Shown: positions 1-64,000 of the stretch, one piece after another
How the letters are laid out: every line of letters begins with the position of its first letter
How positions within the stretch are numbered: position 1 is the first letter of the stretch
Made by a program: the position numbers and the translations under genes
DNA from: a virus
DNA: 64,000 nt
Virus record (IMG/VR): IMGVR_UViG_3300032249_000542
Span: 105,778-169,777 of that record
Direction: 5' to 3' (one strand)
The notes under the pieces: model-generated
Databases searched by the model: none
What the model was told of the DNA's origin: nothing
What the model saw: the letters and a program-made list of their open reading frames with translations, nothing else

Positions 1-1185
1 ATAAACTTTACGGCTACAGTAATTGGTAATGGTTCTCCTATTGCAGATGCAACGGCAGGAGATTATGCAAATTCATCATTCATAAAAGCGAATAGTGCAT
101 ATACAAGTCAGAATACAACTGGAACATATGCTAATGCTTCATACGCACAAGCAAACTCAGCGGCACTTTATGCTAACGGTGCGTTTATAAAAGCTAATTC
201 TGCAGCACAATATGGTTCAAACACTAGTACCACATCGGCACTTGCATTACCTTATGGAACAACTGCGGAACGTCCAGCAAGTCCTCAAGTTGGAATGCTC
301 AGATACAACTCATCATTGAGTAGAGTAGAAGCATATCTTTCTGCAACTGGATGGGCAAGTGTTATTGCCGACACATATCAAATAGACTATTTGGTTGTTG
401 GTGGTGGAGGTGGAGGAGGTTCTCGTCACGGAGGCGGTGGCGGTGCAGGTGGATTTAGAGCTGTTACAGGATTTCTTGTAACTGGAGGAACTGCATATCC
501 CGTTACTGTTGGTGCAGGTGGTCCGGGAAATAGTGATGCTGGAACTGCAACTGTTGGTACAAGCGGTAGTGATTCTGTTTTCTCAACTGTAACATCACTT
601 GGTGGAGGTGCAGGTGGAGGAAACGCTGCTCCAGGTGGTTTGGTTGGTGGTTCAGGAGGTGGTGGTGGAGCAGGTAGTCCTGCTGGAGCTGCAACAGCAA
701 TAACTCCAGTTTTTGGAGAAACTACAACTGTACAGGGTTATGCTGGTGGAAGTGGTGCAAGTCCGTTTAATCAAGATTATCTTGGTGGCGGTGGTGGTGG
801 TGCAGGTGGAGTTGGACAAGTTGCCAATGGCGGAAAAGCAGGTGGTGCTGGTGCAACATCAGCAATAACTGGTTCAACTGTAACTTACGCTTGCGGTGGT
901 GGTGGTGGTGCGTTCCAAGGACTGGGTGCTGGCGGTCCTGGTGGAGATGGTGGATCCAGTAACGTAAACGGCGGTAGAGGTCAAGGTAACAATGCAGGTA
1001 GTAACGGTACAGCATATACTGGAACTGGTGGAGGCGGTGGTGGTTCTACGGGAGGATTCAATGGTGGATCAGGAGTAGTTATTATTCGTTACACAGGATC
1101 ACAAAAAGGTTCAGGCGGTACTGTAACGTCATCGGGTGGTTATACGATACACACGTTTACAGGCACAGGAACATTCACAGCATAA
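1..1185 (+). CDS. Gly-rich tail fibre/virion structural protein (5' partial)
   Basis: Frame is open from base 1 (INFTATVIGNG...YANSSFIKANSAY...LPYGTTAERPASPQVGMLRYNS), so the ORF-track start at 295 is internal; ANSA repeats, PxGTTAERP motif, Gly-rich C-terminal domain ending YTIHTFTGTGTF. Confidence 0.7.
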   Translation: MNFTATVIGNGSPIADATAGDYANSSFIKANSAYTSQNTTGTYANASYAQANSAALYANGAFIKANSAAQYGSNTSTTSALALPYGTTAERPASPQVGMLRYNSSLSRVEAYLSATGWASVIADTYQIDYLVVGGGGGGGSRHGGGGGAGGFRAVTGFLVTGGTAYPVTVGAGGPGNSDAGTATVGTSGSDSVFSTVTSLGGGAGGGNAAPGGLVGGSGGGGGAGSPAGAATAITPVFGETTTVQGYAGGSGASPFNQDYLGGGGGGAGGVGQVANGGKAGGAGATSAITGSTVTYACGGGGGAFQGLGAGGPGGDGGSSNVNGGRGQGNNAGSNGTAYTGTGGGGGGSTGGFNGGSGVVIIRYTGSQKGSGGTVTSSGGYTIHTFTGTGTFTA

Positions 1186-1188
1186 ATA
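1181..1188 (+). promoter_or_regulatory. T4-type late promoter (CATAAATA)
   Basis: Near match to the gp55 consensus TATAAATA just upstream of gp13. Confidence 0.55.
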
Positions 1189-1195
1189 GACGACT

Positions 1196-2149
1196 ATGGC
1201 AAAACCAAGCAACCGCACAGATTTTAAAGATTACTGTTTAAGAAAACTAGGTTTTCCAGTAATTCAAATTAACGTAGATGACGATCAAGTAGAAGATCGC
1301 ATTGACGAAGCACTTCAATTCTGGAATGACTATCACTATGATGGTACAGAAAAGACTTACTTCAAACATCGTATTCAACAGGCAGACATTGACCGTGGAT
1401 GGATTTACTGTCCAGATTCGGTTACATTCGTAACTGGTGTTATCCCTTTTGATGAATCTAATTCGTCAATCAATATGTTTGACCTTCGTTATCAATTACG
1501 TCTGCATGACCTCTATGACTTCACATCGGTATCGTATGTGTCATATGAAATTACAATGCAACACATTCGTACATTAAATCTATTATTTTCTGGTACTCCA
1601 CAATTTAGATTTAATCGTCATCAAAATAGATTACACTTAGACATCGACTGGACAAGAGACTTACAAGTTGGTCAGTATGTTGTTATGGAATGTTATCGTA
1701 GAATGAGTGCTGATGTAACAACATTAACTGGTACAGCAACCGCCAATACTACATCAAATTTTGTAATAGGTACAGGTACATATTTTGATAAAGAAATATT
1801 AGAAAAAGATTTTGTTACTATTGGTACAGAAACAAAACAAATTATTACAATTATTTCTCCAACACAAATGATAGTGGATAGTCCATATAGTTCTAACACA
1901 AGTGGACTAACAATTGTTAAAGAAGGCGATACCGATGTTTGGAATGACCGTTTTCTAAAAAGATATGCGACTGCATTAATCAAACGTCAATGGGGAAACA
2001 ATCTTAAAAAGTTTGGTGGAATACAAATGCCTGGTGGAGTTGTATTAAATGGTAAAGAAATATACGACGAAGCTGAAGAAGAAATAGAAAAGTTAGAGGA
2101 AGATTTAATTAGTACAAATGTGTTACCAGGTGACATGTTTGTAGGATAA
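1196..2149 (+). CDS. gp13: Neck protein gp13
   Basis: YCLRKLGFPVIQINVDDDQVEDRIDEAL; KRQWGNNLKKFGGIQMPGGVVLNG; T4 synteny. Confidence 0.93.
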   Translation: MAKPSNRTDFKDYCLRKLGFPVIQINVDDDQVEDRIDEALQFWNDYHYDGTEKTYFKHRIQQADIDRGWIYCPDSVTFVTGVIPFDESNSSINMFDLRYQLRLHDLYDFTSVSYVSYEITMQHIRTLNLLFSGTPQFRFNRHQNRLHLDIDWTRDLQVGQYVVMECYRRMSADVTTLTGTATANTTSNFVIGTGTYFDKEILEKDFVTIGTETKQIITIISPTQMIVDSPYSSNTSGLTIVKEGDTDVWNDRFLKRYATALIKRQWGNNLKKFGGIQMPGGVVLNGKEIYDEAEEEIEKLEEDLISTNVLPGDMFVG

Positions 2150-2155
2150 TGACGA

Positions 2156-3067
2156 ATGTCAACTAATTTTTATTTTAATAATTTTCCTAAAGATCACATA
2201 ACCGAAGAACAACTTTTAGTTGAAGATTTGGTTATTGAGGCAATGCAAATCTATGGCATGGATGTTTTTTATCTTCCAAGAACTAGTCGTGATGTAGTAG
2301 ATACAATCTATGGTGAGGACACATTAAAACAATACATTAATGCCTACCCAATTGAAATGTATCTTGAGAATGTTACGGGTATGGAAGGTGAAGGAGACTT
2401 CATGTCCAAGTTTGGTCTTGAGATTCGTGATGAGATGACCTTACTTGTTTCACGCCGCAGATTTAAATACTCAACAGGTGCATCTAATCTAATTCGTCCA
2501 CGTGAAGGTGATTTAGTTTATGTACCTTTATTACAAAACTTTTTTGAAATAACTTTTGTCGAACATGAAAACGATCAGGCAATGTTCTATACGTTAGGAC
2601 GTGGTCGTGGTGGTAATGTTTATGTGTATGCATTGAAGTTGAAACAGTTTGTATTCTCAGATGAAGTTGTTGATACTGGAGTTACAGAAGTTGATGAACA
2701 AGTGTTTGATTTGTATAGAAGAACGAATGTTCCTTATGCTGAAACTGGTAATAATATTAGATACTTGTTAAATGAAATTGTTTATCAGGGAAGTAGTCTT
2801 GCAAATGCAAATGCACAGGGTATAGTTCATTCAGTTAATACTACAGGTAACAATTATTTGGATCTTGTTCGTGTTCAAGGAAACTTTGCAAACGGAACTA
2901 TTATAATTGGTGCGACAAGTAATGCACGTTACTTAATGCTTGGAACTATAGACGACATGACACCATTTGATACACAAACAGAAGATTTGATTGATAACAA
3001 TGCTATTGAGTTTGAATCAGATGACATCATCGATTTTACTGAAGTTAATCCATTTGGTGAACCATAA
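2156..3067 (+). CDS. gp14: Neck protein gp14
   Basis: EQLLVEDLVIEAMQIYG, SKFGLEIRDE, RPREGDL, C-terminal DFTEVNPFG; synteny. Confidence 0.93.
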   Translation: MSTNFYFNNFPKDHITEEQLLVEDLVIEAMQIYGMDVFYLPRTSRDVVDTIYGEDTLKQYINAYPIEMYLENVTGMEGEGDFMSKFGLEIRDEMTLLVSRRRFKYSTGASNLIRPREGDLVYVPLLQNFFEITFVEHENDQAMFYTLGRGRGGNVYVYALKLKQFVFSDEVVDTGVTEVDEQVFDLYRRTNVPYAETGNNIRYLLNEIVYQGSSLANANAQGIVHSVNTTGNNYLDLVRVQGNFANGTIIIGATSNARYLMLGTIDDMTPFDTQTEDLIDNNAIEFESDDIIDFTEVNPFGEP

Positions 3068-3840
3068 TGTTAGGTAATGCACACTTTTACAATCGTACCA
3101 TTCGCAAAATTGTTATTGCAATGGGTACAGTTCTAAACGACATTCAATTAGTAAGATATACTAAGGATGGACTGACGGCAAAAGAAAAGTTTAAAGTACC
3201 TTTGTCGTATGGTGCCAAAGAGAAGTACATTGTTCGTATTAATTCAGATCCAACATTAACTAAATCAGTTGCTGTTGTAGTACCACGTATTTCATTTGAA
3301 CTTACTGGTATGAGTTACGATTCATCACGCAAACAACAAACAACATTGATGAATTGTTCTACTGGCACTAATACAACTTCAAAGACACAATATTTGCCAG
3401 TACCATATGACTTTACGTTTGACGCTGCAATCTATGTGCGTAATACCGAAGATGGTACACAAATATTAGAACAGATTCTTCCATTCTTTACACCAGACTT
3501 TACTGTAACAGCAAAGTTGGTACCTAGTTTAAATCGTTCATATGACTTACCTATTATTCTAAATTCAGTTTCAAATGAAGTAGATTATGAAGGAGACTTT
3601 ATGACTACTCGTTTAATTATTTGGAACTTGACATTTACAGTTAAAGGTTACATATTCCCAGGAGTAAAAGACTCCAAGATTATTCGTGGTGCAAATACAC
3701 GTATTGTTGATCTTGCAAACACATCACAAGTTTACGTGAAAATTAATTCACAACCTAATCCTGCAAACACCGCTCCTGGTACTCCGGATGATGAGTTTGG
3801 ATTTGCTGAAATTATAACTGAGGCTCCGTATGCATCATGA
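3067..3840 (+). CDS. gp15: Tail sheath stabiliser/completion protein gp15
   Basis: HFYNRTIRK, VPLSYG, PRISFE, QILEQILPFFTP; synteny. Confidence 0.93.
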   Translation: MLGNAHFYNRTIRKIVIAMGTVLNDIQLVRYTKDGLTAKEKFKVPLSYGAKEKYIVRINSDPTLTKSVAVVVPRISFELTGMSYDSSRKQQTTLMNCSTGTNTTSKTQYLPVPYDFTFDAAIYVRNTEDGTQILEQILPFFTPDFTVTAKLVPSLNRSYDLPIILNSVSNEVDYEGDFMTTRLIIWNLTFTVKGYIFPGVKDSKIIRGANTRIVDLANTSQVYVKINSQPNPANTAPGTPDDEFGFAEIITEAPYAS

Positions 3841-4241
3841 AAAAACTAGACCAAAACTTATCTGATGTTTTTGACATTGAACCACTAGATTCGGTCCAAG
3901 TAAGTCAAGAAATTGTTGCAATAAATAATCCAGTAGTTACAGATGATGCAGACTTTGCCAGAACAAATATTAGGGAACTAATTAATACTGGTAACTTTGC
4001 ATTGAATAATCTTTTAACTGTTGCAAAAGAATCAGAAGCACCTAGGGCATATGAAGTTGCGGCAACTTTAATTAAGAATCTCTCAGACCTGAATAAAGAT
4101 TTGATGGAGATTCAAAAACGCAAACAAGACTTGACAGGTGAGAGTACAAAGAATAAAAATATAAATGTAGACAAGGCAGTCTTTGTTGGTTCTACTACCG
4201 AATTAGTTAAATTTTTAAAAAATAATAAACAGGAAACCTAA
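3837..4241 (+). CDS. gp16: Terminase small subunit gp16
   Basis: PRAYEVAATLIK and VFVGSTTEL motifs. Confidence 0.92.
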   Translation: MKKLDQNLSDVFDIEPLDSVQVSQEIVAINNPVVTDDADFARTNIRELINTGNFALNNLLTVAKESEAPRAYEVAATLIKNLSDLNKDLMEIQKRKQDLTGESTKNKNINVDKAVFVGSTTELVKFLKNNKQET

Positions 4242-4678
4242 TGGAAACATTAATTCAACAATTACGTACTATCCTAGGTACAAATTTTGGTTTGTATTTT
4301 AAAGCACATTCATATCATTGGAATGTTGAAGGACCACACTTTAGCGACTATCATGTATTTTTAGGAGCGTTATATAATGCAGTTTTCGCAAATACAGATT
4401 TGATTGCAGAAAAACTTCGTATGTTAGGTGTTTATGCACCTCCTTCATTGGCACGTATGTTAGAAAACTGTGATATAAGTACAGATGCAGTTACAATTCC
4501 AGATGCACGTATGATGTTTATGGAATTAAAAATAGACAACGACAGATTAATAACACATCTTCGTGCAGGTATTGCTGCAGCAGAAGGTGCAAACGAACCT
4601 GCGATTGGTAACTTTTTACAAGACCTTTTGGATCAACATCAAAAACATGCATGGATGATTAGTAGTATTATAAAATAA
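4241..4678 (+). CDS. dps: Dps/ferritin-like protein
   Basis: HSYHWNVEGPHFSDYH...DLIAEKLRMLG...HQKHAWMI ferritin/Dps signature. Confidence 0.88.
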   Translation: METLIQQLRTILGTNFGLYFKAHSYHWNVEGPHFSDYHVFLGALYNAVFANTDLIAEKLRMLGVYAPPSLARMLENCDISTDAVTIPDARMMFMELKIDNDRLITHLRAGIAAAEGANEPAIGNFLQDLLDQHQKHAWMISSIIK

Positions 4679-6309
4679 TGAATGACGGATATCTTGGTAA
4701 TGAACGATTAAAACGTGTAGGGATAGAGTTATCCTATACCGAAGAGCAAGTATCAGAAATTTTAAAATGTACTGAAGATCCAGTATACTTTATTAAGACC
4801 TATGTCAAAATTGTAAACGTAGACCACGGACTTGTTCCATTTAATATGTGGAACTTTCAAGAGGACATGGTTCGTGACTTTCACAGCAATCGTTTCTGCA
4901 TCGCAAAGATGCCACGACAAGTTGGTAAGACAACAACTACAGTCGGATATATGTTATGGTGTGTACTTTTTCAAGAAGAATATACAGTAGGTATCCTTGC
5001 AAACAAAGGACAACTTGCACAAGATATTCTTGGAAAGATACAGAAGGCATATGAATATCTTCCTATCTGGTTGCAACAAGGTATCATTACTTGGAACAAA
5101 CGATCACTAGAACTTGAAAATGGTTCTAAGATATTTGCGTATGCAACATCAGCTGCAGGTGTTCGTGGTGGTACGTACAACTTAATCTTTCTTGATGAGT
5201 TTGCATTCGTTCCACATAACATGGCAACTGAATTCTTTACATCAACATATCCTGTTATCTCGTCTGGTAAAACGTCTAAAGTAATTATTGTTTCTACTCC
5301 TAACGGATTGAATCTATTCTACAAGATGTGGAAAGATGCGACAGAAGGACGTTCAAACTATAAGACGCTTGAAGTCCATTGGTCACAAGTTCCAGGGAGA
5401 GACTTTTTATGGAAAGAAGAAACGATACGGAACACTTCTGAAGAACAGTTCCGACAAGAATTTGAAACAGAGTTTATTGGTTCAACGGCAACTCTTATCT
5501 CTGGTTCTAAACTTAAAACTCTGGCTTATTCAAATCCAGTTGAAAGTCAAGAAGGTCTGGATATCTTTGTTAGACCACAACCTGGGCGAATGTATATTGC
5601 ATGTGTTGATCCATCCGAAGGTGTGGAACAAGATTATTCAACGATTAACGTATTAGATGTAACGGAGTCACCCTATGTACAAGTTGCAAAGTATCGCAGC
5701 AACAAAATACCACTACTATTTCTTCCTACAATCATCTACTCCTTGGCGAAAAAGTATAATGAAGCGTTTGTATTAATTGAGACAAACAGTATTGGTAAAC
5801 AAGTTGTAGATATTATGCATTACGATTTGGAATATGAGAACATTTATAAAGTAGAACATCATCACATCAAAGGTCAAAGTATCTCTGGTGGATTTAAACG
5901 TGCCGCATCATTTGGTGTTCGTACAACTAAATCAGTTAAAAAGATTGGTTGTGCCAACTTAAAGACACTAGTGGAAAACGATAAGTTGATTATTCATGAC
6001 TTTGACACTATTGCGGAAATGAATACTTTCTCTCGATATCTGGATACTTATCGAGCAGAAGAAGGAAATAATGATGACTTAGTTATGGGCCTAGTTTTAT
6101 TTTCATGGTTGGCAGCACAAAGTTACTTCCGTGAATCAACGAACATAGATGTTAGAAAGATTATGTTAGAAGAAAATAACATGTTAGTAGATGAAGATTT
6201 GACACCTGTTGGCATCATAGACAACGGTTTACAACCCGAAGAATATGACGATGGACAGGACAAATGGCGTTATGCTGAAAAATTGGGGTATCCAACATCA
6301 AGTTTATAA
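4678..6309 (+). CDS. gp17: Terminase large subunit gp17
   Basis: Walker A PRQVGKTT, Walker B IFLDEFAF, VSTPNG, nuclease DDLVM. Confidence 0.97.
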   Translation: MNDGYLGNERLKRVGIELSYTEEQVSEILKCTEDPVYFIKTYVKIVNVDHGLVPFNMWNFQEDMVRDFHSNRFCIAKMPRQVGKTTTTVGYMLWCVLFQEEYTVGILANKGQLAQDILGKIQKAYEYLPIWLQQGIITWNKRSLELENGSKIFAYATSAAGVRGGTYNLIFLDEFAFVPHNMATEFFTSTYPVISSGKTSKVIIVSTPNGLNLFYKMWKDATEGRSNYKTLEVHWSQVPGRDFLWKEETIRNTSEEQFRQEFETEFIGSTATLISGSKLKTLAYSNPVESQEGLDIFVRPQPGRMYIACVDPSEGVEQDYSTINVLDVTESPYVQVAKYRSNKIPLLFLPTIIYSLAKKYNEAFVLIETNSIGKQVVDIMHYDLEYENIYKVEHHHIKGQSISGGFKRAASFGVRTTKSVKKIGCANLKTLVENDKLIIHDFDTIAEMNTFSRYLDTYRAEEGNNDDLVMGLVLFSWLAAQSYFRESTNIDVRKIMLEENNMLVDEDLTPVGIIDNGLQPEEYDDGQDKWRYAEKLGYPTSSL

Positions 6310-6312
6310 AAC

Positions 6313-6320
6313 ACTAAATA
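6313..6320 (+). promoter_or_regulatory. Late promoter (ACTAAATA)
   Basis: Intergenic TAAATA core upstream of gp18. Confidence 0.55.
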
Positions 6321-6365
6321 GACGATAAAGAAAAAATTTGATCCCTCAACTAAAGGAGAAATCCA

Positions 6366-8282
6366 ATGGCATTTAGAAATCCGCAGTCTGTTCAACTTTC
6401 AGCCGGCGTAAGCGTATCAGAAGTTGATCTGACTACTGTTATACCGTCTACTAGTACCTCTATTGGTGCTTTTGCCGGTCCGTTTTCTTGGGGCCCAGTT
6501 AATGAAGTGATTACTATATCTGATGAAACTCGTCTTGCTGATCGTTTCGGTACTCCAACGTCCAGCAACTATGAATACTGGTTCTCTGCAGCAAACTTTT
6601 TAGCATACTCGAACTCATTACGTGTTGTTCGTTCTGCAAATACAACATCAACACTCAACGCTAGTGCAAATGGCGCAGGTATACTTATTGAGAATGACAC
6701 AGACTATGACTTAAATCATTCCACAGCAAATACACAAAACGGTCCATTTACTGCAAAATACGCAGGAGAGATTGGAAATTCATTAAAGATTTCTATCTGT
6801 CCTACTGCTGCTGCGTTTTCATCTAATCTAACATCAACAACAGGAGTAACATGTAACGCTACTTCTGCTGGAGCAACAACGATTGGTGTTACTGGTTCAG
6901 CAACAGCTAATCTAATAGTGGGAACTCTAATTTCTTTTGACGGTGGAACATCTTATGTTCGTGTTGCTAACCTAACTGCTAACTCAATTGGTATAGGTTC
7001 AGCAGTCGGAACAGGTGGTATTGTTGTAGGTGCTCCACTTCTACGTAAGTGGGAATATGCAGATAACTTTGGTATTGCTCCAGGAACATCTGACTATGCT
7101 ACTTCAGTTGGTGGACTTAATGACGAAATGCACGTTATTGTTATTGACGAAGATGGTAAGTTTACTGGTGCAGCAAATACGATTGTAGAAAAATGGGCAT
7201 TTGTATCTAAGGCATCTGATGCTAAATCAGCTGATGGTTCATCAAACTACTATAAAAATGTTATCAACGATAAATCAAGATATGTTTGGTGGTCAGGACA
7301 TCAACCAGGTGGTACTAATTGGGGTACTGCTGCTGCAGGTTTAACATTCACACAAATTAATACCAACTTTACAGCATCCCTATCTGCTGGTGCAGATGGC
7401 ACAATCGGTAATGCAGATATTATTGCAGGTTATAATAAGTTTGCAAATCCTGATTCAGTAGATATTGGTCTAGTTATTTCTGGCCCAGGTAATCAAACAA
7501 CAGTTACAAGCATGATTTCTTTAGTAGAAAATCGAGGAGATGCTGTATTATTCATCTCTCCAAATAAAGCAAATGCTGTAGACAACGCAGGAGATGAGGT
7601 AACTGATATTGTTGCATATCGTGACAATCTAGCTTCATCATCATATGTTGTTATGGACTCTGCATGGAAATATCAGTACGATAAGTATAATGACGTATAT
7701 CGTTGGGTACCATTAAATGGTGACATCGCAGGTCTATGTGCTCGTACAGATTTAGAACGTGATCCTTGGTATTCTCCAGGTGGTTTCTCACGTGGTCAGA
7801 TCCGTAACAGTATCAAACTAGCATGGAATCCAACACAAACAGAACGTGATGATTTATATATTAAAGGTATAAATCCAGTTGTTACTTTCCCAGGTGAAGG
7901 TACAGTTCTATTTGGCGATAAGACTATGTTAAGTAAGCCTTCGGCGTTTGATCGTATCAATGTTCGTAGACTATTCATTACACTAGAAAAAACTATTGCC
8001 CGTGCTTCAAGATCGTCATTGTTTGAATTCAATGACCAGTTTACAAGAGCTCAATTTGTTTCTATCGTAGAACCATTCTTGCGTGATGTGCAAGGTCGTC
8101 GTGGTATTACAGACTTCCGTGTAGTTTGTGACGAAACAAATAACACCGCAGAAGTAATTGATCGTAACGAATTCCGTGGTGATATCTATATCAAACCGGC
8201 ACGTTCAATTAACTTTATCCAACTAAACTTTGTTGCGGTTCGTACAGGCGTAAGCTTTGAAGAAATCGTTGGCAGATTCTAA
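6366..8282 (+). CDS. gp18: Tail sheath protein gp18
   Basis: GVSVSEVDLT, YDKYNDVYRWVPLNGDIAGLCART, SAFDRINVRRLF, IKPARSINFI. Confidence 0.97.
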   Translation: MAFRNPQSVQLSAGVSVSEVDLTTVIPSTSTSIGAFAGPFSWGPVNEVITISDETRLADRFGTPTSSNYEYWFSAANFLAYSNSLRVVRSANTTSTLNASANGAGILIENDTDYDLNHSTANTQNGPFTAKYAGEIGNSLKISICPTAAAFSSNLTSTTGVTCNATSAGATTIGVTGSATANLIVGTLISFDGGTSYVRVANLTANSIGIGSAVGTGGIVVGAPLLRKWEYADNFGIAPGTSDYATSVGGLNDEMHVIVIDEDGKFTGAANTIVEKWAFVSKASDAKSADGSSNYYKNVINDKSRYVWWSGHQPGGTNWGTAAAGLTFTQINTNFTASLSAGADGTIGNADIIAGYNKFANPDSVDIGLVISGPGNQTTVTSMISLVENRGDAVLFISPNKANAVDNAGDEVTDIVAYRDNLASSSYVVMDSAWKYQYDKYNDVYRWVPLNGDIAGLCARTDLERDPWYSPGGFSRGQIRNSIKLAWNPTQTERDDLYIKGINPVVTFPGEGTVLFGDKTMLSKPSAFDRINVRRLFITLEKTIARASRSSLFEFNDQFTRAQFVSIVEPFLRDVQGRRGITDFRVVCDETNNTAEVIDRNEFRGDIYIKPARSINFIQLNFVAVRTGVSFEEIVGRF

Positions 8283-8288
8283 TAAATA
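8281..8288 (+). promoter_or_regulatory. Late promoter (AATAAATA)
   Basis: TAAATA core upstream of the gp19 RBS (CAGGAG). Confidence 0.55.
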
Positions 8289-8308
8289 AGAGAAACAGGA
8301 GAAACTAA

Positions 8309-8854
8309 ATGGCATTTTCAGTAAATGAATTCCGCTCTCAAATGCAAGGGGACGGAGCACGTCCTAATCTATTTGAAGTCGCTATGCCCTTCCCAACTTT
8401 TTCATTACCAGCGAACGCACAAACTAAATTAACTTTTATGTGCAAGACGGCGCAGTTACCAGGTTCCACTATTGGTACTGTGCCTGTTCAATATTTTGGA
8501 CGTGAATTAAAGTTTGCAGGTAATAGAAGCTTTGCAGATTGGACAATTTCTATCATCAATGATGAAGATTTTGTTATTCGTAACGCATTCGAAAGATGGA
8601 TGAATGGAATTAACAGTCACAACTTAAACGTAAGAAACCCAGCAGCACTTTTGTTAAGTTCTTACACAGTTGATGCTGATGTTAAACAGTTTGGTAAACG
8701 TGGTAACGAATTAAAGAAATATAAATTCATCGGTGCTTTCCCAACAGATGTATCACCAATCGACGTTGATTGGGGTTCAAATGATGCAATTGAAGAATTT
8801 ACAGTAACTCTATCATATCAATGGTGGGAATCCATTGAAGATGGCGTGGTCTAA
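8309..8854 (+). CDS. gp19: Tail tube protein gp19
   Basis: GARPNLFEV, CKTAQLPGS, AGNRSFADWTI, IEEFTVTL. Confidence 0.96.
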   Translation: MAFSVNEFRSQMQGDGARPNLFEVAMPFPTFSLPANAQTKLTFMCKTAQLPGSTIGTVPVQYFGRELKFAGNRSFADWTISIINDEDFVIRNAFERWMNGINSHNLNVRNPAALLLSSYTVDADVKQFGKRGNELKKYKFIGAFPTDVSPIDVDWGSNDAIEEFTVTLSYQWWESIEDGVV

Positions 8855-8856
8855 AA

Positions 8857-8890
8857 GGGAGTAGGGGATTTTCCCCTATTCTCTCTTTTT
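8857..8890 (+). terminator. Intrinsic terminator after gp19
   Basis: GGGAGTAGGGGA-TTT-TCCCCTATTCTC stem followed by a T-rich tract. Confidence 0.75.
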
Positions 8891-8911
8891 ATAGAATGAG
8901 AGGTACCTAAA

Positions 8912-10528
8912 ATCGCAATCAAACTTTTCGGATTCACCCTAGGTAAATCGGACATTGTTCAGGAACAACCACCTGAACAACCGTCGTTTACTCTACCTAC
9001 TTCTGCGCTTGATGATGGTGCAGTCACAGTCACTTCCAATGCTTATTATGGAACATATGTTGATTTAGAAGGTTCTGTTCGTAATGAACTAGAACTCATT
9101 ACACGTTATCGTGAAATGGCTAATCATCCAGAATGTGAAATGGCAATTGATGAAATTGTTACAGAAGCAGTTTCATTTAATCCAACTGGAAGAATAATCA
9201 ATATTGTCATGGACAATTTGAAACAACCAGACACAATCAAGAAGAAAATTAGAGATGAGTTTGATAACGTCTTAACAATGTTAAACTTTAGTAATCTTGC
9301 TGATGATTTGTTTAAGCGTTGGTATATTGACGGAAGAATCTATTACCATGTAGTTGTCAATGAAAAGGCACCTAAAGAAGGTATTCAAGAACTACGATAT
9401 ATTGATCCACGTAAGATTCGTAAAGTCAGAGAGATTGCAAAAGATCGTGATGCAAAGACTGGCACAATGATTATCAAATCTATTGCCGAATACTATGTGT
9501 ATAATGATCGTGGTACATCAACACAAACATACACCTCACAAGTAAATTCAGGTGTACGTATTGCACCAGAATCAGTTATCAATGTTAATTCTGGTTTAAC
9601 AGACGCAAAGAATACGTTTGTTATTTCTTATCTACATAAAGCAATTAAACCACTCAATCAACTTCGTATGGTTGAGGATGCAATCGTCATCTATCGTATT
9701 TCAAGAGCACCAGAACGCCGTGTATTCTATATTGACGTAGGTAACTTACCTAAAGGTAAAGCAGAACAGTATCTACGTGACGTTATGGTTAAGTATCGTA
9801 ACAAGATGGTTTATGATGCAAACACCGGTGAACTCCGTGATGATCGTAAACATATGTCAATGTTGGAAGATTTCTGGTTACCTCGTCGTGAAGGTGGTAA
9901 AGGTACAGAGATTACTACATTGCCTGCAGGACAAAACCTTGGTGAGTTAGAAGATGTAAAGTATTTCCAAAAGAAACTTTTACAATCACTTAACGTACCA
10001 TATTCACGACTAGAACCACAACAAGGTGGAATGATTGGTCTAGGTCGTGTATCTGAAGTTACCCGTGATGAAATTAAGTTCACTAAGTTTATTCAAAGAT
10101 TGCGTAACAAGTTCTGTCAAATATTTGATAGAGCAATGGAGATGCAACTTGTACTAAAAGGTATTTGTACAAGAGAAGAATGGGCACAGTTTAAAGAGTT
10201 TATTCACTATGACTTTATCAAAGATAATAATTATATCGAGATGCGTGATGCAGAAGTTCTCCGTGAAAGACTGAATCTTGCAATGCAGGTAGATCCATTT
10301 ACTGGTAAATATTATTCACAGGAATGGATTAAGAGAAATGTTCTACGTTTGACCGATGCTGAAATATCAGAGATGGACAAACAGATGCAAAAGGAACAAG
10401 CAGGACCTGTACTTGCACCTCCACCTGAAACGCAGCCGGTTGATAATACACAAGATGATGCGTCTGCAACTACTGAGTCAGCTACTCCGCAACTTGATGC
10501 GGAAGTAGATAAATACTCACTCAAATAA
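8912..10528 (+). CDS. gp20: Portal protein gp20 (predicted ATC start)
   Basis: RWYIDGR, YRISRAPERRVFYIDVGNLPK, EDFWLPRREGGKGTEI; the frame extends 68 codons upstream of ATG 9116 with a typical N-terminus (I)AIKLFGFTLG behind a GAGAGG RBS. Confidence 0.95.
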   Translation: MAIKLFGFTLGKSDIVQEQPPEQPSFTLPTSALDDGAVTVTSNAYYGTYVDLEGSVRNELELITRYREMANHPECEMAIDEIVTEAVSFNPTGRIINIVMDNLKQPDTIKKKIRDEFDNVLTMLNFSNLADDLFKRWYIDGRIYYHVVVNEKAPKEGIQELRYIDPRKIRKVREIAKDRDAKTGTMIIKSIAEYYVYNDRGTSTQTYTSQVNSGVRIAPESVINVNSGLTDAKNTFVISYLHKAIKPLNQLRMVEDAIVIYRISRAPERRVFYIDVGNLPKGKAEQYLRDVMVKYRNKMVYDANTGELRDDRKHMSMLEDFWLPRREGGKGTEITTLPAGQNLGELEDVKYFQKKLLQSLNVPYSRLEPQQGGMIGLGRVSEVTRDEIKFTKFIQRLRNKFCQIFDRAMEMQLVLKGICTREEWAQFKEFIHYDFIKDNNYIEMRDAEVLRERLNLAMQVDPFTGKYYSQEWIKRNVLRLTDAEISEMDKQMQKEQAGPVLAPPPETQPVDNTQDDASATTESATPQLDAEVDKYSLK

Positions 10529-10531
10529 ATA
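10524..10531 (+). promoter_or_regulatory. Late promoter (AATAAATA)
   Basis: TAAATA core upstream of the prohead core genes. Confidence 0.5.
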
Positions 10532-10549
10532 CATGTTAAGGAGTCTTAA

Positions 10550-10741
10550 ATGGACATAAGAAATTTTATAGATTTAGTTGGTTCAAATCAAAATGCAGAA
10601 GCTAAAGATGCATTAGACGAAATTCTATCAGGTAAAGCTTTTGAAGCACTAGAAGGTCGTAAACAAGAAATAGCTAGTTCCTTATATTCTAGTGAACAAT
10701 CAGAAGTTTCTAATGAGGAACCTGAAACGGAAGAAGAATGA
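10550..10741 (+). CDS. Prohead core protein, gp67-like
   Basis: Small acidic protein directly after portal (KAFEALEGRKQEIASSL, E-rich tail); RBS AAGGAG. Confidence 0.65.
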   Translation: MDIRNFIDLVGSNQNAEAKDALDEILSGKAFEALEGRKQEIASSLYSSEQSEVSNEEPETEEE

Positions 10742-11511
10742 AATCGTTATTAGAGTTTAAATCTATTACCGAAGAAGAAAAGGCAGACTACTCTAAGTTT
10801 GATGCCTTGATCCGTGCTGGACTTGCAAACAAAGCACAGGTTCAACGTATTCATAAAATCTTAGATAAGATGGGTGAAGAACGTCCAGTATTTAACAATG
10901 CTGATCGTGCCATCATGCAAAACCTATTCACTAAAATGGTAGATTTAATCTCTAATAATAAACAGATTTTTACACAAGCACGCCGTGCTGTGCGTGAAGA
11001 AATAGAAGAAGGTGTAATTGCAACATCCGATTACAAGATTGGTACAGATGGTCGTAAAGTAAAAGCACATCGTATTCAAGTTGGTAAACGTGATGAACCA
11101 GAAGATCAAAAGATTATGGAAGAACCTTTGGCAATAAAGGATCCTCCTAATGTTCTTCTACTAAAAAGAATTACGACTAGACTGTTTCCTGACGGAACAA
11201 GAGTTGCATTATATTATAACAAATTATTAGATAAGCATTTTACCATACCATATGGTCCTGGTATTAATGCACCATTGCAAGCTGAAGAATTACAAATGTC
11301 GGCATTTGATTCTTTACAGATGGTTCTTGCAAATGGAGAAGATACAGAAATTTCATTTGGTAATGAATACCGTATAGTAAGTTTAGTTGAGGCACAGTCG
11401 TTAATACGTCTATATCATAATTTAAGTGAAGAAAACAAACAACGAATGATTAATCAGTTAGATAATCCAGAGATGTTTGACAAATTTACCGATTATGCAT
11501 TAAAACAATGA
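10738..11511 (+). CDS. Putative internal head protein
   Basis: In head operon; leader MKSLLEFKSITEE and internal (I/L/V)xE sites. Confidence 0.55.
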   Translation: MKSLLEFKSITEEEKADYSKFDALIRAGLANKAQVQRIHKILDKMGEERPVFNNADRAIMQNLFTKMVDLISNNKQIFTQARRAVREEIEEGVIATSDYKIGTDGRKVKAHRIQVGKRDEPEDQKIMEEPLAIKDPPNVLLLKRITTRLFPDGTRVALYYNKLLDKHFTIPYGPGINAPLQAEELQMSAFDSLQMVLANGEDTEISFGNEYRIVSLVEAQSLIRLYHNLSEENKQRMINQLDNPEMFDKFTDYALKQ

Positions 11512-11933
11512 ACCTTATAAATGCATTACTAAGTAATGATGTAATTAAATTTAAAGAACTGGTTTATGAGCAGTTAAGTATTATTGCTGCTCGTAAACTA
11601 GAAGAAGAAAAAAAAGAAATTGCTTCTGCTCAATTTGAAGTAGAGTTAGAAGAAGGAAACATTGTTACTTCTGGACGTGTTCAAAGAATACGCCGTCGTA
11701 TTAGAAGAAATAAAAAAGGTAGAATTACAGTACAACGTAATGTACGTAGGTCTGCTATTAAAGGTTATAGACTTTCTGGTGGTACCGTAAGACGCATTCC
11801 TGTTCAACAGAAAATGCACAAGGCCAGAATGTTAAAAAGGTATTGGAAAACTAAAGGTCGTTCAAAATTAAAACGTACCTTAATGAAAAGAAAAATGTCT
11901 TTGAATAGACGCAAATCAATGGGGATAAAATAA
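11508..11933 (+). CDS. Prohead core protein, gp68-like (acidic N-terminus, Arg/Lys-rich C-terminus)
   Basis: Position before gp21; C-terminal KRTLMKRKMSLNRRKSMGI. Confidence 0.6.
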   Translation: MNLINALLSNDVIKFKELVYEQLSIIAARKLEEEKKEIASAQFEVELEEGNIVTSGRVQRIRRRIRRNKKGRITVQRNVRRSAIKGYRLSGGTVRRIPVQQKMHKARMLKRYWKTKGRSKLKRTLMKRKMSLNRRKSMGIK

Positions 11934-11934
11934 A

Positions 11935-12297
11935 ATGCCATTAGAGATTACCAACTCGTTAAGAAATCATTCTATTGCAAGGGCTACTGGTCCAGGAACA
12001 TATACGATTGCTCTTAACGATCTAAGAAAAAATACAACAACCGAAGTTGTTAATACGGCTGATATTAAAAGAATAGTTTGGTCAACAAATGCTAGCATTA
12101 CTATTGTACGTAATAGTGTAGAACTTGCATCTTTACATACTGCTGGTGAAATGCGTTTTGATGACTGGAATCACAGTCTTGCAAATAACAATGGTTCAAG
12201 CATTGTAATTACTATTGTAACTGGTGGAACAATTGTTTTAGAGTTATCTAAACAAGCATCGTTTAATGTGGATCCAGTAACAGGAGTAACACTATAA
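11935..12297 (+). CDS. Hypothetical virion protein
   Basis: Translationally coupled ORF in the head operon, beta-rich. Confidence 0.55.
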   Translation: MPLEITNSLRNHSIARATGPGTYTIALNDLRKNTTTEVVNTADIKRIVWSTNASITIVRNSVELASLHTAGEMRFDDWNHSLANNNGSSIVITIVTGGTIVLELSKQASFNVDPVTGVTL

Positions 12298-12947
12298 TGA
12301 AACTAATTACCGAACAAATTGAGAACGTAAAATATCTCACAGAAAAAACTGAAGATGGTAAAAAGAAGTTGTACATTGAAGGTACATTCTTAGTGGGTGA
12401 TGCAGTTAATAAAAATAACCGCATGTACAAGATGGACACCCTACGCAATGAAGTTAAAAGATATGACGAAGAATATATTAAGACCAATCGTGCATTAGGT
12501 GAACTTGGTCACCCAGATACTCCTTCTTTGAATCTAGAGAGAGTGTCACATAAAATTGTTTCTTTAGCAGAAGATGGTAACACATTCTATGGCAAAGCAA
12601 TGATTCTAGACACACCATACGGTCAGATCGTCAAAAACTTTATTGACTCTGGTGTTAATCTAGGAGTATCATCCCGTGCTATGGGTTCTGTTACCATGAC
12701 TAAAGAAGGATATAATCTGGTACAAGATGATTTAAGGCTTGCAACTGCAGCCGATATTGTTGCAGATCCATCTGCTCCAGGCGCATTTATCAACGGCATT
12801 ATGGAAAATAAAGAGTGGTTGTTTGTCGAGGGACGTTTTGTGGAAATGGATATTGATAACGCCAAAAGACAGATCAAACAGGCATCTAAACAACAAATAG
12901 AACATGTAGCTCTGAATCTATTTGAAAATTTTCTCAGAAAACTTTAA
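12297..12947 (+). CDS. gp21: Prohead protease gp21
   Basis: MKLITE, RALGELGHP, LGVSSRAMGS, DIVADPSAP. Confidence 0.96.
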   Translation: MKLITEQIENVKYLTEKTEDGKKKLYIEGTFLVGDAVNKNNRMYKMDTLRNEVKRYDEEYIKTNRALGELGHPDTPSLNLERVSHKIVSLAEDGNTFYGKAMILDTPYGQIVKNFIDSGVNLGVSSRAMGSVTMTKEGYNLVQDDLRLATAADIVADPSAPGAFINGIMENKEWLFVEGRFVEMDIDNAKRQIKQASKQQIEHVALNLFENFLRKL

Positions 12948-12950
12948 TTT

Positions 12951-12958
12951 TATAAATA
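12951..12958 (+). promoter_or_regulatory. Late promoter (TATAAATA)
   Basis: Perfect T4 late consensus upstream of gp22-gp23. Confidence 0.8.
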
Positions 12959-12983
12959 TTCAATCATAAAAGGAGATCCTTAA

Positions 12984-14051
12984 ATGGCAACCAACAAATT
13001 ACTAGAAGCAGCTGCTGATATTCTTGCCGGAAGCAAGAAGTCTGCCCCAGCTATGCCGACAGCAAAACTTTCAGGTACAGAAATGGACTTGGGCGGACCA
13101 ACACCACAAAATGGCAAACCAGACGACGATTCGAATAAAATCGATTCGACTAAGGGTGCTAAGTCTGCAACTGCTCCAACAACAAAACCATCTGCTGCAT
13201 CTTCGGATACTCAGAACCATCCACAAGGTGGAACTAAGACAATGAAGGAAGATGACGAACAAGACGAAGAATTAATTGCTGAAAAAATGCATGACGAAGA
13301 AAAGAAAGAAATGATGAAGAAGAAAATGAAAGAGGACGTTAATGCTCTTTTCTCTGACGATTCTACCATTTCCGAAGAATTCAAATTTAAAGCAGCTACA
13401 ATTTTTGAAGCACGTATTAATGATCGTATTCAACAAATTGAAGAAGAAGTAGAAGTTAGATATGCTTCTATGTTCGAAGAAGCTGTAGAAGAAATCAAAA
13501 ATGATTTGACGACTAAAGTAAATGACTACCTAGAGTATGTTGTTGAACAATGGTTGGCAGATAACGAAATCGCAATTGAATCCGGTTTACGTTCAGAAAT
13601 TACTGAAGAATTTATCGCAGGACTACGTAATCTATTTGCAGAACATTACATCGATGTTCCAGAAGATAAAGTTGACCTAGTAGATGAACTAGCAGGACAA
13701 GTTGAACAACTGGAAGACAAACTTAACGAAGAAATGCAATATGGCATTGAGTTAAGAAAAGCTTTAATTGAATCAACTAAAAATGAAATCGTTCACAATG
13801 TGTGTGATGGTTTAACGGCAACTCAAGTTGAAAAGATCAGATCACTCGCAGAGAGTGTAGAATTCTCCACAGAGGAAGAATACACAGAGAAACTTGAAAC
13901 AATCCGTGAAAACTATTTCCCATCAGGAATTAGAAAAGCTGATGTAACACATTTGCAAGAACAATATGAAGATGCTGACAACGAAAAGAAAGTCATTCAT
14001 GACCCTTACGTTGCAATGGTATCCCAAGCAATTTCAAAAACAAAAATTTAA
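12984..14051 (+). CDS. gp22: Prohead scaffold protein gp22
   Basis: SEEFKFKAATIFEA, YLEYVVEQW, LFAEHYIDVP; acidic coiled coil. Confidence 0.94.
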   Translation: MATNKLLEAAADILAGSKKSAPAMPTAKLSGTEMDLGGPTPQNGKPDDDSNKIDSTKGAKSATAPTTKPSAASSDTQNHPQGGTKTMKEDDEQDEELIAEKMHDEEKKEMMKKKMKEDVNALFSDDSTISEEFKFKAATIFEARINDRIQQIEEEVEVRYASMFEEAVEEIKNDLTTKVNDYLEYVVEQWLADNEIAIESGLRSEITEEFIAGLRNLFAEHYIDVPEDKVDLVDELAGQVEQLEDKLNEEMQYGIELRKALIESTKNEIVHNVCDGLTATQVEKIRSLAESVEFSTEEEYTEKLETIRENYFPSGIRKADVTHLQEQYEDADNEKKVIHDPYVAMVSQAISKTKI

Positions 14052-14069
14052 ATAAACAAGGAGACTTAT

Positions 14070-15410
14070 ATGTATTTGTCAGAAGGCCTACAAACCAAAT
14101 GGGAATCGGTGCTTAATCACCCAGAACTCCCAGCAATTAAAGATCCATACCGTAAAGCAGTTACGGCTTTGATTCTAGAAAACCAAGTTCAATCGATGCA
14201 AAAGGAAGGTCAAATCCTTACCGAAGCATCACCAACTAACTCTGCTGGTACAGGTGGTTTTGGTGGTGGCGCTACTGCAACAGGTCCTGTTGCTGGTTTC
14301 GACCCAATCATCATTTCTTTGGTTCGTCGTTCACTACCTAACCTAATCGCTTATGACGTTTGCGGCGTTCAGCCAATGACTGGTCCTACAGGATTAATTT
14401 TTGCAATGCGTACACGTTTTGGTACACAATCAGGAGACGAAGCATTCTATAACGAAGCTAATACTCGTCACTCTGGTGCTGAATCCGCTGTTGCAACAAC
14501 TTATGCACTACAAGCTGATACAGCTGCATCAGACAACGTATTCGCAAACACAATTCTTGCAGGTCCTTCAATGGCTACAGCATCTGCTGAAGCTCTTGGT
14601 ACTTCAGGTGCAGTTGCATTTGAAGAAATGGCATTCTCAATCGAGAAAGTTACTGTAACTGCTAAGACCCGTGCTCTAAAAGCAGAATACTCAATGGAAC
14701 TTGCACAAGACTTGAAAGCAGTTCATGGTCTAGACGCAGAAACAGAATTGGCTAACATCCTTTCTTCTGAAATTCTTGCTGAAATCAACCGTGAAGTTGT
14801 TCGTACAATTTACACAGTTGCAAAAACTGGCGCACAAATTGGTACAACTACTGCTGGTACATTCAATCTTGACACCGACTCAAACGGTCGTTGGATGGTT
14901 GAAAAGATCAAAGGTCTAGCATTCCAAATCGAACGTGAAGCTAACTTCATCGCTAAGACAACTCGTCGTGGAAAAGGTAACATGGTTATCTGTTCTTCAG
15001 ACGTAGCTTCTGCTCTAGCAATGGCTGGTATTCTTGACTATCAATCAGCATTGCAAGGTCAAGTATCATTGACAGTTGATGATACTGGTAACACATATGC
15101 TGGTACATTGTTCGGTCGTATGAAAGTGTACATCGATCCATACTTCCCAACTGGCTCTTCAACCGAGTTCGCTGTTGTTGGTTACAAAGGTTCGAATGCT
15201 TATGACGCTGGTATCTTCTACTGCCCATACGTTCCTCTACAAATGGTTCGTGCAGTTGATACAGGTTCCTTCCAACCAAAAATTGGTTTCAAGACTCGTT
15301 ACGGAATGGTTGCAAACCCATTCGCAGAGGGTACAACCCAAGGTTCAGGAAACTTGAATCGTCAATCGAACTTCTACTATCGTGCAATCAAGATCGCAAA
15401 CTTGATGTAA
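14070..15410 (+). CDS. gp23: Major capsid protein gp23
   Basis: LVRRSLPNLIAYDVCGVQPMTGPTGLIFAMR, ELAQDLKAVHGLDAE, FQPKIGFKTRYG. Confidence 0.99.
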   Translation: MYLSEGLQTKWESVLNHPELPAIKDPYRKAVTALILENQVQSMQKEGQILTEASPTNSAGTGGFGGGATATGPVAGFDPIIISLVRRSLPNLIAYDVCGVQPMTGPTGLIFAMRTRFGTQSGDEAFYNEANTRHSGAESAVATTYALQADTAASDNVFANTILAGPSMATASAEALGTSGAVAFEEMAFSIEKVTVTAKTRALKAEYSMELAQDLKAVHGLDAETELANILSSEILAEINREVVRTIYTVAKTGAQIGTTTAGTFNLDTDSNGRWMVEKIKGLAFQIEREANFIAKTTRRGKGNMVICSSDVASALAMAGILDYQSALQGQVSLTVDDTGNTYAGTLFGRMKVYIDPYFPTGSSTEFAVVGYKGSNAYDAGIFYCPYVPLQMVRAVDTGSFQPKIGFKTRYGMVANPFAEGTTQGSGNLNRQSNFYYRAIKIANLM

Positions 15411-15448
15411 TCAGTAGACAAAACATAATAATAACTATAAGATGTTTT

Positions 15449-15476
15449 AGAGGGATCTTCGGATCCCTCTTTTTTT
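15449..15476 (+). terminator. Intrinsic terminator after gp23
   Basis: AGAGGGATC-TTCG-GATCCCTCT + T tract (UUCG tetraloop). Confidence 0.92.
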
Positions 15477-15480
15477 CGCA

Positions 15481-15488
15481 CATAAATA
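15481..15488 (+). promoter_or_regulatory. Late promoter (CATAAATA)
   Basis: Directly after the terminator, upstream of gp3. Confidence 0.6.
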
Positions 15489-15524
15489 TATGCATCAGTT
15501 TCACTCAACCATAGAACATAACAT

Positions 15525-16052
15525 ATGAGTTCAAGTTTAATAGGCGGAGAAGGTACGTCATTCTTACATGGGAATAAGTTTCAATTAAACTTTGCCCGTG
15601 TACCATATCTTCAATATTTCTGTCAAGCAGTCAATCTCCCAGGGATATCTCTTGGTGAGATACAAAGGAACACCCCTTTTGTTGACATCTATTCTCCAGG
15701 TGAAAAGGCAATCTATGATATATTGAATGTAACTTTTATTGTTGATGAGAATTTAAAGTCTTGGTGGGAAATACATGACTGGATTCGTGCAATGACATTC
15801 CCAACTACCTTTGAAGAATATAAAGGTTTAAACCAACTATCACCTCTTGCAGATAAAGACTTTCCGCAATTCTCTGACGCACATTTAAGTATTTTAACAA
15901 CGGCAAACAATCCAAACTATCGTGTTAAGTTTGTGGATTGTTTCCCAATATCATTATCGTCTATAATGTTTTCCGCAATGGATACTCCAGACAATATCAT
16001 TACTGCCGATGCATCATTCAGATTTTCTTATTTTAATATTGACAAAATGTAA
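15525..16052 (+). CDS. gp3: Tail completion protein gp3
   Basis: YFCQAVNLPGISLG, FIVDENL, FPISLS; position after gp23. Confidence 0.88.
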   Translation: MSSSLIGGEGTSFLHGNKFQLNFARVPYLQYFCQAVNLPGISLGEIQRNTPFVDIYSPGEKAIYDILNVTFIVDENLKSWWEIHDWIRAMTFPTTFEEYKGLNQLSPLADKDFPQFSDAHLSILTTANNPNYRVKFVDCFPISLSSIMFSAMDTPDNIITADASFRFSYFNIDKM

Positions 16053-16067
16053 CAAATAGTATATACT
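16039..16067 (+). promoter_or_regulatory. sigma70-type promoter for uvsY/uvsW
   Basis: TTGACA-N17-TATACT. Confidence 0.75.
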
Positions 16068-16088
16068 CTCCACATAGGAGATTACTTT

Positions 16089-16523
16089 ATGAAACAACTT
16101 GATGAACTATTAGAAATGTGGCGCAAAGACTGTGACATTGATCGCACAGAACCAGGTAAAGCACTTCTAGACATACCCAAACTACACAGTAAATATTTGA
16201 CTATTCTTTCCAAACATAGAATGTTAGGGAAGGATGCTGAGTTTCAACTTAACCGTTGGAAGAAAACTAAATGGGAATATTATACTGGTAAGTTAGATGA
16301 TGATGACTTGAAGAAGTATGGTTGGGAACCATTTCCATATACTCTCAAATCTGATCTTAATACATACTTAGATGCAGATGAAGATATTGCAAAGTACAAA
16401 GCAAAAAAATTAATACATGATGAAGTTGTAGATGTCTGTACATTCATTCTTAAAGAGTTAAACTCTCGCACATATCAATTACGTGACTTTATAACATGGG
16501 AAAGATTTATTCAAGGTGTCTAA
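16089..16523 (+). CDS. uvsY: Recombination mediator UvsY
   Basis: IPKLHSKYL, KWEYYTGK, YLDADED; synteny. Confidence 0.92.
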   Translation: MKQLDELLEMWRKDCDIDRTEPGKALLDIPKLHSKYLTILSKHRMLGKDAEFQLNRWKKTKWEYYTGKLDDDDLKKYGWEPFPYTLKSDLNTYLDADEDIAKYKAKKLIHDEVVDVCTFILKELNSRTYQLRDFITWERFIQGV

Positions 16524-17979
16524 TATAATTCTCCACAAGCGTAACGAAGCATTCATACATTTTGAATGTGACCGTGGTACAGCACAAGAGTTAAGTGATT
16601 ACTTTACTTTTTTTGTCCCAGGTTATCAGTTCATGCCTGCATTTAAAAATAGAATCTGGGATGGGAAGGTACGACTTGCAGACCTTCGTAACTTTACCAT
16701 CTATCATGGACTAGTACCTTACATTCAACAATTCTGTGAAGAAAGAGATTATGAATTAACAATTGATCCTAAAGTTAATTCTACAATAAATTACTCTGCG
16801 ATAGAAGCAAAAGAATTTATTGATACGTTAAATCTACCGTATGAAATTCGTGACTATCAATTAAAATCATTTATACAAGCAGTAAGAAACAAACGTATAA
16901 TGATTCTCTCACCTACTGCATCTGGCAAATCACTTATCCTTTACATGATACTTCGGCATCTACAACACACAGATCATCAAAAAGGTTTGTTGATTGTACC
17001 AACCACATCGTTGGTAGAACAGATGTATAAAGACTTTGAAGATTATGGATTTGATTCAGATCAATATTGTCACCGTCAATATTCTGGTAAAGAAAAACAT
17101 TCAGATAAATTTTTAACGATTACTACGTGGCAATCTATCTACAAGAATCCTAAAGAATATTTTGAACAGTTTGATTTTGTATTAGGTGATGAGGCACATC
17201 AATTTAAAGCAAAGTCATTAACCACAATTATGTCTGGTCTAGAAAATGCATCGTATCGTATTGGATGTACAGGAACACTAGATGGAGCGCAGACACACAA
17301 GTTAGTATTAGAAGGATTGTTTGGTCCTGTATATAAATTTGTGACTACTGCGGAACTGATTGAACAAGGTCACCTAGCAGAATTTAAAATTAAATGTTTG
17401 ATACTTGAATACCCAGAAGAAGTTAGGAAGATGGCAAAGGGTTGGGACTATCAATCTGAGATCGAATATATAGTTAAGAACCCGAAAAGAAATGAGTTTA
17501 TTCGTAATCTAGCACTCTCACTTGAAGGTAACACTCTCATACTATTCCAGTTCGTTGAAAAACACGGAAAGGATTTGTATGCATCAATTAAAGAACACTC
17601 AAAAAATAGACAGGTGTTCTTTGTCTATGGCGGAACAGATGTTGAGATCCGTGAATCTGTACGCTCCATTACTGAAAAAGAAAACGATGCAATTATTGTC
17701 GCATCCTACGGCACTTTTAGTACAGGTATCAACATTCGCAATCTTCATAATATTGTTTTTGCATCTCCTAGTAAGTCAAGAGTACGTAACTTACAATCTA
17801 TTGGTAGAGGATTAAGAATAGGAGATAATAAAGAATCAGCAACTTTGTTTGATATTGCAGATGATTTTCGTATTGGTAAATATACCAACTACACCTTGCA
17901 TCATTTCATAGAACGTGTTAAAATATACGATGAAGAAAAGTTCAAATATAAGTTTTATAACATAGAGATAAAAAAATGA
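16516..17979 (+). CDS. uvsW: DNA/RNA helicase UvsW
   Basis: SPTASGKS, DEAH, TGTL, LQSIGRGLR. Confidence 0.96.
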   Translation: MSNIILHKRNEAFIHFECDRGTAQELSDYFTFFVPGYQFMPAFKNRIWDGKVRLADLRNFTIYHGLVPYIQQFCEERDYELTIDPKVNSTINYSAIEAKEFIDTLNLPYEIRDYQLKSFIQAVRNKRIMILSPTASGKSLILYMILRHLQHTDHQKGLLIVPTTSLVEQMYKDFEDYGFDSDQYCHRQYSGKEKHSDKFLTITTWQSIYKNPKEYFEQFDFVLGDEAHQFKAKSLTTIMSGLENASYRIGCTGTLDGAQTHKLVLEGLFGPVYKFVTTAELIEQGHLAEFKIKCLILEYPEEVRKMAKGWDYQSEIEYIVKNPKRNEFIRNLALSLEGNTLILFQFVEKHGKDLYASIKEHSKNRQVFFVYGGTDVEIRESVRSITEKENDAIIVASYGTFSTGINIRNLHNIVFASPSKSRVRNLQSIGRGLRIGDNKESATLFDIADDFRIGKYTNYTLHHFIERVKIYDEEKFKYKFYNIEIKK

Positions 17980-18389
17980 CTATTAAAATAATCCGTATGC
18001 AATCAGGTGAAGATATATTAGCTGATGTTCATCATGAACCGAATCATGTTAAGATAGACAATCCTATGCGTTTAGTATTTCGTAGATTACCTACTGGTCA
18101 AACGATGATGTTGTTAGCACCATGGTTACCAAATGAATTAGTAGAAGAAGATTATGCAACTATATCTAATAGTGATATCCTAACTATATTTAATCCTAAG
18201 ATGAAGTTAGTTGAATATTACAATAAGATGGTAGAAATTCAGATGAAAAGAAAACAAGAGTTTGGAAAGGTAATCGATGAATACTTACAAGATGAAATGG
18301 ATGATGTAGATAACCTTGAAGAACCAGATGAATTAACAGCAGAGATATTAGAAGCATTGAATGATGTCACTAGAGATAAACTTCATTAA
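17976..18389 (+). CDS. Conserved hypothetical protein (Sm-like N-terminus)
   Basis: IKIIRMQSGEDILA; usual position between uvsW and gp55. Confidence 0.6.
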   Translation: MTIKIIRMQSGEDILADVHHEPNHVKIDNPMRLVFRRLPTGQTMMLLAPWLPNELVEEDYATISNSDILTIFNPKMKLVEYYNKMVEIQMKRKQEFGKVIDEYLQDEMDDVDNLEEPDELTAEILEALNDVTRDKLH

Positions 18390-18399
18390 TCACACAACC

Positions 18400-18427
18400 A
18401 TTATACAACAAATTTTAAAAAAGTCAA
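18400..18427 (-). promoter_or_regulatory. Antisense sigma70-type promoter upstream of gp55
   Basis: Minus strand TTGACT-N16-TATAAT filling the intergenic gap. Confidence 0.5.
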
Positions 18428-18447
18428 GTACAATCTAAGGCAATCAT

Positions 18448-18987
18448 ATGGCGAACGCAAAACATTATGTAAATAACACAGACTTCCTGAATGCTCTTAT
18501 AGAGTATAAAGCTAAATGTGATGAGGCAAAGGCAAACAATAAACCAGATCCACAAATTCCGAATTACATTGGAGAATGTTTTCTAAAGATCGGTGAACAC
18601 TTGTCTAGAAAACCAAACTTTATATCTTATTCTTTCCGAGATGAGATGATTGCCGACGGTATTGAAAATTGTTTAATGTATTTCAGAAACTTTGATCCTG
18701 ATAAATCAAAGAATCCATTTGCATACTTTACTCAGATTATTTACTATGCATTCTTGCGAAGGATTATGAAAGAGAAGAAACAGCTATATGTGAAGTATAA
18801 AGCAACAGAACAGTTTGGTATTCTGGATGAAGCAGAAATGTTTGAAGATGAGAACGGTAACTATAAACAGTTCGAGATGTATGAAAATATATCTGAATTC
18901 ATTCAAACATTTGAGGAAAACAAGAAGAAGAAAAAGGCAAAAGTGATAAAAGGAGTTGACAACTTCATAGAAAATGATATAGAATAA
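18448..18987 (+). CDS. gp55: Late sigma factor gp55
   Basis: HYVNN, IGECFLKI, NPFAYFTQIIYYAFLRRI. Confidence 0.96.
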   Translation: MANAKHYVNNTDFLNALIEYKAKCDEAKANNKPDPQIPNYIGECFLKIGEHLSRKPNFISYSFRDEMIADGIENCLMYFRNFDPDKSKNPFAYFTQIIYYAFLRRIMKEKKQLYVKYKATEQFGILDEAEMFEDENGNYKQFEMYENISEFIQTFEENKKKKKAKVIKGVDNFIENDIE

Positions 18988-18991
18988 GATT

Positions 18992-20062
18992 ATGAAAATT
19001 GCGATTCTTGGTGACACGCATCACGGTATGCGTGGTGACTCTTTAGACTTTCATAGATACTATGAGAAGTTTTATTCTGAAATATTCTTTCCATACCTCA
19101 AAGAGAATGGAATTGATACTGTATTTCAATTAGGTGATTTATTTGACCGCAGGAAGTTTATTAACTTCAACTCTCTTTATTTGGTACGTAAGTATTTCTT
19201 TGAAGCACTTAGAGAACATAATATACAGTTTCATACGTTACTTGGTAATCATGATGTTGCATTTAAAAATACACTAGAGGTAAACTCCTCTCAACTACTA
19301 TTAAACGAATATGGTAACATTACTGTATACGATTCTTTTACTACACTTAACTTTGACGGCATTGATGTTGATGTGGTACCTTGGATATGTGATGATAACC
19401 AAGTTGAAATCTTTGATAAAGTAAAAGAATCAAAATCACAAATTTGTTTCGGTCATTTTGAAATCGCAGGATTCGAAATGGATCGTGGTAATGTTTGTCA
19501 TGAGGGTATTGACAAATCACAATTATCCAAGTATGATGTAGTATTATCTGGTCACTTTCATCACAAATCAGATGATGGACATATCTTTTATGTTGGTACA
19601 CCTGGAGAGATGACATGGTCCGATTATAATGATCCTCGTGGATTCCATATCTTTGATACCTCTACAAGAGAATCTACATTCATTCAAAATCCATACAGTA
19701 TGTTTTATAAAATAACATACGATGATACCAAACAAGATTTTGAATATTGGAAACAACACGACTACACACAATACAAAGAAACCTATATAAAAGTAGTAGT
19801 ATTAAACAAACAAAATCCATTTATGTTTGACACCGTTATTGATAACTTATATAAATGTGGAGTGTCAGACCTTTCAATCGTTGAAGATTTTTCTGAAATA
19901 ACTTTTGACCAAGATCAAGAAATTATAGATCAAGCAGAAGATACTATGACTATTCTTTCTAAGTATATTGATGGGTTAACATTAAATGTTGAATCAGAAA
20001 AACTTAAAACACTAATGCGTGAACTATATGTTGAAGCATTGAACTTGGAGAAAATAGAATGA
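18992..20062 (+). CDS. gp47: Recombination endonuclease gp47 (Mre11-like)
   Basis: GDTH, LGDLFD, GNHD, GHF, SGHFH metallophosphoesterase motifs. Confidence 0.95.
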   Translation: MKIAILGDTHHGMRGDSLDFHRYYEKFYSEIFFPYLKENGIDTVFQLGDLFDRRKFINFNSLYLVRKYFFEALREHNIQFHTLLGNHDVAFKNTLEVNSSQLLLNEYGNITVYDSFTTLNFDGIDVDVVPWICDDNQVEIFDKVKESKSQICFGHFEIAGFEMDRGNVCHEGIDKSQLSKYDVVLSGHFHHKSDDGHIFYVGTPGEMTWSDYNDPRGFHIFDTSTRESTFIQNPYSMFYKITYDDTKQDFEYWKQHDYTQYKETYIKVVVLNKQNPFMFDTVIDNLYKCGVSDLSIVEDFSEITFDQDQEIIDQAEDTMTILSKYIDGLTLNVESEKLKTLMRELYVEALNLEKIE

Positions 20063-20691
20063 GTAGATCGATTTATCTATTCCCTAAAGAAAGAATGGGA
20101 GTGACTTATCCTTATGTATTTTGGGATGGACTTTTTACTGATGAAGAACTTGATAGAGTAAAAGATTATTGTCGTGGTCTTGAATTGGCAACTGGAACTA
20201 CAGTTGGAAAAGATGGAGAACAGGATGATAAAAATGAAGCAAGAAAATCTGATATCGCATGGGCTAACCCAGGTGACGATAACATGTGGATATTTGACAG
20301 ACTTTCATGGGTAACTGAAAAAATCAATGATAGATTCTATGAATTTAATCTGAATGGATTTTCTGTTTTTCAATACACAGTTTATGACGGTAAGAAAAAA
20401 CAAAAGTATGATTATCACATGGATACAATCCTAGGTACAGATAAACCGGTTGACATGGCAGAAACAAGAAAGTTGTCTATGTCATTGATACTTTCCGACC
20501 CTAAAGATTATGAGGGTGGAGAGTTTTATATTCAAAGTGGATCACCTGAACAAGAAAAATTATTAAAGATGGAACAACTTAAAGGTCGTGTACTAGCCTT
20601 CCCATCATTTATGATTCATGGTGTTGCACCAGTAACTAAAGGTAAAAGAGAATCTATAGTCGTATGGGTTGAAGGACCTAAGTTTAAATAA
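20059..20691 (+). CDS. 2OG-Fe(II) oxygenase (PKHD/prolyl-hydroxylase-like)
   Basis: YDYHMD, RKLS, YEGGEF, FPSFMIHGVAPVTKGKRES. Confidence 0.9.
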   Translation: MSRSIYLFPKERMGVTYPYVFWDGLFTDEELDRVKDYCRGLELATGTTVGKDGEQDDKNEARKSDIAWANPGDDNMWIFDRLSWVTEKINDRFYEFNLNGFSVFQYTVYDGKKKQKYDYHMDTILGTDKPVDMAETRKLSMSLILSDPKDYEGGEFYIQSGSPEQEKLLKMEQLKGRVLAFPSFMIHGVAPVTKGKRESIVVWVEGPKFK

Positions 20692-22397
20692 TGATATTTT
20701 TCCGTAATGTACGTTGGAAGAATCTTCTTTCAACGGGAAACTATTTCACAGAAATAAAGTTAGATAGTACATCCAATACTTTGATAGTTGGCAATAACGG
20801 ATCAGGCAAATCAACAATGCTTGATGCGTTATGCTTTGCATTGTTTGGTAAAGCATTTCGTAGTATCAATAAACCAAACCTTGTCAATTCTATCAACGGA
20901 AAAGATTGTGTGGTTGAAGTTGAGTTTGATGCTGCAAATAAATCATACAAAGTTGTTCGTGGTATTAAACCCAACGTATTCGAAATCTATCAAGATGGAA
21001 TACTACTCAATCAAGATTCTGCCGCAAGAGACTATCAAGAATTTCTAGAGAAGTTCATTCTCAAACTAAACTATAAATCGTTTACACAAATTGTTATTCT
21101 TGGTTCTGCATCATTCACACCGTTCATGCAGTTGTCTGCATCTGACCGTCGTGCAATCATTGAGGATTTGTTAGATATTCAAATATTTTCTTCAATGAAT
21201 GGTGTTGTTAAAGAAAGAATGTCTGGTAACAAAGATTTTATTCAATCAACAAAGAATGATCTTGAAGTTACAAAGAAAATCTACGATGTCAAGAAGAAAC
21301 ATCACGATGAACTTCAACAAGATAAACAAGCAAAGGTAAACGAATATGAGAGTGAGATACAAAGTTGCAGAGAAACCATTGGCACCCTTTGTGGAGAAAT
21401 TGACGACTTGGGGAGAACGCAAAGCACACTTGCCGAAGTCTGCTCGCAAATTCCTGAAAATGAAAAGAAGATTGCTTCGCTTAAAAAAATTGAATCCAAA
21501 ATTGAAAGCAAGATATCCCAAGTGGGAACAGATAGAGAATTCTATGAACACAATGCTGATTGCCCAACGTGTAGGCAGGCCATTACCTTGGAGTCTAAGG
21601 AACGGCACATGGGCGATCTACTATCAAAACAACAGGAACTTGATAGTGGTCTAACAGAACTTCAAGGAAAAATAACAGAGCATGAAACTCTGTTGGCATC
21701 TCTGCGTTCCGATGAACAGAAGCTTCATACTGTACGAATAGAACTTGCTACCAAACAAACTGGCAAAGCCGGACTAGAAGCATCAATTGTAAAATTAGAA
21801 AAGAAGATTACAGATTTACAAAACACACAACACACACAAGACGGAAGCGAATTAAAAGAACTACAGGACACCTATGAATCTTTACAAGGTCAATTAAAAG
21901 AGTTGTTGGATGAGAAGTCTTATTATGAAGCTGCCGCAATACTATTAAAAGATTCTGGTATTAAAACCAAAATCATCAAACAATATTTACCAATTATAAA
22001 CAAGTTGGTAAACAAATACTTGGCATCATTGGATTTCTTTGTTAATTTTACGCTTGACGAATCGTTCAAGGAAGTGATAAAATCTAGACATAGAGATGAT
22101 TTTAGTTACCACAATTTCTCGGAAGGTGAAAAACAACGTATCGATATGGCATTGATGTTGACATGGAGAGCGGTTGCTAAACTAAAGAACTCTGCAAATA
22201 CTAACCTATTATTATTAGATGAAGTGTTTGATTCGAGTTTAGATACTGGTGGTACAGAAGAATTGATGAAAATTTTACACATGTTGGATGATGTTAATCT
22301 ATATGTCATTAGTCATAAAGGTGATATTCTACATGATAAGTTTGCCAATGTTATTAAATTTGATAAAGTAAAAAACTTCTCAAGGATGGTGAAATGA
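20691..22397 (+). CDS. gp46: Recombination ATPase gp46 (Rad50-like)
   Basis: GNNGSGKST, CPTC zinc hook, FSEGEK signature, LLLLDE, VISH. Confidence 0.96.
   Translation: MIFFRNVRWKNLLSTGNYFTEIKLDSTSNTLIVGNNGSGKSTMLDALCFALFGKAFRSINKPNLVNSINGKDCVVEVEFDAANKSYKVVRGIKPNVFEIYQDGILLNQDSAARDYQEFLEKFILKLNYKSFTQIVILGSASFTPFMQLSASDRRAIIEDLLDIQIFSSMNGVVKERMSGNKDFIQSTKNDLEVTKKIYDVKKKHHDELQQDKQAKVNEYESEIQSCRETIGTLCGEIDDLGRTQSTLAEVCSQIPENEKKIASLKKIESKIESKISQVGTDREFYEHNADCPTCRQAITLESKERHMGDLLSKQQELDSGLTELQGKITEHETLLASLRSDEQKLHTVRIELATKQTGKAGLEASIVKLEKKITDLQNTQHTQDGSELKELQDTYESLQGQLKELLDEKSYYEAAAILLKDSGIKTKIIKQYLPIINKLVNKYLASLDFFVNFTLDESFKEVIKSRHRDDFSYHNFSEGEKQRIDMALMLTWRAVAKLKNSANTNLLLLDEVFDSSLDTGGTEELMKILHMLDDVNLYVISHKGDILHDKFANVIKFDKVKNFSRMVK
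21346..21654 (+). CDS. Candidate overprinted basic protein inside gp46
   Basis: AAGGT RBS 8 nt before ATG; local shift to rare codons in the gp46 frame. Confidence 0.35.
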   Translation: MRVRYKVAEKPLAPFVEKLTTWGERKAHLPKSARKFLKMKRRLLRLKKLNPKLKARYPKWEQIENSMNTMLIAQRVGRPLPWSLRNGTWAIYYQNNRNLIVV

Positions 22398-22570
22398 TAG
22401 AAATAAGTGGACACATGGATAAAGATCGCAAAGCGATTGTATCTTTGGACGAAGAAACAAGAAAATATATTGTGACATGTACAGATGGTTTTGGTGCAAG
22501 ATATACCTCAGACTTTTTAACTTTACATGCAGCAGAGAACTTTGCTGAAGATTGGGTGCTACAGAAATGA
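22394..22570 (+). CDS. Small hypothetical protein (58 aa, ends AENFAEDWVLQK)
   Basis: ATGA overlaps with both the gp46 stop and the def start; below the ORF-track cutoff. Confidence 0.7.
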   Translation: MIEISGHMDKDRKAIVSLDEETRKYIVTCTDGFGARYTSDFLTLHAAENFAEDWVLQK

Positions 22571-23181
22571 GTGAAATGATTAGTATTAATACCGAAGAAG
22601 GTATTACGTCATCTGTCAAAGATACAGAATTAGATGTACTTCCAGTTTATCCAGATGCATTCCCAATGCTTCAAGAAAAGGTTCCTGAGTATAAAGATGC
22701 ATTACCTAGTGGAACTATGACTGTTCTAGTCAAACGATTGAAGATGACAATGAAAGCATACAACGGTTTAGGATTGTCTGCAAATCAATGTGGAGTCTTT
22801 GAACGAGTTTTTGTAATGCGTATGCAAGATAGAAATGAAATAAAAAATGTTGCATGTATCAATCCAAAAATTATTGATGAATCTGATGAAATCATAAGAG
22901 ATAAAGAAGGTTGTCTTTCATACCCAGGAATGTTTCTTACAGTACCTAGATCACAATGGATTACTGCTTCATGGTATGATGAGAACGGTGAAGGTTATGA
23001 AGCAAGACTTGATGGCATACAAGCAAGAGTATTTGCACATGAACTAGATCATCTAAACGGTGTTAAGATGACTGACTATGTTGGTCCTGTTGCAGTTAAG
23101 ATGGCAAGAGATAAACAAGCAAAGTTGATGAAAAAAATTAAGCGACAAATGAAAAACGGAAAACTCCAAAACCCTATATAA
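22567..23181 (+). CDS. def: Peptide deformylase
   Basis: GLGLSANQCG, EGCLS, HELDHLNG. Confidence 0.95.
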   Translation: MSEMISINTEEGITSSVKDTELDVLPVYPDAFPMLQEKVPEYKDALPSGTMTVLVKRLKMTMKAYNGLGLSANQCGVFERVFVMRMQDRNEIKNVACINPKIIDESDEIIRDKEGCLSYPGMFLTVPRSQWITASWYDENGEGYEARLDGIQARVFAHELDHLNGVKMTDYVGPVAVKMARDKQAKLMKKIKRQMKNGKLQNPI

Positions 23182-23185
23182 TATT

Positions 23186-24367
23186 ATGAAATACAAACCA
23201 TACACACTTGCAGATATGAATGCTGCATCTGAACAAAATCTATTTACTGTCATCAGTACCTTTGCAGGTGCAGGTGGATCATCTACTGGATATAAACTTG
23301 CCGGTGGTAAAGTGCTTGTGTCTAACGAATTCGTTGACCATGCATATGAATCATACAAGTTAAATCATCCCGGGACAGTTGTATTGACTGGTGACATTAA
23401 AGAGATTGAAGGTTCTCGGTTTTTAGATGCTGCGAATCTATCTCCAGGTGAATTGGATATCTTTGATGGTTCTCCACCATGTACTCACTTTTCTATGTCA
23501 GGCAAACGTGAGAAGTCATGGGATAAAGAAAAGAACTATCATGGACATAAACAGTTTCAGATTGAGAAACTAACTTTGGAAATGATTCGTATTGCAAAAG
23601 ATTTACGACCAAAGACTATTGTTATTGAAAATGTGAAAGCATTATCATCAGGTAAGGCAATCAATTATTTAAATTCATTCAAATACGAGTTAGAAAAAAT
23701 TGGTTATAAGTGTATATCACATATTCTAAATGCATCACACTTTGGTGTACCTCAAGGACGTGAAAGAACATTTATCATCGGTGTTCGTAATGATGTTGCA
23801 GAGAAACTTGGTATTGAAGATTATAATTTATTTCAAACATTGTATCCTGAACCATCAGGAAAGAAGTTGTCACTACTAGGTGCGTTTGATGGATTAGATG
23901 ATGATCCTAACTATGCAATCGAATGTCAGAATGAAAGAGATAAACTTGCAAAAGGAAACATTGTTGTACGTGAAGTATTAAAGAAGATACCACACAATCC
24001 ACATAGACAAATGCAGTTCTGTAACTTTTTAAAAGATGTTGCAAAAGAAAACTCAGACATACCTAAACTTGCAAAGTTTAAAGATAAAGAATCGTACTTC
24101 AACTATTTCAGGTGTTCATGGGATGTACCATCTCCGACAATTACAGGAAGATGTCACTCTTACTTTCATCCATCTGAGGACAGATGTTTCACTTTGAAAG
24201 AATTGATGCGTATCATGAGTTTGCCTGATGACTTCAAGTTTGCTCCAGGTAGTGAAGAAGCAATGGAAGAACGTATTGGATTAATGGTTGCACCTAAAGT
24301 CATGCAAGCTATATCATCTAATCTTTACAACAAAATACTTAAACCTTATAAAGAGATGCAGCAATGA
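23186..24367 (+). CDS. C5-cytosine DNA methyltransferase
   Basis: Motif I FAGAGG, IV GSPPC, VI ENV, VIII QGRER, IX ELMRIMSLPDDF. Confidence 0.95.
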   Translation: MKYKPYTLADMNAASEQNLFTVISTFAGAGGSSTGYKLAGGKVLVSNEFVDHAYESYKLNHPGTVVLTGDIKEIEGSRFLDAANLSPGELDIFDGSPPCTHFSMSGKREKSWDKEKNYHGHKQFQIEKLTLEMIRIAKDLRPKTIVIENVKALSSGKAINYLNSFKYELEKIGYKCISHILNASHFGVPQGRERTFIIGVRNDVAEKLGIEDYNLFQTLYPEPSGKKLSLLGAFDGLDDDPNYAIECQNERDKLAKGNIVVREVLKKIPHNPHRQMQFCNFLKDVAKENSDIPKLAKFKDKESYFNYFRCSWDVPSPTITGRCHSYFHPSEDRCFTLKELMRIMSLPDDFKFAPGSEEAMEERIGLMVAPKVMQAISSNLYNKILKPYKEMQQ

Positions 24368-25287
24368 AAGAGTTTTTTATAGACACCGACCTTGGCTTCG
24401 ATGAAGCGCAAAAGTTTCATGGTCGTGTTCCTACAGAAGATGATTATGATTTAGTTGTTGATGCCGATGAAGTTGATGATGACTTTCGTGTATGGGGTCC
24501 TGCAAATATGTTCGGCGAAAGAGAACTACTTGCAGGTGTAGCACGTAAAGTATTTCCAAAAGATGTTTACGATGATTGTGTAAAGACAATGATGGAAATA
24601 AATCACACTTCCGATCTACGTACTGCACAAGCAGGACCATGGGATCCTGACGAACTACTTAAAAAGTTTGGATGGGTAGAAGGTGAACACTATAAGTTCA
24701 AAGGTAAGACAAGAAACGCATTGATACGTAAAAAGAAAGATGGTACATGGGATACTGTCGCAAGAGGTAAAGCAATTCATAGTGTTCTACTTGGATACAA
24801 GAAGGGTAGATTTACTGGAGAAGTAGAATTAGATGCATGGTCAAAGAAGAATCCAGAAAAACAAAAAGTATTCTTTGACATGAACTTCTATGCTGCAAAA
24901 TCATACAACTTCATTGCACCAAAAGAATATACTAATCAAGTAATGTTTGCAGACAAGTATATTAAAAAAGAAAATAGATTGAATGATACAATCTTTACTA
25001 CAATGTCAGCAAATAAATATACTGAGAACGATACATCCATGATGGGTTATCATATCGATGCAGGTGATTTGAACTCAAGTCTAACATGCATATCTGTATT
25101 TAAAGTTGGTGATTTCAAAGGTGCATACTTTATTCTACCACAACATCGTGTAGCAATATCAGTTGGTGATGGTGATGTATTTGTTGGTGACAGTCGTAAA
25201 CAACATGGTGTAAGCGAACTTGAAGGACCAGGGACTAGATTATCTTGTGTCTCTTATTGTGATACTAGGATGGCGAATGTTAAATAA
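24364..25287 (+). CDS. TET/JBP-family 5-methylpyrimidine dioxygenase
   Basis: HxD (YHIDAGD), distal H (QHG), R (TRLSCVSY); lies between a C5-MTase and a GT. Confidence 0.82.
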   Translation: MKEFFIDTDLGFDEAQKFHGRVPTEDDYDLVVDADEVDDDFRVWGPANMFGERELLAGVARKVFPKDVYDDCVKTMMEINHTSDLRTAQAGPWDPDELLKKFGWVEGEHYKFKGKTRNALIRKKKDGTWDTVARGKAIHSVLLGYKKGRFTGEVELDAWSKKNPEKQKVFFDMNFYAAKSYNFIAPKEYTNQVMFADKYIKKENRLNDTIFTTMSANKYTENDTSMMGYHIDAGDLNSSLTCISVFKVGDFKGAYFILPQHRVAISVGDGDVFVGDSRKQHGVSELEGPGTRLSCVSYCDTRMANVK

Positions 25288-26077
25288 TTTCTTTATACCA
25301 ACATATAAAAGACATGATGCACAAATAACTTTTAGTAATCTACCAAAGTCTTGGCAAGATAGAACATTCTTAGTTGTACAACGTGACGAACGACATTTAT
25401 ATAATGACTATCCGCACATTGTGTTACCTGATGATATAACTAAGGTGCCAGAGAAACGTGAGTGGATTGCAAAACAAAATCTTGACAAACGATTTGGTGT
25501 CTTTGATGATGACTTGAAGTTCTTTAAAACCAAAATGATTAATGATGATTATGAAAAGTCAAAAATCAAAATGGAAGATAAAGATTTTGATGACCTAGAA
25601 GAATTATTGTGTGGTTGGATGGATGAAGGTATTGTGTTTTGTGGTATGGATGTAACATCTAACATACCTGATCGTGAAAAAGAATACAAAGAGATTACTA
25701 GACAATGGTCTAACTTTTTCTTTGATGGTCCGAACTTTCCTGCGAATGAATTGGATTGGACTAGTATACGATATGCAGAAGATTTTCATGTTACCCTACA
25801 GTTATTTAAGATGGGGTATAAGAATCGTCTAAGTAATAGGTATAGAGTTGACCCAGGACCTGTTCAATCAGGCGGTGGATTAACTGATGAAAGAACTATA
25901 CAAGCACATAATGAATCTATGCAAAAACTTGCTTTAGCACACCCAGGACTAGTTGCGTTATATGAAAAAGAAACTACCGCTGGTGAGTGGAAAAATACTG
26001 CAAAAGTAGCAGCAAATATCTCATGGAAGAAAGCATTTAAAGATGCCAATTCGACAACACTAGAAAGTTTCTTTTAA
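25277..26077 (+). CDS. TET-associated DNA glycosyltransferase (GT-A, TAGT/GREB1-like)
   Basis: FIPTYKR, VFDDDLKF (DxD), AEDFHVTLQLFKMGYKN, SGGG; ATG 25277 overlaps the TET stop. Confidence 0.8.
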   Translation: MLNNFFIPTYKRHDAQITFSNLPKSWQDRTFLVVQRDERHLYNDYPHIVLPDDITKVPEKREWIAKQNLDKRFGVFDDDLKFFKTKMINDDYEKSKIKMEDKDFDDLEELLCGWMDEGIVFCGMDVTSNIPDREKEYKEITRQWSNFFFDGPNFPANELDWTSIRYAEDFHVTLQLFKMGYKNRLSNRYRVDPGPVQSGGGLTDERTIQAHNESMQKLALAHPGLVALYEKETTAGEWKNTAKVAANISWKKAFKDANSTTLESFF

Positions 26078-26086
26078 GACAACTGC

Positions 26087-26115
26087 TTGACATAAAGCGG
26101 GTTACCATGTATAAT
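26087..26115 (+). promoter_or_regulatory. Early sigma70 promoter (perfect consensus)
   Basis: TTGACA-N17-TATAAT. Confidence 0.9.
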
Positions 26116-26150
26116 GTAATTTAAGTTGGTAAATCAAGAAAGGAAACCCA

Positions 26151-26342
26151 ATGTCAATTTGGCAACAAATGTCTAAAGAGGAAGAAATGCATTTTCACAC
26201 CTCGGTAAATGATGTTATTTCTGCATTTAAATACCACGGTATGCCAGCCGTACTAGATGAAGTATTCAAGGATGCGGCAATTCGGCAACAATTCTATACA
26301 TACTTGACAAATACAGCAAAATCTGTTAATATATCAGTCTAA
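26151..26342 (+). CDS. Small early hypothetical protein
   Basis: RBS AAGGA, downstream of a consensus promoter. Confidence 0.65.
   Translation: MSIWQQMSKEEEMHFHTSVNDVISAFKYHGMPAVLDEVFKDAAIRQQFYTYLTNTAKSVNISV
26304..26332 (+). promoter_or_regulatory. Early sigma70 promoter
   Basis: TTGACA-N17-TAATAT with extended TGn. Confidence 0.7.
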
Positions 26343-26361
26343 ATCAATTTTAGGAACTAAA

Positions 26362-28608
26362 ATGCAGATTACCGCTGAAAGTAAATCACAGCTTGCTAAA
26401 CTAATGGCAAGCGAAAATCTAACGGTGCAACACCGTAAAACCTCAACCGCATATTTTCTACCTAAAGAGCGTGTCCTCGTATGTCCTATCTGGCAAGATA
26501 TGGCAGGTGACCTTTATGACCTTTGCATGGGTCATGAGGTTGGTCATGCTTTATATACTCCTGTCGAAGGTTGGCATAATGCTGCTTCGAACAAAGGCAA
26601 GAACTATAAGCACTTCCTGAACATTGTGGAAGATGCCCGTATCGAGAAAAAAATCAAACGTAAATACCCAGGGTTAACTCGCCAGTTTTCTAGTGCATAT
26701 AAAAAACTAGTTGACCGTGATTTCTTTGGTATCGAAAAACGTATAGCACCTTTAACATTTATTGACCGCATCAATCTTGAAACAAAGGTTGGTCAATATA
26801 TTAATACTGAATTTCAAAACGAAATTGAAAAGCAATTACTTGCTGAAGTAAATGCTCTGGAAACATGGGATGATGTTGTTCGTGTTACAGATAAAATCTG
26901 GGAATACTCAAAATCCGAACAACAAGAATTGATGGAAGAATGGTATAAGAGTAATCCATCATATCCTGTTGGTGATGATGGTGAGGACCTTGATGATGAT
27001 TCGTCAGAATTTGGTGATGCTGATTTTGATTCTGATGAATTCGATGAAGGCGATTTTGCTGAAGGTGGTCAATCCGATAAATCTGAAAACCAAGAAGATG
27101 ATGATGGTTCTGGTGAGTATGAGGATATCAAAGATAGTACACCATCTGAATCCGACAAAGGTTTTCAACCTCGTGCTGAAACCGATGAAAATTATCGCCG
27201 TAATGAATTAAGTCTTTTGGATGAATCATCTAAAGAATATGTTTACGTGAGTGTTCCATCAAAAATTAATCTAAATCAAATCATTACACCTGCAAAGCGT
27301 GTACATGAATTGATGATGGAATTCTACACACACTATTATAATGGAAATGTAGAAAGTATAACAAACACATACCTTAACGATTTCAAACAAAAGAATGATC
27401 GTTACATATCATTACTTGCAAAAGAATTTGAAATGCGTAAGGCAGCATCTAAGTTTTCCAAAGCAAAAATATCTGAGACTGGTGATATTGATATTAATAA
27501 AATTTACAAGTATCAAATCGATGATACCATCTTTAAAAAGATGATGCGAGTACCTAAAGGTAAATCACACGGTCTGGTTTTGTTGTTAGACAAATCTGGT
27601 TCTATGTCAGATAATATGGCAGCATCGGTTGAACAAATTTTGGTGCTTGCATCATTCTGCCGCAAAGTGAGTATTCCATTTGTAGTCTATGGTTTTGGTA
27701 ATTCTATGGACGCACGTAAGATAGATTTTCCTAATGAAAACTGTTATACCAACGAATGGTTACAAAGTCAGTTCAGCCAAAACACCGGAGAAGTTTTTTT
27801 GAAACCAGTATTCCTTCGTGAGTATCTGAATTCAAACATGGGTGCTGCTGAGTTTCAAAAGTCTTTCAAAAGTCTTTTGTTGTTTAAGAGTTCATTTGTA
27901 TCTTCAGGTAGATATGGTAGATTGCCGTATCCTCCAAGTGAATCATTATCTAATACACCTTTGACAGAATCTATTTTTGCATTAAAAGAAGTAATTGTAG
28001 AATTCCGTAAAAAGTATAACTTGGATATTGTGAATACGGTTGTTGTGCATGACGGTGATGCTGATGCAGTTCGTCACCAACATGCAGATGGTAGACACCA
28101 AATGATTGCACCAGAGAATACTAATTGTTTCTTGGTTGACCGTAAAAACAAATTTCAAGTAAAGATTGATAATTGTCACAACGGTATGCGTGCTGCATCT
28201 ATGAAATGGTTGACTAAAATAACTGGTGCAAAAATTCATGGTTTCTTTATTACAGAATCTAACCTGCGCCAATTACGTTTGTCAATTGAAACTAAGTATG
28301 AAACCGACGAACTCAAAGAAATTTTGAAAATTCAAGATCGTTGGGAACAGAACAGAAAGTTGCAAGAGTATTCTGACAAGTATGCTAAACTTTTGAGAAA
28401 GCAAAAATTGTTGGAATGTGAAAGAGATGGGTATGGTAATTTCTTCCTTATCCCAGGCGGTGATGATTTGAAAGTTGCCGACGAAAGTTTGAATGTAAAC
28501 GGTAAGATTACAACAAGTAAACTTACCAACGCATTCATGAAAATGAACAAGTCTCGGAAGATTAATCGGGTACTTGTATCTAAGTTTATTGGTGGGATAG
28601 CGGTATAA
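26362..28608 (+). CDS. CobT-like protein: HExxH domain + acidic linker + vWA domain
   Basis: GHEVGHAL, NIVEDARIEK, D/E-rich linker, MIDAS LLDKSGSM...TPL...HDG; adjacent to the AAA+ gene. Confidence 0.82.
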   Translation: MQITAESKSQLAKLMASENLTVQHRKTSTAYFLPKERVLVCPIWQDMAGDLYDLCMGHEVGHALYTPVEGWHNAASNKGKNYKHFLNIVEDARIEKKIKRKYPGLTRQFSSAYKKLVDRDFFGIEKRIAPLTFIDRINLETKVGQYINTEFQNEIEKQLLAEVNALETWDDVVRVTDKIWEYSKSEQQELMEEWYKSNPSYPVGDDGEDLDDDSSEFGDADFDSDEFDEGDFAEGGQSDKSENQEDDDGSGEYEDIKDSTPSESDKGFQPRAETDENYRRNELSLLDESSKEYVYVSVPSKINLNQIITPAKRVHELMMEFYTHYYNGNVESITNTYLNDFKQKNDRYISLLAKEFEMRKAASKFSKAKISETGDIDINKIYKYQIDDTIFKKMMRVPKGKSHGLVLLLDKSGSMSDNMAASVEQILVLASFCRKVSIPFVVYGFGNSMDARKIDFPNENCYTNEWLQSQFSQNTGEVFLKPVFLREYLNSNMGAAEFQKSFKSLLLFKSSFVSSGRYGRLPYPPSESLSNTPLTESIFALKEVIVEFRKKYNLDIVNTVVVHDGDADAVRHQHADGRHQMIAPENTNCFLVDRKNKFQVKIDNCHNGMRAASMKWLTKITGAKIHGFFITESNLRQLRLSIETKYETDELKEILKIQDRWEQNRKLQEYSDKYAKLLRKQKLLECERDGYGNFFLIPGGDDLKVADESLNVNGKITTSKLTNAFMKMNKSRKINRVLVSKFIGGIAV

Positions 28609-28620
28609 TTCAAATATCGC

Positions 28621-28649
28621 TTGACATATATCCCGTATTGTGTTATTAT
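28621..28649 (+). promoter_or_regulatory. Early sigma70 promoter
   Basis: TTGACA-N17-TATTAT with extended TGn. Confidence 0.78.
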
Positions 28650-28679
28650 AGTTGTTCATTGTGATTAGGAGTTTATATT

Positions 28680-29852
28680 ATGGCAAGTCGTTCAGAGAGT
28701 CGTCAGAAGTTTTTGAATGCTGTTATCGCACTCGGTAAAACCGAAGTGACCCGTCCAGAAGTTTTCGCAATCGCTGAAAATATTGGAATCCCAGTACCTC
28801 AATGGTTTTTAAAAGAAGATGAATATCGTGCAGGTCGTGGTTTATATCGTGTACCACAATTAACTGCAAAAGTTTTAGCAATGCCTATTAAGGAAGAGCC
28901 TGTAATGGAAACTAAGTCTGGTCACCGTATCACCAATGTTACTACTGACCTTGAGACTGAGGACCTAGTACCTAAGGTTCATCCAAACTATGTTCCTTTC
29001 GGAAACTTTGATGATATCCTGAATATCGTTAAGTCAAATACTTTTTATCCCGTATTCATCACAGGTCAATCTGGTAATGGTAAAACCATGTCAGTTGAAC
29101 AGGCTTGTGCAAAAGCAAAACGTAAATTCGTTTGCGTATCAATGACACCTGATACCGATGAATCTGATTTGCTTGGTAACTACGTTTTGATTAACGGTCA
29201 GATGGAATGGCGTGACGGTCCTGTTACCGTTGCAGCACGACAAGGTGCTGTATTGTGTATCGATGAAATTGACTACGGTGCAAACAATCTTGCATCATTG
29301 CAACGTGTCCTCGAAGGCAAACCATTCTTGTTGAAGAAAAAGAATGAACTAGTTGCACCTGCTCCTGGGTTTACTGTTATAGCAACTGCTAATACCAAGG
29401 GTAAAGGTTCAGAGGATGGTCGTTACATGTACACCAACGTACTAAACGAAGCGTTCCTTGAGCGTTTCATTAATACGATGGAACAAGATTGGCCAACAAC
29501 TATGATCGAACGCAAGATCATCAAGAAAGAACTTGCTTCGGTTGGTCGTAGCGATGATGAGTTTGCAGAGAAACTTGTTACTTGGGCAGATGTTATTCGT
29601 AAAACATTTGCAGAAGGCGGTGTTGACGAAGTGATTTCTACTCGCCGTTTAGTACACATTACTCGCACCTTTGGTGTGTTCGGTAACAAGATGAAGGCAA
29701 TCGAATTGTGCTTGAATCGTTTTGACATTGATACCAAAACATCTTTCTTAGACTTGTACACTAAGGTTGATGCAGGTGCTAATACCGAAACTATCTTGGC
29801 ACAAACTCAGGAAGAAACAACACCTGAAACAACTACAGATATACCTTTCTAA
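28680..29852 (+). CDS. cobS: CobS-like (MoxR family) AAA+ ATPase
   Basis: GQSGNGKT, LCIDEID, TANTKGKGS, NEAFLERF, ISTRRL. Confidence 0.88.
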   Translation: MASRSESRQKFLNAVIALGKTEVTRPEVFAIAENIGIPVPQWFLKEDEYRAGRGLYRVPQLTAKVLAMPIKEEPVMETKSGHRITNVTTDLETEDLVPKVHPNYVPFGNFDDILNIVKSNTFYPVFITGQSGNGKTMSVEQACAKAKRKFVCVSMTPDTDESDLLGNYVLINGQMEWRDGPVTVAARQGAVLCIDEIDYGANNLASLQRVLEGKPFLLKKKNELVAPAPGFTVIATANTKGKGSEDGRYMYTNVLNEAFLERFINTMEQDWPTTMIERKIIKKELASVGRSDDEFAEKLVTWADVIRKTFAEGGVDEVISTRRLVHITRTFGVFGNKMKAIELCLNRFDIDTKTSFLDLYTKVDAGANTETILAQTQEETTPETTTDIPF

Positions 29853-29866
29853 TCAACATGATTACC

Positions 29867-29895
29867 AGAGAGAGTATTGACTTACTCTCTCTTTT
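29867..29895 (+). terminator. Terminator hairpin after cobS whose loop is the next -35 box
   Basis: AGAGAGAGTA-TTGACT-TACTCTCTCT-TTT. Confidence 0.65.
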
Positions 29896-29905
29896 GTAGT
29901 ATGAT
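29877..29905 (+). promoter_or_regulatory. sigma70 promoter
   Basis: TTGACT-N17-TATGAT. Confidence 0.72.
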
Positions 29906-29911
29906 GTACAT

Positions 29912-29955
29912 ATTGCAGAGAAAGACTGCCTCTGTGATGTTTCTAAAGCGCAGTC
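29912..29955 (+). ncRNA. Predicted H-type pseudoknot in a 5' leader
   Basis: S1 AUUGCAGAG/CUCUGUGAU; S2 GACUGC/GCAGUC; begins at the predicted TSS. Confidence 0.55.
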
Positions 29956-29975
29956 ATATTTTATGGAGTTTTTGA

Positions 29976-30251
29976 ATGAAGTCAGCTAAACAAAAAGTGC
30001 TTGCATATCTTTCTAAAGAAGATGGTTACAACACACTAACACCAAACAAAATGCAATCACTCTACGGTATTGCAAATCCATCAGCAACCATCAATGAGTT
30101 GCGTAACGATGGTCATGCGATCTATTTCAATAGCCGCATCAACAGCAACGGCGAGAAAGTTTCTTTCTACCGTTTAGGCACACCTACTAAGCGTATCGTT
30201 GCTGCAGGTATTGCTGCTATTCGTGCCCAAGGCGAACGTGCTTTTGCCTAA
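29976..30251 (+). CDS. Small winged-HTH protein
   Basis: KQKVLAYL...YGIANPSATINELRNDGHAI...FYRLG pattern; own promoter and terminator. Confidence 0.65.
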   Translation: MKSAKQKVLAYLSKEDGYNTLTPNKMQSLYGIANPSATINELRNDGHAIYFNSRINSNGEKVSFYRLGTPTKRIVAAGIAAIRAQGERAFA

Positions 30252-30270
30252 TTTCTAGGCGAAAAATCTG

Positions 30271-30311
30271 GAGAGTGGAGATATATAATAGTGTCTCCCT
30301 CTCTTTTTTTT
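30271..30311 (+). terminator. Intrinsic terminator
   Basis: GAGAG(T)GGAGATAT...GTGTCTCCCTCTC + long T tract. Confidence 0.8.
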
Positions 30312-30322
30312 ATGGATAAACT

Positions 30323-31117
30323 ATGGAAATACAAGTAAAAATAGATGAATTGAGAAAAAATAAACTGTTTGTTGCAACCCCAATGTATGGTGGTATGGCA
30401 AATGGCTTGTATGTCAAGTCCAGTCTTGATCTACAGGCAGTCATGTCAAGATACGGAGTTGAAACTAAGTTTTCTTTCCTATTCAATGAATCACTAATCA
30501 CACGAGCAAGAAATTATCTAGTAGATGAATTCCTCCGCTCTGAATGCACACACTTACTCTTTATCGATTCTGATATTCATTATGATCCACGTGACGTTAT
30601 CGCATTGATGGCACTTGATAAAGATGTTATTGGTGCTCCTTACCCTAAGAAGTCAATCAACTGGGGTAACATTGCAAGCGCAGCTCGCAAGCATCCAAAC
30701 CTTGATCCCAAAGAACTTGAAACCCTTGTTGGTGAATATGTTTTCAATGTGGTTAAAGGTACATCACAATTTCAAGTTACAGAACCACTTGAAGTGATGG
30801 AAATTGGTACAGGGTTCATGATGGTAAAACGTGAGGTATTCGGAAAGTATGCGGAAGCATATCCAGAGTATCGTTACAAACCAGATCATGTTGGTCAAGC
30901 AAACTTTGATGGTTCAAGATACATTCATGCGTATTTTGATACAGTCATTGATCCTGAATCTGAGCGTTACTTGTCAGAGGATTACATGTTCTGTCAATGG
31001 TGGCGTAAAATCGGTGGACAGATTTATCTTTGTCCATGGATGAAAACGCAACACATCGGTACCTATGCTTTCTCTGGCAATATGCCAAAGGTAGCGGAAC
31101 TAACTGGTAAACTGTAA
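30323..31117 (+). CDS. GT-A fold glycosyltransferase
   Basis: VATPMYGG, ESLITRARN, LFIDSDI (DxD), GTGFMM, LSEDYMFC. Confidence 0.8.
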   Translation: MEIQVKIDELRKNKLFVATPMYGGMANGLYVKSSLDLQAVMSRYGVETKFSFLFNESLITRARNYLVDEFLRSECTHLLFIDSDIHYDPRDVIALMALDKDVIGAPYPKKSINWGNIASAARKHPNLDPKELETLVGEYVFNVVKGTSQFQVTEPLEVMEIGTGFMMVKREVFGKYAEAYPEYRYKPDHVGQANFDGSRYIHAYFDTVIDPESERYLSEDYMFCQWWRKIGGQIYLCPWMKTQHIGTYAFSGNMPKVAELTGKL

Positions 31118-31461
31118 TGGAACAGATTGGCCGTAAGTTTGATGGTGAGAAACTAGAGTATGGTTTATTGCCACCGCTTGCATTAAAGGCCACGGTTGAC
31201 GTATTGACGTTTGGTGCTCAGAAGTATGAACGAGGTAATTGGAAGTACGTTTCTGAATCCAAACGAAGATATTTTGATGCATTGCATCGGCACATATGGG
31301 AATGGAAAGAAGGTGAACAACTAGATCCTGAATCTGGTAAACATCATCTAGCTCATGCCATATGTTGCTTGATGTTTTTGTATGAACATGATATACTCTA
31401 TTCTATTGATGACAATTTTAATAATGAGGCAAAAAATGAAGCTATCCAAAGAAACAGTTGA
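31117..31461 (+). CDS. DUF5664-like dATP/dGTP diphosphohydrolase-family protein
   Basis: GRKFDGEK, VLTFGAQKYERGNW, ALHRH, DPESGKHHLAHA. Confidence 0.8.
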   Translation: MEQIGRKFDGEKLEYGLLPPLALKATVDVLTFGAQKYERGNWKYVSESKRRYFDALHRHIWEWKEGEQLDPESGKHHLAHAICCLMFLYEHDILYSIDDNFNNEAKNEAIQRNS

Positions 31462-32116
31462 GATTCTTAAAAACTACGGTGCTATCAATCAAGGTATGTA
31501 CTTCCGTCAAGGTAAGTTTTTAAAGACTGTCAACTCCCACAAAAACATTCTAACAAGCGCACAGATTGACGAGGATATTCCAGTTAATTTTGGTGTGTAT
31601 GATATCAACAACTTCCTAAGTGTTATATCACTTGACGAATCACCAGAGTTTGAATTCAGTTCAAATGATGTTAAGATTAAGTGTAAAGGTGGTCGTAGCA
31701 TCATCAAGTATGGATTCTGCCAACCAGACTTAATTGTTTGTGCTCCAGAAAAAGACTTGGTAATGCCAGATCCAGAAATTCAATTCAATCTTTCACAAGA
31801 TGACTTGAAGTGGATTCTACGTAGTGCAAGTGTATTATCTACACCGCAAGTTGTTGTTGAATCTGATGGTGCAGATATAAATGTTACTGCAACCGATCTT
31901 TCTAATGACGCTACTAATGTCAACACACTAAGAGTTGGTGACGGTAACGGTAGTGCATACAAAATGATTTTCAAGGCTGAGTTCCTTGAGAAACTTATGT
32001 CTGGTAATTACGAAGTGAAGATTTCTTCTAAAGGTATCTCACATTTCAAAAACACTGGCCGTAAGATTGAATACTGGATTACTACTGAAACTGGTAGTAA
32101 ATTTTCTGCATCCTAA
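31436..32116 (+). CDS. gp45: Sliding clamp gp45
   Basis: MKLSKETVEILKNY...INQ, FGVYDINNFL, ISSKGISHF, IEYWI; RBS GAGG before ATG 31436. Confidence 0.93.
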   Translation: MKLSKETVEILKNYGAINQGMYFRQGKFLKTVNSHKNILTSAQIDEDIPVNFGVYDINNFLSVISLDESPEFEFSSNDVKIKCKGGRSIIKYGFCQPDLIVCAPEKDLVMPDPEIQFNLSQDDLKWILRSASVLSTPQVVVESDGADINVTATDLSNDATNVNTLRVGDGNGSAYKMIFKAEFLEKLMSGNYEVKISSKGISHFKNTGRKIEYWITTETGSKFSAS

Positions 32117-32131
32117 TAGGACATTTATATT

Positions 32132-32299
32132 ATGAAACAATTCTTTACTCCTAAAGAAGAATACATTGCTGTTCTCCAAACAGAAATGGAAACATTGTTG
32201 CGTTATTACTTTAATCCAAATAAAGAAGGTACAGGACACTACAACACAGCAGCAAGTGTCCTGTCCGAAAGAATTAAAGAATTACAAGCGCAAGTTTAA
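32132..32299 (+). CDS. Small hypothetical protein (55 aa, EGTGHYNTAASVL)
   Basis: RBS AGGA; fills the gp45-gp44 gap; below the ORF-track cutoff. Confidence 0.7.
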   Translation: MKQFFTPKEEYIAVLQTEMETLLRYYFNPNKEGTGHYNTAASVLSERIKELQAQV

Positions 32300-32324
32300 A
32301 TTATGATTTTTGTGAAAGGTTCTA

Positions 32325-33257
32325 ATGGAACATATATTATGGACAGAGAAGTATCGTCCTCAAACGATAGAAAACTGTATCCTACCAGAACGATTGAAAA
32401 AACCATTTCAGGAATACGTCAATCAAAAGACTATTCCGAATCTTCTATTGAGTGGTGGCCCAGGAGTCGGAAAGACAACTGTAGCCAAAGCAATGTGCAA
32501 CGAGATAGGATGCGATTATCTAGTAATCAATGGTTCTGACGAATCTGGTATTGATACATTCCGCACTAAAATAAAGCACTACGCTTCTTCTATGTCATTT
32601 GATGGTAATCGTAAGGTTATCATCATTGACGAAGCGGATTATCTAAATCCTAATTCTACACAACCTGCTCTGCGTAATGCGATTGAAGAATTCGCAGGAA
32701 ACTGCTCATTCATCTTTACTTGTAATTTCAAGAATCGTATTATTGATCCACTTCATTCACGGTGTGCTGTGATTGAGTTTGGTATGAAGAACGGTGAGAA
32801 AGAAAAGATGGCTTCGCAGTTTTTCAAGCGAATTCAGGAGATTTTGCAAAGTGAAAAAATCGAGTTTGATAAGGCAGTTGTTGCCGAGTTAGTCAAGAAA
32901 CACTTTCCAGACTTCCGTCGTGTCGTTAATGAACTGCAAAGGTATTCAAAGTTTGGTGAGATCAATCAAGGTATCCTTGCACAGATATCATCAACAAAAA
33001 TTTCTGACATTGTAAAACACATTTCTGCAAAAGACTTTGGTTCCATTCGTAAATGGGCAGCGACAGAAGATATCGATCCTACTACAGTTTTCAGAATGAT
33101 TTACGATAACATGTATGATATATTGAAACCAAATTCAATTCCAAAAGCAGTTTGTATTCTTGCTGACTATCAGTACAAGAATGCTTTTGTTGCTGATCCT
33201 GAAATCAATATGGTTGCATGTTTGACTGAACTGATGGTTGAATGTGAATTTCAATAA
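32325..33257 (+). CDS. gp44: Clamp loader large subunit gp44
   Basis: WTEKYRP, GPGVGKTT, IIIDEAD, LHSRC. Confidence 0.96.
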   Translation: MEHILWTEKYRPQTIENCILPERLKKPFQEYVNQKTIPNLLLSGGPGVGKTTVAKAMCNEIGCDYLVINGSDESGIDTFRTKIKHYASSMSFDGNRKVIIIDEADYLNPNSTQPALRNAIEEFAGNCSFIFTCNFKNRIIDPLHSRCAVIEFGMKNGEKEKMASQFFKRIQEILQSEKIEFDKAVVAELVKKHFPDFRRVVNELQRYSKFGEINQGILAQISSTKISDIVKHISAKDFGSIRKWAATEDIDPTTVFRMIYDNMYDILKPNSIPKAVCILADYQYKNAFVADPEINMVACLTELMVECEFQ

Positions 33258-33643
33258 TGAGTAACCCTTTTGATTATGTTAAAGAAATTCTTCAAGGCAA
33301 GAAGAATATCATAAAAGATGCAGAGTCAGAAAAAGACTATGTTCCATATCTGGTCAACCGTAGTATTTCGTATCATTATGATTGTGTCATGTGGGCAAAT
33401 GAGATGAATATTCGTTCATCTGCTGACAAAAAGATGCAATTTGACTTTTTACTAAATACTGTACGGTCAACGAAAAGACCATTTGCTAAGTGGATTAAGC
33501 GTGAATCAAGTGACGATATAGAATGTTTGAAGTTACTTTATGGATATTCCAATCAAAAAGCCCTTGAAGCTCTACGCCTACTTAGTGATGAACAAATCCA
33601 AGAACTAAAAGAAAAAACTCGAAAGGGTGGATTAAGGAAATGA
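33257..33643 (+). CDS. gp62: Clamp loader small subunit gp62
   Basis: YVPYLVNR, ANEMN, QFDFLLN, YGYSNQKA. Confidence 0.93.
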   Translation: MSNPFDYVKEILQGKKNIIKDAESEKDYVPYLVNRSISYHYDCVMWANEMNIRSSADKKMQFDFLLNTVRSTKRPFAKWIKRESSDDIECLKLLYGYSNQKALEALRLLSDEQIQELKEKTRKGGLRK

Positions 33644-33644
33644 T

Positions 33645-34049
33645 ATGGCTGATATTTCTAAGTTTGTTGAAGTCGAACTAGGTGAAGAAGATGACTTTCT
33701 GAAGGTACGTGAAACTCTAACAAGAATTGGTGTTTCATCACGCAAGGAAAGAATCCTCTATCAATCTTGTCACATTTTACACAAACAAGGTAGATATTAT
33801 ATAGTACACTTTAAAGAACTTTTTGCATTAGATGGCAAACCATCTAATATTTCAGAGAACGATATTCAACGTAGAAATACGATTGCAAATCTTTTGGAAC
33901 AATGGGGATTAGTGAAGATTATGAATTCACAAGTTGTCAAAGATAACATGGCACCTATCCATCAGATTAAAATTATATCATTTAAAGATAAAGACGATTG
34001 GGACTTAGTAACTAAATATAATATAGGTAAGAAGAAATCTGATTACTAA
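33645..34049 (+). CDS. regA: Translational repressor RegA
   Basis: DDFLKVRETLTRIG, LYQSCHILHKQGRYYIVHFKELF. Confidence 0.97.
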   Translation: MADISKFVEVELGEEDDFLKVRETLTRIGVSSRKERILYQSCHILHKQGRYYIVHFKELFALDGKPSNISENDIQRRNTIANLLEQWGLVKIMNSQVVKDNMAPIHQIKIISFKDKDDWDLVTKYNIGKKKSDY

Positions 34050-34063
34050 AATGGTGATTAATC

Positions 34064-34246
34064 ATGCACAAAGCGAAAGTAAATCCAACGAAGTTGGTAA
34101 ACAAATATACTAAAGAAGAAGTATATACTAGAAATTACGATGATGTGATTAGAGAAGGAGCTAACGAATTCGTTCGTGTCTTTACTCAATCAAATCCTCA
34201 AAGAACTTATCTTGTCAATCGCACAGCGTTTGAGATTGCCAAGTAA
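34064..34246 (+). CDS. Small hypothetical protein
   Basis: ORF with GGTG RBS between regA and hsp20. Confidence 0.6.
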   Translation: MHKAKVNPTKLVNKYTKEEVYTRNYDDVIREGANEFVRVFTQSNPQRTYLVNRTAFEIAK

Positions 34247-34248
34247 GT

Positions 34249-34302
34249 CGTGATGCCTTCGGGGTCACGTATTTTAACTTGCTTAATAAGGAGAGTAACA
34301 TG
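34249..34302 (+). promoter_or_regulatory. ROSE-like RNA thermometer in the hsp20 leader
   Basis: UUCG hairpin, then CUUGCUU-AAU-AAGGAG hairpin with a bulged G sequestering the SD. Confidence 0.6.
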
Positions 34303-34770
34303 GTAGGACGCATTTCATTTGGACCTTTGTTCCATCAAACACTTGGCTTTGAAAACTTTATTCGTGATGTTGAGAAAATGCTTGACAATGAAGTTAAACC
34401 TTCAACATTTCCACCACATAACATCATCAAAGCAGATGAGAACAAATATGTGGTAGAACTTGCTGTTGCAGGTTTTGCAAAAGACGAAATCGATATCTCA
34501 CTACAAGATGGTAACCTAACCATCAAGGGTGACAAGAAAGATAAAGATGAATCCAATTATCTATATCGTGGTATCGGCACTCGCTCTTTTACCAAAGTCA
34601 TTACAATCGCAGACACCATTGAAGTAAAGGGTGCTGAGATCAAAGATGGTATTCTACGTGTTGGACTTGAGAACATCATTCCAGAACACAAGAAACCACG
34701 CAAGATTGAAATCAGCAATGAACTAAAAGAGTTTAAGCCACAACTTCTACAAGAAAAAGTTGCAGCATAA
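34300..34770 (+). CDS. hsp20: Small heat-shock protein (Hsp20/IbpA-like)
   Basis: FPPHNI, ELAVAGF, YLYRGIGTRSF, DGIL, IPEHKKPRKIEI; start at ATG 34300 after AAGGAG. Confidence 0.95.
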   Translation: MVGRISFGPLFHQTLGFENFIRDVEKMLDNEVKPSTFPPHNIIKADENKYVVELAVAGFAKDEIDISLQDGNLTIKGDKKDKDESNYLYRGIGTRSFTKVITIADTIEVKGAEIKDGILRVGLENIIPEHKKPRKIEISNELKEFKPQLLQEKVAA

Positions 34771-34773
34771 ACG

Positions 34774-34797
34774 GTGGGGCTTCATGCCCCACTTTCT
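34774..34797 (+). terminator. Hairpin/weak terminator after hsp20
   Basis: GTGGGGC-TTCAT-GCCCCAC-TTTCT. Confidence 0.65.
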
Positions 34798-34809
34798 GAA
34801 AGATATATT

Positions 34810-34992
34810 ATGAAAAAATCAAACAGTCAATACAAAATGCCTAAAGAGACTAAGCGTTTGCTTATGGGAATGTCAGGCGATCACAAAAGTAATTATCGCA
34901 AAGCAACAATACAAGCAGATGTTCAACCTAAATTAGACTTCATGTTTAGAGACAAGAAGAAAAATAAAGGTGAGTCTAAAAATGAAGAATAA
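34810..34992 (+). CDS. Small basic hypothetical protein
   Basis: MKKSNSQYKMPKETKRLL; ATG 34810 more plausible than GTG 34774, which lies in the hairpin. Confidence 0.6.
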   Translation: MKKSNSQYKMPKETKRLLMGMSGDHKSNYRKATIQADVQPKLDFMFRDKKKNKGESKNEE

Positions 34993-35419
34993 ATTTGTAA
35001 ATGCACACATGAAGGTTGCAGAAACTTATGCTCAACTTTCTAGTGCTAGACGATTACAAGTTGGTTGTGTTATAGTAAAGAATGACACTATCATTGGTAT
35101 CGGTTACAACGGTATGCCTTCTGGTTGGGATAACAAATGTGAGGATGATGTTTATGTGGATGATATGCATGTAAAACTAGTCACTAAACCAGAAGTGATT
35201 CATGCAGAGGCAAATGCACTTGCAAAGGTAACCCGCTCAACTAATTCTTCAGAAGGTGCTTCCATATTTGTTACACATGCTCCTTGCATGGATTGTGCAA
35301 AACAAATCTATCAAGCGGGAATTTCGGAAGTGATTTTTAAACATCTCAACTTAAAAAACAATGATGGGATAGACTTTTTAACAAAATGCAATATTCCAAT
35401 TCGCCAATATGAACCCTAA
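34982..35419 (+). CDS. cd: dCMP deaminase
   Basis: GYNGMPSG, HAEANAL, PCMDC zinc motif. Confidence 0.95.
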   Translation: MKNKFVNAHMKVAETYAQLSSARRLQVGCVIVKNDTIIGIGYNGMPSGWDNKCEDDVYVDDMHVKLVTKPEVIHAEANALAKVTRSTNSSEGASIFVTHAPCMDCAKQIYQAGISEVIFKHLNLKNNDGIDFLTKCNIPIRQYEP

Positions 35420-35534
35420 TGATGTTATTCGTTTGTTGACAAGAATTCTTCCATGGATACCAAGTATTAACGACGGAATTCGAAATGAGATACAACAAAT
35501 AATTGACCAACTTAAAGCACAACAACGCCAATAA
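35409..35534 (+). CDS. Small hypothetical protein (41 aa)
   Basis: MNPNDVIRLLTRILPWIP...; overlaps the deaminase stop and fills the gap. Confidence 0.5.
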   Translation: MNPNDVIRLLTRILPWIPSINDGIRNEIQQIIDQLKAQQRQ

Positions 35535-35556
35535 TTTATTAACTGAGGAAAAATAT

Positions 35557-35781
35557 ATGAACATTCGTGAGCTCGCAAAAAACATCGCATCACAAAAGAA
35601 CGCACCTAAGGCATACAAGTATGACTTGTTCCTTCGTGACTTTGACAACAAGGTAGAGTTGTTGGGTCTTGTTGATGACCCAACGTATGATATGAAAGAC
35701 TTTGTTGGAAGGGAAATGTTATTCCCTCGCAAGTGGGTAACCCTAAGAGTTTTAGATGCTGATATGAAGGTGGCAGTATAA
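35557..35781 (+). CDS. Hypothetical protein
   Basis: RBS GAGGA before ATG 35557. Confidence 0.65.
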   Translation: MNIRELAKNIASQKNAPKAYKYDLFLRDFDNKVELLGLVDDPTYDMKDFVGREMLFPRKWVTLRVLDADMKVAV

Positions 35782-36080
35782 TGATAAAACTACTCACACT
35801 AAAAACAAATCATACCCTAATGGGGAATGTTGAAGATTTACCAGAATTTAATTATGTGACTATTAAAGAACCTGTACAGGTGGTACAGATTCCACCACGT
35901 GCGGCAAACGATACTGGAAGTATTGCTTTTTCTCCATTTTTAGATTATACTAATGAATTCAGAAGTGGAATACAGATTATAAAAAATGATATTCTAACCA
36001 CTACTACGCCTATACTTGAATTAGAAAATCAGTATAACTCTATCTTCGGATCCGGAATACAAATTGCAAAAACACTTTAA
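35781..36080 (+). CDS. Conserved hypothetical protein (Sm-like) upstream of gp43
   Basis: IKLLTLKTNHTLMG...YNSIFGSGIQ; translationally coupled. Confidence 0.65.
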   Translation: MIKLLTLKTNHTLMGNVEDLPEFNYVTIKEPVQVVQIPPRAANDTGSIAFSPFLDYTNEFRSGIQIIKNDILTTTTPILELENQYNSIFGSGIQIAKTL

Positions 36081-38611
36081 TGAGTAAATACTACACAAAC
36101 ATAACGGTATATGGTCCTCATATACTTTATCGAGGTGTAAAGAATGGTAGGCGCATAAAAGAGAAAATCAACTATGCGCCTACTCTCTTTTTACCTGCCA
36201 AGAAAAAGACCGACTACAAAACTCTGTTCGGTGAATATCTAGAACCCATGCAGTTTTCCAATATTAGAGAGGCAAGGGACTTTGTTAAACGATATGAATC
36301 CGTAGAGAATTTTAAAGTCTATGGTAATGATCGTTACGCATATGCATTTATCGCAGACAACCACAAAGGTTTGATTGATTGGAATATGGATGAACTATCA
36401 ATTGTAATCATCGATATTGAGGTTGGTTCTGAGAATGGTTTCCCTGATCCTTACAAAGCATCCGAACCAATTACTGCAATTGCTGTTCGTCAATTGAACG
36501 GTGGCACTACTGTTTATGGTTGTGGTCACTATGATAATAACGATGAAACTGTTAGTTATGTTCGATGCCAAGATGAAATTGATCTATGTAAGAAATTTCT
36601 AAATGATTGGCAACACAACTATCCTGATGTGATAACTGGTTGGAATACTGAAGGATTTGATATTCCTTATCTGATTAATCGTTTCACTAAACTATTTGGT
36701 GAGAAGGAAGCACGTAAGTTATCTCCATGGGAAGTAATCAATGAGAGGGTTTACAATTTCAAAGGTTCAGAGAAGAAGTCTTATGATATCTTTGGTATTG
36801 GTCAACTAGATTATATTGAACTATACAAATGGTATGCGCCTAATGGTAAGTCACAAGATTCATACAAGTTGGACAACATCGCAAGTGTAGAACTTGGTGA
36901 GAACAAACTATCCTATGATGAATATGATACCCTTCATCAATTGTACAGATTAAACTATCAGAAGTTTATTGAGTATAACATCAAAGACGTTGAACTGATT
37001 CTGAAACTAGAAGAAAAGTTAAAGTTGATTCAGTTGGCATTGACTATGGCATATGATACCAAGTGTAACTATGCTGATGTCTTTGCACAAACTCGCATGT
37101 GGGATGCATTGATTTACAATCATCTACTAGAACAAAAGATCATCGTACCACCAAAAGAAGTTTCACATAAAGGTGAAGCATTTGAAGGTGCGTATGTTAA
37201 AGAACCACAAGTTGGTAATCACGATTGGGTTGCATCGTTTGACTTGAATTCTCTGTATCCACACTTGATTCAAATGTACAACATATCTCCTGAGACGTTG
37301 ATTCCTGTATCAGAACATACAGAAGAAATGCGTAAGGTAATACATGATGGTGTAACCGTAGATAAACTGTTAGAAATGAAAGTTGACACTTCAAAGATAT
37401 CGAATGTCATCCTAACACCTAATGCTCAATACTTCCGTAAAGGTGTACAAGGATTCTTGCCAAAGATGATGGAAGAAATGTATGAGGATCGTAAGAAGTT
37501 TAAGAAGTTAATGCTCAAGGCTGAACAAGAGTATGAAAATGAAACTGATGTAACTAAGAAAAAAGAACTAGAGAATTTAATCTCAAGATATAACAATCTA
37601 CAACTTGCAAAGAAATTATCTTTGAACTCTGCTTATGGTGCATTGGGTTCACAGTATTTTCGATTCTTTGATTTGCGAATGGCACTAGCAGTAACCATGT
37701 CGGGTCAACTAGCAATCCAGTGGATTGAAAGTAAACTTAATACCTACATGAATGATATTTTAAAAACGAAAAAAGATTATGTTATTGCTTCAGATACGGA
37801 TTCGATATATCTCAACCTTGGCCCACTTGTACGCAAAGTCTATAAAGAAGAAACGGATCCTAACAAAATTATCACCTTCATGGATCGTGTCTGTGAAGAT
37901 AAGATACAACCGTACATTAATAAGAGTTATCAAGAACTTGCTGATTACATCCACGCCTACGCACAAAAAATGCAAATGAAACGTGAAGCACTTGCAAGTA
38001 AAGGTATATGGACTGCAAAGAAACGATACATCCTCAATGTGTATAACAATGAAGGTGTACAGTATGCAGAACCGCAGATGAAGGTTAAAGGTCTAGAGAT
38101 GATTAAATCTTCTACACCTTATGCTATTCGTGAAAAGATGAAGGAGATGGTTAAACTTGTAATGAATGGTACAGAGAGTGACGTACAAGACTTTATTGCG
38201 AAATTCCGAGAAGAATTTAAATCCTTACCAGTCGAAGATATATCGTTCCCACGTGGAGTGAATAATCTTGCTGAGTATCGTGATTCTGTTGGTATATACA
38301 AGAAAGGTACACCTATTCATGTAAAGGGTGCGTTACTATATAATCATTTCTTAAAACAAAAGAATCTAACAAACAGTTACCCATTGATACAAGAAGGTGA
38401 GAAATTAAAGTTCACCTATCTAAAATCACCGAATCCAATAAAGGATACAGTCATATCTTTTCCGACAAGACTCCCGAAAGAGTTTGACTTGCAGAAGTAT
38501 ATCGACTATAATATTCAATTCGAGAAGGCTTTTATTGAACCAGTTTCGGTTATTCTAACCTGTATGGGATGGGAGTCTGAAAAATCTAATTCGTTGGAGA
38601 GTTTCTTCTAA
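36080..38611 (+). CDS. gp43: Family B DNA polymerase gp43
   Basis: Exo DIE, SFDLNSLYPH, KLSLNSAYG, SDTDS, KKRY; C-terminal clamp motif SLESFF. Confidence 0.98.
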   Translation: MSKYYTNITVYGPHILYRGVKNGRRIKEKINYAPTLFLPAKKKTDYKTLFGEYLEPMQFSNIREARDFVKRYESVENFKVYGNDRYAYAFIADNHKGLIDWNMDELSIVIIDIEVGSENGFPDPYKASEPITAIAVRQLNGGTTVYGCGHYDNNDETVSYVRCQDEIDLCKKFLNDWQHNYPDVITGWNTEGFDIPYLINRFTKLFGEKEARKLSPWEVINERVYNFKGSEKKSYDIFGIGQLDYIELYKWYAPNGKSQDSYKLDNIASVELGENKLSYDEYDTLHQLYRLNYQKFIEYNIKDVELILKLEEKLKLIQLALTMAYDTKCNYADVFAQTRMWDALIYNHLLEQKIIVPPKEVSHKGEAFEGAYVKEPQVGNHDWVASFDLNSLYPHLIQMYNISPETLIPVSEHTEEMRKVIHDGVTVDKLLEMKVDTSKISNVILTPNAQYFRKGVQGFLPKMMEEMYEDRKKFKKLMLKAEQEYENETDVTKKKELENLISRYNNLQLAKKLSLNSAYGALGSQYFRFFDLRMALAVTMSGQLAIQWIESKLNTYMNDILKTKKDYVIASDTDSIYLNLGPLVRKVYKEETDPNKIITFMDRVCEDKIQPYINKSYQELADYIHAYAQKMQMKREALASKGIWTAKKRYILNVYNNEGVQYAEPQMKVKGLEMIKSSTPYAIREKMKEMVKLVMNGTESDVQDFIAKFREEFKSLPVEDISFPRGVNNLAEYRDSVGIYKKGTPIHVKGALLYNHFLKQKNLTNSYPLIQEGEKLKFTYLKSPNPIKDTVISFPTRLPKEFDLQKYIDYNIQFEKAFIEPVSVILTCMGWESEKSNSLESFF

Positions 38612-39498
38612 TGTTACAATCGTTATTTCCATTCTTAACTGCTATTGCTTTGTCTGCTGTTGCAGCATACTATTCAGTCATTGGTCTTGCACAGATATTC
38701 CCAGGTTCATACTGGCCGATTATTATCATGGGTTCGGTACTTGAGATGGCTAAGTTGGTAACAGTATCTTGGTTATATAACAATTGGAATGTTACAACAC
38801 GATGGATGCGTTATTACTTTTTAATCGCTGTTCTTTTACTCATGGGTATTACATCCATGGGTATCTTTGGCTATCTGTCAAAAGCACACATCGAACATTC
38901 AACAAGTTTATCTCCATTGATTGAGAAGGAATTTATTTATGATGAGAAGATTAAAGTCCAAAAAGAGACCATCGAAGCTAATCGCAAAAATCTTTTACAG
39001 TTGGATGCGGCTGTCGACCAAGTCATGGCACGCTCGACGGACGAAAGGGGGGCTGAGAGGTCGAACCAAATCCGCAAAGCCCAACAGAAGGAGCGTCTAC
39101 GAGCGGCTGATGAGATTGCTAGGGCGCAGACCGAAATACAGAAAATTACGGAAGAAAAGTCTCCTATCTCCTTGGAAATCAAAAAGGCTGAATCAGACTT
39201 GGGGCCTATAAAATATGTTGCTGAAGTAGTTTATGAAACGCAAGATCGTGACCTTATAGATAAAGCAGTAAGACTAGTAATCTTTATCATCATTGTAGTG
39301 TTCGATCCATTGGCAGTATTGTTATTGATTGCTGCCAATCAAACATACCGTAAGAGTATCAAAGATAAAAAGCAAAAGGTAAAGGTTCGTAAGTCTATTG
39401 ACGTTCCTCCAGTAGCTAGTGTAGAATCATTCATAGACGAAAAAAATACAGTAATATCTAAAGACAAAATTGCAAACATGACCGGAGAATTTAAATGA
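38611..39498 (+). CDS. Membrane protein with central coiled coil
   Basis: Three N-terminal hydrophobic helices, coiled coil, GPIKYVA, fourth TM (VFDPLAVLLLIA). Confidence 0.75.
   Translation: MLQSLFPFLTAIALSAVAAYYSVIGLAQIFPGSYWPIIIMGSVLEMAKLVTVSWLYNNWNVTTRWMRYYFLIAVLLLMGITSMGIFGYLSKAHIEHSTSLSPLIEKEFIYDEKIKVQKETIEANRKNLLQLDAAVDQVMARSTDERGAERSNQIRKAQQKERLRAADEIARAQTEIQKITEEKSPISLEIKKAESDLGPIKYVAEVVYETQDRDLIDKAVRLVIFIIIVVFDPLAVLLLIAANQTYRKSIKDKKQKVKVRKSIDVPPVASVESFIDEKNTVISKDKIANMTGEFK
38939..39211 (+). CDS. Candidate overprinted Arg/Lys-rich protein
   Basis: AAGGA RBS 8 nt before ATG; coincides with a GC-rich patch. Confidence 0.4.
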   Translation: MMRRLKSKKRPSKLIAKIFYSWMRLSTKSWHARRTKGGLRGRTKSAKPNRRSVYERLMRLLGRRPKYRKLRKKSLLSPWKSKRLNQTWGL

Positions 39499-40559
39499 GT
39501 GGCATACTTGATAAGTTAAAGAAAAATTCAACAATCGCACAGACAGCGATTCTATCTAAATCAACACTATTTGGTAACAAGGATATGATTCAAACATCCG
39601 TACCAATGATTAATGTTGCATTGTCTGGAAGTCTTGAAGGAGGATTGACTCCTGGTATTACTGTACTCGCAGGTCCATCTAAACATTTTAAAACTGCATT
39701 TGCATTATTGATGGCAGCATCATATCAAGCAAAGTATCCTGATTCAGTTGTTCTATTCTATGATTCAGAGTTTGGTTCACCGCAAGCATACTTTGAAACA
39801 TTTGGTATCAACATGGATCGTGTATTGCATACACCTATTACTGATATTGAAGAACTGAAACATGACTTGATGAATCAAGCAGCACAGATTGAAAAAGGTG
39901 AGAAAGTAATTATCGTTATTGATTCTATTGGTAATCTTGCATCAAAGAAAGAGATTGACGATACGATGGAAGGTAAGTCTGTTGCAGACATGACCCGTGC
40001 TAAACAATTGAAATCTTTGTTTAGAATGATTACACCACATCTGGCACTCAAAGATATTCCAATGGTTGTTGTTAATCACACATACATGGAAATTGGAATG
40101 TTCCCTAAGGCAATCGTTTCAGGTGGTACTGGTATTGTTTATTCAGCAGATACAATCTGGATTCTTGGTCGTCAACAAGAAAAGACCGGAACAGAACTTA
40201 CTGGATACAACTTCATCATCAATGTTGAGAAGTCACGATTCGTTAAAGAGAAATCAAAGATTCCTATCACAGTATCATTTGAAGGTGGTATCCAAAAGTA
40301 TTCTGGTTTGATGGATATTGCACTTGAAGGTAACTTTGTAAGTAAACCATCGAATGGTTGGTATGCAAAGGTAGACCAAGATACTGGTGAGATTGGTGAG
40401 AAACATAGATTCTCTGATACACAAACAAAAGGATTCTGGGAAGATATACTTGAGAGTGAAAAATTTAAAGAATTCGTAAGGAGACGATATGAGATTGCCT
40501 ATGGAAACATTATGGGAGAAACTCCAGTTCTGGAACAAGAAGAAACCGAAGATGCTTAA
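39495..40559 (+). CDS. uvsX: RecA-like recombinase UvsX
   Basis: AGPSKHFKT, YDSEFG, IDSIGNLAS, VVVNHTY, SGGTG. Confidence 0.96.
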   Translation: MSGILDKLKKNSTIAQTAILSKSTLFGNKDMIQTSVPMINVALSGSLEGGLTPGITVLAGPSKHFKTAFALLMAASYQAKYPDSVVLFYDSEFGSPQAYFETFGINMDRVLHTPITDIEELKHDLMNQAAQIEKGEKVIIVIDSIGNLASKKEIDDTMEGKSVADMTRAKQLKSLFRMITPHLALKDIPMVVVNHTYMEIGMFPKAIVSGGTGIVYSADTIWILGRQQEKTGTELTGYNFIINVEKSRFVKEKSKIPITVSFEGGIQKYSGLMDIALEGNFVSKPSNGWYAKVDQDTGEIGEKHRFSDTQTKGFWEDILESEKFKEFVRRRYEIAYGNIMGETPVLEQEETEDA

Positions 40560-40866
40560 AGAAGGCGAAGATTATATCTTTTTTGATTCCGATGACAAAT
40601 CAATTACTGGAATCGCACTCACTAAAGGTAAGTACGAAGGTGTACTGTATCACTATCATAAGGCAAAGATAGTTGAAGAAGGTGAACTCGCAAGGTTACA
40701 ATTCGGGTTCACCATCATCGACCCAGGACAACATGATATTGATGTATTGACAAATGACGAAGAATTCTCTACAATAATGGGAGACATTCTAACAACTATA
40801 CTACTGGCAAAAGCAGAAAATGAAAAAACTGGAAACGACGATCCTGAGGAATTTATTCTACAATGA
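40489..40866 (+). CDS. gp40-like head vertex assembly chaperone (by synteny)
   Basis: Between uvsX and gp41; RBS AAGGAG; overlaps both neighbours. Confidence 0.55.
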   Translation: MRLPMETLWEKLQFWNKKKPKMLKEGEDYIFFDSDDKSITGIALTKGKYEGVLYHYHKAKIVEEGELARLQFGFTIIDPGQHDIDVLTNDEEFSTIMGDILTTILLAKAENEKTGNDDPEEFILQ

Positions 40867-42196
40867 GGAATTTACTCGCAAGACTTTGCCTTTCATAAAA
40901 GAAGAATACTTTACCGACAAAACAGAAAAGATTTTATTCAAAGAAATCAATTCATTTGTAAACGAATATAACAATCTACCAACGTATGAATCCGTCGTTA
41001 TTAATTTGTCGGATTCTAAATCAATTACCGAACAAGATTTAAGGCTAACCACAGAACTACTTGACACCATCAAAGAAGAAAAGGATGTGTCAGTAGAACT
41101 GAGGTGGTTGACTGAACAAACTGAAAAGTTTTGTCAGGATCGTGCTATATACAATGCGATCATGGAATCTGTTCAAATCCTAGATAGTAGTACAAAAGCA
41201 AAAGGTGAGATACCAAAGTTATTGAGTGATGCACTAGGTGTATCATTTGATTCAAACATTGGTCATGACTATATTAATGATTCTGAAAACCGATTTGACT
41301 TCTATCATCGTAAAGAAGAAAAGATTAGATTTGACCTTGACCTATTCAATAAGATCACCAAGGGTGGATTGCCTGCAAAGACTTTGAACATTGCATTGGC
41401 AGGTACAGGTGTTGGTAAATCTTTGTTTATGTGTCACGTTGCTGCTTCTTGTTTATCGCAAGGAAAGAATGTGTTGTATATCACGATGGAGATGGCAGAA
41501 GAAAAGATTGCAGAACGTATTGATGCGAATCTATTGAACATCGACATATCCGAACTACATGCAATCAGTAAAGCAGATTATGAGAGAAAAATCGACATAC
41601 TGAAAGCAAAGACAGATGGCAAACTTATCATCAAAGAGTTTCCAACTGCATCTGCATCTGCACTCCACTTCCGTGCATTGTTGAGTGATTTGCAATTAAA
41701 AAAGAACTTCAGACCAGATATGATATTCATCGACTATCTTAATATCTGTGCCTCTGCAAGAATCAAACCAGGGTCTAATGTAAATTCATATAGTTACATT
41801 AAATCTATTGCAGAAGAACTCCGTGGACTTGCAGTAGAACAAAATGTTGCAATCGTATCTGCTACACAAACAACAAGGTCAGGGTTCACAAGTTCTGACC
41901 CTGGACTTGAAGATACTTCAGAATCATTTGGTCTACCTGCAACTGCTGATTTTATGTTTGCATTGATTAGTACAGAGGAACTAGAACAACTTGGTCAGAT
42001 CATGGTGAAGCAATTGAAGAATCGATACAACGATCCTAACTTATATAAACGATTCGTTCTTGGTATTGATCGTGCAAAGATGAGATTGTATGATGCTGAA
42101 CAGTCTGCACAGATTGATATTGTAGATTCAGGTGCTCCTAGTATTCCAAGTAAACCAAATAAATTTAGTAGAAACTTTGAGGGGATTAAGGTATGA
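40820..42196 (+). CDS. gp41: Replicative helicase gp41
   Basis: AGTGVGKS, IFIDYLNI, SATQTTR, SESFGLPATAD, KQLKNRY. Confidence 0.97.
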   Translation: MKKLETTILRNLFYNEEFTRKTLPFIKEEYFTDKTEKILFKEINSFVNEYNNLPTYESVVINLSDSKSITEQDLRLTTELLDTIKEEKDVSVELRWLTEQTEKFCQDRAIYNAIMESVQILDSSTKAKGEIPKLLSDALGVSFDSNIGHDYINDSENRFDFYHRKEEKIRFDLDLFNKITKGGLPAKTLNIALAGTGVGKSLFMCHVAASCLSQGKNVLYITMEMAEEKIAERIDANLLNIDISELHAISKADYERKIDILKAKTDGKLIIKEFPTASASALHFRALLSDLQLKKNFRPDMIFIDYLNICASARIKPGSNVNSYSYIKSIAEELRGLAVEQNVAIVSATQTTRSGFTSSDPGLEDTSESFGLPATADFMFALISTEELEQLGQIMVKQLKNRYNDPNLYKRFVLGIDRAKMRLYDAEQSAQIDIVDSGAPSIPSKPNKFSRNFEGIKV

Positions 42197-42447
42197 GTGA
42201 TAACGTATTTTCTTTTGCACAAGTTGAAAGCAAACACAAGGAAGCAGAAAAACAAAACCTATTGGATACAGTCGAAGAAGTTCGAAAGAAAATCGAAGAT
42301 GGTGAAATCACAGAACTTGTTTTTTCTTGCTTAACTACAGATGGTGACGTTGATATCAATGCATCAGTAAAAAATAGATTAAGTGCAATCGCATTATTAG
42401 AAGCAGGTAAGATGATACTTTTTAGAGATGTTAATTCAGAAGAATGA
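42193..42447 (+). CDS. Hypothetical protein
   Basis: Coupled ORF (ATGA overlaps). Confidence 0.65.
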   Translation: MSDNVFSFAQVESKHKEAEKQNLLDTVEEVRKKIEDGEITELVFSCLTTDGDVDINASVKNRLSAIALLEAGKMILFRDVNSEE

Positions 42448-43559
42448 ATTTGACTAAAGAACAGGCACTAGTGTGTGCCAAGATGTTCTCTGATTATTTC
42501 GATAAACATGCAAATGTCGAAGAATACATGAGAGAACAGAAATTGAATTCTATGAATGATAGACCAGTTACTCTACCTGGGATGGGACCAGAAGATGACT
42601 TGTTCTCTGATTTTGCTATGCATCCAAATAACATGGAATTTAAAGTGGTGGAGATATCTTCAGATAAATGGGATAACTATATCTCAATTATTTCATCACA
42701 TTCTAATATGACTAGTATCCCTGGTAGAAATATTAAGTTTGCAGTCAAAGAAGTCAAGAGTGATAAGTGGGTTGGATTCATTCGTTTGGCATCACCTATG
42801 ATGAATATGAAACCACGTAATGATATGTTGGGTGGTGCTTTTATATCTGATCCTGTAACTGCAAAATCATTTAATAATTCTGCAATCATGGGGTTTGTTA
42901 TCGTACCTGCACAACCATTTGGATTTAATTATCTTGGTGGTAAACTACTTGCGGCAATATGTTGTTCACATTTTGTCAGAGAACGTGTAAATGAAAAGTA
43001 TGGTATGAATTTGTGTTTGTTTGAAACTACAAGTCTATATGGTAGTTCTAAAACAGTCTCACAGTATGATGGTATGAAACCATACATTCGTTATAAAGGT
43101 TTGACTGAATCTAATTTCATTCCCATGATGCACGGTAAACCATATGATGACCTGATTAATTATGTTGAAGGATTGATTGGTGTGTTTGTTGCACCAGACG
43201 CATCGTCCAGAAAATTGACAATGCAGACTAAAATCATTTCAATGATAAAGGCAACATTGAAAGGTGAACCAGAATATCAGTCCTTTACAAAAACTCTGGA
43301 TAACGCACTCAATCTGATGGAAAAGAAACGATACTATATTTCTGACTATGGATTCAGTAACATGGAAGATGTTGCTATGGGACGTACTACAGAACTGATT
43401 CCAAACAAAGAAAACTACGACAAGTTTCATCTTGAAAACATTATAGAATGGTGGCGTAAGAAGGCTGTTAATAGATATGAAACTCTGAAGTCCGAGAATA
43501 GAATACGGACTGAACAAGAAGTCTGGACAAGTGGGAAAGATATTGACATAATTCGGTGA
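42444..43559 (+). CDS. DUF4338-like (DruA-related) protein
   Basis: IPGR, GFIRLASP, QPFGFNYLGGKLLA, FETTSLYG...SQYDG. Confidence 0.7.
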   Translation: MNLTKEQALVCAKMFSDYFDKHANVEEYMREQKLNSMNDRPVTLPGMGPEDDLFSDFAMHPNNMEFKVVEISSDKWDNYISIISSHSNMTSIPGRNIKFAVKEVKSDKWVGFIRLASPMMNMKPRNDMLGGAFISDPVTAKSFNNSAIMGFVIVPAQPFGFNYLGGKLLAAICCSHFVRERVNEKYGMNLCLFETTSLYGSSKTVSQYDGMKPYIRYKGLTESNFIPMMHGKPYDDLINYVEGLIGVFVAPDASSRKLTMQTKIISMIKATLKGEPEYQSFTKTLDNALNLMEKKRYYISDYGFSNMEDVAMGRTTELIPNKENYDKFHLENIIEWWRKKAVNRYETLKSENRIRTEQEVWTSGKDIDIIR

Positions 43560-43576
43560 TCGTGGTAATATAAATA
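43543..43576 (+). promoter_or_regulatory. Overlapping sigma70 and late promoters
   Basis: TTGACA-N17-TAATAT overlapping a perfect TATAAATA (43569-43576). Confidence 0.72.
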
Positions 43577-43600
43577 CTCCAATAACCATGGAGTTTTTTA

Positions 43601-44683
43601 ATGGCTTACACATTTTTTCCAAAGTCTGCAACTGAGATAAAAACGACTTTAAAGGGAGATTCAAAAAAAATTGATGATATTGTAAAATTATATCTTTTTT
43701 TGAGTAAGAAATTTCCTAAAACTGAAGCGCCAATTAATATTGATCCGGATTCAATTTCTAAAGTCAATATTTCCCGTGACCTTCAAAAAACTGTAAACTT
43801 AGCTAATATTAAAGCACAATCAAAAGCAAGTTCTATTACAATAAAATTTGGTTCAGGTTCTTCTGGTGGACGTGGTGTTAAGAATAAAGGTAATGCTTAT
43901 GAAGGAGAACTAGCTAATGCCATAAGACAATGGTGGAGTGGTGAACTTCCAGATGATCCAGATTTATTAGATCCGATTGAAAAGATTTGTAATATATACG
44001 ATTTAGAAAAATGGTCAACATTAGATGTTGTTGAAGTTGGTGAATTGAATAACAAACGTCCTTTCATTTATTCTCCACAAGTTTTAATTTCATCACAGAT
44101 TCCAGTTACTAATAATAACTTAGGACCAATTGTTACTGATATTACACTTCAATCTGGAAGAAAAAAAGAATACCTTAGTCTTAAAACTGGAGGAACTGTA
44201 ACATTTTTCAATTCTGGTATTAAAAAAGTTTTGACTCCACAAGAAATTAAATCCGGTCAAATAACAAATTTAAATGGATTAAAAATACTTGATATGTTCA
44301 ATATTGATAATCATATATTCTGCGACATTTTTAATGGCAACTTGAAAGAGTCCATTGTGGTTGATGTTTGGAAAACAATGTCAGTTAAACAGAAAAGTCA
44401 ATTAAAAATATTTTTAAAATCTGGAATTGGACATGGATATACTATTGTACATAAACTAACAAATAAAACTAAAGTTTATGTTGTAGATGAAAAATATATG
44501 AATGAAGCTGCAACTCCAAAATCATGTACAATTTATTACGGAGGAAAATCCGGTACAGGTAAACGTATTGATATGGAAATTGAAACAGGTCACTATACAC
44601 TTAAACTAAACATCCGTGACACACAAGGTGGAGATGGTTATCCAACCCGTATGATGTGTGATTATTCATACCTAAAAGAGTAA
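43601..44683 (+). CDS. Putative PD-(D/E)xK-like endonuclease
   Basis: GNAYE...VTDITL...YLSLK motif arrangement; more AT-rich than neighbours. Confidence 0.5.
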   Translation: MAYTFFPKSATEIKTTLKGDSKKIDDIVKLYLFLSKKFPKTEAPINIDPDSISKVNISRDLQKTVNLANIKAQSKASSITIKFGSGSSGGRGVKNKGNAYEGELANAIRQWWSGELPDDPDLLDPIEKICNIYDLEKWSTLDVVEVGELNNKRPFIYSPQVLISSQIPVTNNNLGPIVTDITLQSGRKKEYLSLKTGGTVTFFNSGIKKVLTPQEIKSGQITNLNGLKILDMFNIDNHIFCDIFNGNLKESIVVDVWKTMSVKQKSQLKIFLKSGIGHGYTIVHKLTNKTKVYVVDEKYMNEAATPKSCTIYYGGKSGTGKRIDMEIETGHYTLKLNIRDTQGGDGYPTRMMCDYSYLKE

Positions 44684-44686
44684 AAA

Positions 44687-45913
44687 ATGAAATTTAATCA
44701 ATTCATAACAGAAGCAAAAGAAGATAAGAATGTTCATCTAGAACATATTGAAGATGAAATCATTAATCGTGGTGTTGCAGGTGCTCGTGATGCAGTAAAC
44801 TTCTTGCGTTCATTACGTGACATGCTTGCAGGTCACTCACAATCTAAAGTAAACGTAACAACAAAGTGGGATGGTGCTCCTGCAATCTTTGCTGGCATCA
44901 ATCCAGAAAATGGAAAGTTCTTTGTTGGCACTAAATCTGTATTCAATAAAAGTGCAAAACTAAACTACACCGATGAAGATATCGATGTGAATCACCCAGG
45001 TGAAGGTTTAAATGATAAACTAAAAGTCGCACTTGCCTTCCTTCCTAAACTTGGAATCAAAGGTGTACTGCAAGGTGACATGATGTTTGCAAAAGGCGAC
45101 ATACAAGAAAAAACAATTGATGGTGAAAATTACATAACATTCCAACCAAACACAATTGTTTATGCAGTCCCAGCAGAATCTAAACTCGCAAAGATTATGT
45201 TGGCAGCACAACTTGGTGTTGTATTCCATACTGCATACATAGGTAAGACACTTGAAACAATGAAAGCGTCATTTAACATTGACATCGGACATCTACAAAC
45301 AACAAAAGATGTTTGGTTTCGTGACGCATCTTTCACCGATGCATCTGGTTCTGTAACATTTACAATCGAAGAAACAAAAGCAATTACAACTATTCTATCA
45401 GATGCAGGTAGATCATTGGCAACTATTAATCCAATGACATTAAACAGAATTTCTGCAAGTGACGTTTATTCCACATATATCAAAACATTTAATAATACAA
45501 AGATTCGTGAAGGTAAGAAGATTACTAACACAAGAGAACATACTAGAGAATTGTTGGCGTGGATAGAAGCAAAACTAAACAAAGCGATACAAGAATCAAA
45601 AAGAGATGACACCAAACAAAAAAGAATCACAGAGAAAAATGAGATAATGCGTTTCTTTCGTGGTTCTGCAAATGATATCGTTTCGATGCTTGACTTTATG
45701 AACCATTTGGTGGATGCAAAACTAATGATAGTTCGCAAGTTAGAATCTATCCGTTCGATAGGTACATTCATTCGCACAGACGATGGTTACAGAGTAACTG
45801 CACCAGAAGGGTTCGTAGCAGTAGATAGATTACAAGGTAATGCAGTCAAGTTAATTGATAGACTTGAATTTGCACATGCCAACTTTAATGCAGCAAAGAA
45901 CTGGAGCAAGTAA
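44687..45913 (+). CDS. DUF6267-like protein with covalent nucleotidyltransferase (RNA ligase-like) motifs
   Basis: Motif I KWDG, III QGD, IV EGFV, V VKL; leader MKFNQFITE. Confidence 0.7.
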   Translation: MKFNQFITEAKEDKNVHLEHIEDEIINRGVAGARDAVNFLRSLRDMLAGHSQSKVNVTTKWDGAPAIFAGINPENGKFFVGTKSVFNKSAKLNYTDEDIDVNHPGEGLNDKLKVALAFLPKLGIKGVLQGDMMFAKGDIQEKTIDGENYITFQPNTIVYAVPAESKLAKIMLAAQLGVVFHTAYIGKTLETMKASFNIDIGHLQTTKDVWFRDASFTDASGSVTFTIEETKAITTILSDAGRSLATINPMTLNRISASDVYSTYIKTFNNTKIREGKKITNTREHTRELLAWIEAKLNKAIQESKRDDTKQKRITEKNEIMRFFRGSANDIVSMLDFMNHLVDAKLMIVRKLESIRSIGTFIRTDDGYRVTAPEGFVAVDRLQGNAVKLIDRLEFAHANFNAAKNWSK

Positions 45914-46185
45914 TGTCATACGATATAAACAAAATCATGGCAGAATATGGTGAAGAAGATTTTGGATTCACCGCAGTTGATGAAGCAGAATATGAAGCGG
46001 TAATAGCAGAGAAAAATGAAACGGTAGAAGAATACAAAGCAAGATTAACTCAGGTAGAAAAGATTATTATGCCTTTTCTAACCAATCTTTTAAAATCACA
46101 AGCACAACCTTACATTCATTGGCCCAATCGTGGTCCTATCATTGAGAAACAAATACAAAAGATCCTGACATTAACAAGAGGATAA
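45913..46185 (+). CDS. Conserved hypothetical protein
   Basis: DFGFTAVDE...PFLTNL...YIHWPNR; coupled. Confidence 0.7.
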   Translation: MSYDINKIMAEYGEEDFGFTAVDEAEYEAVIAEKNETVEEYKARLTQVEKIIMPFLTNLLKSQAQPYIHWPNRGPIIEKQIQKILTLTRG

Positions 46186-46193
46186 TAACAATA

Positions 46194-46937
46194 ATGCAAT
46201 CATTTGATAGTTTCCTGTACGAATCAAAAAGTAAAGACCTTGGTGGCTTGACAATCTTTGATATTGATGATACACTATTTCATACAACAGCACAGATTGC
46301 TGTAATGAAAGACGGTAAAAAGATAAAAGATTTAACTAACCAAGAGTACAACACCTATAAGTTAAAACAAGGTGAGTCTTACGATTACTCACAGTTTAGA
46401 GATTCGAAAAAGTTTAAAGAAGAATCTAAACCAATCGAGCGTATGTTGACAAAGGCAAAAGTTATTCTACGTAATGCTGAGTCAAATCCAAAAAGTAGAG
46501 TAATCATTGTAACTGCAAGAAGTGATTTCAATGATAAAGAAACTTTTCTTTCTACATTCAAAGACCATGGACTAGATATAGATAAGATTCGTGTTGAACG
46601 TGCTGGTAAGTTGGCAGGAAGTGTATCTGATCCTGCGACAGCAAAAGCAATCATCATCTATAACTATCTAAAGACTGGCCAGTTTGGTCGTGTTAGGTTG
46701 TTTGATGATAGTATGGCAAACCTAAGAGCATTTTTGAAATTGAAACAACACTTCAAAGATGTTACGTTTGAAGCATACTTTGCAAAACCAAATGGATCAA
46801 TACAAACAATAAAAGAAGAACAAGAGTTTGTTTCAAAGGCAGGTGCTGGTGAATGGGGTAGACCAGAACTTAGAGACAAATATGTTAAAGATACTCCTGG
46901 TCAAAGTAAGAAACTATATAAGAAGTATACGAATTAA
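46194..46937 (+). CDS. HAD-family phosphatase (Pnkp phosphatase/RNA-repair-like)
   Basis: IFDIDDTLF, VTAR, K, LFDDS; leader MQSFDSFLYE. Confidence 0.78.
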   Translation: MQSFDSFLYESKSKDLGGLTIFDIDDTLFHTTAQIAVMKDGKKIKDLTNQEYNTYKLKQGESYDYSQFRDSKKFKEESKPIERMLTKAKVILRNAESNPKSRVIIVTARSDFNDKETFLSTFKDHGLDIDKIRVERAGKLAGSVSDPATAKAIIIYNYLKTGQFGRVRLFDDSMANLRAFLKLKQHFKDVTFEAYFAKPNGSIQTIKEEQEFVSKAGAGEWGRPELRDKYVKDTPGQSKKLYKKYTN

Positions 46938-46956
46938 TTTTTAATATGGAGTGTTG

Positions 46957-47802
46957 ATGGATGATTTAATTATTGGATGTTCAACCAACTATGATTGGTC
47001 CAAGATAAAGTATTGGATTAACTCAGTCAATCAAAGTGGTTTCAAAGGCAAGAAAGTCATGATTCTTATGAATTGTGATGTTGAAACTGCTACTAAAGTT
47101 TTAAAAGCAGGATTTGAAATAATTTCATTTGGAACTGATGCGATGGGTAATCTCACGCATCAAAGTCCATTCATGGTTCATGTGGAACGATTCTTGCATA
47201 TCTATAATTATTTGAAAGATAATGAGTTTAGGTACGTTATAACTACGGATGTTAAGGATGTTATATTTCAAAAGAATCCATCTGAATGGTTAGAAGAATG
47301 GTTAGGAAATGAGTCCTTCGATGATGATTTAGTATTCTCATCTGAGAGTATATTATATAAAAATGAACCATGGGGTGATAACAATCTAATGGAAACATTT
47401 GGTCCATACATTCATAACATATTCAAAGAGAATGAGATTTATAATGTTGGTGTTCTTGCTGGCCGTGGTTATGCGATGCGAGACTTAGTATTGAATATCT
47501 TCTTGGCATGTGTTGGTAAACCAATTAAGATTTGTGACCAATCAACATTCAACTTCCTAATATCACAACATCCGTATCTGAAAACATCCAAGTATGCAAA
47601 ATCAGAAGATGGTTGGGCATGTCAGTTAGGTACAACTGTTGATCCAAGTAAAATAAACGAATTCAAACCATTCTTACTTGAACCATCACCAATAATGCAA
47701 GATGGTAAAGTCGTTACATCAACAGGAAAAGAATTTTCAATTGTTCACCAGTATGATAGAGTACCTGAGTGGAAAAATATTATAGAGGCAAAATATGAGT
47801 GA
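46957..47802 (+). CDS. Putative GT-A glycosyltransferase
   Basis: ITTDVKDVIFQKNP, NVGV, DQSTFN, IVHQYDR. Confidence 0.65.
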   Translation: MDDLIIGCSTNYDWSKIKYWINSVNQSGFKGKKVMILMNCDVETATKVLKAGFEIISFGTDAMGNLTHQSPFMVHVERFLHIYNYLKDNEFRYVITTDVKDVIFQKNPSEWLEEWLGNESFDDDLVFSSESILYKNEPWGDNNLMETFGPYIHNIFKENEIYNVGVLAGRGYAMRDLVLNIFLACVGKPIKICDQSTFNFLISQHPYLKTSKYAKSEDGWACQLGTTVDPSKINEFKPFLLEPSPIMQDGKVVTSTGKEFSIVHQYDRVPEWKNIIEAKYE

Positions 47803-48370
47803 TACATTTACAATAGACACCGTAGCACAAGCATTTGGTGGACAACAGCAACAACCACAATTTAAACCTGCGGGATATCATTTTGTTGAGTTTATGAAAC
47901 AAATGGAAAATCCTGTGGTATTAGAGATTGGGTGTGACATTGGAGACACATCACAACTACTATTGGACTGCAATGAAAGTTTAAAATTGTATGTCATTGA
48001 TCCATACGATGATTATGTTGATTGGAATGGTAACAACCTAAACGAAAGACAAAAACTTTACGAACAAGCAAGAGAACGATTTGCACCATATGGTGATAGA
48101 TTCAAACTGTATCGTTTGACATCCGATGATGCCGCAGATGAATTTGAAAAAGACTTCTTTGATTTAATATTCATCGATGGATTGCATACGTATGAACAAC
48201 TAACAAAAGATTGTGCGAACTATTACTCTAAACTAAAAACTGGTGGAATATTTGCTGGACATGATTACACAGTCATTGAAGGTGTTAATCGTGCAGTTAA
48301 TGAGTTTGCTGCGAAGCAAGAAAAAGAAATTCATCAAGGTGATTGTGATACATGGTTCTGGATCAAATGA
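47795..48370 (+). CDS. Class I SAM-dependent methyltransferase (Methyltransf_24-like)
   Basis: VLEIGCDIG, IDPY, IFIDGLHTYE, GGIFAGHDY. Confidence 0.9.
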   Translation: MSDTFTIDTVAQAFGGQQQQPQFKPAGYHFVEFMKQMENPVVLEIGCDIGDTSQLLLDCNESLKLYVIDPYDDYVDWNGNNLNERQKLYEQARERFAPYGDRFKLYRLTSDDAADEFEKDFFDLIFIDGLHTYEQLTKDCANYYSKLKTGGIFAGHDYTVIEGVNRAVNEFAAKQEKEIHQGDCDTWFWIK

Positions 48371-49056
48371 GAAACTGTATAGTTTTTTCTGGTCAGTTCC
48401 GTACTCTACGTGATACACTTCCAAGCATTAAAGAGTTTATTAGTGTTAATGCATTGGATGTGTATTGCCAACTATGGGGTGACAATCCAGATGAGAAACG
48501 ATTTATACTAGACCATCTAAAACCAAAAGACTATTGGTTTGATAAGTATACAGCACACAAAGATGTGTTTGATGGTATAGAAACTAGAGTTCGTGCAACG
48601 CATCCAAAGAATGCTCCTAACGATAAGATTGCTGGTAATGCATCAATGAACTATGCTAGAAAGATGGCATATAATTTGGTAAAAGAAAAGTATGATAACA
48701 TTATCTATTGCAGATACGACATAGAGTTTGTTCAACAATTTTTGGTAGAACAACAACCAGATGTTATTCTAACTCCTTTAGAAGAATCATACAATCTTAT
48801 CTCCGATATATTTGCAATCATACCAACGCAATATGCAAAGTCATATTTTCTTTATGATGAATATGAAAGATTACATTCAACACAATTTGAACCAGAGTTT
48901 GTAGATTGGTTGCGTGATATTAAAAAGTATGGTGATGATAATATCAACATACATATGTTTGAGAGATACTGTCCTCATATGATGTTGTTACGTAATCTAT
49001 TTACAGACAAAACTCCATTTGTAACAATGGACATACCCGTGAGATTAAAACGATGA
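48367..49056 (+). CDS. Putative glycosyltransferase-like protein
   Basis: CIVFSGQFR...YDNIIYCRYD...ISDIFA; paralog of the next gene. Confidence 0.55.
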   Translation: MRNCIVFSGQFRTLRDTLPSIKEFISVNALDVYCQLWGDNPDEKRFILDHLKPKDYWFDKYTAHKDVFDGIETRVRATHPKNAPNDKIAGNASMNYARKMAYNLVKEKYDNIIYCRYDIEFVQQFLVEQQPDVILTPLEESYNLISDIFAIIPTQYAKSYFLYDEYERLHSTQFEPEFVDWLRDIKKYGDDNINIHMFERYCPHMMLLRNLFTDKTPFVTMDIPVRLKR

Positions 49057-49769
49057 AAATTGCACTATGTCTATCTGGTCAAGCCAGATCATTCAAACAA
49101 GGATTCGAATATTACAAAAAGAATCTACTAGACCATTATGATGTTGATGTATTCATTCACACATGGGAGTTTGATGAATGGAAAGAATACGTAGACTTAT
49201 ATAATCCTGTAGAATTTAAAATGGATCAATCGGTTACTGTAGATTATGGTAAGACGATTGATGAGATGTATATAAGAACTCCTAACAAAGAAAAGTTTCC
49301 ACCACGTTTCACGTATGCGATGTTACATTCTATGGATACATGTGCTACTATGTTGTCAAAGCATGTATTCACCGCACACAAGAATTATGATTGGGTAATT
49401 CGTTCTAGAAGTGATTATGCATTGAATGTAAAGATTTCATTTGCAGAACTAGATAATTCAAAACTATACATTCCTAACTGTCGCATGGTACCAGAACGTG
49501 ACTTTGGTAATGACCAGTTTGCATTTTCATCTCTTAAAAATATGTTGAAGTATATGTCAACATATAGAATGATGGATCACTATTATACTGACCTTAATGC
49601 AACATACATTGGTGAAAATCTGATGCAAGCAAATTTACATCAGCACAGTTTACATGGAGAAAATCTTGTCTACGTTGACATGAATAATCCATTCCCGCCT
49701 GGAAAACATAATGGAACTTGGCACTCCCTCATTCGTGATGACTATGAACAATGGACGGAAAAATCTTAA
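49053..49769 (+). CDS. Putative glycosyltransferase-like protein
   Basis: MKIALCLSGQARS, DVFIHTW, YDWVIRSRSD, NDQFAF. Confidence 0.6.
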   Translation: MKIALCLSGQARSFKQGFEYYKKNLLDHYDVDVFIHTWEFDEWKEYVDLYNPVEFKMDQSVTVDYGKTIDEMYIRTPNKEKFPPRFTYAMLHSMDTCATMLSKHVFTAHKNYDWVIRSRSDYALNVKISFAELDNSKLYIPNCRMVPERDFGNDQFAFSSLKNMLKYMSTYRMMDHYYTDLNATYIGENLMQANLHQHSLHGENLVYVDMNNPFPPGKHNGTWHSLIRDDYEQWTEKS

Positions 49770-50500
49770 AAGAATTAAAAGGTCATTCAGGAAATAAAAT
49801 CTATCTATTAGAATCAGACAATCAATTCATTGTACACAAGTCTGGTGATGTAAAAAGAAACGTAGAGAGATTGCAAGATTTGTTTCGTGAATTCTATGAT
49901 GTACCTTTTATATTAAATACTGACGGTGAGACTTTTATGGATATGGAATATATTCATGGTCTCGATATGAAAGAGTATTTAAAAATGAATACCATCAATA
50001 AACTTGCTGGGTTCATCATTGAAACACTTAATAACTTTGCAAAAAGTTCGGTACTGTATGACTATACTGGTGTGTACCATCAAAAGTTGGATTGGGTAGA
50101 CTCTGCAACAGACCTACCTTTTTCCAAAGATGAGTTGATTACTCGATTACCTAAACAACTTCCACGATCACAATATCATGGTGACTTTACCTTAGAAAAT
50201 TTGATGTTTTCTGAAGATAAGTTTATAATGATAGATGCAGTCACGATTGAATATGATTCCTACATATTTGACATTGCAAAACTTCGGCAAGATTTAGAAT
50301 GTAAATGGTTCCTAAGAGACGATACGCTTAAACTAGACGTTAAGTTAAGAAATCTACAGGACAAAGTATTAGAAAGATTCCCACTTGCAAAGAATGATTA
50401 TATTTTGATTCTCATGTTGTTGCGAGTATATCGTCACACACAACCCGGTGATAGTAACCATCAATTTATTATGAAAGAGATTAACAGATTATGGAAATAA
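49751..50500 (+). CDS. APH/choline-kinase-like phosphotransferase
   Basis: GHSG loop, HGDFTLEN, MID, DIAKLRQD. Confidence 0.82.
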   Translation: MDGKILKELKGHSGNKIYLLESDNQFIVHKSGDVKRNVERLQDLFREFYDVPFILNTDGETFMDMEYIHGLDMKEYLKMNTINKLAGFIIETLNNFAKSSVLYDYTGVYHQKLDWVDSATDLPFSKDELITRLPKQLPRSQYHGDFTLENLMFSEDKFIMIDAVTIEYDSYIFDIAKLRQDLECKWFLRDDTLKLDVKLRNLQDKVLERFPLAKNDYILILMLLRVYRHTQPGDSNHQFIMKEINRLWK

Positions 50501-51516
50501 TTGTACCTGCGGCAGGAGCATCTACTAGATTCCCTGACATGAAACCAAAGTATTTGTTGTATGACTATGGTCATAAGATGATGATACAAAGAGCATTAGA
50601 ACCATATCAGGGTCACAACATTACGATTGGTATTCTCAAAGATCATGATGCTCACCATTCTGCATCTGATTATTTGAAACATGAATTCAAAGACACAGCA
50701 AAAATTTGTATCATGGACAAGATGACAAAAGGTCCTGCTGATACAGTCTATCAAATAATCAAGAGTTCAAATATTGATCCTGATGCAGAACTATTGATTA
50801 AAGATTGTGATAGTTTCTTTGACCATGAAATGTCAGAGGGTAATTATATTTGCGTATCAAACATTGCACAACATGAAGTATTAAAAAAACTATCTTCCAA
50901 GAGTTTTGTTATTGCGAACGAACAAGGTATCATTACAGATATCATTGAGAAGAATGTGGTGTCAGATACATTCTGCGTTGGTGGTTATAAATTCTCAAGT
51001 GTTAGATTGTTCTGTGAAGCATTTGAAGAACTAAAATTGCATAGTGAAATATTTGTTTCAGATGTCATTCAACGATGCTTGCACAAAGGTGAAATCTTTA
51101 CAGAAAAATTAGTATCAAACTACATTGACGTTGGTACTGCACAAGATTGGTTTGAATACAACGACAGACCAGTAATCTTTTGTGATATAGATGGTACACT
51201 AATTGAATCACAAGGTCGTGTTGGTGGTAAGAGTTTTGACTCACCAATCGTACCAATGCGAAAAACTCTAGATAAACTTTTAGAATATCAAAAGAATGGA
51301 GCACAGTTTGTATTCACAACAGCAAGACCAAAAGATGTAGAAGGAATAACTCATAGTATGTTAGGGTCACTTGGATTCCGTAACTTCGAATTGATTATGG
51401 GACTACAGAACTCAAGACGCATATTAATTAATGACTTCAACAATTCAAATCCATATCCTCGTGCTACTGCAATTAATGTAGAGAGAGACAAAGACCAAGT
51501 GGCGAATTATCTATGA
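50491..51516 (+). CDS. Sugar-phosphate nucleotidyltransferase-like domain fused to HAD phosphatase
   Basis: IIVPAAGASTRF...PK, KDCD, DVGT; then FCDIDGTL, TTAR, IND. Confidence 0.82.
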   Translation: MEIIVPAAGASTRFPDMKPKYLLYDYGHKMMIQRALEPYQGHNITIGILKDHDAHHSASDYLKHEFKDTAKICIMDKMTKGPADTVYQIIKSSNIDPDAELLIKDCDSFFDHEMSEGNYICVSNIAQHEVLKKLSSKSFVIANEQGIITDIIEKNVVSDTFCVGGYKFSSVRLFCEAFEELKLHSEIFVSDVIQRCLHKGEIFTEKLVSNYIDVGTAQDWFEYNDRPVIFCDIDGTLIESQGRVGGKSFDSPIVPMRKTLDKLLEYQKNGAQFVFTTARPKDVEGITHSMLGSLGFRNFELIMGLQNSRRILINDFNNSNPYPRATAINVERDKDQVANYL

Positions 51517-52208
51517 AACCAAATAGACCTTTATTCATTATAACATCAGCACTCAGACCAACGATGGGTGTGTTCTCATTCAAAGAACGATACGACCAAA
51601 CGATAAAAACTATTAAATCCATTAGAAGTAAATGTCCTAATGCATACATTCTATTTGCAGATGCATCTATTGGTGATGTTCCTGCTGTTGAATTTATGAT
51701 TATATCCAAGATGGTTAACTTCTTTATGAAAATGAATGAGAAGTATAACCGAGATGTTATAGAGTTGAGTAAAGCAAAGTTGAAAAGTCAAGCTGAGACT
51801 GCATTACTGTATCACATACTTGTAATGATGAAACGTGATCCTAATCTACAGAAAGCATTGTATTCAACCAATCGCATATTCAAGATTAGTGGTAGATTAG
51901 AATTGGATATGGACTTTGATCTTAAAGAATATGACGAATTGTTTGGAAAGTATGTGTTCAGAAAACGTATTCCAACATGGATGAATCCACCTAAAGTGAG
52001 TGATTTATTCGTCACCAGATTGTACTCTTTCTGTCCATCCCTTATCGATGACTATATTGGTGTACTGCAACGCAACTTTCAAATGTTAAATGACGTTGAC
52101 ACAGAACATGCACATTTTGCGAATATTGACCCAAAATACTTGGTAGAATTCGAAAAAGTTCATTGTAAAGGGCAAGTTGCATCTACCGGAGAGTGGCACT
52201 ACGATTAA
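51513..52208 (+). CDS. Hypothetical protein of the glycan cluster
   Basis: FIITSA, ERYDQT, IFKISGR, TRLYSF, DTEH; coupled. Confidence 0.55.
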   Translation: MKPNRPLFIITSALRPTMGVFSFKERYDQTIKTIKSIRSKCPNAYILFADASIGDVPAVEFMIISKMVNFFMKMNEKYNRDVIELSKAKLKSQAETALLYHILVMMKRDPNLQKALYSTNRIFKISGRLELDMDFDLKEYDELFGKYVFRKRIPTWMNPPKVSDLFVTRLYSFCPSLIDDYIGVLQRNFQMLNDVDTEHAHFANIDPKYLVEFEKVHCKGQVASTGEWHYD

Positions 52209-52213
52209 AAAAG

Positions 52214-52221
52214 ACTAAATA
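52214..52221 (+). promoter_or_regulatory. Late promoter (ACTAAATA)
   Basis: Intergenic, upstream of the capsid-targeted gene block. Confidence 0.55.
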
Positions 52222-52250
52222 GAAAGTCAACTGCTGTAGAGGCGGAGAAA

Positions 52251-53834
52251 ATGAACTTTATAGACTTTCTAACTGAACAAACCGAAAAACACGCTGTCCT
52301 TGCATTTGGGAGAATGAACCCAATTACTTCCGGACATCAAACGCTTATCAATAAAGTTAAAGATGTTGCACAAGACTATGGTGCATCACATCATATAGTT
52401 CTGTCCCACACTACAGACCCTAACAAGAATCCTCTTACTGGCACACAGAAACTAAAGCACGCTAAACGTGCATTTCCTAAGACTAATTTCTCAGTCTCAA
52501 CTCCAGAACATCCTACATTTCTTCAACAAGCAGCTAAGTTACACCAACAAGGTGTGACACATCTACACATGGTAGGTGGTTCTGATCGTGTTGAAGAATT
52601 TCATAATCTATTGCACAAGTACAATGGTAAGAAAAAAGGTTCATTGTTTAACTTCAAAGATATACAAGTACATTCTGCTGGTGAACGTGATCCAGATGCA
52701 GAAGGTGTAACTGGTATGTCAGCATCTAAGATGCGTGAACATGCAAGTAAAAACAATTACAAAGAATTCAGAAAGGGTACACCTTCAACGATGGCTGACG
52801 AACATGCTAAAGATTTATACAACGATGTTCGTAAAGGCATGGGAATTAAAGAAGATATTAACTTTGGTTTTGAAATGTTACTTACCGAAGGTGTACATGA
52901 TAAAGGTATATTCAAAGCAGTATTCTTAGCAGGTGGTCCTGGTTCTGGTAAAGATTATGTGTTAAGTAATACATTAGATGGTCAGGGATTAACAGAAATT
53001 AATTCCGACAAGGCACTAGAGTATTTGATGGATAAGAATCAACTCGACAAAAGAATGCCTAAGAATGAAAAAGATAAGAGAGATATCATTCGTGGTCGTG
53101 CAAAATCAATTACAGATATTCGTGAACGATTAGCATTGGAAGGACGTAACGGTCTTATCATCAATGGTACGGGTGATGATTATGAGAAGATTGCAAGTAT
53201 CAAAGAAAAACTTGAAGCACTAGGTTACGAAACAAAAATGATTATGGTTAATACTGCCGATGAAGTTTCCCGTGACAGAAATGTTGAACGTGGAAAACTT
53301 GGTGGACGTACAGTACCAGAAGATGTTCGTAAACAGAAATGGGATTCGGTTCAAGCATCAAGAGCACAGTTAGCAGAACTATTTAAGAGTAACTATGTTG
53401 AGTTTGATAATTCAACAGATTTGAGAAATGCTGATGATGCAACAAGAAAAGCAAAACAAGATGAAATGGACGAAATCTTCAAAGATATTCAGAAATTTGT
53501 ATCTAAACCCCCAAAGAACGATGTTGCAAAAGAATGGGTAGCATCTGAATTAGATAAAAAAGATAGTACACCATTGATGAGAGCAAATGAAGCAATGCCA
53601 CATACAGAATCTGGTGCTGCTGAAAAAGCAAGAGAGATGGGATTAGATTATTATGGATTTGGACGTTACGGTAAAGATGGCACAGTATTGTATCGTTCGG
53701 TACATGATAAACTAGTTGATATGCGTAAGAGTGGTGCAAAAGAATCTACCAGTTCTTCAAGTTCGTCTAAACCAAAACCAAGAACTAAAACACCTGAACC
53801 TATTGAAGTTGATTACGAAAAAGATCCACAATGA
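52251..53834 (+). CDS. HxGH (cytidylyltransferase-like) nucleotidyltransferase fused to a P-loop (zeta/Pnk-like) kinase
   Basis: FGRMNPITSGH, KNPL, GSDR, MSASKMR; then FLAGGPGSGKD, INSD, RNVER; leader MNFIDFLTE. Confidence 0.82.
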   Translation: MNFIDFLTEQTEKHAVLAFGRMNPITSGHQTLINKVKDVAQDYGASHHIVLSHTTDPNKNPLTGTQKLKHAKRAFPKTNFSVSTPEHPTFLQQAAKLHQQGVTHLHMVGGSDRVEEFHNLLHKYNGKKKGSLFNFKDIQVHSAGERDPDAEGVTGMSASKMREHASKNNYKEFRKGTPSTMADEHAKDLYNDVRKGMGIKEDINFGFEMLLTEGVHDKGIFKAVFLAGGPGSGKDYVLSNTLDGQGLTEINSDKALEYLMDKNQLDKRMPKNEKDKRDIIRGRAKSITDIRERLALEGRNGLIINGTGDDYEKIASIKEKLEALGYETKMIMVNTADEVSRDRNVERGKLGGRTVPEDVRKQKWDSVQASRAQLAELFKSNYVEFDNSTDLRNADDATRKAKQDEMDEIFKDIQKFVSKPPKNDVAKEWVASELDKKDSTPLMRANEAMPHTESGAAEKAREMGLDYYGFGRYGKDGTVLYRSVHDKLVDMRKSGAKESTSSSSSSKPKPRTKTPEPIEVDYEKDPQ

Positions 53835-54037
53835 AAAATTTAAAACAACACATCAGCGATTTACACGGTAAATCCTTAAAACACGGAATTACAGGTCATG
53901 AATTCACTCTAAAAAAAGATGGACCTAATGAGTATGATATTTACAAAGGTAATAAGTTCATAGGTTCCATTAATGGTAAAAGTGAAGAAGCCGTTTTACA
54001 TGTCCTACAGCAAAAAGGATATGAAATCAATGACTAA
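53831..54037 (+). CDS. Small hypothetical protein
   Basis: Coupled ORF, leader MKNLKQHISD. Confidence 0.6.
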   Translation: MKNLKQHISDLHGKSLKHGITGHEFTLKKDGPNEYDIYKGNKFIGSINGKSEEAVLHVLQQKGYEIND

Positions 54038-55973
54038 CTTATTCTTAGAACAGTATAATTTAATTACAGAAAAACAAGCTGGGGCTGCAACGTCTAGTGC
54101 TAATGCATTGGCAACACATAGATCAAATGTGAACGAATATTTGTTGGCTCAAGAATTAGCAAAAATAGCAGGTCATAAAGATATTCGTCCGGGTGAGTCA
54201 GAAGAAGAAAAACGACAAGCTAAAGCTAAACATGATACGTCAAAACTTTTGTTAGACAAAACTGAGTATGGCCATCAATCGGAACGTGCTAAACATATGG
54301 CACAAGCTGCATATAAAACGTATAAAAAAAGAGGTATAGATTTAAAGAAAGCTACTAGTTTTCACGTTAGTGCTACTGGTGGTGCTATTGGTAAGCTTAC
54401 TGGTTCAGAAGTCAAAAGTTCTGAAAATACTTCCGATGTTGTTGCAAAAATTCCTGGTAAAAAGGGATCTCCAGCAAAGTTTCCTGGAATTTCAGCAAAA
54501 TCAAATATAAAAAGTACAGAAGCTGGTGGAGAAAGATTTTCTAATATATTTCTAAGTAGTATTTCAAACTCACTTGGAGTAGATTGGCATGATCGTGCTA
54601 ATAAAGCCATGGACAAATTCGCTAAGAGAAAAGGAATAGGTCATTTACCTTTATCAAGTGTAAAAGAAGAAGGTGGTAGAAAAGAATGGTTAAGAAAAAA
54701 ACAGAATTCTAGACATTTAGCGGAAGCTGAAGAAGAAGGAAACAAATTAAGAACTGGTATACGTAATGATTATATGAAACATATTAATCAACACGGTTCT
54801 GATCCAGAAAATAAAGAAGGTGTTGAAAGAATTAGAAATCATCTTTTGAATCAGCATTTTAGATCAAATGCTAGTGAACATGAATCGACTCCGTTTATTG
54901 TGGTTTCTGGTCATGGAACAAGTAAGGATGAAAATAGTAAAAATGCTTACGCTGCTCACGCACATTTTATGGATGAACATCCTCATGTCGAAGCTGTTAA
55001 GAAGGCAACACATTTTACCAGTACAGCAGCAAAAGGCAAAGACGGTCAAGGTGGATTTGGTTTAAATGTTTATGCTCATACGCATGAACATCCAAACGGA
55101 GTTCATGTAATGAAAGTAGATACTAAGTGGAATTCACAGGGAATGGCTAGCGGAATTAAAGCAGTTGGCACCGAAGGTTCTTTAAAACCAAAACCAACTG
55201 ATGTTGCAAGAAAACCAGTTGCAAATAAACCTGCTGTGAAAAAAGCTGTTGTAAATAAACCTGTTGTGAGAAAAAGAATCGTTGAGGGTTATGAATTTTC
55301 TGGTGACGATGCATTTCAAATGCTTTCACTTGGAACTGGAATGGATGAAATAGACTTAAATGAAAATCACAAAAACTATCTAAAAGATAGTAAAGGTAAT
55401 GTACGAATTTTCGTAATCAGAGGAGCTGCTGCAAAAGAAGCTCACGTAAAAGGTGGTACAGTAGTTCCATATGGTAAAGGATATGCCGTTTTATTAGAGG
55501 AGAAACAAAATGATTATCACGTTTTTGAAAAATTTATTAAATCCCAAAGTGCAGATCACAGAGGACAAGAAACATCCATTAGAAGCTCCTTCCTTGTTGA
55601 ATCAGCCAAAAGAGAAAGTGTTACCAATAGCGGAATTGAAGCAAGAGAAACCAGTCAGCAAAGCAATGCAGAACGCAAAAAAACGATCACCCTCAAAGAA
55701 ATCCGTGAAAAACAACTTTCAAAAGAAACAGAAAAAGTAATGTTATCTGAGGCAGGAATAAATGATGGAGAGTCTGGTCTTTCAATGGCAACGTCTGGTG
55801 AGAACATGGGTAGAGATTCTACTAGAGTAAAAATTCTAAAGAGACCGTTGGAAAGATCATTGGAGGAATTAACTGGTGATGAAACAACTGCATCTATTGG
55901 CGATCAAAAAGAAGATGAGTTGAAGAAAAAAGGTATATCACTAACATCATTTAAAAAGAGAAATTACATATGA
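54030..55973 (+). CDS. Mosaic putative internal head protein with a PD-(D/E)xK-like nuclease domain
   Basis: Leader MTNLFLEQYNLITE; NE...SDVV...GISAK; repeated (I/L/V)xE sites in the C-terminal third. Confidence 0.55.
   Translation: MTNLFLEQYNLITEKQAGAATSSANALATHRSNVNEYLLAQELAKIAGHKDIRPGESEEEKRQAKAKHDTSKLLLDKTEYGHQSERAKHMAQAAYKTYKKRGIDLKKATSFHVSATGGAIGKLTGSEVKSSENTSDVVAKIPGKKGSPAKFPGISAKSNIKSTEAGGERFSNIFLSSISNSLGVDWHDRANKAMDKFAKRKGIGHLPLSSVKEEGGRKEWLRKKQNSRHLAEAEEEGNKLRTGIRNDYMKHINQHGSDPENKEGVERIRNHLLNQHFRSNASEHESTPFIVVSGHGTSKDENSKNAYAAHAHFMDEHPHVEAVKKATHFTSTAAKGKDGQGGFGLNVYAHTHEHPNGVHVMKVDTKWNSQGMASGIKAVGTEGSLKPKPTDVARKPVANKPAVKKAVVNKPVVRKRIVEGYEFSGDDAFQMLSLGTGMDEIDLNENHKNYLKDSKGNVRIFVIRGAAAKEAHVKGGTVVPYGKGYAVLLEEKQNDYHVFEKFIKSQSADHRGQETSIRSSFLVESAKRESVTNSGIEARETSQQSNAERKKTITLKEIREKQLSKETEKVMLSEAGINDGESGLSMATSGENMGRDSTRVKILKRPLERSLEELTGDETTASIGDQKEDELKKKGISLTSFKKRNYI
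55510..55740 (+). CDS. Candidate overprinted Lys/Pro-rich protein
   Basis: Strong GAGGAG RBS 7 nt before ATG; MIITFLKNLL amphipathic start, basic tail. Confidence 0.45.
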   Translation: MIITFLKNLLNPKVQITEDKKHPLEAPSLLNQPKEKVLPIAELKQEKPVSKAMQNAKKRSPSKKSVKNNFQKKQKK

Positions 55974-56374
55974 AAAATTTAAAAACATTTCTACAAGATT
56001 TAGATGAAGCAGGACGTTGTTGGAAAGGTTACAAACCAACTCCAGGTAAAAAAGCGTATTCCGATGATTCTTGCATGAAAGAAGAAATCGAACTTGACGA
56101 AGGTGAAGCATGGACACGCAAAGAAGGTCAGTCTGAGGCTGGTGGTTTGAATCGTAAAGGTATCGCTTCTTATCGTGCTGCAAACCCTGGGTCAAAGCTA
56201 TCCATGGCAGTAACAACTAAACCATCTAAACTTGATCCAGACTCTAAAGCAGCAAAAAGAAGAAAATCATTCTGCGCCAGAATGGGTGGAATGAAGAAAA
56301 GATTAACTTCAGCAGAGACGGCACGTGATCCAGATTCACGTATTAACAAAGCATTGAGAAAGTGGAATTGCTAA
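55970..56374 (+). CDS. DUF6321-like conserved phage protein
   Basis: AWTRKEG...GGLN...RRKSFCARM...SRINKALRKWNC; CWKGY module. Confidence 0.7.
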   Translation: MKNLKTFLQDLDEAGRCWKGYKPTPGKKAYSDDSCMKEEIELDEGEAWTRKEGQSEAGGLNRKGIASYRAANPGSKLSMAVTTKPSKLDPDSKAAKRRKSFCARMGGMKKRLTSAETARDPDSRINKALRKWNC

Positions 56375-57628
56375 ATGGCACAGTGGAAAGCAGATACACA
56401 AACATTTGACCAACTCATATCACGTAGATATGAAGTAATGATGTTGGCTAACAATGCCAACGGTGACATCGTGTCTACTGCTAATCCATTACCAGTAACA
56501 TTAGGTTCAGAGAATATTACAATTACTGGTAATGTGAATTTTGTTGATACAGTTAATGTTGCTAGTTCACCAGAGAATCCAGTTCATACTCATATTACAG
56601 AAGTTGGAACAAGTGGGTTATTAAATATACCTTATCTTCCAATTGGTGGTAATGTCAATGTGACGAATATTGTTGCAGTCACAGGAAATGTAACAACAAA
56701 CGGAACAATAAACATTGGAAACTTTCCATCAGTACAGACAGTAAATGGCACAATAAACATTGGTAATAGCGTTCAAGTTAATGTTACTAATTTTCCAGTT
56801 ACACAAAATGTAACCATTATGAAGAACGGTCTGGCTGTCAGCGACACAGTAGGTCTTCCAACTCGTGTTATCAATGATGAAGCATTGATATCCTATGCCC
56901 GTGGTAAGCCTGTAACAGAAGCAGATGTATTAAATGCTTATTTGATTGACAAAAGTGGTGCCACAGAAACCTTAGGTGTATCATCCAATACTATGAGCAC
57001 GGTGTGGGGAGGAACCGGATTGTATCCATGGACTACCTTCACAGGTACCGGTGATAAAATATACATTAAATCTGTCACCAACGATCCTAAAGTTCAAGGT
57101 AAGAGTGTGACCATTGAAGGCTTAGACAGTAACTACGACATCTTGATAGAAACAGTCACCTTACATCCAACTGACACCACAACACCTGTAAGCACAGTCA
57201 ATAACTTTTACAGAACTAATAAAATGTATTTGACTGGTAACAATACCAACTCTTTACCACACGATTACAATATTGAACTTAGATATGGTAGTAGCAGTGG
57301 TACGATTATTGGTCAATTTAATGCTCCTTGGGGTCGCGGTCAAAACTGTTTTTATACTGTGCCCCGTGGCTATGAAGGATTTGTATTGAGCATCAATGGT
57401 AATAGTGGTAAGATGGATGAAATCACCAGTTCATTGTGGTTTCATCCCTATGGTGGCACCTGGACACTACAAAAAAGTTTTAAGTTTATTTCAGGAACAT
57501 TCGACCACAACTTTAGAACACCATTGCGTATAACAGAAAAATCAGACATTGAGATTCGTGCGTTTGCTTTAGTTGAATCCAGTCGTATTGGCACAGAGTT
57601 CCAGATGTTAGTTCTACCTAAGGCGTAA
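56375..57628 (+). CDS. Putative virion structural protein
   Basis: N/V/T-rich beta repeats (VNVTN, GTINIGN); late region. Confidence 0.6.
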   Translation: MAQWKADTQTFDQLISRRYEVMMLANNANGDIVSTANPLPVTLGSENITITGNVNFVDTVNVASSPENPVHTHITEVGTSGLLNIPYLPIGGNVNVTNIVAVTGNVTTNGTINIGNFPSVQTVNGTINIGNSVQVNVTNFPVTQNVTIMKNGLAVSDTVGLPTRVINDEALISYARGKPVTEADVLNAYLIDKSGATETLGVSSNTMSTVWGGTGLYPWTTFTGTGDKIYIKSVTNDPKVQGKSVTIEGLDSNYDILIETVTLHPTDTTTPVSTVNNFYRTNKMYLTGNNTNSLPHDYNIELRYGSSSGTIIGQFNAPWGRGQNCFYTVPRGYEGFVLSINGNSGKMDEITSSLWFHPYGGTWTLQKSFKFISGTFDHNFRTPLRITEKSDIEIRAFALVESSRIGTEFQMLVLPKA

Positions 57629-57631
57629 GAT

Positions 57632-58288
57632 ATGGCACAGTTTAATAAAGACTCACAAACCTATGTTGACGGACGTAGAGTCCTACACGATATTCAAATG
57701 ATTGCCAACAAGAATGGCGATATCGTTACCACAGACAATCCTTTTCCTGTTACTGGTGTATTTTATCCAGAAACACATAAACCAGGTCTACATTATTCGT
57801 TCAACAATCATGCAATAAATGTTCGTAGAGGTTGGACGATAGAATCAGATGCAATGGTACCAATGATGAGTATTCGTTGCAAGTCTAACATAAGTGCTAG
57901 TGCCCTTAGTGAGTTAGAAGATTATGAATTAGGAAACAATAACGCAACCTCAAGTACAATTGTTTATGAATGGTGGTTAGGTTCTTTAACATTTGGTGGA
58001 GCAGCAGTTCCAGCATTTACATCAGTAGGTACAAGATTAGAATACAGGTTCTATACGGATTGGTTTGGTAATCAAAATGGATCTACCGTGACTAGTTTTG
58101 CTGGTTGCACAATGATTCATTCAGGAATCATTATTGGTCGCACACAAGGTGGGGATAGTGTTCATACTGCATTGAATGGAACAGGAACAGCCACGGCAGG
58201 TACTTTGCTTACACTCATGGCAAAAAGAGTTGATAGTAGCACCAAATTAGATTTATGGGGCACATTTAACTTAATAGAATTCACTTAA
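57632..58288 (+). CDS. Putative virion structural protein (N-terminal paralog of the previous gene)
   Basis: Shared MAQ..D.QT...M.AN.NGDIV.T.NP.PVT N-terminus. Confidence 0.6.
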   Translation: MAQFNKDSQTYVDGRRVLHDIQMIANKNGDIVTTDNPFPVTGVFYPETHKPGLHYSFNNHAINVRRGWTIESDAMVPMMSIRCKSNISASALSELEDYELGNNNATSSTIVYEWWLGSLTFGGAAVPAFTSVGTRLEYRFYTDWFGNQNGSTVTSFAGCTMIHSGIIIGRTQGGDSVHTALNGTGTATAGTLLTLMAKRVDSSTKLDLWGTFNLIEFT

Positions 58289-58314
58289 ATTTACTAAAAA
58301 CTAATAGGAAAAAA

Positions 58315-59838
58315 ATGAAACCTTTAAACGAAAAAGAGTATCAAGATAGGCCAGAAGATTATAAAGCTAATGATCCAAAAATGCTTAACAAATTGAATGA
58401 TCCAGAGACTGGTCTTAAAGCTGTGCAAGCAGCACAAAACGATGCAATAGCTACACGAATGGCAAAAGACACGGCAAGTTCTTTTGGTAAATCACCACCA
58501 AAACCCATACCATACATGCCACCGTATAAAAGAATAAATCAACAATCAATCAGCGGTCCTGTGACCAAAGCTAACGAGGAGAACACAATGTCACTTATTC
58601 ACGACAAAAAAACAATGAGTGTAGCAGATGCAGTATATAAGATTATGGAAGCAGAAAAGATGGCAAACAAAGATCACGATCAAGATGGTAAGATTGAGAG
58701 TGGTAAAGATGAATATCTTGGTTCACGTATTCGTGCTGCTAAAGCAGCAGGGAAACTGAAAGAAGAACTAAAAGGTAATCAACATAAAATTGATGCCAAC
58801 AAAAATGGTAAAATTGATGCTCACGATTTCAAACTTTTACGTGGTAAAAAAACCATGAAAGAAGAAGAACAAATTGATGAAGGTGGTATGCCATCAAGTG
58901 TTATCAAGCACAAGCAGTCATTGGCTTCTAAATCACCTGAAGAACTTCATGCTGGATTTAAAGAAGTTGCGAAAAGAATGGGTAAATCTATAGAACACGT
59001 AGCAAGAAGTACCGCTTGGAGTCATGGATATGGTAAAGGTCAAGGTCAAGGTAGTTCTCACTATTATGATAAAATCAAACATCTAGGAGAATCATTTGAA
59101 CTAGATGAAGCATTCCCAACAGTAGCAGATGGCGAAAAAAGTCTACGTGCCAAAGAAGGTAAGACTTCAATGGGTACAGTATCTAAAACTAAAACTGGTT
59201 TAGTTCATACCCGTGATTATGAAGATGATTCAGACGATACTCCTGCAAAGAAGGGACGTCCTACAGGTGGTGGCGCAGGTAAGTCTACAAAGAAAAAGAA
59301 ACTAACAGAAATGATTGCTGCATATAAAGAAAAAGGAATCGATTCTTTGTATGAAGAACCAGATAACGCAACTTTTACAAAAGAGTTGGAAGATCAAAAA
59401 GCAAAGTTTGATGGTAAGAAAAAAGGTGGAGATGTTGCAAAGCCATCAGTACAAGCAGTAAAGGTAGAACAATACGAAGAAGATGATGGTCCATTGTCAG
59501 AAGAACAGTTAGATGAATTGAGTAAATCAACTGTTAAATCCTATGTCATGAAAAAAATGGACAAAATGAGTGATGAACCAGTTTCAAAAAATCAATATGG
59601 ATATGCCAAAAAAGATGTTAAGGGTATGACAAATGCATATAATCGTTTGAAGGGTTACAAACCAACATCAGAAGAAGTTGAACTTGAAGAACGTACATTA
59701 ACACCTGCTGAAACTAAAGAAAAAGAAAAGAATGTAAAAGGTATGAAGAAAAAACTTTCTGGTTTTAAAGAGCGTTATGGTGATCGTGCAAAAGAAGTAA
59801 TGTATGCAACAGCAACTAAAATGGCTAAAAAGGATTAA
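58315..59838 (+). CDS. Putative internal head polyprotein
   Basis: Basic modules separated by KEE/(I/L)DE sites; EF-hand-like DANKNGKIDAHD; C-terminal KEVMYATATKMAK. Confidence 0.62.
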   Translation: MKPLNEKEYQDRPEDYKANDPKMLNKLNDPETGLKAVQAAQNDAIATRMAKDTASSFGKSPPKPIPYMPPYKRINQQSISGPVTKANEENTMSLIHDKKTMSVADAVYKIMEAEKMANKDHDQDGKIESGKDEYLGSRIRAAKAAGKLKEELKGNQHKIDANKNGKIDAHDFKLLRGKKTMKEEEQIDEGGMPSSVIKHKQSLASKSPEELHAGFKEVAKRMGKSIEHVARSTAWSHGYGKGQGQGSSHYYDKIKHLGESFELDEAFPTVADGEKSLRAKEGKTSMGTVSKTKTGLVHTRDYEDDSDDTPAKKGRPTGGGAGKSTKKKKLTEMIAAYKEKGIDSLYEEPDNATFTKELEDQKAKFDGKKKGGDVAKPSVQAVKVEQYEEDDGPLSEEQLDELSKSTVKSYVMKKMDKMSDEPVSKNQYGYAKKDVKGMTNAYNRLKGYKPTSEEVELEERTLTPAETKEKEKNVKGMKKKLSGFKERYGDRAKEVMYATATKMAKKD

Positions 59839-59840
59839 TC

Positions 59841-61031
59841 ATGGCTACCGGCAAAATTAAAGTCAACTTCAAGATGCCAACACCATCTGCTGCTGACAGG
59901 ATGTATGCCAAGCATCAAATAATCAGGAAGGCTGCTGGTCTTCCTGATGTTGACAACAATCCTGACAGACCAGATGCTGGTAAATATAGTTCTGGTTCAT
60001 CAAAACCAGTCAAACGTGTAACTCCTGTTGCAACACCAAGTGTTAATGAATCAGATATTACGGTAGTTAAGAAAGGTACTGGTATAAAGAAGAAAATTTC
60101 TGACATATCGTATGATGTATTCAAGTCACATGGTTTTGTTAAAGAAGAAGAAGTTGTAGTGGAGATGGACAATCGTACATCAAGGGATGACAGTATAGAA
60201 CGACGTAAATATAGTCCAGAAGGAATGGCAAGACAAGATAAAGAACAACAAAAACGCTTAAAAGATATTAGTGCTGAGATGCGTAAAAAATTACGATTAC
60301 CAGAACCAAAAAAAGTTGAAGAAAGTTTCAGAATTGGTGGTATGGCTAGTGGTGGTCGTGGAAACATTCACATGTATGACAGAAACCCTGGACCAAGAGA
60401 TGATGAGTCAGATCACGTTCCTTACGTTCCTAAGACGGATAAAGATAAAAAATTAGCGGCTGCTTTAACGGACGTTGGTAAGACGTTTCCTAAATCAATA
60501 ACTGCTCGTCCTAAGTATCCAAAACTAAAAGAAGCAAAAGATTCTCAAGAGTATGATTATGAAGGCGACATGGCTAAATCGGATTTGCGTTCGATTATTC
60601 ATAATGCACAAACTCTCCATGACATGATAGATGATGACACAAATCTTGCAGAGTGGTGTCAATCAAAGATTACTCTTGCTGAAGATTACATTTCTACTGT
60701 TACCAACTACATGCGTTCAGAAATGAAAGAAGAAGTTCAGTTGGATGAGAAAAAGAAACTTCCTGGTCTATGGGCAAACATTCATGCTAAACGCAAACGT
60801 GGAGAACCTCCTGCAAAACCAGGAGACAAAGATTATCCAAAGACTCTGAATATAGAAGGTGTTCAAGATGATCCAAAAGCAGATCAAATGACTACTGATG
60901 ATACAAAGTTTCCAAAGAAATCTCGCAAAGCATCAATTGTTAAAGCTGCAGCGAAAAAGATGCCATCTGAGGATCAGTTTCAAGATAAACCAGTCTTAGA
61001 TTCACAGGTAGCTCAACAAACGAATAAATAG
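59841..61031 (+). CDS. Putative internal head polyprotein
   Basis: EYDYEGDMAK...EWCQSKITLAEDY and GLWANIHAKRKRGE modules with xKE/xDE linkers. Confidence 0.62.
   Translation: MATGKIKVNFKMPTPSAADRMYAKHQIIRKAAGLPDVDNNPDRPDAGKYSSGSSKPVKRVTPVATPSVNESDITVVKKGTGIKKKISDISYDVFKSHGFVKEEEVVVEMDNRTSRDDSIERRKYSPEGMARQDKEQQKRLKDISAEMRKKLRLPEPKKVEESFRIGGMASGGRGNIHMYDRNPGPRDDESDHVPYVPKTDKDKKLAAALTDVGKTFPKSITARPKYPKLKEAKDSQEYDYEGDMAKSDLRSIIHNAQTLHDMIDDDTNLAEWCQSKITLAEDYISTVTNYMRSEMKEEVQLDEKKKLPGLWANIHAKRKRGEPPAKPGDKDYPKTLNIEGVQDDPKADQMTTDDTKFPKKSRKASIVKAAAKKMPSEDQFQDKPVLDSQVAQQTNK
61023..61030 (+). promoter_or_regulatory. Late promoter (AATAAATA)
   Basis: Tandem TAAATA cores before an AGGAG RBS. Confidence 0.55.
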
Positions 61032-61058
61032 TAAATAACTCATTTTAGGAGAAAACAA

Positions 61059-61640
61059 ATGGCTTTATGGGGAAATCTAGATGCATCTAACAATGCACCT
61101 GTTTTTGCTGATACTGGTGGTTACGGCGTTACTGCTAACACCCAGGACGCAACAATTTTTGGTAATGTAACTATCGGTGCTACACGTGCCGATGTAGCAA
61201 TGGGTATGTTTGGTGTTGACACAATAGAAGAAGCGGTAACAACTGGTGACGGTTCTAAAGCTACACACACTGGTTGGGTACTACGTACTGCGTACACAGG
61301 ACCAGTAGTTTCAATTACTGCAAATGCTGGTGCTGTTGGTACAAACAGTTATATTACATTTACTGGTGGTTCATCTGGTGCTGCAGATGGAAAAACAGGT
61401 AACACTTCAGCAAACGCAATCGTTTCTGTTAATTCAACAGGACACATTGTCTCTGTTACCGTGCTATCTGGTGGCGAATATGCAAATACACCAGTAGCTA
61501 CACCAGCAGCAGGTAACGCAGCATTTACATTAACAATGGGTGGTCGTGCTAACCGTGTATTCCAAGAAACATTAGTTGCTATGGGATCTATCTACGGTGA
61601 CGCACCAGCAGCAGAAGATACTAACTATCCTGACGCATAA
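61059..61640 (+). CDS. Virion structural protein (MALWG type)
   Basis: MALWG, MFGVD, HTGWV, GGRANRVFQETLVAM. Confidence 0.7.
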   Translation: MALWGNLDASNNAPVFADTGGYGVTANTQDATIFGNVTIGATRADVAMGMFGVDTIEEAVTTGDGSKATHTGWVLRTAYTGPVVSITANAGAVGTNSYITFTGGSSGAADGKTGNTSANAIVSVNSTGHIVSVTVLSGGEYANTPVATPAAGNAAFTLTMGGRANRVFQETLVAMGSIYGDAPAAEDTNYPDA

Positions 61641-61921
61641 TGAATTTTGGTGGCTTTATTAGTTTGGACGGTCAGTCAAATGATCGTCCAAATTATCCAG
61701 ATCAACTGTTAGTTGTTTTATCTGATTACGGTATAGATATATCGCAGATGAATGATTTAGATCCACTTGAAGATGAGGGGATTGTAGAGTTGCATCCTGG
61801 GAAATATTTGTATTTTGTGTATGCTAAAAACGATGATGGTAGTTATGATTTTCATTCTGAAGTAACCGATGAAGATGGATTGGAAGACATACTATCAGAC
61901 GAGGAAGAAGATAACGATTAA
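61640..61921 (+). CDS. Acidic hypothetical protein
   Basis: Coupled ORF. Confidence 0.55.
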   Translation: MNFGGFISLDGQSNDRPNYPDQLLVVLSDYGIDISQMNDLDPLEDEGIVELHPGKYLYFVYAKNDDGSYDFHSEVTDEDGLEDILSDEEEDND

Positions 61922-62313
61922 TGTCCTTTGATAATTTGACTGATGATAATGTCATGTTGTACGCAATTAAAGCATATGACAAACCAAACTGTATTATGAG
62001 TGAATTCTCAGAGGACATGAAACGATTTAATTACCTTAAACGATTATTTCGTAGGTATCGTAAACACAATGAGTTGCGTGAACGACTTATATTAAATCAT
62101 TTGGTCGTATTGAATAATGTATTTGGAGTAGAAGTTACCACTAGATTGTTGTTTTATGAAATGAGTCCAAACGACTACCCTCAATTAAAAACTTATTTGC
62201 TTTTTTTAAGTTGTATGCCAGATGTAATAGTTGGTATTAAAGGTAATAATATTTTGTCATCAAGTATAGAAGTTAATATGGAAATAGCAAACGTATTGAG
62301 AACCCTAAAATGA
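61921..62313 (+). CDS. Conserved T4-like hypothetical protein
   Basis: YAIKAYDKPNC...EF.EDMKRFNYLKRL...ERLILNHL. Confidence 0.75.
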   Translation: MSFDNLTDDNVMLYAIKAYDKPNCIMSEFSEDMKRFNYLKRLFRRYRKHNELRERLILNHLVVLNNVFGVEVTTRLLFYEMSPNDYPQLKTYLLFLSCMPDVIVGIKGNNILSSSIEVNMEIANVLRTLK

Positions 62314-62975
62314 TAAAAGAATCCAACGAACTAAGCCAATCATGTGGTGCAGGAATGTATTGGTGCAACACCGACAAAAAATGTAAGCCTATGCCTAAAG
62401 AAGATGCACCAACCATGTCAGCTGGTAGTGGTGCTGTTGCGGGTATTGGTGTTGGCGCACAAGGAGAACCGGGTTTCAAGAAAAGAAAGATAGTACCGCT
62501 CATCTCTTTCATTAGGCGAGGACAAAAGACATCAATTAAAGAATCAGTTGTATACAAAGAACCAGATCATAGTAGACTCTCAGATGAGGAGCATGGTGAA
62601 AATACGCATCAAAGTAATGCAATGAAGTCTGGACAAATGGATGATGTTCATCCTGCAATAGCGTCTGCAATTCATAAATTTTCGAAAGATAAAAAGTCGT
62701 TTACTGCTGCTTTATCCTCATCAAAAATTGAGAAAATAAAACCTGGAACAAATGTTGGTAATTCAGAAATTGGGCAAGGGGTAGATGCAGTTGAGAATAA
62801 AGATAAAGTAAATAGAGTAAAATCCCAAATGAAACCTGGAGGTGGTGGGATAGATAGACCAATAGTTCTTAGACATACTGACAAACAGGGACAAACACAT
62901 CATCATCTCTTAGCGGGTAATACTAGAGCAACTACAGTTGGTTATGGTGTTGAGGCGCATCACATTGATGTGTAA
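62310..62975 (+). CDS. Modular protein with a C-terminal ParB/Srx-like domain
   Basis: CGAGMYWC module, EDAPTMSAGSGAVAG module, then RPIVL...LLAGNTRA. Confidence 0.5.
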   Translation: MIKESNELSQSCGAGMYWCNTDKKCKPMPKEDAPTMSAGSGAVAGIGVGAQGEPGFKKRKIVPLISFIRRGQKTSIKESVVYKEPDHSRLSDEEHGENTHQSNAMKSGQMDDVHPAIASAIHKFSKDKKSFTAALSSSKIEKIKPGTNVGNSEIGQGVDAVENKDKVNRVKSQMKPGGGGIDRPIVLRHTDKQGQTHHHLLAGNTRATTVGYGVEAHHIDV

Positions 62976-62984
62976 AATTAAAAC

Positions 62985-64000
62985 ATGACAATTACAATTG
63001 GTCCTGGAATATCTATTGGCGCTGGAGTATATGTGAATAGTGGCGCAGGCGCACCCTCGCCTTCACCAGCACCTGCTGATTATGGTGGTAGTGGATCGTT
63101 TAATGTTACTGCGACCAATCAAATTTTTAGACTTCCAATCAATTCGGCATTTACTTATGGAACAGATGATTTTACTGTTGAATGGTGGTCAAGACAAAAT
63201 TCAGCGAGTGGTGTTCAAGGTATTTGGAGAAATAGCACTGGTGATGCAACCAACTCCATAGGATTTTGGACTATTACTCAACCGAGTGGTAGACTTACCA
63301 TAACTTTAGGTAATGGTGTTAGTAGCAATACGATTCTATCGAATGCCGTAATTTCAACAAACAGTTGGAAGCACTATGCAGTTGTTCGTAATGGTACACT
63401 TTTCAAACTGTATGTGGATGGTGTTGCACAAACTCAAACAATAACTTCTAGCATCAACATTCCAGCACAAGTGGGCATAATGCAAATTGGTAATGCTGGT
63501 GGACTGTATAGTGGTTTCATAACTAATTTTAGAATTGTCAAAGGCACCGCAGTTTATCTCAATGACTTTACACCACCAACAACACCATTGACCGTAATTG
63601 CAAATACTTCACTATTACTTTCTTTTGCTAATTCATCTTCATTTGCAACAGATAGTGGCCCAAATAATATTACAATAACCAACAATGGTGGTGTTACATA
63701 TAATGTCGCAACACCGTTCTCAAGTGGTGTGGTGACAACTGGTCTGCAATTTAATTTAGCAACTGCACCATCAACTGGTTCAACATGGACTGATTCGAGT
63801 GGTAATGGTCGTAATGCAACACTCCAAGGTTCTCCATCGTATGTGTCAAACAATGGTGGTGGTATAAGATTGAACAATGAGGATTTAAATGGTACGAATT
63901 ATATTAGTGTTCCTTACAATATTGCTTCAAATACTGTAACAGTTGAAGTGGTTGCTTCATTTAATCCAACATCATTTTGGGGAACTATTTGGAGTAATGA
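62985..64000 (+). CDS. LamG/concanavalin-like tail fibre or virion protein (3' partial)
   Basis: Open to the window end: FTYGTDDFTVEWW, WKHYAVVRNG, LYVDG, ITNFRIVKG, FTPPT; a second LamG begins WTDSSGNGRNATL; absent from the ORF track. Confidence 0.82.
   Translation, partial: MTITIGPGISIGAGVYVNSGAGAPSPSPAPADYGGSGSFNVTATNQIFRLPINSAFTYGTDDFTVEWWSRQNSASGVQGIWRNSTGDATNSIGFWTITQPSGRLTITLGNGVSSNTILSNAVISTNSWKHYAVVRNGTLFKLYVDGVAQTQTITSSINIPAQVGIMQIGNAGGLYSGFITNFRIVKGTAVYLNDFTPPTTPLTVIANTSLLLSFANSSSFATDSGPNNITITNNGGVTYNVATPFSSGVVTTGLQFNLATAPSTGSTWTDSSGNGRNATLQGSPSYVSNNGGGIRLNNEDLNGTNYISVPYNIASNTVTVEVVASFNPTSFWGTIWSN

What the first reader, a model, noticed from the sequence alone, without database searches (positions are those of the whole stretch)
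23186..26077. Complete post-replicative cytosine hypermodification operon: C5-MTase -> TET/JBP -> glycosyltransferase
Seen: three overlapping genes with intact catalytic motifs (PPC/ENV; HxD..H..R; DDD/ED) in the gp46-gp45 interval. Known: phage C5-MT/TET/GT clusters make 5mC, then 5hmC, then glycosyl-5hmC on DNA, in GpC-centred contexts in characterised cases, unlike T4's pre-replicative dCMP hydroxymethylase route. The sugar and sequence context here are unknown and could be new.
Basis: partly seen in the sequence, partly recalled or inferred. Interest (0 to 1): 0.75.

Follow-up and report, generated by a model that had tools for sequence, protein, structure and literature searches.

The report
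Phage cytosine methylate-oxidise-glycosylate operon
A complete 170-kb T4-like phage from an environmental virome carries three coupled genes that should methylate cytosines in its DNA, oxidise the methyl group and attach a sugar; this pathway is already known from phage metagenomes, but here the sugar-adding enzyme ends in the same short tail as the phage DNA polymerase, which suggests it rides on the replication clamp.

Summary
Window 23186-26077 holds three same-strand, overlapping genes:
- a C5 cytosine methyltransferase (PF00145, 194 bits)
- a TET/JBP dioxygenase (PF12851, 44.5 bits, above the cut-off; the AF2 model's best PDB matches are human TET2, CMD1 and NgTET1, well ahead of FTO/AlkB)
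- a GT-A TET-associated glycosyltransferase (PF20691; best PDB match TarP)

The closest TET relatives include single-ORF MT-TET-GT fusions. The complete genome has no ThyA-type hydroxymethylase, CmoA or CmoY.

One rival was tested. The nearest solved relative of the methyltransferase is the carboxymethyltransferase CmoX. Its cofactor-selecting Arg350 is Leu here and in every TET-linked methyltransferase examined.

This is a new member of a kind described by Burke 2021 and Pyle 2023/24. The sugar stays unknown. A GpC context is inferred only.

The added value is the tail. The glycosyltransferase ends in TLESFF and the polymerase in SLESFF. Across 83 related loci this tail occurs in 52/60 glycosyltransferases, 22/23 polymerases, 7/21 TETs, 3 methyltransferase-like proteins and 0/708 other proteins. 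This argues for tethering to the gp45 clamp, which is not proven. RGCY depletion does not reveal the methylation target.

The parts
23186..24367 (+). C5 cytosine DNA methyltransferase (393 aa), step 1: C to 5mC, probably at GpC
   Evidence: PF00145 at 4.9e-57 and TIGR00675 dcm at 153 bits. Full-length match to PDB 8YF3 SpCmoX at E 2.6e-79, but Leu (IGLMVAP) sits where CmoX has Arg350 (VGRMVPP).
24364..25287 (+). TET/JBP-family Fe(II)/2OG 5-methylpyrimidine dioxygenase (307 aa), step 2: 5mC to 5hmC
   Evidence: PF12851 at 44.5 bits against a cut-off of 34.9. AF2 pLDDT 94.9. Foldseek top hits are TET2, CMD1 and NgTET1. Invariant R86, H230, D232, H281 and Y298.
25277..26077 (+). TET-associated GT-A glycosyltransferase (266 aa), step 3: sugar onto 5hmC
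   Evidence: PF20691 at 37.1 bits against a cut-off of 27.5, and phrog_842 at 4.7e-34. AF2 pLDDT 92. Foldseek top hit is TarP. Invariant R12 and D77-D79; nearly invariant E168, D169 and F170.
26057..26074 (+). C-terminal acidic-hydrophobic tail TLESFF of the GT, a candidate gp45 clamp-binding epitope
   Evidence: Near-identical to the polymerase tail SLESFF. The last 6 residues have pLDDT 54. The motif is found in 52/60 GTs and 0/708 unrelated proteins of 83 loci.
36080..38611 (+). gp43 family-B DNA polymerase ending in SLESFF (reference clamp ligand)
   Evidence: PF00136 and PF03104; tail. The role of the C-terminal tail in T4 comes from PMC2988020.
31382..32116 (+). gp45 sliding clamp, the inferred docking partner
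   Evidence: PF09116 gp45-slide_C at 9.4e-10. The clamp-loader genes follow at 32325-33643.
26087..26115 (+). Perfect sigma-70 consensus promoter (TTGACA-17-TATAAT) 10 nt after the GT stop; marks the 3' boundary of the unit
   Evidence: No comparable promoter or terminator lies inside 23186-26077.

Best explanation
This is a translationally coupled three-enzyme cassette that modifies the phage's own DNA after replication. (1) The C5-MTase uses SAM to methylate cytosine, most likely in GpC. (2) The TET-like Fe(II)/2-oxoglutarate dioxygenase hydroxylates the new methyl group to give 5hmC. (3) The GT-A glycosyltransferase transfers a sugar from a nucleotide-sugar onto the hydroxymethyl group. The expected product is glycosyl-5hmC at a subset of cytosines: at most 17.7% if all GpC sites are targets, about 6.7% if only GpC[C/T]. 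Its presumed role is to blunt host restriction. The GT, and in sister lineages also the TET or a methyltransferase-like enzyme, carries the polymerase's C-terminal clamp epitope. I therefore infer that it is recruited by gp45 clamps on replicating phage DNA. What is shown: gene content, motifs, folds, synteny, fusions and the tail distribution. What is inferred: the chemistry, the sequence context, the sugar and the clamp binding.
For: Family matches are all above the curated cut-offs. The TET fold is closest to TET2, CMD1 and NgTET1 and the GT fold is closest to TarP, the same top PDB hit that Pyle et al. report for their active GT-A DNA glycosyltransferases. Synteny holds in 14 contigs. The closest TET relatives include single ORFs MT-TET-TAGT, TET-TAGT and MT-TET-kinase. 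No ThyA-type hydroxymethylase, CmoA or CmoY is found by tblastn of the whole genome. The MT shares 40-43% identity over its full length with GC-specific SpCmoX. TET-linked MTs were shown to make 5mC at GpC[C/T]. Tail: strict motif in 52/60 GTs, 22/23 polymerases, 7/21 TETs and 3 PF00145 proteins, and in 0/708 others. The tail is kept in GTs down to 33% identity behind a variable linker. The acidic-hydrophobic C-termini of T4 gp43, gp55 and gp33 are clamp ligands. T4 alpha-GT binds gp45.
Against: There are no biochemical data for these proteins. Several metavirome MT/TET pairs were inactive in E. coli. The sugar donor is unknown. MT specificity is inferred from relatives at about 40% identity. 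Tail covariation between GT and polymerase within loci is weak (4.1 against 3.8 identical positions of 6, p = 0.04). The gp33-like protein here lacks the motif and gp55 has only a related internal VDNFI. T2's TAGT has no such tail. In T4 the alpha-GT-gp45 contact was reported not to be the main determinant of the glucosylation pattern.
Confidence: 0.78

Rival explanations
1. The 'methyltransferase' is a CmoX-type C5-carboxymethyltransferase that uses carboxy-SAM, so the first product is 5-carboxymethylcytosine rather than 5mC.
For: The closest solved structure by far is SpCmoX 8YF3 (E 2.6e-79, against about 1e-17 for M.HhaI and M.HaeIII). The SPPC motif is present.
Against: The carboxylate-binding Arg350, which the authors use to define CmoX, is Leu here and in all 25 TET-linked MTs aligned. 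The complete genome has no CmoA or CmoY homologue. The gene overlaps a TET, whose substrate is a methyl group.
Confidence: 0.04
2. The dioxygenase acts on thymine (5hmU, base-J-like glycosylation) and the methyltransferase serves a separate protective role.
For: Most phage 5mYOX are now thought to be T-dioxygenases, and some pair with GTs. TET89 oxidises T.
Against: T-dioxygenase clades lack an immediately adjacent C5-MT. Here MT and TET overlap by ATGA, co-migrate as one recombination unit and are fused in relatives.
Confidence: 0.06
3. The pathway is real, but the GT is not the first-sugar enzyme. It would extend a sugar added by another enzyme (as T2/T6 TAGT does), or glycosylate a non-DNA acceptor, or the cassette would stop at 5hmC.
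For: T2/T6 TAGT adds a second glucose. The genome has another GT2 next to a GalE equivalog, and an Anp1-like protein.
Against: No alpha-GT or beta-GT homologue was detected (weak negatives). Pyle's GT-A enzymes glycosylate 5hmC directly. TET-TAGT fusions exist. The polymerase-like tail argues for a DNA-bound enzyme.
Confidence: 0.08
4. The C-terminal tail is not a clamp ligand. It would be a shared signal for something else, such as degradation, localisation or another replisome partner.
For: No binding data exist. The gp33-like protein lacks the tail. Covariation is weak.
Against: The tail is restricted to the polymerase and DNA-modifying enzymes. The polymerase C-terminus is the established clamp epitope in T4 and RB69.
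Confidence: 0.3

Closest known systems
Phage C5-MT / 5mYOX(TET) / GT biosynthetic gene clusters (Burke et al. 2021, PMC8256090; Pyle et al. 2023, bioRxiv 10.1101/2023.12.21.572611)
   Same: Parallel adjacent MT and TET followed by a GT-A glycosyltransferase with R...DDD...EDF motifs. TarP is the top PDB fold match. The contigs are T4-like. Family members are GpC-directed and TET43 stalls at 5hmC.
   Different: The position in the genome differs: the cassette lies between gp46 and gp45, after a peptide deformylase, rather than directly after the polymerase. The single GT has no adjacent epimerase. The GT carries a polymerase-like C-terminal tail, which the papers read here do not mention.
Methylophilales phage Melnitz (MZ577097), a cultured relative
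   Same: Kyanoviridae T4-like phage with overlapping MT (39% identity) and TET (36-38% identity). IGLMVAP is kept in the MT.
   Different: Its cassette follows the DNA polymerase. It has no TAGT; the next gene is a 427-aa protein with no Pfam or PHROG match. Its TET, not a GT, ends in a tail-like NLNDFLGE.
SpCmoX/CmoA/CmoY of Synechococcus phage S-B43 (PMC12783734)
   Same: The MT is its closest solved homologue. Both are from T4-like Kyanoviridae. SpCmoX is GC-specific.
   Different: Arg350 is replaced by Leu. There is no CmoA or CmoY. The partners are a TET and a GT rather than an amide ligase.
T-even hmC glucosylation (dCMP hydroxymethylase + alpha/beta-GT + TAGT)
   Same: The end product class is glycosyl-hmC. 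The TAGT family is shared at about 21% identity. T4 alpha-GT binds gp45.
   Different: The T-even route is pre-replicative and replaces every cytosine. Here the route is post-replicative and site-limited. T2's TAGT lacks the tail.

Membership tests
C5 cytosine DNA methyltransferase (PF00145 / Dcm) | Profile match above the cut-off with motifs I (FxGxG), IV (PC, catalytic Cys), VI (ENV) and VIII (QxRxR) | tested here: met
   194 bits against a cut-off of 22. FAGAGG, SPPC, ENV and QGRER are visible in the translation and the alignment.
CmoX C5-carboxymethyltransferase | SPPC motif plus Arg350 contacting the Cx-SAM carboxylate, with phage CmoA as donor synthase | tested here: not met
   SPPC is present, but position 350 is Leu. 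No CmoA by TIGR00740 or tblastn.
TET/JBP 5-methylpyrimidine dioxygenase | Tet_JBP profile above the gathering score; HxD...H iron triad and 2OG-binding Arg; jelly-roll fold closest to the TETs | tested here: met
   44.5 bits against 34.9. H230, D232, H281 and R292, plus R86, V296 and Y298, are conserved. TET2 at E 2e-12 against FTO at about 3e-7.
Phage 5mC-dioxygenase subclass (Burke clades A/B), as opposed to T-dioxygenases | Immediately neighbouring, co-oriented C5-MT | tested here: met
   4-nt overlap with the MT. MT-TET fusions occur in relatives.
Phage 5mC-dioxygenase subclass | Oxidises 5mC to 5hmC on DNA | not testable with these tools
   Needs LC-MS or EM-seq.
TAGT / GT-A DNA glycosyltransferase (PF20691) | Profile above the cut-off; GT-A fold; R...DDD...ED[YF] active-site motifs | tested here: met
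   37.1 bits against 27.5. TarP is the top fold hit. R12, D77-79 and E168-D169-F170 are conserved.
TAGT / GT-A DNA glycosyltransferase | Transfers a defined sugar to 5hmC in DNA | not testable with these tools
   The sugar identity cannot be read from the sequence.
T4-type gp45 clamp ligands | Short acidic-hydrophobic extreme C-terminus like that of gp43, behind a variable linker | tested here: met
   TLESFF against SLESFF. Low pLDDT in the tail. Variable linker. Enrichment.
T4-type gp45 clamp ligands | Physical binding to the clamp | not testable with these tools
   No multimer modelling or binding assay is available here.

The most novel reading that the evidence does not exclude
In a broad clade of aquatic T4-like phages the DNA-hypermodifying 'writer' enzymes carry the DNA polymerase's gp45-binding tail: the TAGT glycosyltransferase almost always, and the TET or a divergent C5-MT-like enzyme in some lineages. 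Base modification would then be physically coupled to loaded sliding clamps. That would give speed and also self/non-self selectivity, because only clamp-bearing phage DNA would be modified. It would be a viral counterpart of DNMT1-PCNA coupling and a parallel to the ParB-dependent phage T-dioxygenases.
Probability: 0.5. Interest if true: 0.7.

Novelty: new variant of a known kind. Interest (0 to 1): 0.5.

Why it matters
The cassette places a TET-based, post-replicative cytosine glycosylation pathway in a complete T4-like genome that has no ThyA-type hydroxymethylase. This shows that T4-like phages reach glycosyl-hmC by two unrelated routes. The Leu/Arg switch at the CmoX Arg350 position separated every TET-linked methyltransferase examined here from the one carboxymethyltransferase compared (SpCmoX). 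That makes it a candidate annotation rule. The polymerase-like tail on the modification enzymes gives a testable model for how such enzymes find freshly replicated phage DNA. It also names a cultured system (Melnitz) and simple peptide-clamp assays with which to test the model.

Tried and rejected
1. Genome k-mer evidence for the methylation target. RGCY is depleted (0.58 of the synonymous-shuffle expectation, z = -20) and CGCG is almost absent (4 sites against about 95 expected). The same depletion is as strong or stronger in Pelagibacter phage HTVC008M, which gave no TET hit. It therefore cannot be read as a footprint of this MT.

2. Covariation of GT and polymerase tails within loci is only marginal (p = 0.04).

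3. A looser tail pattern also picked up a baseplate hub protein (VQSFFG). I used the strict motif instead.

4. The genome search 'own' missed the TET that hmmscan finds. Its negatives are therefore weak. I backed up the ThyA, CmoA and CmoY negatives with tblastn. Alpha-GT and beta-GT were not re-tested.

I used the search for related loci instead.

6. The PDB sequence search gave nothing for TET or GT, so folds were needed.

The analysis was redone from files.

Full report
**What is there**

The window is the last 64 kb of a 169,777-bp IMG/VR virus record with direct terminal repeats, rated 100% complete. It is a T4-like myophage.
- gp47 and gp46 lie at 18992-22397.
- gp45, gp44 and gp62 lie at 31382-33643.
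- gp43 lies at 36080-38611.
- There is no psbA.

Between gp46 and gp45, on the + strand, lie a peptide deformylase (22552-23181) and then three genes:
- MT, 23186-24367
- TET, 24364-25287
- GT, 25277-26077

MT and TET share caATGAaag. TET and GT overlap by 11 nt, with AGGA 6 nt upstream of the GT start codon. MT starts 4 nt after the deformylase stop. A perfect TTGACA-17-TATAAT promoter lies 10 nt after the GT stop. Nothing comparable lies inside the triad. The three genes therefore close a transcription unit.

**Family assignments**

- MT: PF00145 at 4.9e-57 and TIGR00675 at 153 bits.
- TET: PF12851 at 44.5 bits, above the 34.9 gathering score.
- GT: PF20691 (TET-associated glycosyltransferase) at 37.1 bits against a cut-off of 27.5, and phrog_842 at 4.7e-34.

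An AF2 model of the TET, built on 40 homologues, has pLDDT 94.9. Its best PDB matches are human TET2 (E 2e-12), CMD1, NgTET1 and CcTet. FTO and ALKBH appear only at about 3e-7 or weaker.

Invariant or nearly invariant TET residues are R86, T213, H230, D232, H281, R292, V296 and Y298. These correspond to the HxD...H triad, the 2OG arginines and the Thr/Val/Tyr pocket that Burke et al. list for phage TETs.

The GT model has pLDDT 92. It is a GT-A fold with TarP as the best PDB match. Pyle et al. report the same top hit for their active GT-A DNA glycosyltransferases. The GT keeps their R...DDD...ED[F/Y] motifs as R12, D77-79 and E168-D169-F170.

**Evidence that the three act together on DNA**

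- The order gp46-PDF-MT-TET-GT-orf63-peptidase is kept in 14 IMG/VR contigs.
- An exhaustive HMMER search found 495 TET relatives.
- The closest relatives include single ORFs with the architectures MT-TET-TAGT (973 aa), TET-TAGT, MT-TET-P-loop kinase and MT-TET-kinase-ADDT. These fusions link the three activities.
- T-dioxygenases characteristically lack an adjacent C5-MT.
- The genome has one C5-MT and one TAGT.
- It has ThyX but no ThyA-type hydroxymethylase, CmoA or CmoY. tblastn with ten reference proteins over the whole genome gave only noise, apart from ThyX, the MT itself and one short MT-region match (1e-4) to the divergent MT-like query.
- hmC must therefore arise on the DNA polymer.

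**The carboxymethyl rival**

The nearest solved relative of the MT is SpCmoX from Synechococcus phage S-B43. The match is full-length: PDB 8YF3 at E 2.6e-79, against about 1e-17 for M.HhaI. SpCmoX is a GC-specific C5-carboxymethyltransferase whose Arg350 binds the carboxylate of Cx-SAM. The authors define CmoX by SPPC plus Arg350.

In an alignment with the S-B43 gene (L086), the window MT and all 25 TET-linked MTs (36-100% identity, including Melnitz) read IGLMVAP (VGLMVAP in two). SpCmoX reads VGRMVPP. With no CmoA in the genome, the enzyme fails the CmoX test. It is best read as the SAM-using sister group. Full-length similarity to a GC-specific enzyme, together with the GpC[C/T] specificity measured for TET-linked MTs, makes GpC the likely context. 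This is inferred, not shown.

The genome has 5,521 GpC sites. That gives 11,042 target cytosines, or 17.7% of all C. GCC plus GCT account for 4,165, or 6.7%.

**The tail**

I tested this.

- In this genome only these two of 431 ORFs end this way. A looser pattern also hits a baseplate hub protein.
- In the AF2 model the last six GT residues have pLDDT 54.
- The tail persists in GT homologues down to 33% identity, behind a linker of variable length and sequence.
- I applied the strict motif [STNGDE][LIM][DE]x[FILM][FLM] with at most two trailing residues to 881 distinct proteins from 83 related loci.
- It is present in 52/60 GTs, 22/23 polymerases and 7/21 TETs.
- It is also present in three other proteins, all divergent PF00145 methyltransferase-like enzymes, and in none of the remaining 708.

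In T4 the acidic-hydrophobic C-termini of gp43, gp55 and gp33 are interchangeable gp45 ligands behind flexible linkers. T4 alpha-GT co-purifies with gp45. I therefore infer that this GT docks on gp45, at about 0.5-0.6 probability.

Caveats:
- Within-locus covariation is weak (p = 0.04).
- The gp33-like protein lacks the motif.
- T2's TAGT has no tail.
- In T4 the clamp contact was reported not to be the main determinant of the glucosylation pattern.
- None of the papers I read mentions such a tail.

**Comparison and novelty**

The cassette is a member of the MT/5mYOX/GT clusters of Burke 2021 and Pyle 2023/24, who mined IMG/VR and report thousands of such clusters. Among 50,697 phage records, the closest with both MT and TET is Methylophilales phage Melnitz, at 36-39% identity with no TAGT. 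No cultured phage has a GT closer than 28%.

The operon itself is therefore a new member of a known kind. The clamp-type tail on the writers is the variant feature. The sugar cannot be predicted. The genome also encodes a GalE equivalog next to a GT2, 97 kb away, which could supply or use UDP-galactose.

**What did not hold**

The depletion of RGCY and near-absence of CGCG are real against a synonymous-codon shuffle. They are equal or stronger in HTVC008M, which gave no TET hit, and they are also present in Melnitz. They say nothing specific about this MT's target.

Noticed in passing
whole genome (G000); window included: CGCG is almost absent: 4 sites against about 95 expected from synonymous-codon shuffles (ratio 0.04). 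The ratio is 0.08 in HTVC008M, and there are 0 sites in 50 kb of Melnitz. GATC, CATG, TCGA and all four RGCY tetramers are also depleted. This looks like clade-wide restriction-site avoidance and is unrelated to the MT.
   Followed up: partly
window 23100-25250 compared with L005, L019 and L011: The nucleotide identity is mosaic. In L019, identity drops from 92-97% to 59-72% exactly at the TET/GT overlap (about 25200). In L005, MT-TET is 78-95% identical inside flanks of 51-70%. MT-TET seems to move between lineages as a unit. The GT exists as two alleles (about 96% and 56% amino-acid identity), and both keep the tail.
   Followed up: partly
L034, L041, L053, L056, L058, L084 (IMG/VR T4-like contigs): There is a second architecture in which the tailed TAGT homologue is followed by a divergent PF00145 MT-like gene (motifs CPC / QNV), sometimes itself tailed. 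In L056 a ThyA-like (PF00303) gene lies upstream. No TET was detected by tblastn in these loci. This is possibly a pre-replicative route that uses the same GT clade.
   Followed up: partly
genome 32432-34116 (outside the window; L087 752-2436): A GT2-family glycosyltransferase lies next to a GalE equivalog (TIGR01179, 293 bits against a cut-off of 262), followed by ClpP. This is a possible nucleotide-sugar supply for DNA or surface glycosylation.
   Followed up: partly
L001 4836-5822 (Melnitz): The TET of the cultured phage Melnitz ends in NLNDFLGE, which resembles its polymerase tail TLEDFFG. The next gene (427 aa) has no Pfam or PHROG match.
   Followed up: no
window 20059-20691: A separate P4H-type 2OG-Fe(II) oxygenase (PF13640) sits between gp47 and gp46. 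It is not part of the cassette and should not be confused with the TET.
   Followed up: no
window 26151-26342: A 63-aa ORF directly downstream of the perfect promoter is conserved in all syntenic loci (59-100% identity). It has no family match.
   Followed up: no

Follow-up and report, generated by a model that had tools for sequence, protein, structure and literature searches.

We find that the TET-associated glycosyltransferase (TAGT) of an aquatic T4-like phage ends in the hexapeptide TLESFF, which closely matches the tail of the phage's own DNA polymerase gp43, SLESFF. This polymerase tail is carried, in one lineage or another, by three unrelated folds of a single DNA-modification pathway: the GT-A fold of TAGT, the 2OG-Fe dioxygenase fold of TET (PF12851) and the C5-methyltransferase fold (PF00145). 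We propose, with a probability of roughly 0.72–0.75, that the TAGT tail is a docking peptide that would recruit a DNA-hypermodifying enzyme to the sliding clamp gp45. Its presence on three modification enzymes makes it probable that DNA modification in these phages is tethered to the replication clamp.

The window, by which we mean the whole 64-kb stretch of DNA analysed here, is the right-hand part of a 169,777-bp T4-like phage genome (36.8% G+C) whose gp43 is about 51% identical to the gp43 of Synechococcus and Prochlorococcus myoviruses. A four-gene cassette that comprises a peptide deformylase, a C5-methyltransferase, a TET/JBP dioxygenase and TAGT is flanked by gp46 (20691–22397) and gp45 (Table 1). 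All of gp45, gp44, gp62, regA and gp43 lie downstream of the cassette, and the gp45 clamp and its gp44/62 loader are encoded by the same genome as the tailed TAGT. The gp45 protein matches T4 gp45 (1CZD) and RB69 gp45 (1B77/1B8H) over its full length, with an E value of 2.5e-18 and Met1 aligned on Met1. Within the cassette, the methyltransferase stop codon overlaps the TET start (24364–24367) and TAGT starts before the TET gene has ended, the two sharing 11 nt (25277–25287); these overlaps suggest translational coupling of the three genes. Ten bases past the TAGT stop codon is a perfect sigma-70 consensus promoter (TTGACA at 26087–26092, a 17-nt spacer and TATAAT at 26110–26115), and downstream of it lies a 63-amino-acid open reading frame (ORF; 26151–26342) that is conserved in relatives and belongs to no family. 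The genome also encodes, outside the window, a homologue of the PHROG 624 'DNA binding protein' (genome 40156–40725), as does one of the related loci (L051:6623–7258). Of 80 non-T4-like loci, 45 have a homologue of this protein close to TAGT, as do several T4-like loci, and it may be a further part of the modification system.

Table 1. Genes of the modification cassette and of the replication module in the window, with the two matching C-terminal tails
Feature	Position	Strand	Assignment and remarks
gp55 late sigma factor	18448–18987	+	PHROG 234; possible degenerate clamp motif GVDNFI, then ENDIE
Peptide deformylase	22552–23181		First cassette gene
C5-cytosine methyltransferase	23186–24367	+	PF00145; pathway step one; ends ...KPYKEMQQ, without tail here
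TET/JBP dioxygenase	24364–25287	+	PF12851; pathway step two; ends ...TRMANVK, without tail here
TAGT (TET-associated glycosyltransferase)	25277–26077	+	266 aa; PF20691, PHROG 842; GT-A fold
TAGT tail TLESFF	26057–26074	+	Candidate gp45-docking peptide
gp45 sliding clamp	31436–32116	+	PF09116, PHROG 223; candidate docking partner
gp44 clamp loader	32325–33257	+	PHROG 168/225 assignment for gp44 and gp62
gp62 clamp loader	33257–33643	+	PHROG 168/225 assignment for gp44 and gp62
gp43 family-B DNA polymerase	36080–38611	+	Pfam and PHROG 262; end-to-end alignment with RB69 and T4 gp43
gp43 tail SLESFF	38591–38608	+	Clamp-binding peptide by homology of position

The TAGT reading frame opens at a TTG codon (25220), and every homologue begins at the ATG at 25277 (MLNNFF...). 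The protein scores 37.1 bits against PF20691 (cut-off 27.5) and reaches an E value of 4.7e-34 against PHROG 842, and its gene adjoins that of the TET/JBP dioxygenase through the 11-nt overlap, with the C5-methyltransferase gene just upstream of TET. Residues 77–79 form a nearly invariant DDD, the acidic metal/nucleotide-sugar motif. In the GenBank phage collection TAGT has no close relative, the best match being 28% identical. Solely from its family, the enzyme is predicted to glycosylate 5hmC in DNA (PMC8256090; bioRxiv 10.1101/2023.12.21.572611). An AlphaFold2 model built from a 150-sequence alignment (mean pLDDT 95.5, pTM 0.91) retrieves GT-A structures in Foldseek, including the LH3 GT domain, TarP, GnT-I and K4CP, at TM scores of 0.4–0.5. 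The last helix of the model comprises residues 250–258; the final six residues lie beyond it at a pLDDT of about 64, with a short helix at residues 262–265. Tail-less homologues end directly after this conserved WKKAYxSSQ helix. The model thus presents the tail as an appendix outside the folded domain, predicted to be dispensable for the fold. Only about 3–5 linker residues separate the last helix from the motif, compared with about 17 in T4 gp55, so docking of TAGT may be sterically demanding.

TAGT ends ...KDANSTTLESFF, its last residues reading ...ANSTTLESFF with the stop codon directly after TLESFF (ACA CTA GAA AGT TTC TTT TAA, 26057–26077). The polymerase ends ...EKSNSLESFF (TCG TTG GAG AGT TTC TTC TAA, 38591–38611). 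The two tails share five of their six residues and use different codons for Leu, Glu and the last Phe; reading both ends bears out an earlier note on this DNA, which had described them as one peptide in different codons. Among the plus-strand genes of the 169,777-bp genome, an [ST]LESFF ending occurs only in TAGT and gp43.

The tails of T4 gp43, gp55 and gp33 are established gp45-binding epitopes that act as freely interchangeable modules, and the 11 C-terminal residues of RB69 polymerase have been co-crystallised on the hydrophobic patch of the clamp (PMC2988020). As read from NC_000866, T4 gp43 ends EEKASLDFLFG, T4 gp33 ends KTNTLDFLL and T4 gp55 ends SPSLDFLYEAND, which contains SLDFLYEAND. 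When the phage polymerase is aligned with these proteins, its EKSNSLE falls on EKKASLF of RB69 gp43 (which continues DMFDF), and the alignment with T4 gp43 reaches within two residues of the T4 end. Because both position and chemistry match the T4 and RB69 gp43 tails, we infer that SLESFF is the clamp-binding tail of this polymerase. TAGT carries the same kind of peptide as gp43, as the earlier note had held. Like the T4 and RB69 tails, with their pattern (S/T)LDFL(F/Y/L), it sits at the extreme C-terminus, begins with Ser/Thr-Leu-acid and ends in two bulky hydrophobic residues, and it is a portable module on unrelated proteins encoded beside gp45 and gp44/62. The consensus differs, being LDFLF there and LExFF here, and so do the clients, which are the polymerase and transcription factors in T4 and RB69 and would here include DNA base-modifying enzymes. 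A tblastn search with T4 gp33 against the genome placed the last 19 residues of gp33 (...KTNTLDFLL) on the TAGT tail at 47% identity, with an E value of 5.7 that is not significant.

To see how widely the tail is shared, we drew on three samples of TAGT homologues. By word search, seven of nine homologues, down to 38% identity, end [ST]L[ED][SG][FL]F. A profile search covered 1.8 billion representatives, and among the best 150 matches taken from it about 30, mostly the closest, end [ST]L[ED]xF[FMIL] plus 0–2 residues; the remaining ones stop right after the WKKAYxSSQ helix. A scan of IMG/VR yielded 71 related TAGT loci, nearly all of them in T4-like replication modules with gp43, uvsX, gp41, gp44/62/45 and regA. 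These loci and the present genome gave a survey set of 1390 non-overlapping ORFs, 92 of which match [ST][LIM][DE]x[FILM][FILMY] plus 0–2 residues at the C-terminus, where the frequency of the motif at internal positions predicts 0.6 (an enrichment of about 150-fold). As a guard against circularity, we then built a position-specific scoring matrix (PSSM) from 12 distinct gp43 tails only, set a threshold of 5 bits and ranked all 1390 ORFs. The top 104 consist of gp43 (25 of 25), TAGT (57 of 71), TET (15 of 22) and C5-methyltransferase (7 of 55), and none of the other 1217 ORFs of the 71 loci and this genome reaches 5 bits. The tail is thus kept among TAGT homologues in T4-like genomes, a point that the earlier note had singled out as a check on its proposal.

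The pattern reaches beyond what the earlier note had seen, in that TET and a family of C5-methyltransferases bear the tail in sister lineages. Each family has its own version of the tail. All related polymerases end [ST][LIM][ED]xFF, the tailed TAGTs have the form [ST]L[ED]xF[FMLI] and the tailed TETs end xLExF[LI]; TETs of the window's own clade are tail-less. The tailed methyltransferases form a second PF00145 family of about 397 amino acids encoded just downstream of TAGT, most members of which end in the lower-scoring variant QLD[EQ]FM[VI], and the window-type methyltransferase bears a tail in none of the survey members. T4-like loci with two TAGT paralogues usually have one tailed copy (L014, L016 and L019), and in L058 both are tailed. 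The second methyltransferase family was seen at L022:10651–11841, L029:3478–4668, L041:10773–11999 and about 35 further places, in T4-like loci with no TET shown; four of five long records with this family have no PF12851 match (these records are 39–71% complete). Separately, a close relative encodes between gp44 and gp62 a 220-amino-acid ORF that is absent from the window (L004:8815–9477). Its clamp-like end reads ...NTLDIFYNE; the protein has no match in Pfam or PHROG and may belong to a mobile element. A baseplate-hub protein of this phage that ends ...VQSFFG (genome 51330–52067, minus strand) falls below the PSSM threshold and was taken as a chance resemblance.

Across the homologues, the Leu of the TAGT tail is written with five different codons and the Ser with both TCN and AGY, and the peptide is kept down to about 35% identity, in agreement with the protein-level selection that the earlier note had proposed. 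We reject chance or a recent DNA copy as the origin of the tail because the codons of TAGT and gp43 differ, the enrichment is about 150-fold and synonymous codons vary across homologues. Within loci, the gp43 and TAGT tails may co-vary to a marginal degree: 18 distinct pairs share 73 matching positions versus 67.3 ± 3.1 in permuted pairs, a difference (p about 0.05) that ignores phylogeny and is drawn from a motif of low variation. Examples are SIEDFFG on both proteins in L038, and MDDIFG on gp43 with LEDIFG on TAGT in L071.

These numbers also bear on whether the tail serves the enzyme itself, in stability, oligomerisation or as an active-site lid, or is simply an inherited non-docking sequence whose likeness to gp43 is coincidental. 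The very short linker and the short helix in the model would suit an intrinsic role of this kind. Such a role leaves the survey result hard to account for, with 92 cases seen where chance would give about 0.6, all of them in four DNA-acting families of unrelated fold. Furthermore, the tail has a low pLDDT, and many homologues fold without it, among them a whole clade of 67 representatives set apart by a deep split. We regard this explanation as very improbable.

The distribution of the tail follows that of the clamp in several respects. All five long records with a tailed TAGT encode gp45. A TAGT tree, built without the tail residues, has a deep split (support 100) between a clade of 67, all of them tail-less, and a clade of 87 that includes all tails. 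This tree implies no fewer than eight events of tail gain or loss, which weighs against the docking proposal. For the tail-less clade we collected 80 IMG/VR loci, which are non-T4-like and lie on contigs of up to about 70 kb. Across these 80 loci (1.2 Mb) there is no gp43, gp45, gp62 or uvsX; none of the 80 has a tailed TAGT, and none of their 1649 ORFs has a gp43-like tail. Nested in the tailed clade, as sister to tailed proteins, is a tail-less pair (P0007 and P0010) whose IMG/VR relatives lie in a 34-kb phage record, estimated to be 90% complete, with T7-like replication genes and no gp45 match. Lacking the clamp as well as the tail, this lineage amounts to a natural experiment. The claim that the tail is missing where no gp45 is encoded thus holds both for the 80 non-T4-like loci and for the 34-kb phage lineage. 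The converse is looser: the TAGT-family secondary glucosyltransferases of the T-even-type phages S16 and pKp20 are tail-less despite gp45, and the TAGT-family enzymes of phiRSL1 and PhiJL001 are likewise tail-less.

The remaining classical clients of the clamp give a less complete picture. The earlier note had gp55 ending in a related GVDNFI. The motif is present, but five more residues follow it (the protein ends ...KGVDNFIENDIE), as in T4 gp55 with SLDFLYEAND; the likeness is weak, and a GVDNFI-type motif is not kept in two related gp55 proteins. The sole gp33 candidate is a 73-amino-acid ORF outside the window (genome 46191–46412), picked out by weak similarity and synteny, which has no clamp tail. 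An acidic 93-amino-acid ORF (61640–61921; ...GLEDILSDEEEDND) has no family match. The end of this very acidic protein, ...DGLEDILSDEEEDND, has a Leu-acid-x-hydrophobic pair followed by an acidic run, a layout like that of T4 gp55, and the protein has no PHROG match.

With no clamp tail on the gp33 candidate of this phage and related gp55 proteins lacking the motif, the classical set of clamp clients is not fully reproduced here. This, together with the fact that a survey of this kind gives the shared peptide and not its partner, leaves some room for a different partner, be it a chaperone, a protease adaptor or another component of the replisome, on which gp43 and the modification enzymes would dock in common, so that they are co-localised or co-regulated and do not ride the clamp. 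We consider this unlikely. By position the gp43 tail is homologous to those of T4 and RB69, which have gp45 as their partner (PMC2988020), the phage's gp45 is homologous to the crystallised clamps over its full length, and the tail is absent from TAGT lineages without gp45. Because of the positional homology of the gp43 tail and the interchangeability of such tails in T4 (PMC2988020), we infer gp45 to be the partner of the TAGT tail as well.

In the mechanism that we propose, (T)LESFF of TAGT would dock on gp45 through the same motif that holds gp43 on the clamp. The gp44/62 loader would place gp45 on replicating phage DNA wherever there is a nick or a primer end, and a clamp-docked TAGT would be held on the DNA and slide or scan along it. 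The 5hmC made by the neighbouring methyltransferase and TET could then be glycosylated efficiently on freshly replicated DNA, and the last modification step would thereby be coupled to replication. In sister phages the same tail on TET, on the second methyltransferase family or on both would couple earlier steps too, and would turn the clamp into a toolbelt for hypermodification as a whole. A gain in the rate or the completeness of modification through docking would be a further step. In the window's clade the methyltransferase and TET are without tail, which indicates that the upstream steps manage untethered. The earlier note had gone on to suggest that tethering confines modification to phage DNA, as a form of self/non-self marking; we find this idea unsupported.

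Binding to gp45 could also serve another end. In T4 the gp45 clients have interchangeable tails and are rivals for common sites (PMC2988020), and with the tail on several enzymes of one pathway, abundant modification enzymes might occupy clamp sites as competitors, throttling or timing the access of the polymerase or of late transcription to the clamp until the DNA is modified. Such regulatory competition would leave unexplained why the tail is restricted to DNA-acting enzymes, and a substrate tether is the simpler reading; we therefore hold it to be quite unlikely.

Carried further, the tether could extend beyond TAGT and beyond gp45. In many aquatic T4-like phages, methyltransferase, TET and TAGT may each have acquired the tail independently, so that the line leading from 5mC through 5hmC to glycosyl-5hmC would travel on gp45 behind the fork, and the TAGTs of clamp-less phages would perhaps have a tail of the host β-clamp type (QGGLF or NGELF). 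We put this wider picture forward tentatively, at somewhat less than even odds.

The bacterial β-clamp motif, QL(S/D)LF, is a pentapeptide with Gln at position 1, Leu at position 4 and Phe at position 5. The window tail TLESFF does not fit it. Among the 1649 ORFs of the 80 non-T4-like loci, 22 end [QN]xx[LM]F against about 1.6 expected, and all 22 are TAGTs. In loci L090–L162 (for example L106:10001–10783 and L107:10001–10774) these proteins end ...KQGGLF or ...NGELF a few residues past the WKKA helix, in a form that resembles the bacterial motif. The carriers make up two related subclades and may owe their tails to shared ancestry. By way of these endings, clamp-less phages may tether TAGT to the host clamp.

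The closest functional parallel comes from eukaryotes. DNMT1, like other clients of PCNA, has a PIP box, Qxx(L/I/M)xx(F/Y)(F/Y), a short peptide that ties a DNA-modifying enzyme to the replication clamp and so couples an epigenetic mark to replication. The phage tail has the LxxFF core spacing of this box. It differs in that TAGT and gp43 have Ser, and not the conserved Gln, three residues before the Leu, in that the phage motif is strictly C-terminal, and in that the clamp is gp45 and not PCNA; the two are of independent origin. With LxxFF present and the Gln missing, the phage tail appears by analogy to work like a PIP box and is not a member of that class.

The idea that a phage DNA glucosyltransferase acts at the fork by way of the sliding clamp has been raised before, for T4 itself. 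An interaction of T4 α-GT with gp45 was proposed in 2004, in the work cited as ref. 20 of PMC13216743 (bioRxiv 10.64898/2025.12.06.692756), and that later study of 2025/26 did not reproduce it in vitro or in vivo; neither α-GT nor β-GT bound gp45 there. T4 α-GT ends ...FDIITK and β-GT ends ...KKAIDL, with no clamp-type tail in either, which agrees with the failed reproduction. α-GT has a GT-B fold and no tail; the present case concerns a recognisable motif on the GT-A family PF20691. The tail-less T4 enzymes and the tail-less secondary glucosyltransferases of T-even-type phages together indicate that phage DNA glycosyltransferases do not in general need a clamp tether.

The cassette has the enzyme families and gene order of the phage clusters of methyltransferase, TET (5mYOX) and glycosyltransferase described previously (PMC8256090; bioRxiv 10.1101/2023.12.21.572611). 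Both reports note clamp and clamp-loader genes only as neighbours of the clusters, and neither mentions a C-terminal clamp motif on the cluster enzymes. A literature search on clamp-binding motifs and phage glycosyltransferases found no paper describing such a tail. The TET and glycosyltransferases assayed in PMC8256090 were C-terminally His-tagged. A C-terminal affinity tag would bury the motif of any tailed enzyme, so that in vitro assays on naked DNA may understate the activity of tailed enzymes.

The tail type itself is known; if the proposal is correct, DNA base-modifying enzymes would be new clients of it and would join the client list of the T4-type clamp. Post-replicative hypermodification must cover the whole phage genome within one infection cycle, ahead of host nucleases, and a clamp tether would be a concrete mechanism by which hypermodification enzymes find their substrate fast. 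The old and disputed idea of replisome-coupled glucosylation would gain a firm footing in sequence, in a different enzyme family. The tether would likewise be a viral parallel to the link between DNMT1 and PCNA, a counterpart in viruses of prokaryotes to PCNA-coupled maintenance methylation. As a simple sequence marker, the motif can also help to find more clamp clients among uncultured T4-like phages.

Follow-up and report, generated by a model that had tools for sequence, protein, structure and literature searches.

The window, i.e. the whole 64,000-nt stretch of DNA that was analyzed, comes from a phage record of 169,777 bp that is complete and bounded by direct terminal repeats. The source genome is T4-like by content, with a gp32-family gene (PF08804) present elsewhere in it, and its CobS region has a DNA-level match to T4-like cyanophages. 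Downstream of the CobS-like AAA gene lies a short winged-helix (wHTH) gene with its own promoter, leader, and terminator (Table 1). Given the 10/12 consensus matches of the promoter hexamers, transcription is expected to begin at about 29912, and from this near-consensus sigma-70 promoter we infer a transcript start at ~29911-29913, i.e. at S1. The -35 hexamer sits in the loop of the terminator-like hairpin that follows the CobS-like gene, and this overlap recurs in many homologous leaders.

On sequence comparison, the leader folds as a classical H-type pseudoknot of ~45 nt that occupies the first bases of the mRNA. Its S1 helix has 9 bp, two of them G-U, and could be lengthened by U29911-G29939; S2 consists of six Watson-Crick pairs, and the 9-nt loop of the S1 hairpin is made up of AAA and GACUGC. 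Because the S2/S1 junction is 0 nt, coaxial stacking of S1 on S2 is possible. The spacer between GGAG and ATG is 7 nt, and ~22 nt separate the end of the knot from the start codon. A preliminary description of the locus had S1, L1, S2, the zero-nt junction, an 11-nt L3, and the GGAG each in its right place. It had also put the predicted transcription start at S1 and read the gene as a stand-alone wHTH transcript with its own terminator, and both readings agree with what we find: the promoter reads TTGACT-17 nt-TATGAT here, +1 falls at S1 in most homologs, and a hairpin plus T-run ends a unit whose layout is conserved.

Table 1. Features of the winged-helix transcription unit and its upstream neighbor (positions are those of the window)
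Feature	Position	Strand	Remark
Upstream CobS-like AAA gene	28680-29852		AAA_5 and CbbQ_C matches
Terminator-like hairpin of the upstream CobS-like AAA gene	29867-29892	+	10-bp stem, then T-run
-35 hexamer TTGACT	29877-29882	+	10/12 consensus matches jointly with -10
-10 hexamer TATGAT	29900-29905	+	17 nt after -35
S1 5' strand AUUGCAGAG	29912-29920	+	Pairs with 29930-29938
Loop 1 (L1), AAA	29921-29923	+	Expected to cross S2 deep groove
S2 5' strand GACUGC	29924-29929	+	Inside loop of S1 hairpin
S1 3' strand CUCUGUGAU	29930-29938	+	Abuts S2 5' strand, no base between
Loop 3 (L3), 11 nt, U/A-rich	29939-29949	+	Expected to cross S1 shallow groove
S2 3' strand GCAGUC	29950-29955	+	Complement of GACUGC
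AU-rich single-stranded spacer AUAUUUUAU, 9 nt	29956-29964	+	
Shine-Dalgarno (SD) GGAG	29965-29968	+	Invariant column in alignment A1
Winged-helix gene, 91 aa	29976-30251	+	ATG at 29976
Intrinsic terminator of the wHTH unit	30270-30311	+	Long stem, AT-rich loop, T-run

The wider sample of homologs, built from a 50%-identity representative library and three further IMG/VR scans, comprises 209 loci in all. In most homologs a TTGAC-type -35 element stands at a matching distance (at least 5/6 matches in 51 of 81 leaders), and the first base of S1 follows the -10 element by 5-9 nt in 57 of the 77 homologous leaders that have a -10-like hexamer. Of 74 distinct homologous contexts, 68 have a comparable hairpin plus T-run 17-31 nt past the stop codon. 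Judged by these predicted elements, the promoter-knot-gene-terminator cassette is conserved.

Evidence for the fold comes from comparison among leaders. For alignment A1 we took 41 distinct homologous leaders, each cut to the 80 nt preceding its start codon, and ran MAFFT with no structure input. Under the pseudoknot, 96.7% of its 581 pair cells are standard pairs, and double (compensatory) changes are present at 11 of 15 pairs; S1 has such changes at 6 of its 9 pairs, while S2 is 100% paired and 5 of its 6 pairs covary. In controls with the 3' partners displaced by 1-3 columns, paired cells amount to only 32-44%, and the covariation score falls from 0.51 to <0.10. None of 500 shuffles reached the score of A1. 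The preliminary description had named beforehand a lack of compensatory changes as refuting a real pseudoknot, and these changes occur in both stems.

Two further approaches give the same picture. R1, a covariance model with S2 as its sole structure, was used to align 67 leaders, among which S2 is 99.5% paired; S1 lies outside the structure fitted by R1 and is partly misaligned there, yet it is 82% paired, against 35-45% in slid controls. A blind search for the topology (S1, L1, S2, a junction of 0-1 nt, S1', L3, S2') in the 70 nt upstream of the ribosome-binding site (RBS) returned scores of at least 12 for 81 of 88 distinct homologous leaders, compared with 7 of 279 shuffled leaders. The distinct leaders contain 23 different S2 sequences (e.g. 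GACUGC, GAUCAC, AGUCGC, GGUCUC, GGUCGC, GGUUGC, GAAUCGC, UGAACCAC, UGAAUCAC, and GAGCAAC) and 21 different S1 cores, and in every case the partner strand matches. S1 cores include CAGAG/CUCUG, GAGAG/CUCUC, CAGUG/UACUG, and GAGGU/ACCUC, as well as AAGGU/ACCUU, GAGGA/UCCUC, GAGAU/AUCUC, and AAGGG/CCCUU.

Support for the pseudoknot is comparative, not thermodynamic. ViennaRNA cannot score pseudoknots, and in nested-only folding the minimum free energy of a single leader is unremarkable against its shuffles (z = 0.26); as isolated helices, S1 and S2 have energies of -8.6 and -7.6 kcal/mol, respectively. Across the 12 inner pairs of A1, 20 cells are G-U or U-G on the + strand and none is A-C or C-A. 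As the inner pairs that depart from Watson-Crick are all G-U on this strand, selection acts on RNA and not on DNA. Judged from these alignments, the pseudoknot is far beyond chance and under strong purifying selection at the RNA level.

As to whether the helices make one knot or two alternative hairpins, S1 and S2 use no common nucleotides, and the lengths of the predicted helices and loops co-vary as a single H-type knot demands. Of 81 distinct leaders, 73 have no nucleotide at the junction, and all 81 have C-G as the S2 junction pair (C29929-G29950 here); S1 is closed by a G-C pair in 61 of these, and its hairpin loop is 9 nt in 59. L1 occurs in 18 forms of 1-4 nt and shrinks from 3 to 1 nt while S2 extends from 6 to 8 bp. 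L3 varies in sequence and from 4 to 19 nt in length, with no conserved core, and is at least 9 nt whenever S1 has at least 7 bp; L3 loops of 4-5 nt occur only with an S1 of 5-6 bp. Between the end of S2 and the SD lie 9-11 nt in most leaders (54 of 81; full range 6-20 nt). The first 8 nt after S2 are 61% T, with at least five T in 52 of 81 leaders, a modest enrichment given that the whole leader is 51% T.

The 91-aa product is a basic protein whose very high conservation extends to a C-terminal [AT]FA. Its match to Pfam HTH_39 (PF14090) falls just under the cut-off (18.9 vs 21.3 bits, E = 1.3e-3), PF14090 is present in 71-98% of the members of its nearest Atlas clusters, and an AlphaFold2 model built on a 62-sequence alignment (pLDDT 90) shows the order H1-H2-H3-wing-H4. 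By profile, clusters, and model, the protein is thus a PF14090-type winged helix, as first described. Its fold neighbors (Z up to 8.6) are Stf76, NiaR, NolR/ArsR/SmtB, MarR, and the BirA N-terminal domain, i.e. ordinary DNA-binding winged-helix regulators, with no known RNA-binding ones among them; a PDB sequence search returned weak rows only, including the PHAX RNA-binding domain (E = 0.035). The protein is assigned to phrog_4973, a PHROG family without known function. Relatives in IMG/VR are many: the first query by itself yielded 339 confirmed ones, and clustering at 90% identity gives 569 protein clusters. Our literature search found no paper on the function of PF14090 or on this leader.

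The recognition helix (NPSATINELRN-GH) is almost constant across homologs, and we saw no co-variation between it and the S1 or S2 sequences. This near-constancy, set against stems whose sequences drift freely, indicates, along with the G-U cells, that selection acts on the fold of the + strand RNA. It also means that any recognition of the stems by the protein would have to be of shape.

Scanning with R1 reveals a single convincing copy of the element per genome, both here and in five other large phage records, and all six sit at the leader of an HTH_39 winged-helix gene. Elsewhere in the window and genome, the scan gave only chance-level matches, with no copy in front of this phage's own gp32 gene. 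The two best further matches (G000 52727-52768, and 172676-172725 of another genome) were rejected, as they lie inside or antisense to coding sequence.

Distant homologs show how far the element can diverge. In the clade L081-L100, the protein is ~57% identical and its gene lies ~60 nt past the CobS stop codon, with no recognizable sigma-70 promoter before the element. Topology and SD spacing are kept despite unrelated stem sequences: most members combine AAGGG/CCCUU with GAGCAAC/GUUGCUC, while L092 and L095 combine AGGAG/CUCCU with GAACGGU/ACCGUUC. Since the clade has no promoter here, its element would not be 5'-terminal, and the function of the knot would not strictly depend on such a position. 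In the same clade a 7-bp S2 and a 10-nt loop are followed by U7, an arrangement that resembles a terminator of the upstream gene, and on this account the knot may have a link with termination. The more remote L149-154 carry only a 5' hairpin, followed by a U-tract and SD. The sole isolated-phage match to the protein is from Stenotrophomonas phage DLP6 (48% identity), whose leader has the 5' hairpin and no S2 partner.

These features point to a real regulatory RNA that probably controls the translation of its own gene or the life of the mRNA. The T4 proteins gp32, gp43, and RegA are known to repress their own mRNAs via leader structures, as are S15, S4, and L20 among ribosomal proteins, and several of these structures are pseudoknots. 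By analogy, we favor a gene-32-style operator in cis that is bound by protein, most likely by the product of its own gene, and give this reading a probability of roughly 0.4. The pseudoknot would then act on the wHTH mRNA, and its likeliest ligand would be the basic winged-helix protein itself, reading shape rather than sequence. The end of the knot lies inside the region occupied by the 30S subunit and ribosomal protein S1, and a protein bound there, at ~-22, could block the 30S platform or standby region. Autogenous translational repression of this kind would set the level of the regulator, following the logic of the T4 gene 32 leader.

Several observations argue for an operator. The knot is exclusive to one gene, with one copy per genome and always in this leader, and the S2-SD spacing fits translational control and is kept even in the promoterless L081-L100. 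The product has a small, basic, nucleic-acid-binding fold, and its promoter and terminator insulate the unit, as would suit a dosage-sensitive regulator. More generally, leader structures before genes for small nucleic-acid-binding proteins are mostly autogenous operators. Other observations weaken the case: the fold is of a DNA-binding type and its recognition helix does not co-vary with the stems, the knot excludes both the SD and the start codon, and the homologs in L149-154 and DLP6 carry only the 5' hairpin. It is more doubtful, though still worth considering, that an ordinary "DNA-binding" wHTH fold moonlights as an RNA-binding translational autorepressor that recognizes the shape of the H-type knot on its own mRNA.

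The closest architectural parallel is the gene 32 leader of T4, T2, and T6. Both occur in T4-like phages, and in both the leader begins with an H-type knot whose stems can stack coaxially, with no nucleotide at the junction and an L1 of very few nucleotides; unstructured AU-rich RNA then leads to the RBS, and the gene encodes a small protein that binds nucleic acids. The differences lie in the downstream gene, which encodes here a PF14090 winged helix and not the gp32 ssDNA-binding protein, and in the knot-SD spacer, which has 6-20 nt here (9 nt in the window) compared with ~40 nt there. With so short a spacer, cooperative spreading of a protein along this leader is not plausible. S1 is also longer here (9 bp), and the likeness is one of architecture, without established sequence homology. 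By its predicted structure, the element is best described as a T4-like phage leader pseudoknot placed on a winged-helix regulator gene instead of on gene 32. The case of gp32 autoregulation is restated in PMC10690425.

The leaders of rpsO (S15), the alpha operon (S4), and rplT (L20) likewise hold knots in 5' position, and theirs are bound by their own product. In these ribosomal-protein leaders, the downstream product binds and represses translation, largely by recognizing shape. The SD or start codon is part of those knots or directly adjoins them, and the knots imitate a site on rRNA; in the present leader the SD comes after both helices, and the wHTH protein has no known RNA target to mimic.

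Nearly as likely as an autogenous operator is a leader that works independently of any protein, i.e. a constitutive stabilizer of the mRNA and platform for translation that is not a switch. The compact and mechanically strong knot would bury the 5' end in the promoter-bearing clades and shield it from RNase E/RNase J, leaving the U-rich tract and SD open as a landing site for the ribosome (S1). Such roles have precedents: mRNA is stabilized by the 5' hairpin of ompA and also by the T4 gene 32 leader, which doubles as an operator. The position of S1, which starts 5-9 nt past the -10 element and so at about +1 in most leaders, is consistent with this reading, as are the U-rich, unstructured region after S2 and the lack of co-variation between the recognition helix and the stems. 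A 5' structure followed by a U-rich tract and SD is, moreover, what the leaders with a knot have in common with the knot-less L149-154 and DLP6. However, the 9-bp hairpin (-8.6 kcal/mol) would suffice for protection, yet S2 is the stricter helix of the two (99.5-100% paired). It is also difficult to see why a general stabilizer would be carried by one transcript only in a 170-kb genome with many early promoters, and the promoterless element of L081-L100 would not be 5'-terminal.

It is improbable that S2 and the U-rich tract form a leaky or regulated intrinsic terminator, with S1 or the whole knot, possibly aided by a protein, setting the level of read-on. S2 is GC-rich and often followed by U-rich sequence, and 52 of 81 leaders have the five or more T in 8 nt that such an attenuator would use. 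A run of U7-U8 comes right after an 8-bp S2 in L190, L175, and L130, and in L081-L100 the S2 and U7 are placed like an ordinary terminator past the upstream stop codon. The T enrichment is nevertheless modest for a leader that is 51% T throughout; the window's own tract is weak (AUAUUUUAU), and several leaders (L016, L062) have A-rich sequence after S2. Furthermore, the arms of S2 are 20 nt apart, a span far beyond the loops of normal terminators (3-8 nt), and a consensus terminator scan made no call at S2.

The motif is absent from Rfam 15. The scan covered the window (E up to 10) and seven homologous loci (E up to 1); its matches, to miRNA, snoRNA, and other families, were all at chance level, and the leader had none. 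The preliminary description had already failed to recognize a known family and suggested a new cis-regulatory RNA; with a conserved fold and no Rfam 15 family, that reading holds. Of the three precedents it offered, only that of the T4 gene 32 leader still makes a reasonable comparison; the small pseudoknot riboswitches are weakened by loops that vary in length and sequence, and the type III antitoxins fail. The latter (ToxI, AntiQ) are also pseudoknots that phages carry or mimic, but they form ~36-nt tandem repeats 5' of an endoribonuclease gene (ToxN/AbiQ). The present element has one copy per genome, no tandem repeat, and no toxin gene, and the gene downstream encodes a winged helix, which excludes a ToxI-like antitoxin.

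A small-molecule riboswitch of the compact pseudoknot type is very unlikely. At ~45 nt, with an H-type topology and a place just 5' of the RBS, the element does resemble the smallest aptamers (preQ1-I RF00522, preQ1-II, SAM-II, SAM-V, fluoride, and guanidine-III). Unlike these, it matches no Rfam 15 model, and its L1 and L3 are too variable to show a conserved ligand pocket. By prediction the SD would stay unsequestered, as it is in neither helix and has no predicted alternative pairing; a U-rich tract does follow S2 in many leaders. The gene is non-metabolic, i.e. it codes for a winged helix and not for an enzyme or transporter.

There is a similarly slim chance that the nascent knot binds RNA polymerase and, in the manner of HK022 putL and putR, promotes read-through of the terminator at 30270-30311 into the glycosyltransferase and replication genes. 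The put RNAs are promoter-proximal structured RNAs that act in cis on a phage early transcript and drive read-through without protein factors. Like them, the knot stands at the head of an early transcript, whose one short gene is closed by a strong terminator. The put elements are, however, two hairpins of ~70 nt that act on RNA polymerase, not a 45-nt H-type knot; the element of L081-L100 is not promoter-proximal, and the tight SD spacing would be left unexplained.

Least probable of all are DNA operators, i.e. inverted repeats at +1 to +27 through which the wHTH protein would regulate its own transcription: the S1 inverted repeat right after the -10, its fairly conserved core (GAG...CUC), and the DNA-binding fold of the protein are set against the 20 G-U and 0 A-C inner cells, unlike a strand-symmetric site, the 23 S2 and 21 S1 versions that face an unchanged recognition helix, and half-site centers that would lie 18 bp apart. 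Folding led us to reject a switch between SD mimicry and anti-SD pairing, in which the purine-rich 5' strand of S1 resembles an SD and the CUCU of its 3' strand pairs with GGAG. In partition-function folding of 81 leaders, accessibility of the SD is 0.42, 0.41, and 0.42 with S1 free, enforced, and deleted, respectively, and the SD almost never pairs with the 3' strand of S1.

To our knowledge, pseudoknots with covariation in both stems are rare beyond riboswitches, frameshift sites, and a few autoregulatory leaders. Here a 45-nt knot is backed by dozens of independent compensatory changes and is tied one-to-one to a highly conserved, functionally unstudied PF14090 regulator in hundreds of IMG/VR contigs. 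The two would make a compact new RNA-protein pair if the knot is bound by the protein, and if the moonlighting proposal is true, T4-like phages would possess two independent gene-32-style circuits, and a wHTH family of phages would gain a defined RNA ligand. We know of no MotA/AsiA paradigm in the lake T4-like phages concerned, and the element provides a testable handle on the dosing of an early regulator in these uncultured phages. The motif could be submitted to Rfam as a family; according to PMC10690425, the gene 32 pseudoknot likewise lacks an Rfam model, and our motif may be among the ~8,500 automatically predicted structured RNAs of IMG/VR catalogued in that paper.

Sequences related to the unit also occur in environmental datasets. 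Assembled metatranscriptome contigs, which show neither 5' ends nor strand, span the unit and begin at 29810-29852, upstream of the promoter. Pieces at least 90% identical occur in contigs of four freshwater metatranscriptome libraries, and closely related sequence is found in runs labelled freshwater metagenome.

Leaders of the wHTH gene vary among the related uncultured phages. In the distant clade of homologous loci L081-L100, about 60 nt separate the stop codon of the CobS gene from the wHTH start, and no sigma-70 promoter is found ahead of the wHTH gene. Here the S2 helix of the pseudoknot, together with the U7 that accompanies it, resembles a terminator of the upstream gene, and some members carry an additional palindromic insert (AAAAGCTTTT...AAAAGCTTTT) directly upstream. 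In loci L149-L154, whose homologs are about 55% identical to the protein P0128, a short 5' hairpin (UCUCU-CGAA-AGAGA) takes the place of the pseudoknot; U8 comes next, ahead of the SD. Such a leader is a simpler version, with a general design shared with the pseudoknot leaders.

In the phage itself, the -10 of the wHTH promoter sits immediately 3' of the T-run that ends the terminator of the CobS-like gene. The overlap of promoter and terminator is seen again in many homologous loci (e.g. L001, L002, L007, and L016-L023). The terminator of the wHTH gene is conserved too, with a counterpart in 68 of 74 homologous contexts, across which its stems, of 12-13 bp, covary. An AT-rich loop and stem top of the ATATA type (ATATAG, ATATTA, ATAATA, and TATATTA) are nearly always present; this could be a promoter-like element, lodged within the hairpin, for downstream genes.

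Conservation extends to the end of the protein, where all clades have a hydrophobic [AT]FA tail (RAFA, STFA, and NAFA) that is strictly conserved and suggests a partner-binding or dimerization motif.

Using model R1, the covariance model of the leader with S2 as its structure, we found no copy of the wHTH pseudoknot in the leader of the phage's own gp32-family gene (G000:C1 47960; L214 1280-1365).

Coordinates in the window of features in and around the wHTH unit
Feature	Position	Remark
Sigma-70 promoter	26087-26115	near consensus; ahead of 748-aa ORF
748-aa ORF and CobS-like ATPase gene	26362-29852	adjoining
Sigma-70 promoter	28621-28649	near consensus; ahead of CobS-like ATPase gene
CobS-like gene terminator hairpin and wHTH promoter	29867-29905	-35 hexamer TTGACT within hairpin loop
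[AT]FA tail	30240-30248	
wHTH-gene terminator	30270-30311	
114-aa ORF	31117-31461	two genes downstream of wHTH unit

Among the neighboring genes, the 748-aa ORF beside the AAA_5/CbbQ_C ATPase gene is acidic in its central region and matches no Pfam family. The 114-aa ORF matches PF18909, the N-terminal domain of dATP/dGTP diphosphohydrolases (E = 1.9e-32).

Follow-up and report, generated by a model that had tools for sequence, protein, structure and literature searches.

Candidate T4-type capsid targeting leaders on predicted enzymes of an uncultured T4-like phage

Main Finding

Four proteins of an uncultured T4-like phage begin with leaders of 9–13 residues that are likely to be T4-type capsid targeting sequences and, by analogy with T4, the phage probably ships ready-made enzymes within its virion. 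The tagged set comprises a ligase-type enzyme (DUF6267), a nucleotidyltransferase joined to a kinase, a HAD-type phosphatase, and the small, basic DUF6321 protein, and the likeliest payload is an RNA end-repair kit. The window analyzed here is the final 64 kb of the complete 169.8-kb genome of a phage whose kin include Methylophilales phage Melnitz, Pelagibacter phage HTVC008M, and cyanomyoviruses. An initial annotation of this DNA had listed six leaders, and all six N-termini were found where it had placed them; the leaders at 44687, 46194, 52251, and 55970 are robust, while 54030 and 10738 give background scores.

Tagged Proteins

The leader-bearing genes and their leaders are as follows (a slash marks the predicted cut).

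44687..45913, + strand: DUF6267 protein, 408 aa, pI 9.0 (Pfam DUF6267, 3e-116)
44687–44713, + strand: DUF6267 leader MKFNQFITE/A, codons 1–9, leader score 22.1
46194..46937, + strand: HAD-type phosphatase, 247 aa, pI 9.4, with DxDxT as F22-D23-I24-D25-D26-T27
46194–46223, + strand: phosphatase leader MQSFDSFLYE/S, codons 1–10, leader score 12.2
52251..53834, + strand: nucleotidyltransferase-kinase, 527 aa (PHROG cytidyltransferase, 1e-64; Pfam Zeta_toxin, AAA_33)
52251–52277, + strand: nucleotidyltransferase-kinase leader MNFIDFLTE/Q, codons 1–9, leader score 17.7
55970..56374, + strand: small basic DUF6321 protein, 134 aa, pI 9.7 (Pfam DUF6321, 1e-16)
55970–56008, + strand: DUF6321 leader of 13 residues, MKNLKTFLQDLDE/A, leader score 9.7

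The body of the DUF6267 protein is a polynucleotide-ligase-type nucleotidyltransferase, in which K60-x-D62-G63, E374-G375, and K388 show conservation of 90% or more among 59 sequences. The ligase fold proposed at the outset is borne out by the K-x-D-G motif and by the closest structural matches, which are RNA ligases (Z 7.4–9.0) followed by DNA ligases (5.7–6.6), all of these Z scores being moderate. Likewise, the DxDxT motif confirms the phosphatase assignment at 46194, and this protein also matches the PHROG polynucleotide kinase weakly (3.7e-4). The suggested nucleotidyltransferase-kinase proved to be a HIGH-type nucleotidyltransferase fused to a P-loop kinase; its T26-x-G28-H29 motif and G228-K234 P-loop do not vary, and its fold resembles those of NadR, ATP sulfurylase-APS kinase, adenylate kinase, and polynucleotide kinase. 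The DUF6321 domain shares 59% identity with a portion of P-SSM4 protein PSSM4_160, which belongs to a cluster, T4-GC119, known from S-SM1 virions. In relatives, the DUF6321 protein starts with a canonical leader, MKSFNKFLDE/A. The cargo proteins are basic (pI 8.5–9.7), as are the T4 internal proteins.

The leader is a separate module, being unstructured in two predicted models and cleanly missing from some orthologues. The AF2 model of the DUF6267 protein has a pLDDT of 89, with residues 1–11 below 50, and residues 2–10 of the nucleotidyltransferase-kinase model are also below 50. Leaderless DUF6267 orthologues, which are ~80% identical, begin MATK... precisely at the predicted cut, and they share homologous upstream DNA in which no in-frame start occurs.

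Specificity of the Leader Motif

The loose rule of the initial annotation, which asks for (I/L)xE anywhere up to residue 16, is matched by 29 of the 211 genes with 19 expected and is not special. A strict pattern fixed beforehand from T4 mutagenesis (aromatic residues at 4 and 7, I/L/M/V at 8, Glu at 10, end no later than residue 15) picks out three N-termini and no more in the whole 169.8 kb (44687, 46194, and 52251), where its frequency at internal positions predicts 0.22. Moreover, a position matrix was trained solely on DUF6267-family leaders of other organisms and used to score all 229 N-termini of the genome. The DUF6267 protein ranked first, and three unrelated proteins, the nucleotidyltransferase-kinase, the HAD phosphatase, and the DUF6321 protein, followed straight after it (scores above); the fraction of null blocks reaching each of these four scores is at most 0.0004. 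Chance is excluded for these four proteins, whose leaders are genuine and greatly exceed the background level.

The leaders are kept in orthologues among 80 related contigs, where strict leaders are limited to these families and one variable neighboring gene. No replication gene carries the leader, which favors the packaging proposal; an equal frequency on such genes had been named beforehand as evidence against it. The phosphatase leaders always have M1 and E10, with F/Y at positions 4 and 7 and I/L at position 8, and are followed by a linker of variable length. In the DUF6267 family, (I/L/M/V)xE precedes the catalytic core in 114 of the 137 different N-terminal segments, leaders of 9–10 residues are the most common, and the composition is F 60% at P7, F/Y 65% at P4, L/I 93% at P3, and A/S/G 69% at P1'.

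A resemblance produced by chance and composition (MK-rich and A-rich starts, an AT-rich genome, common (I/L)xE tripeptides) would agree with the unenriched loose rule, and this reading stands for 54030 and 10738. For the set as a whole it is extremely improbable, given the strict-pattern excess, the null fractions for four proteins, the conservation of the motif across orthologues by conservative replacements (F/Y, I/L) while the remaining positions vary, and DNA-pattern controls that yield almost nothing. The weak candidates and a neighboring gene are listed below.

54030..55973, + strand: 647-aa basic protein, weak candidate, leader MTNLFLEQYNLITE/K with score 0.4 (background)
10738..11511, + strand: 257-aa protein in the prohead-core cluster, between the gp20 and gp21 genes
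45913..46185, + strand: 90-aa acidic protein between the DUF6267 and phosphatase genes, conserved in 79 loci

Which codon starts the 54030 gene is uncertain, the frame being open from 53973. The C-terminal 200 aa of its product correspond to the tail of longer nucleotidyltransferase-kinases in relatives, and the N-domain weakly resembles HaeIII/MspI-type restriction endonucleases; with a background-level leader and a weak nuclease assignment, the packaged "nuclease-like" protein proposed here is not supported. The N-terminus at 10738, MKSLLEFKSITE/E, is off the leader model with a background score of 1.5–3.5, and that at 45913, M.YDI.KI(L/M)AE/Y, is conserved yet also off the model (score -2.0).

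Resemblance to the T4 System

T4 IPII and IPIII begin with MKTYQEFIAE/A, in which residues 4 and 7 determine targeting and residues 8 and 10 processing, as revealed by mutagenesis (PMC9026906). The leaders MKFNQFITE/A, MQSFDSFLYE/S, and MNFIDFLTE/Q retain the aromatic residues at 4 and 7, I/L at 8, and Glu at 10, so that the proposed match to the T4 sequence holds at its experimentally defined determinants. The general form is also shared, with ~10 N-terminal residues (M-K-x-aromatic-x-x-aromatic-(I/L)-x-E) and then a small one, although many leaders here are one residue shorter. The leader of a phosphatase orthologue, MKTFQEFLTE/R, is identical to that of T4 at 7 of 10 residues. The matrix scores the T4 targeting sequence at 12.7 and the T4 gp23 cleavage site, where the propeptide ends FGSFLTE/A, at 14.9. 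As in T4, the tag is carried by unrelated basic proteins encoded outside the head gene cluster, and the gp21 protease and gp22 core are encoded by the phage. Unlike T-even phages, the phage here is a distant Kyanoviridae-like aquatic phage, and its cargo comprises large enzymes of 28–59 kDa (ligase-like, phosphatase, nucleotidyltransferase-kinase) rather than small inhibitors or DNA-binding proteins; cleavage and ejection are predicted. The head genes concerned are the following.

11508..11933, + strand: gp67-like prohead core protein (PHROG 1064 'prohead'), leader-type site after residue 21 (…FKELVYE/Q)
12297..12947, + strand: gp21-type prohead protease (Peptidase_S77), starting MKLITE/Q (PF03420, 7e-36)
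12984..14051, + strand: gp22-type scaffolding core protein (Pfam T4_CASP, 1e-64)
14070..15410, + strand: gp23 major capsid protein (Pfam Gp23, 5e-142), predicted maturation cut after Glu52 (…EGQILTE/ASPT; codon 14223–14225)

The phage possesses the full set of gp20, gp21 (S77), gp22, and gp23 genes, of which the gp21-type protease is the enzyme expected to remove the leaders and the gp22-type core protein their expected docking partner. In addition, the leaders resemble the predicted gp23 maturation site of the phage itself, ILTE/A; among internal matches of the matrix in the whole proteome, this site (residue 52) is second-best and that of the gp67-like core protein fourth-best.

Virion Proteomes of Related Phages

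The cyanophage cytidylyltransferase (T4-GC190) and the N-terminal domain of the 52251 protein are orthologues (39–42% identity). The cyanophage enzyme carries the same leader, and has been found experimentally in purified particles of S-SM1 and S-SZBM1 (PMC3037559, PMC9146016); it differs in having no kinase domain and a neighboring DUF6267 protein without a leader. In S-SM1 virions its peptide count was 25, compared with 18 for the portal protein (PMC3037559, Suppl. Table 8), and its N-terminus, MKKFSAFLNE/A, is the sole perfect 10-residue leader in the whole S-SM1 genome. The S-SZBM1 enzyme (MRFRQFIIE/A) was the single enzyme among 30 virion proteins, with 2 peptides (PMC9146016). Neither paper mentions the leader or explains the enzyme in the virion. 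Absence from virions, which had been named as evidence against packaging, is thus by proxy not what is seen for this leader-bearing orthologue in two cyanophages. The leaderless DUF6267 protein adjoining the cytidylyltransferase is unreported in virions of S-SM1 and S-SZBM1, and the S-PM2 cytidylyltransferase, which has no canonical leader, was undetected in a proteome survey. The Syn9 enzyme, with the leader MKKFSAFLSE/A, was also undetected in the Syn9 proteome, which counts weakly because that survey also missed ~10 T4 core structural proteins. Two S-SM1 virion proteins from the same neighborhood, T4-GC1453 and 1454, have no canonical leader, so the leader is not the sole route into the particle.

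The leader might alternatively be a mere propeptide removable by gp21, keeping the enzymes inactive or marking them for turnover until late infection, with no useful retention in the head or injection. Its C-terminal half is the gp21 site consensus, and the copy numbers in cyanophage proteomes look low, as with the 2 peptides of S-SZBM1. We consider this quite improbable, since T4 gp21 is active inside the prohead and a substrate must sit in the core to be cut (PMC9026906), the aromatics at 4 and 7, which in T4 serve targeting and not cutting, are the best conserved after Glu, and the S-SM1 enzyme exceeded the portal protein in peptide counts.

Genomic Location and Late-Promoter Motif

The tagged genes had been placed in a late region; instead, they are located in the replication module, downstream of the DNA polymerase, UvsX, and gp41 genes, and the operon nevertheless has its own late-promoter motif.

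43569..43576, + strand: T4-type late-promoter motif TATAAATA, 25 nt upstream of gene 43601

The operon runs from gene 43601 at its head through DUF6267 and 45913 to the HAD phosphatase gene. The motif TATAAATA occurs only twice in the window, ahead of this operon and ahead of gp22, and genome-wide ATAAATA 5–45 nt before the start marks structural genes. Relatives have the late-promoter motif at the equivalent position. It is also retained in the leaderless DUF6267 clade, so late expression alone does not imply packaging.

This location would suit a leader that serves as a docking or assembly tag for a non-capsid partner, for example, bringing ligase, phosphatase, and kinase onto a common partner within a complex for repair or replication in the cytoplasm. 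The tagged enzymes could plausibly act in a single pathway, and some proteins fuse the nucleotidyltransferase to DUF6267. Moreover, leader remnants that lack Glu are retained by a Straboviridae vibriophage and by the nucleotidyltransferase of HTVC008M, so the segment could have another role. Such a tag is unlikely, however, since it leaves unexplained the near-identity to the T4 targeting sequence, the recovery of the gp23 and gp67-like cleavage sites by the matrix, and the leader-bearing cytidylyltransferase in purified virions of two phages, and since the unrelated small basic DUF6321 protein is tagged too.

For capsid targeting, transcription from the late promoter would yield tagged proteins during prohead assembly, the leader aromatics would dock them on the gp22 scaffolding core, and gp21 would cut past the terminal (I/L)-x-Glu. 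The mature basic proteins would then remain within the head alongside the DNA, probably exiting at infection. T4 Alt offers a parallel, as an enzyme of the prohead core that is trimmed by gp21, delivered with the DNA, and active at time zero, all of which is predicted here. Alt is a single ADP-ribosyltransferase acting on host RNA polymerase, whereas this phage has several tagged enzymes that resemble one nucleic-acid end-repair pathway and have no sequence relation to Alt.

Predicted Payload

Sets for RNA end healing and sealing include T4 Pnkp with Rnl1 and fungal Trl1. The activities predicted here (K-x-D-G ligase, P-loop kinase, HAD-type phosphatase) are the same as those of T4 Pnkp and Rnl1 and of fungal and plant Trl1. 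Unlike what is predicted for the tagged proteins, T4 Pnkp and Rnl1 are produced after infection and are not virion proteins; the phage here, in addition, has a HIGH-type nucleotidyltransferase fused to the kinase.

A different payload is possible but less likely, in which DUF6267 is the missing replicative DNA ligase and the nucleotidyltransferase-kinase a NadR-like enzyme of NAD salvage, together a set for replication and nucleotide metabolism, packaged or not. PF01068, PF09414, and PF01653 are absent from the complete genome, leaving no ligase besides DUF6267; its gene is placed among replication genes, and NadR is among the top fold matches of the two-domain enzyme. Against this, the moderate structural matches of DUF6267 are closest to RNA ligases, with DNA ligases behind them, and ligase, P-loop kinase, and HAD phosphatase are the classical RNA healing and sealing set.

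RNA end repair is favored as the function of the payload because DUF6267 has ligase motifs and is most like RNA ligases, and ligase, kinase, and phosphatase would be the enzymes required for healing and sealing RNA breaks. T4 Pnkp/Rnl1 and Trl1 perform heal-and-seal repair of tRNAs cleaved by anticodon nucleases, and the putatively packaged enzymes of this phage may have the counter-defence role proposed in the initial annotation.

Leader Motif at the N-Termini

All six N-termini that the initial annotation had read as T4-style leaders of a packaged, injected enzyme kit occur in the sequence as it quoted them, and four of them proved robust. These four are given here with their rank and score among 229 N-termini on a position matrix whose training set was 79 DUF6267-family leaders, none of them from this phage; an arrow marks the predicted cut.

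44687, + strand, DUF6267 protein, MKFNQFITE↓A, rank 1, score 22.1
52251, + strand, nucleotidyltransferase-kinase, MNFIDFLTE↓Q, rank 2, score 17.7
46194, + strand, HAD phosphatase, MQSFDSFLYE↓S, rank 3, score 12.2
55970-56374, + strand, small basic DUF6321 protein, leader ending LDE↓A, rank 4, score 9.7

For each of these scores, the fraction of null blocks that reach it is 0.0004 or less, while the leaders of the 647-aa basic protein at 54030 and the 257-aa protein at 10738, as well as an extra candidate, the 90-aa gene at 45913, scored at background level. The place of the 54030 protein as a nuclease-like member of the kit is doubtful.

The matrix, together with a strict T4-derived pattern, was adopted because the loose rule, which asks for (I/L)xE within residues 1-16, shows no enrichment: 29 genes carry it where 19 are expected. 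The strict pattern, aromatic-x-x-aromatic-(I/L/M/V)-x-E ending at or before residue 15, was fixed beforehand from T4 experiments and matched three N-termini genome-wide against 0.22 expected, exactly those at 44687, 46194 and 52251. Pattern scans of whole genomes at the DNA level picked out these few genes again, and the controls with reversed patterns gave almost nothing. A Pfam look at the island 46951-52208 and at the genes from 56375 to 62975 found no leaders and no tie to the finding.

In the T4 IPIII leader, MKTYQEFIAE, targeting depends on residues 4 and 7 and processing on residues 8 and 10 (PMC9026906). In T4 numbering, positions 4 and 7 are F/F at 44687, 46194 and 52251 and L/F at 55970, whose orthologues have F/F. 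The processing determinants, I/L at 8 and Glu at 10, are present as well, so that the four leaders end in gp21-type sites (ITE↓A, LYE↓S, LTE↓Q and LDE↓A), with P1' usually a small residue. Outside the window, an 89-aa early-region ORF (G000:C1:24327-24596) begins MNHKQFDLE↓Q and is a possible fifth cargo because its matrix score of 9.5 matches the DUF6321 level.

Head Module and Predicted Protease Sites

The source record is a complete virus of 169,777 bp with terminal repeats, and the window covers its final 64 kb. The virus is a T4-like myovirus; among cultured phages it is closest to Methylophilales phage Melnitz, Pelagibacter phages Mosig and HTVC008M, and the cyanomyoviruses. The + strand carries every long open frame of the window, including a T4-like head module:

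9116-10528, + strand, portal gp20
10550 and 11508, + strand, small gp67-like core proteins
12297-12947, + strand, gp21 S77 prohead protease (PF03420 at 7e-36)
12984-14051, + strand, gp22 scaffold (PF25623 at 1e-64)
14070-15410, + strand, gp23 major capsid protein

Both requirements of a capsid targeting system, a gp21-family (S77) protease and a gp22-type scaffolding core, are therefore encoded by the phage. Applied to T4, the leader matrix gave 12.7 for the capsid targeting sequence and 14.9 for the experimentally known gp23 cleavage site (FGSFLTE↓A). In an internal scan over about 48,000 positions of this phage's proteome, the second-best hit fell at residue 52 of gp23 (EGQILTE↓ASPT), the expected propeptide end, and the fourth-best at residue 21 of a gp67-like core protein. 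Since the matrix picks out these gp23 and gp67-like sites, the C-terminal half of the leader corresponds to the phage's predicted gp21 site.

The leader genes had been assigned to a late region, which is wrong, as they come after the genes for DNA polymerase (36080), UvsX (39495) and gp41 helicase (40820), and the same gene order is found in Melnitz, HTVC008M, S-CAM4, P-SSM4, S-SM1 and S-SZBM1.

Conservation and Modularity of the Leader

Among 80 related IMG/VR contigs, the strict leader recurred on the same kinds of gene (counts are ORFs, several per locus being possible).

Strict-leader ORFs in related contigs
DUF6267: 76
Nucleotidyltransferase-kinase: 26
Phosphatase: 13
DUF6321: 11
Variable gene directly upstream of DUF6267: a few

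Phosphatase orthologues begin MKTFQEFLTE↓R, sharing 7 of 10 residues with the T4 sequence, and in the phosphatase alignment M1 and E10 are the sole invariants of the leader, with F/Y at 4 and 7, I/L at 8, and a linker of variable length before the DxDxT motif. The DUF6267 family was sampled by 150 representatives of 2,733 clusters, giving 137 distinct N-terminal segments, 114 of which carry (I/L/M/V)xE ahead of the catalytic core. The leader Glu lies most commonly at residue 9 or 10, with F at P7 in 60%, F/Y at P4 in 65%, L/I at P3 in 93% and A/S/G at P1' in 69%.

DUF6267 also occurs in two forms about 80% identical, one with the leader and the other beginning MATK... exactly at the predicted cut; the DNA upstream of the leaderless form is homologous to that of the leader form and has no in-frame start, so the difference is a clean indel of codons 2-8. 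In the AlphaFold models of DUF6267 and the nucleotidyltransferase-kinase, N-terminal pLDDT falls below 50 in the leader only. By its low pLDDT, its presence or absence in orthologues and its attachment to four unrelated folds, the leader is a transferable module outside the cargo fold.

In the long DUF6267 fusions P0179, P0208, P0222 and P0237, a leader-type (I/L/M)xE immediately precedes the DUF6267 core, as in …KTFTDFITE↓QKNTHMTH, which suggests polyproteins that the head protease could split into separate enzymes. The slot 5' of DUF6267 is held by different genes among phages. Its occupant here, gene 43601, was considered as a paralogue of the N-terminal domain of the 54030 protein and as an orthologue of the leader-bearing Melnitz gene 15, and no similarity was found in either case.

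Virion Proteomes of Relatives

In two relatives, S-SM1 and S-SZBM1, leader-bearing orthologues of a single cargo have been reported from purified virions. In purified S-SM1 virions, Sullivan et al. 2010 reported a 'putative citidylyltransferase (T4-GC190)', which they called unexpected, and the peptide counts in their Supplementary Table 8 were 25 for the cytidylyltransferase, 18 for portal, 25 for gp6 and 8 for gp21 (PMC3037559). The gene for this protein begins MKKFSAFLNE↓A, its nucleotidyltransferase core shares 41% identity with residues 17-201 of the 52251 protein, and across the 174 kb S-SM1 genome it alone has a perfect 10-residue leader. Mass spectrometry of CsCl-purified S-SZBM1 particles likewise identified 30 proteins including 'one enzyme (cytidylyltransferase)' (PMC9146016), whose N-terminus is MRFRQFIIE↓A. 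The leader is unmentioned in both papers.

Leader and virion detection in cultured phages
S-SM1 cytidylyltransferase: leader; in virions (25 counts)
S-SM1 DUF6267: no leader; not listed for purified virions
S-SZBM1 cytidylyltransferase: leader; in virions (2 peptides)
S-SZBM1 DUF6267: no leader; not listed for purified virions
S-PM2 cytidylyltransferase: no canonical leader; not detected in virions
Syn9 cytidylyltransferase: leader; not detected in virions

Syn9 is a counter-example, but from a low-sensitivity survey that also missed about 10 T4 core virion proteins. The PA5oct nucleotidyltransferase is leaderless and not flagged as MS-detected, which is consistent but uninformative. Proteomics is not part of the Melnitz paper. 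Another cluster seen in the virions of S-SM1, T4-GC119, includes P-SSM4 protein PSSM4_160, whose DUF6321 domain shares 59% identity with the 55970 protein.

This domain, that of 55970-56374, makes up the C-terminal part of PSSM4_160, while the N-terminus of the protein at 62310-62975 (…CGAGMYWCNTDKKCKP) matches the N-terminus of PSSM4_160. Judged by these matches, the two ends of the cyanophage virion protein seem to be separate genes 6 kb apart here.

Cargo Enzymes

The cargo proteins are all basic (pI 8.5-9.7). In DUF6267, conservation of residues K60, D62, G63, E374, G375 and K388 is 90% or more over 59 diverse sequences, and the conserved K60-x-D62-G63, E374-G375 and K388 correspond to ligase motifs I, IV and V. 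In a wide VIA search RNA ligases came first, led by the Naegleria nick-sealing ligase 5cot (Z 9.0) and followed by REL1 (7.9), Trl1 (7.8), T4 Rnl2 (7.7) and T4 Rnl1 (7.4), all moderate values. The structural resemblance to ligases comes from this search only, as Foldseek with the DUF6267 model returned nothing significant. Comparison of DUF6267, the nucleotidyltransferase-kinase and the phosphatase with solved-structure sequences, as single sequences and as profiles, also gave nothing useful.

The 52251 protein consists of a HIGH-type nucleotidyltransferase followed by a P-loop kinase, with T26-x-G28-H29 and G228-P-G-S-G-K234 invariant. Foldseek matched it to ATP sulfurylase-APS kinase and NadR at 1e-7 to 1e-5, with TM of about 0.2-0.3 over the whole protein, and its second domain to adenylate and polynucleotide kinases. 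Fusions of nucleotidyltransferase and DUF6267 exist, which argues that the two are functionally linked. In the 46194 phosphatase, HAD motif I, F22-D23-I24-D25-(D/E)26-T27, is invariant in the alignment save position 26, and the only family match is a weak one to PHROG 415 polynucleotide kinase (3.7e-4).

Ligase, kinase and phosphatase are the enzymes of classical RNA heal-and-seal repair, known from Trl1 and from T4 Pnkp working with Rnl1, and by this analogy RNA end repair is the likeliest function of the payload. A replicative DNA ligase combined with NAD salvage is a serious alternative: DUF6267 is the sole ligase-like gene of the genome, no match to the Pfam ligase models PF01068 and PF09414 being found anywhere in it, and the two-domain arrangement of 52251 resembles NadR or ATP sulfurylase-APS kinase. 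Against a DNA ligase, DUF6267 matched DNA ligases in the same VIA search at Z 5.7-6.6, below the RNA ligases.

Two further features of these genes were noted. The phosphatase has a conserved C-terminal tail at 46840-46937, GAGEWGRPELRDKY.KDTPGQ, set off from the HAD domain by variable-length inserts and retained in relatives, one of them no more than 43% identical. The 54030 protein (53973-55973) ends in 200 residues homologous to the C-terminal tail of relatives' 730-910-aa nucleotidyltransferase-kinases (compared with a longer one at L076:17757-20102); the tail has here moved to a separate gene, whose new N-terminal domain looks like a restriction endonuclease.

Expression and Neighbouring Genes

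Gene 43601 heads a tightly packed operon with DUF6267, 45913 and the phosphatase. Of the two copies of the late-promoter motif TATAAATA in the window, one lies 26 nt ahead of gp22 and the other 25 nt ahead of gene 43601. Genome-wide, ATAAATA 5-45 nt before starts marks tail, baseplate and head genes, and relatives retain one such motif at the same place. The late-promoter motif also stands immediately before DUF6267 in the leaderless clade, so late expression alone is no proof of packaging. Promoter and terminator hits across 42-58.5 kb were no more numerous than in shuffled sequence. A near-consensus sigma-70-type promoter (TTGACA, 17 nt, TAATAT) at 43543-43576 overlaps the late-promoter motif before 43601; early as well as late transcription of the operon is possible.

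Directly upstream of that late promoter, the gene at 42444-43559 matches, at 1e-9, the Pfam family that includes the Druantia defence protein DruA, and is conserved at the same place in relatives. Between the phosphatase and the nucleotidyltransferase-kinase lies an island of seven leaderless genes (46951-52208), which Melnitz and HTVC008M lack. Family matches exist for four of the genes (methyltransferase, DUF7796, APH-type kinase and HAD hydrolase), and for a fifth there is a borderline, glycosyltransferase-like one; the island resembles a module for modifying sugars or small molecules.

Implications for Aquatic T4-like Phages

What stands of the original capsid-targeting interpretation, once the late region and the nuclease-like member are set aside, is the targeting itself, which is well founded on the sequence logic of the leaders and on the virion proteomes of relatives; injection and a counter-defence role are inferred. 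A bolder and distinctly tentative proposal is that in aquatic T4-like phages the leader loads a full RNA end-repair set (ligase, kinase, phosphatase and nucleotidyltransferase) into the capsid, and that this set would be injected with the DNA and counter host anticodon nucleases or other RNA-cutting abortive-infection systems before phage genes are expressed. In the literature searched, no paper was found on T4-type targeting leaders outside T-even phages or on their tie to the virion cytidylyltransferase, nor on DUF6267 or DUF6321, and 'capsid targeting sequence' with cyanophage retrieved a T4 review only.

Virion proteins act before phage gene expression and so decide the first minutes against host defences, and sets of packaged proteins are nearly unknown beyond the T-even phages and a handful of jumbo phages, since few aquatic phages can be cultured for proteomic work. 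If the proposal is true, a conserved loading tag readable from sequence would let genomes alone predict which proteins thousands of uncultured T4-like phages inject, and it would explain a puzzle more than 15 years old, the 'cytidylyltransferase' in purified cyanophage particles. Moreover, nucleic-acid repair enzymes would be a new kind of payload, and DUF6267, a family of about 2,700 clusters at 50% identity for which no published description was found, would gain a ligase function.
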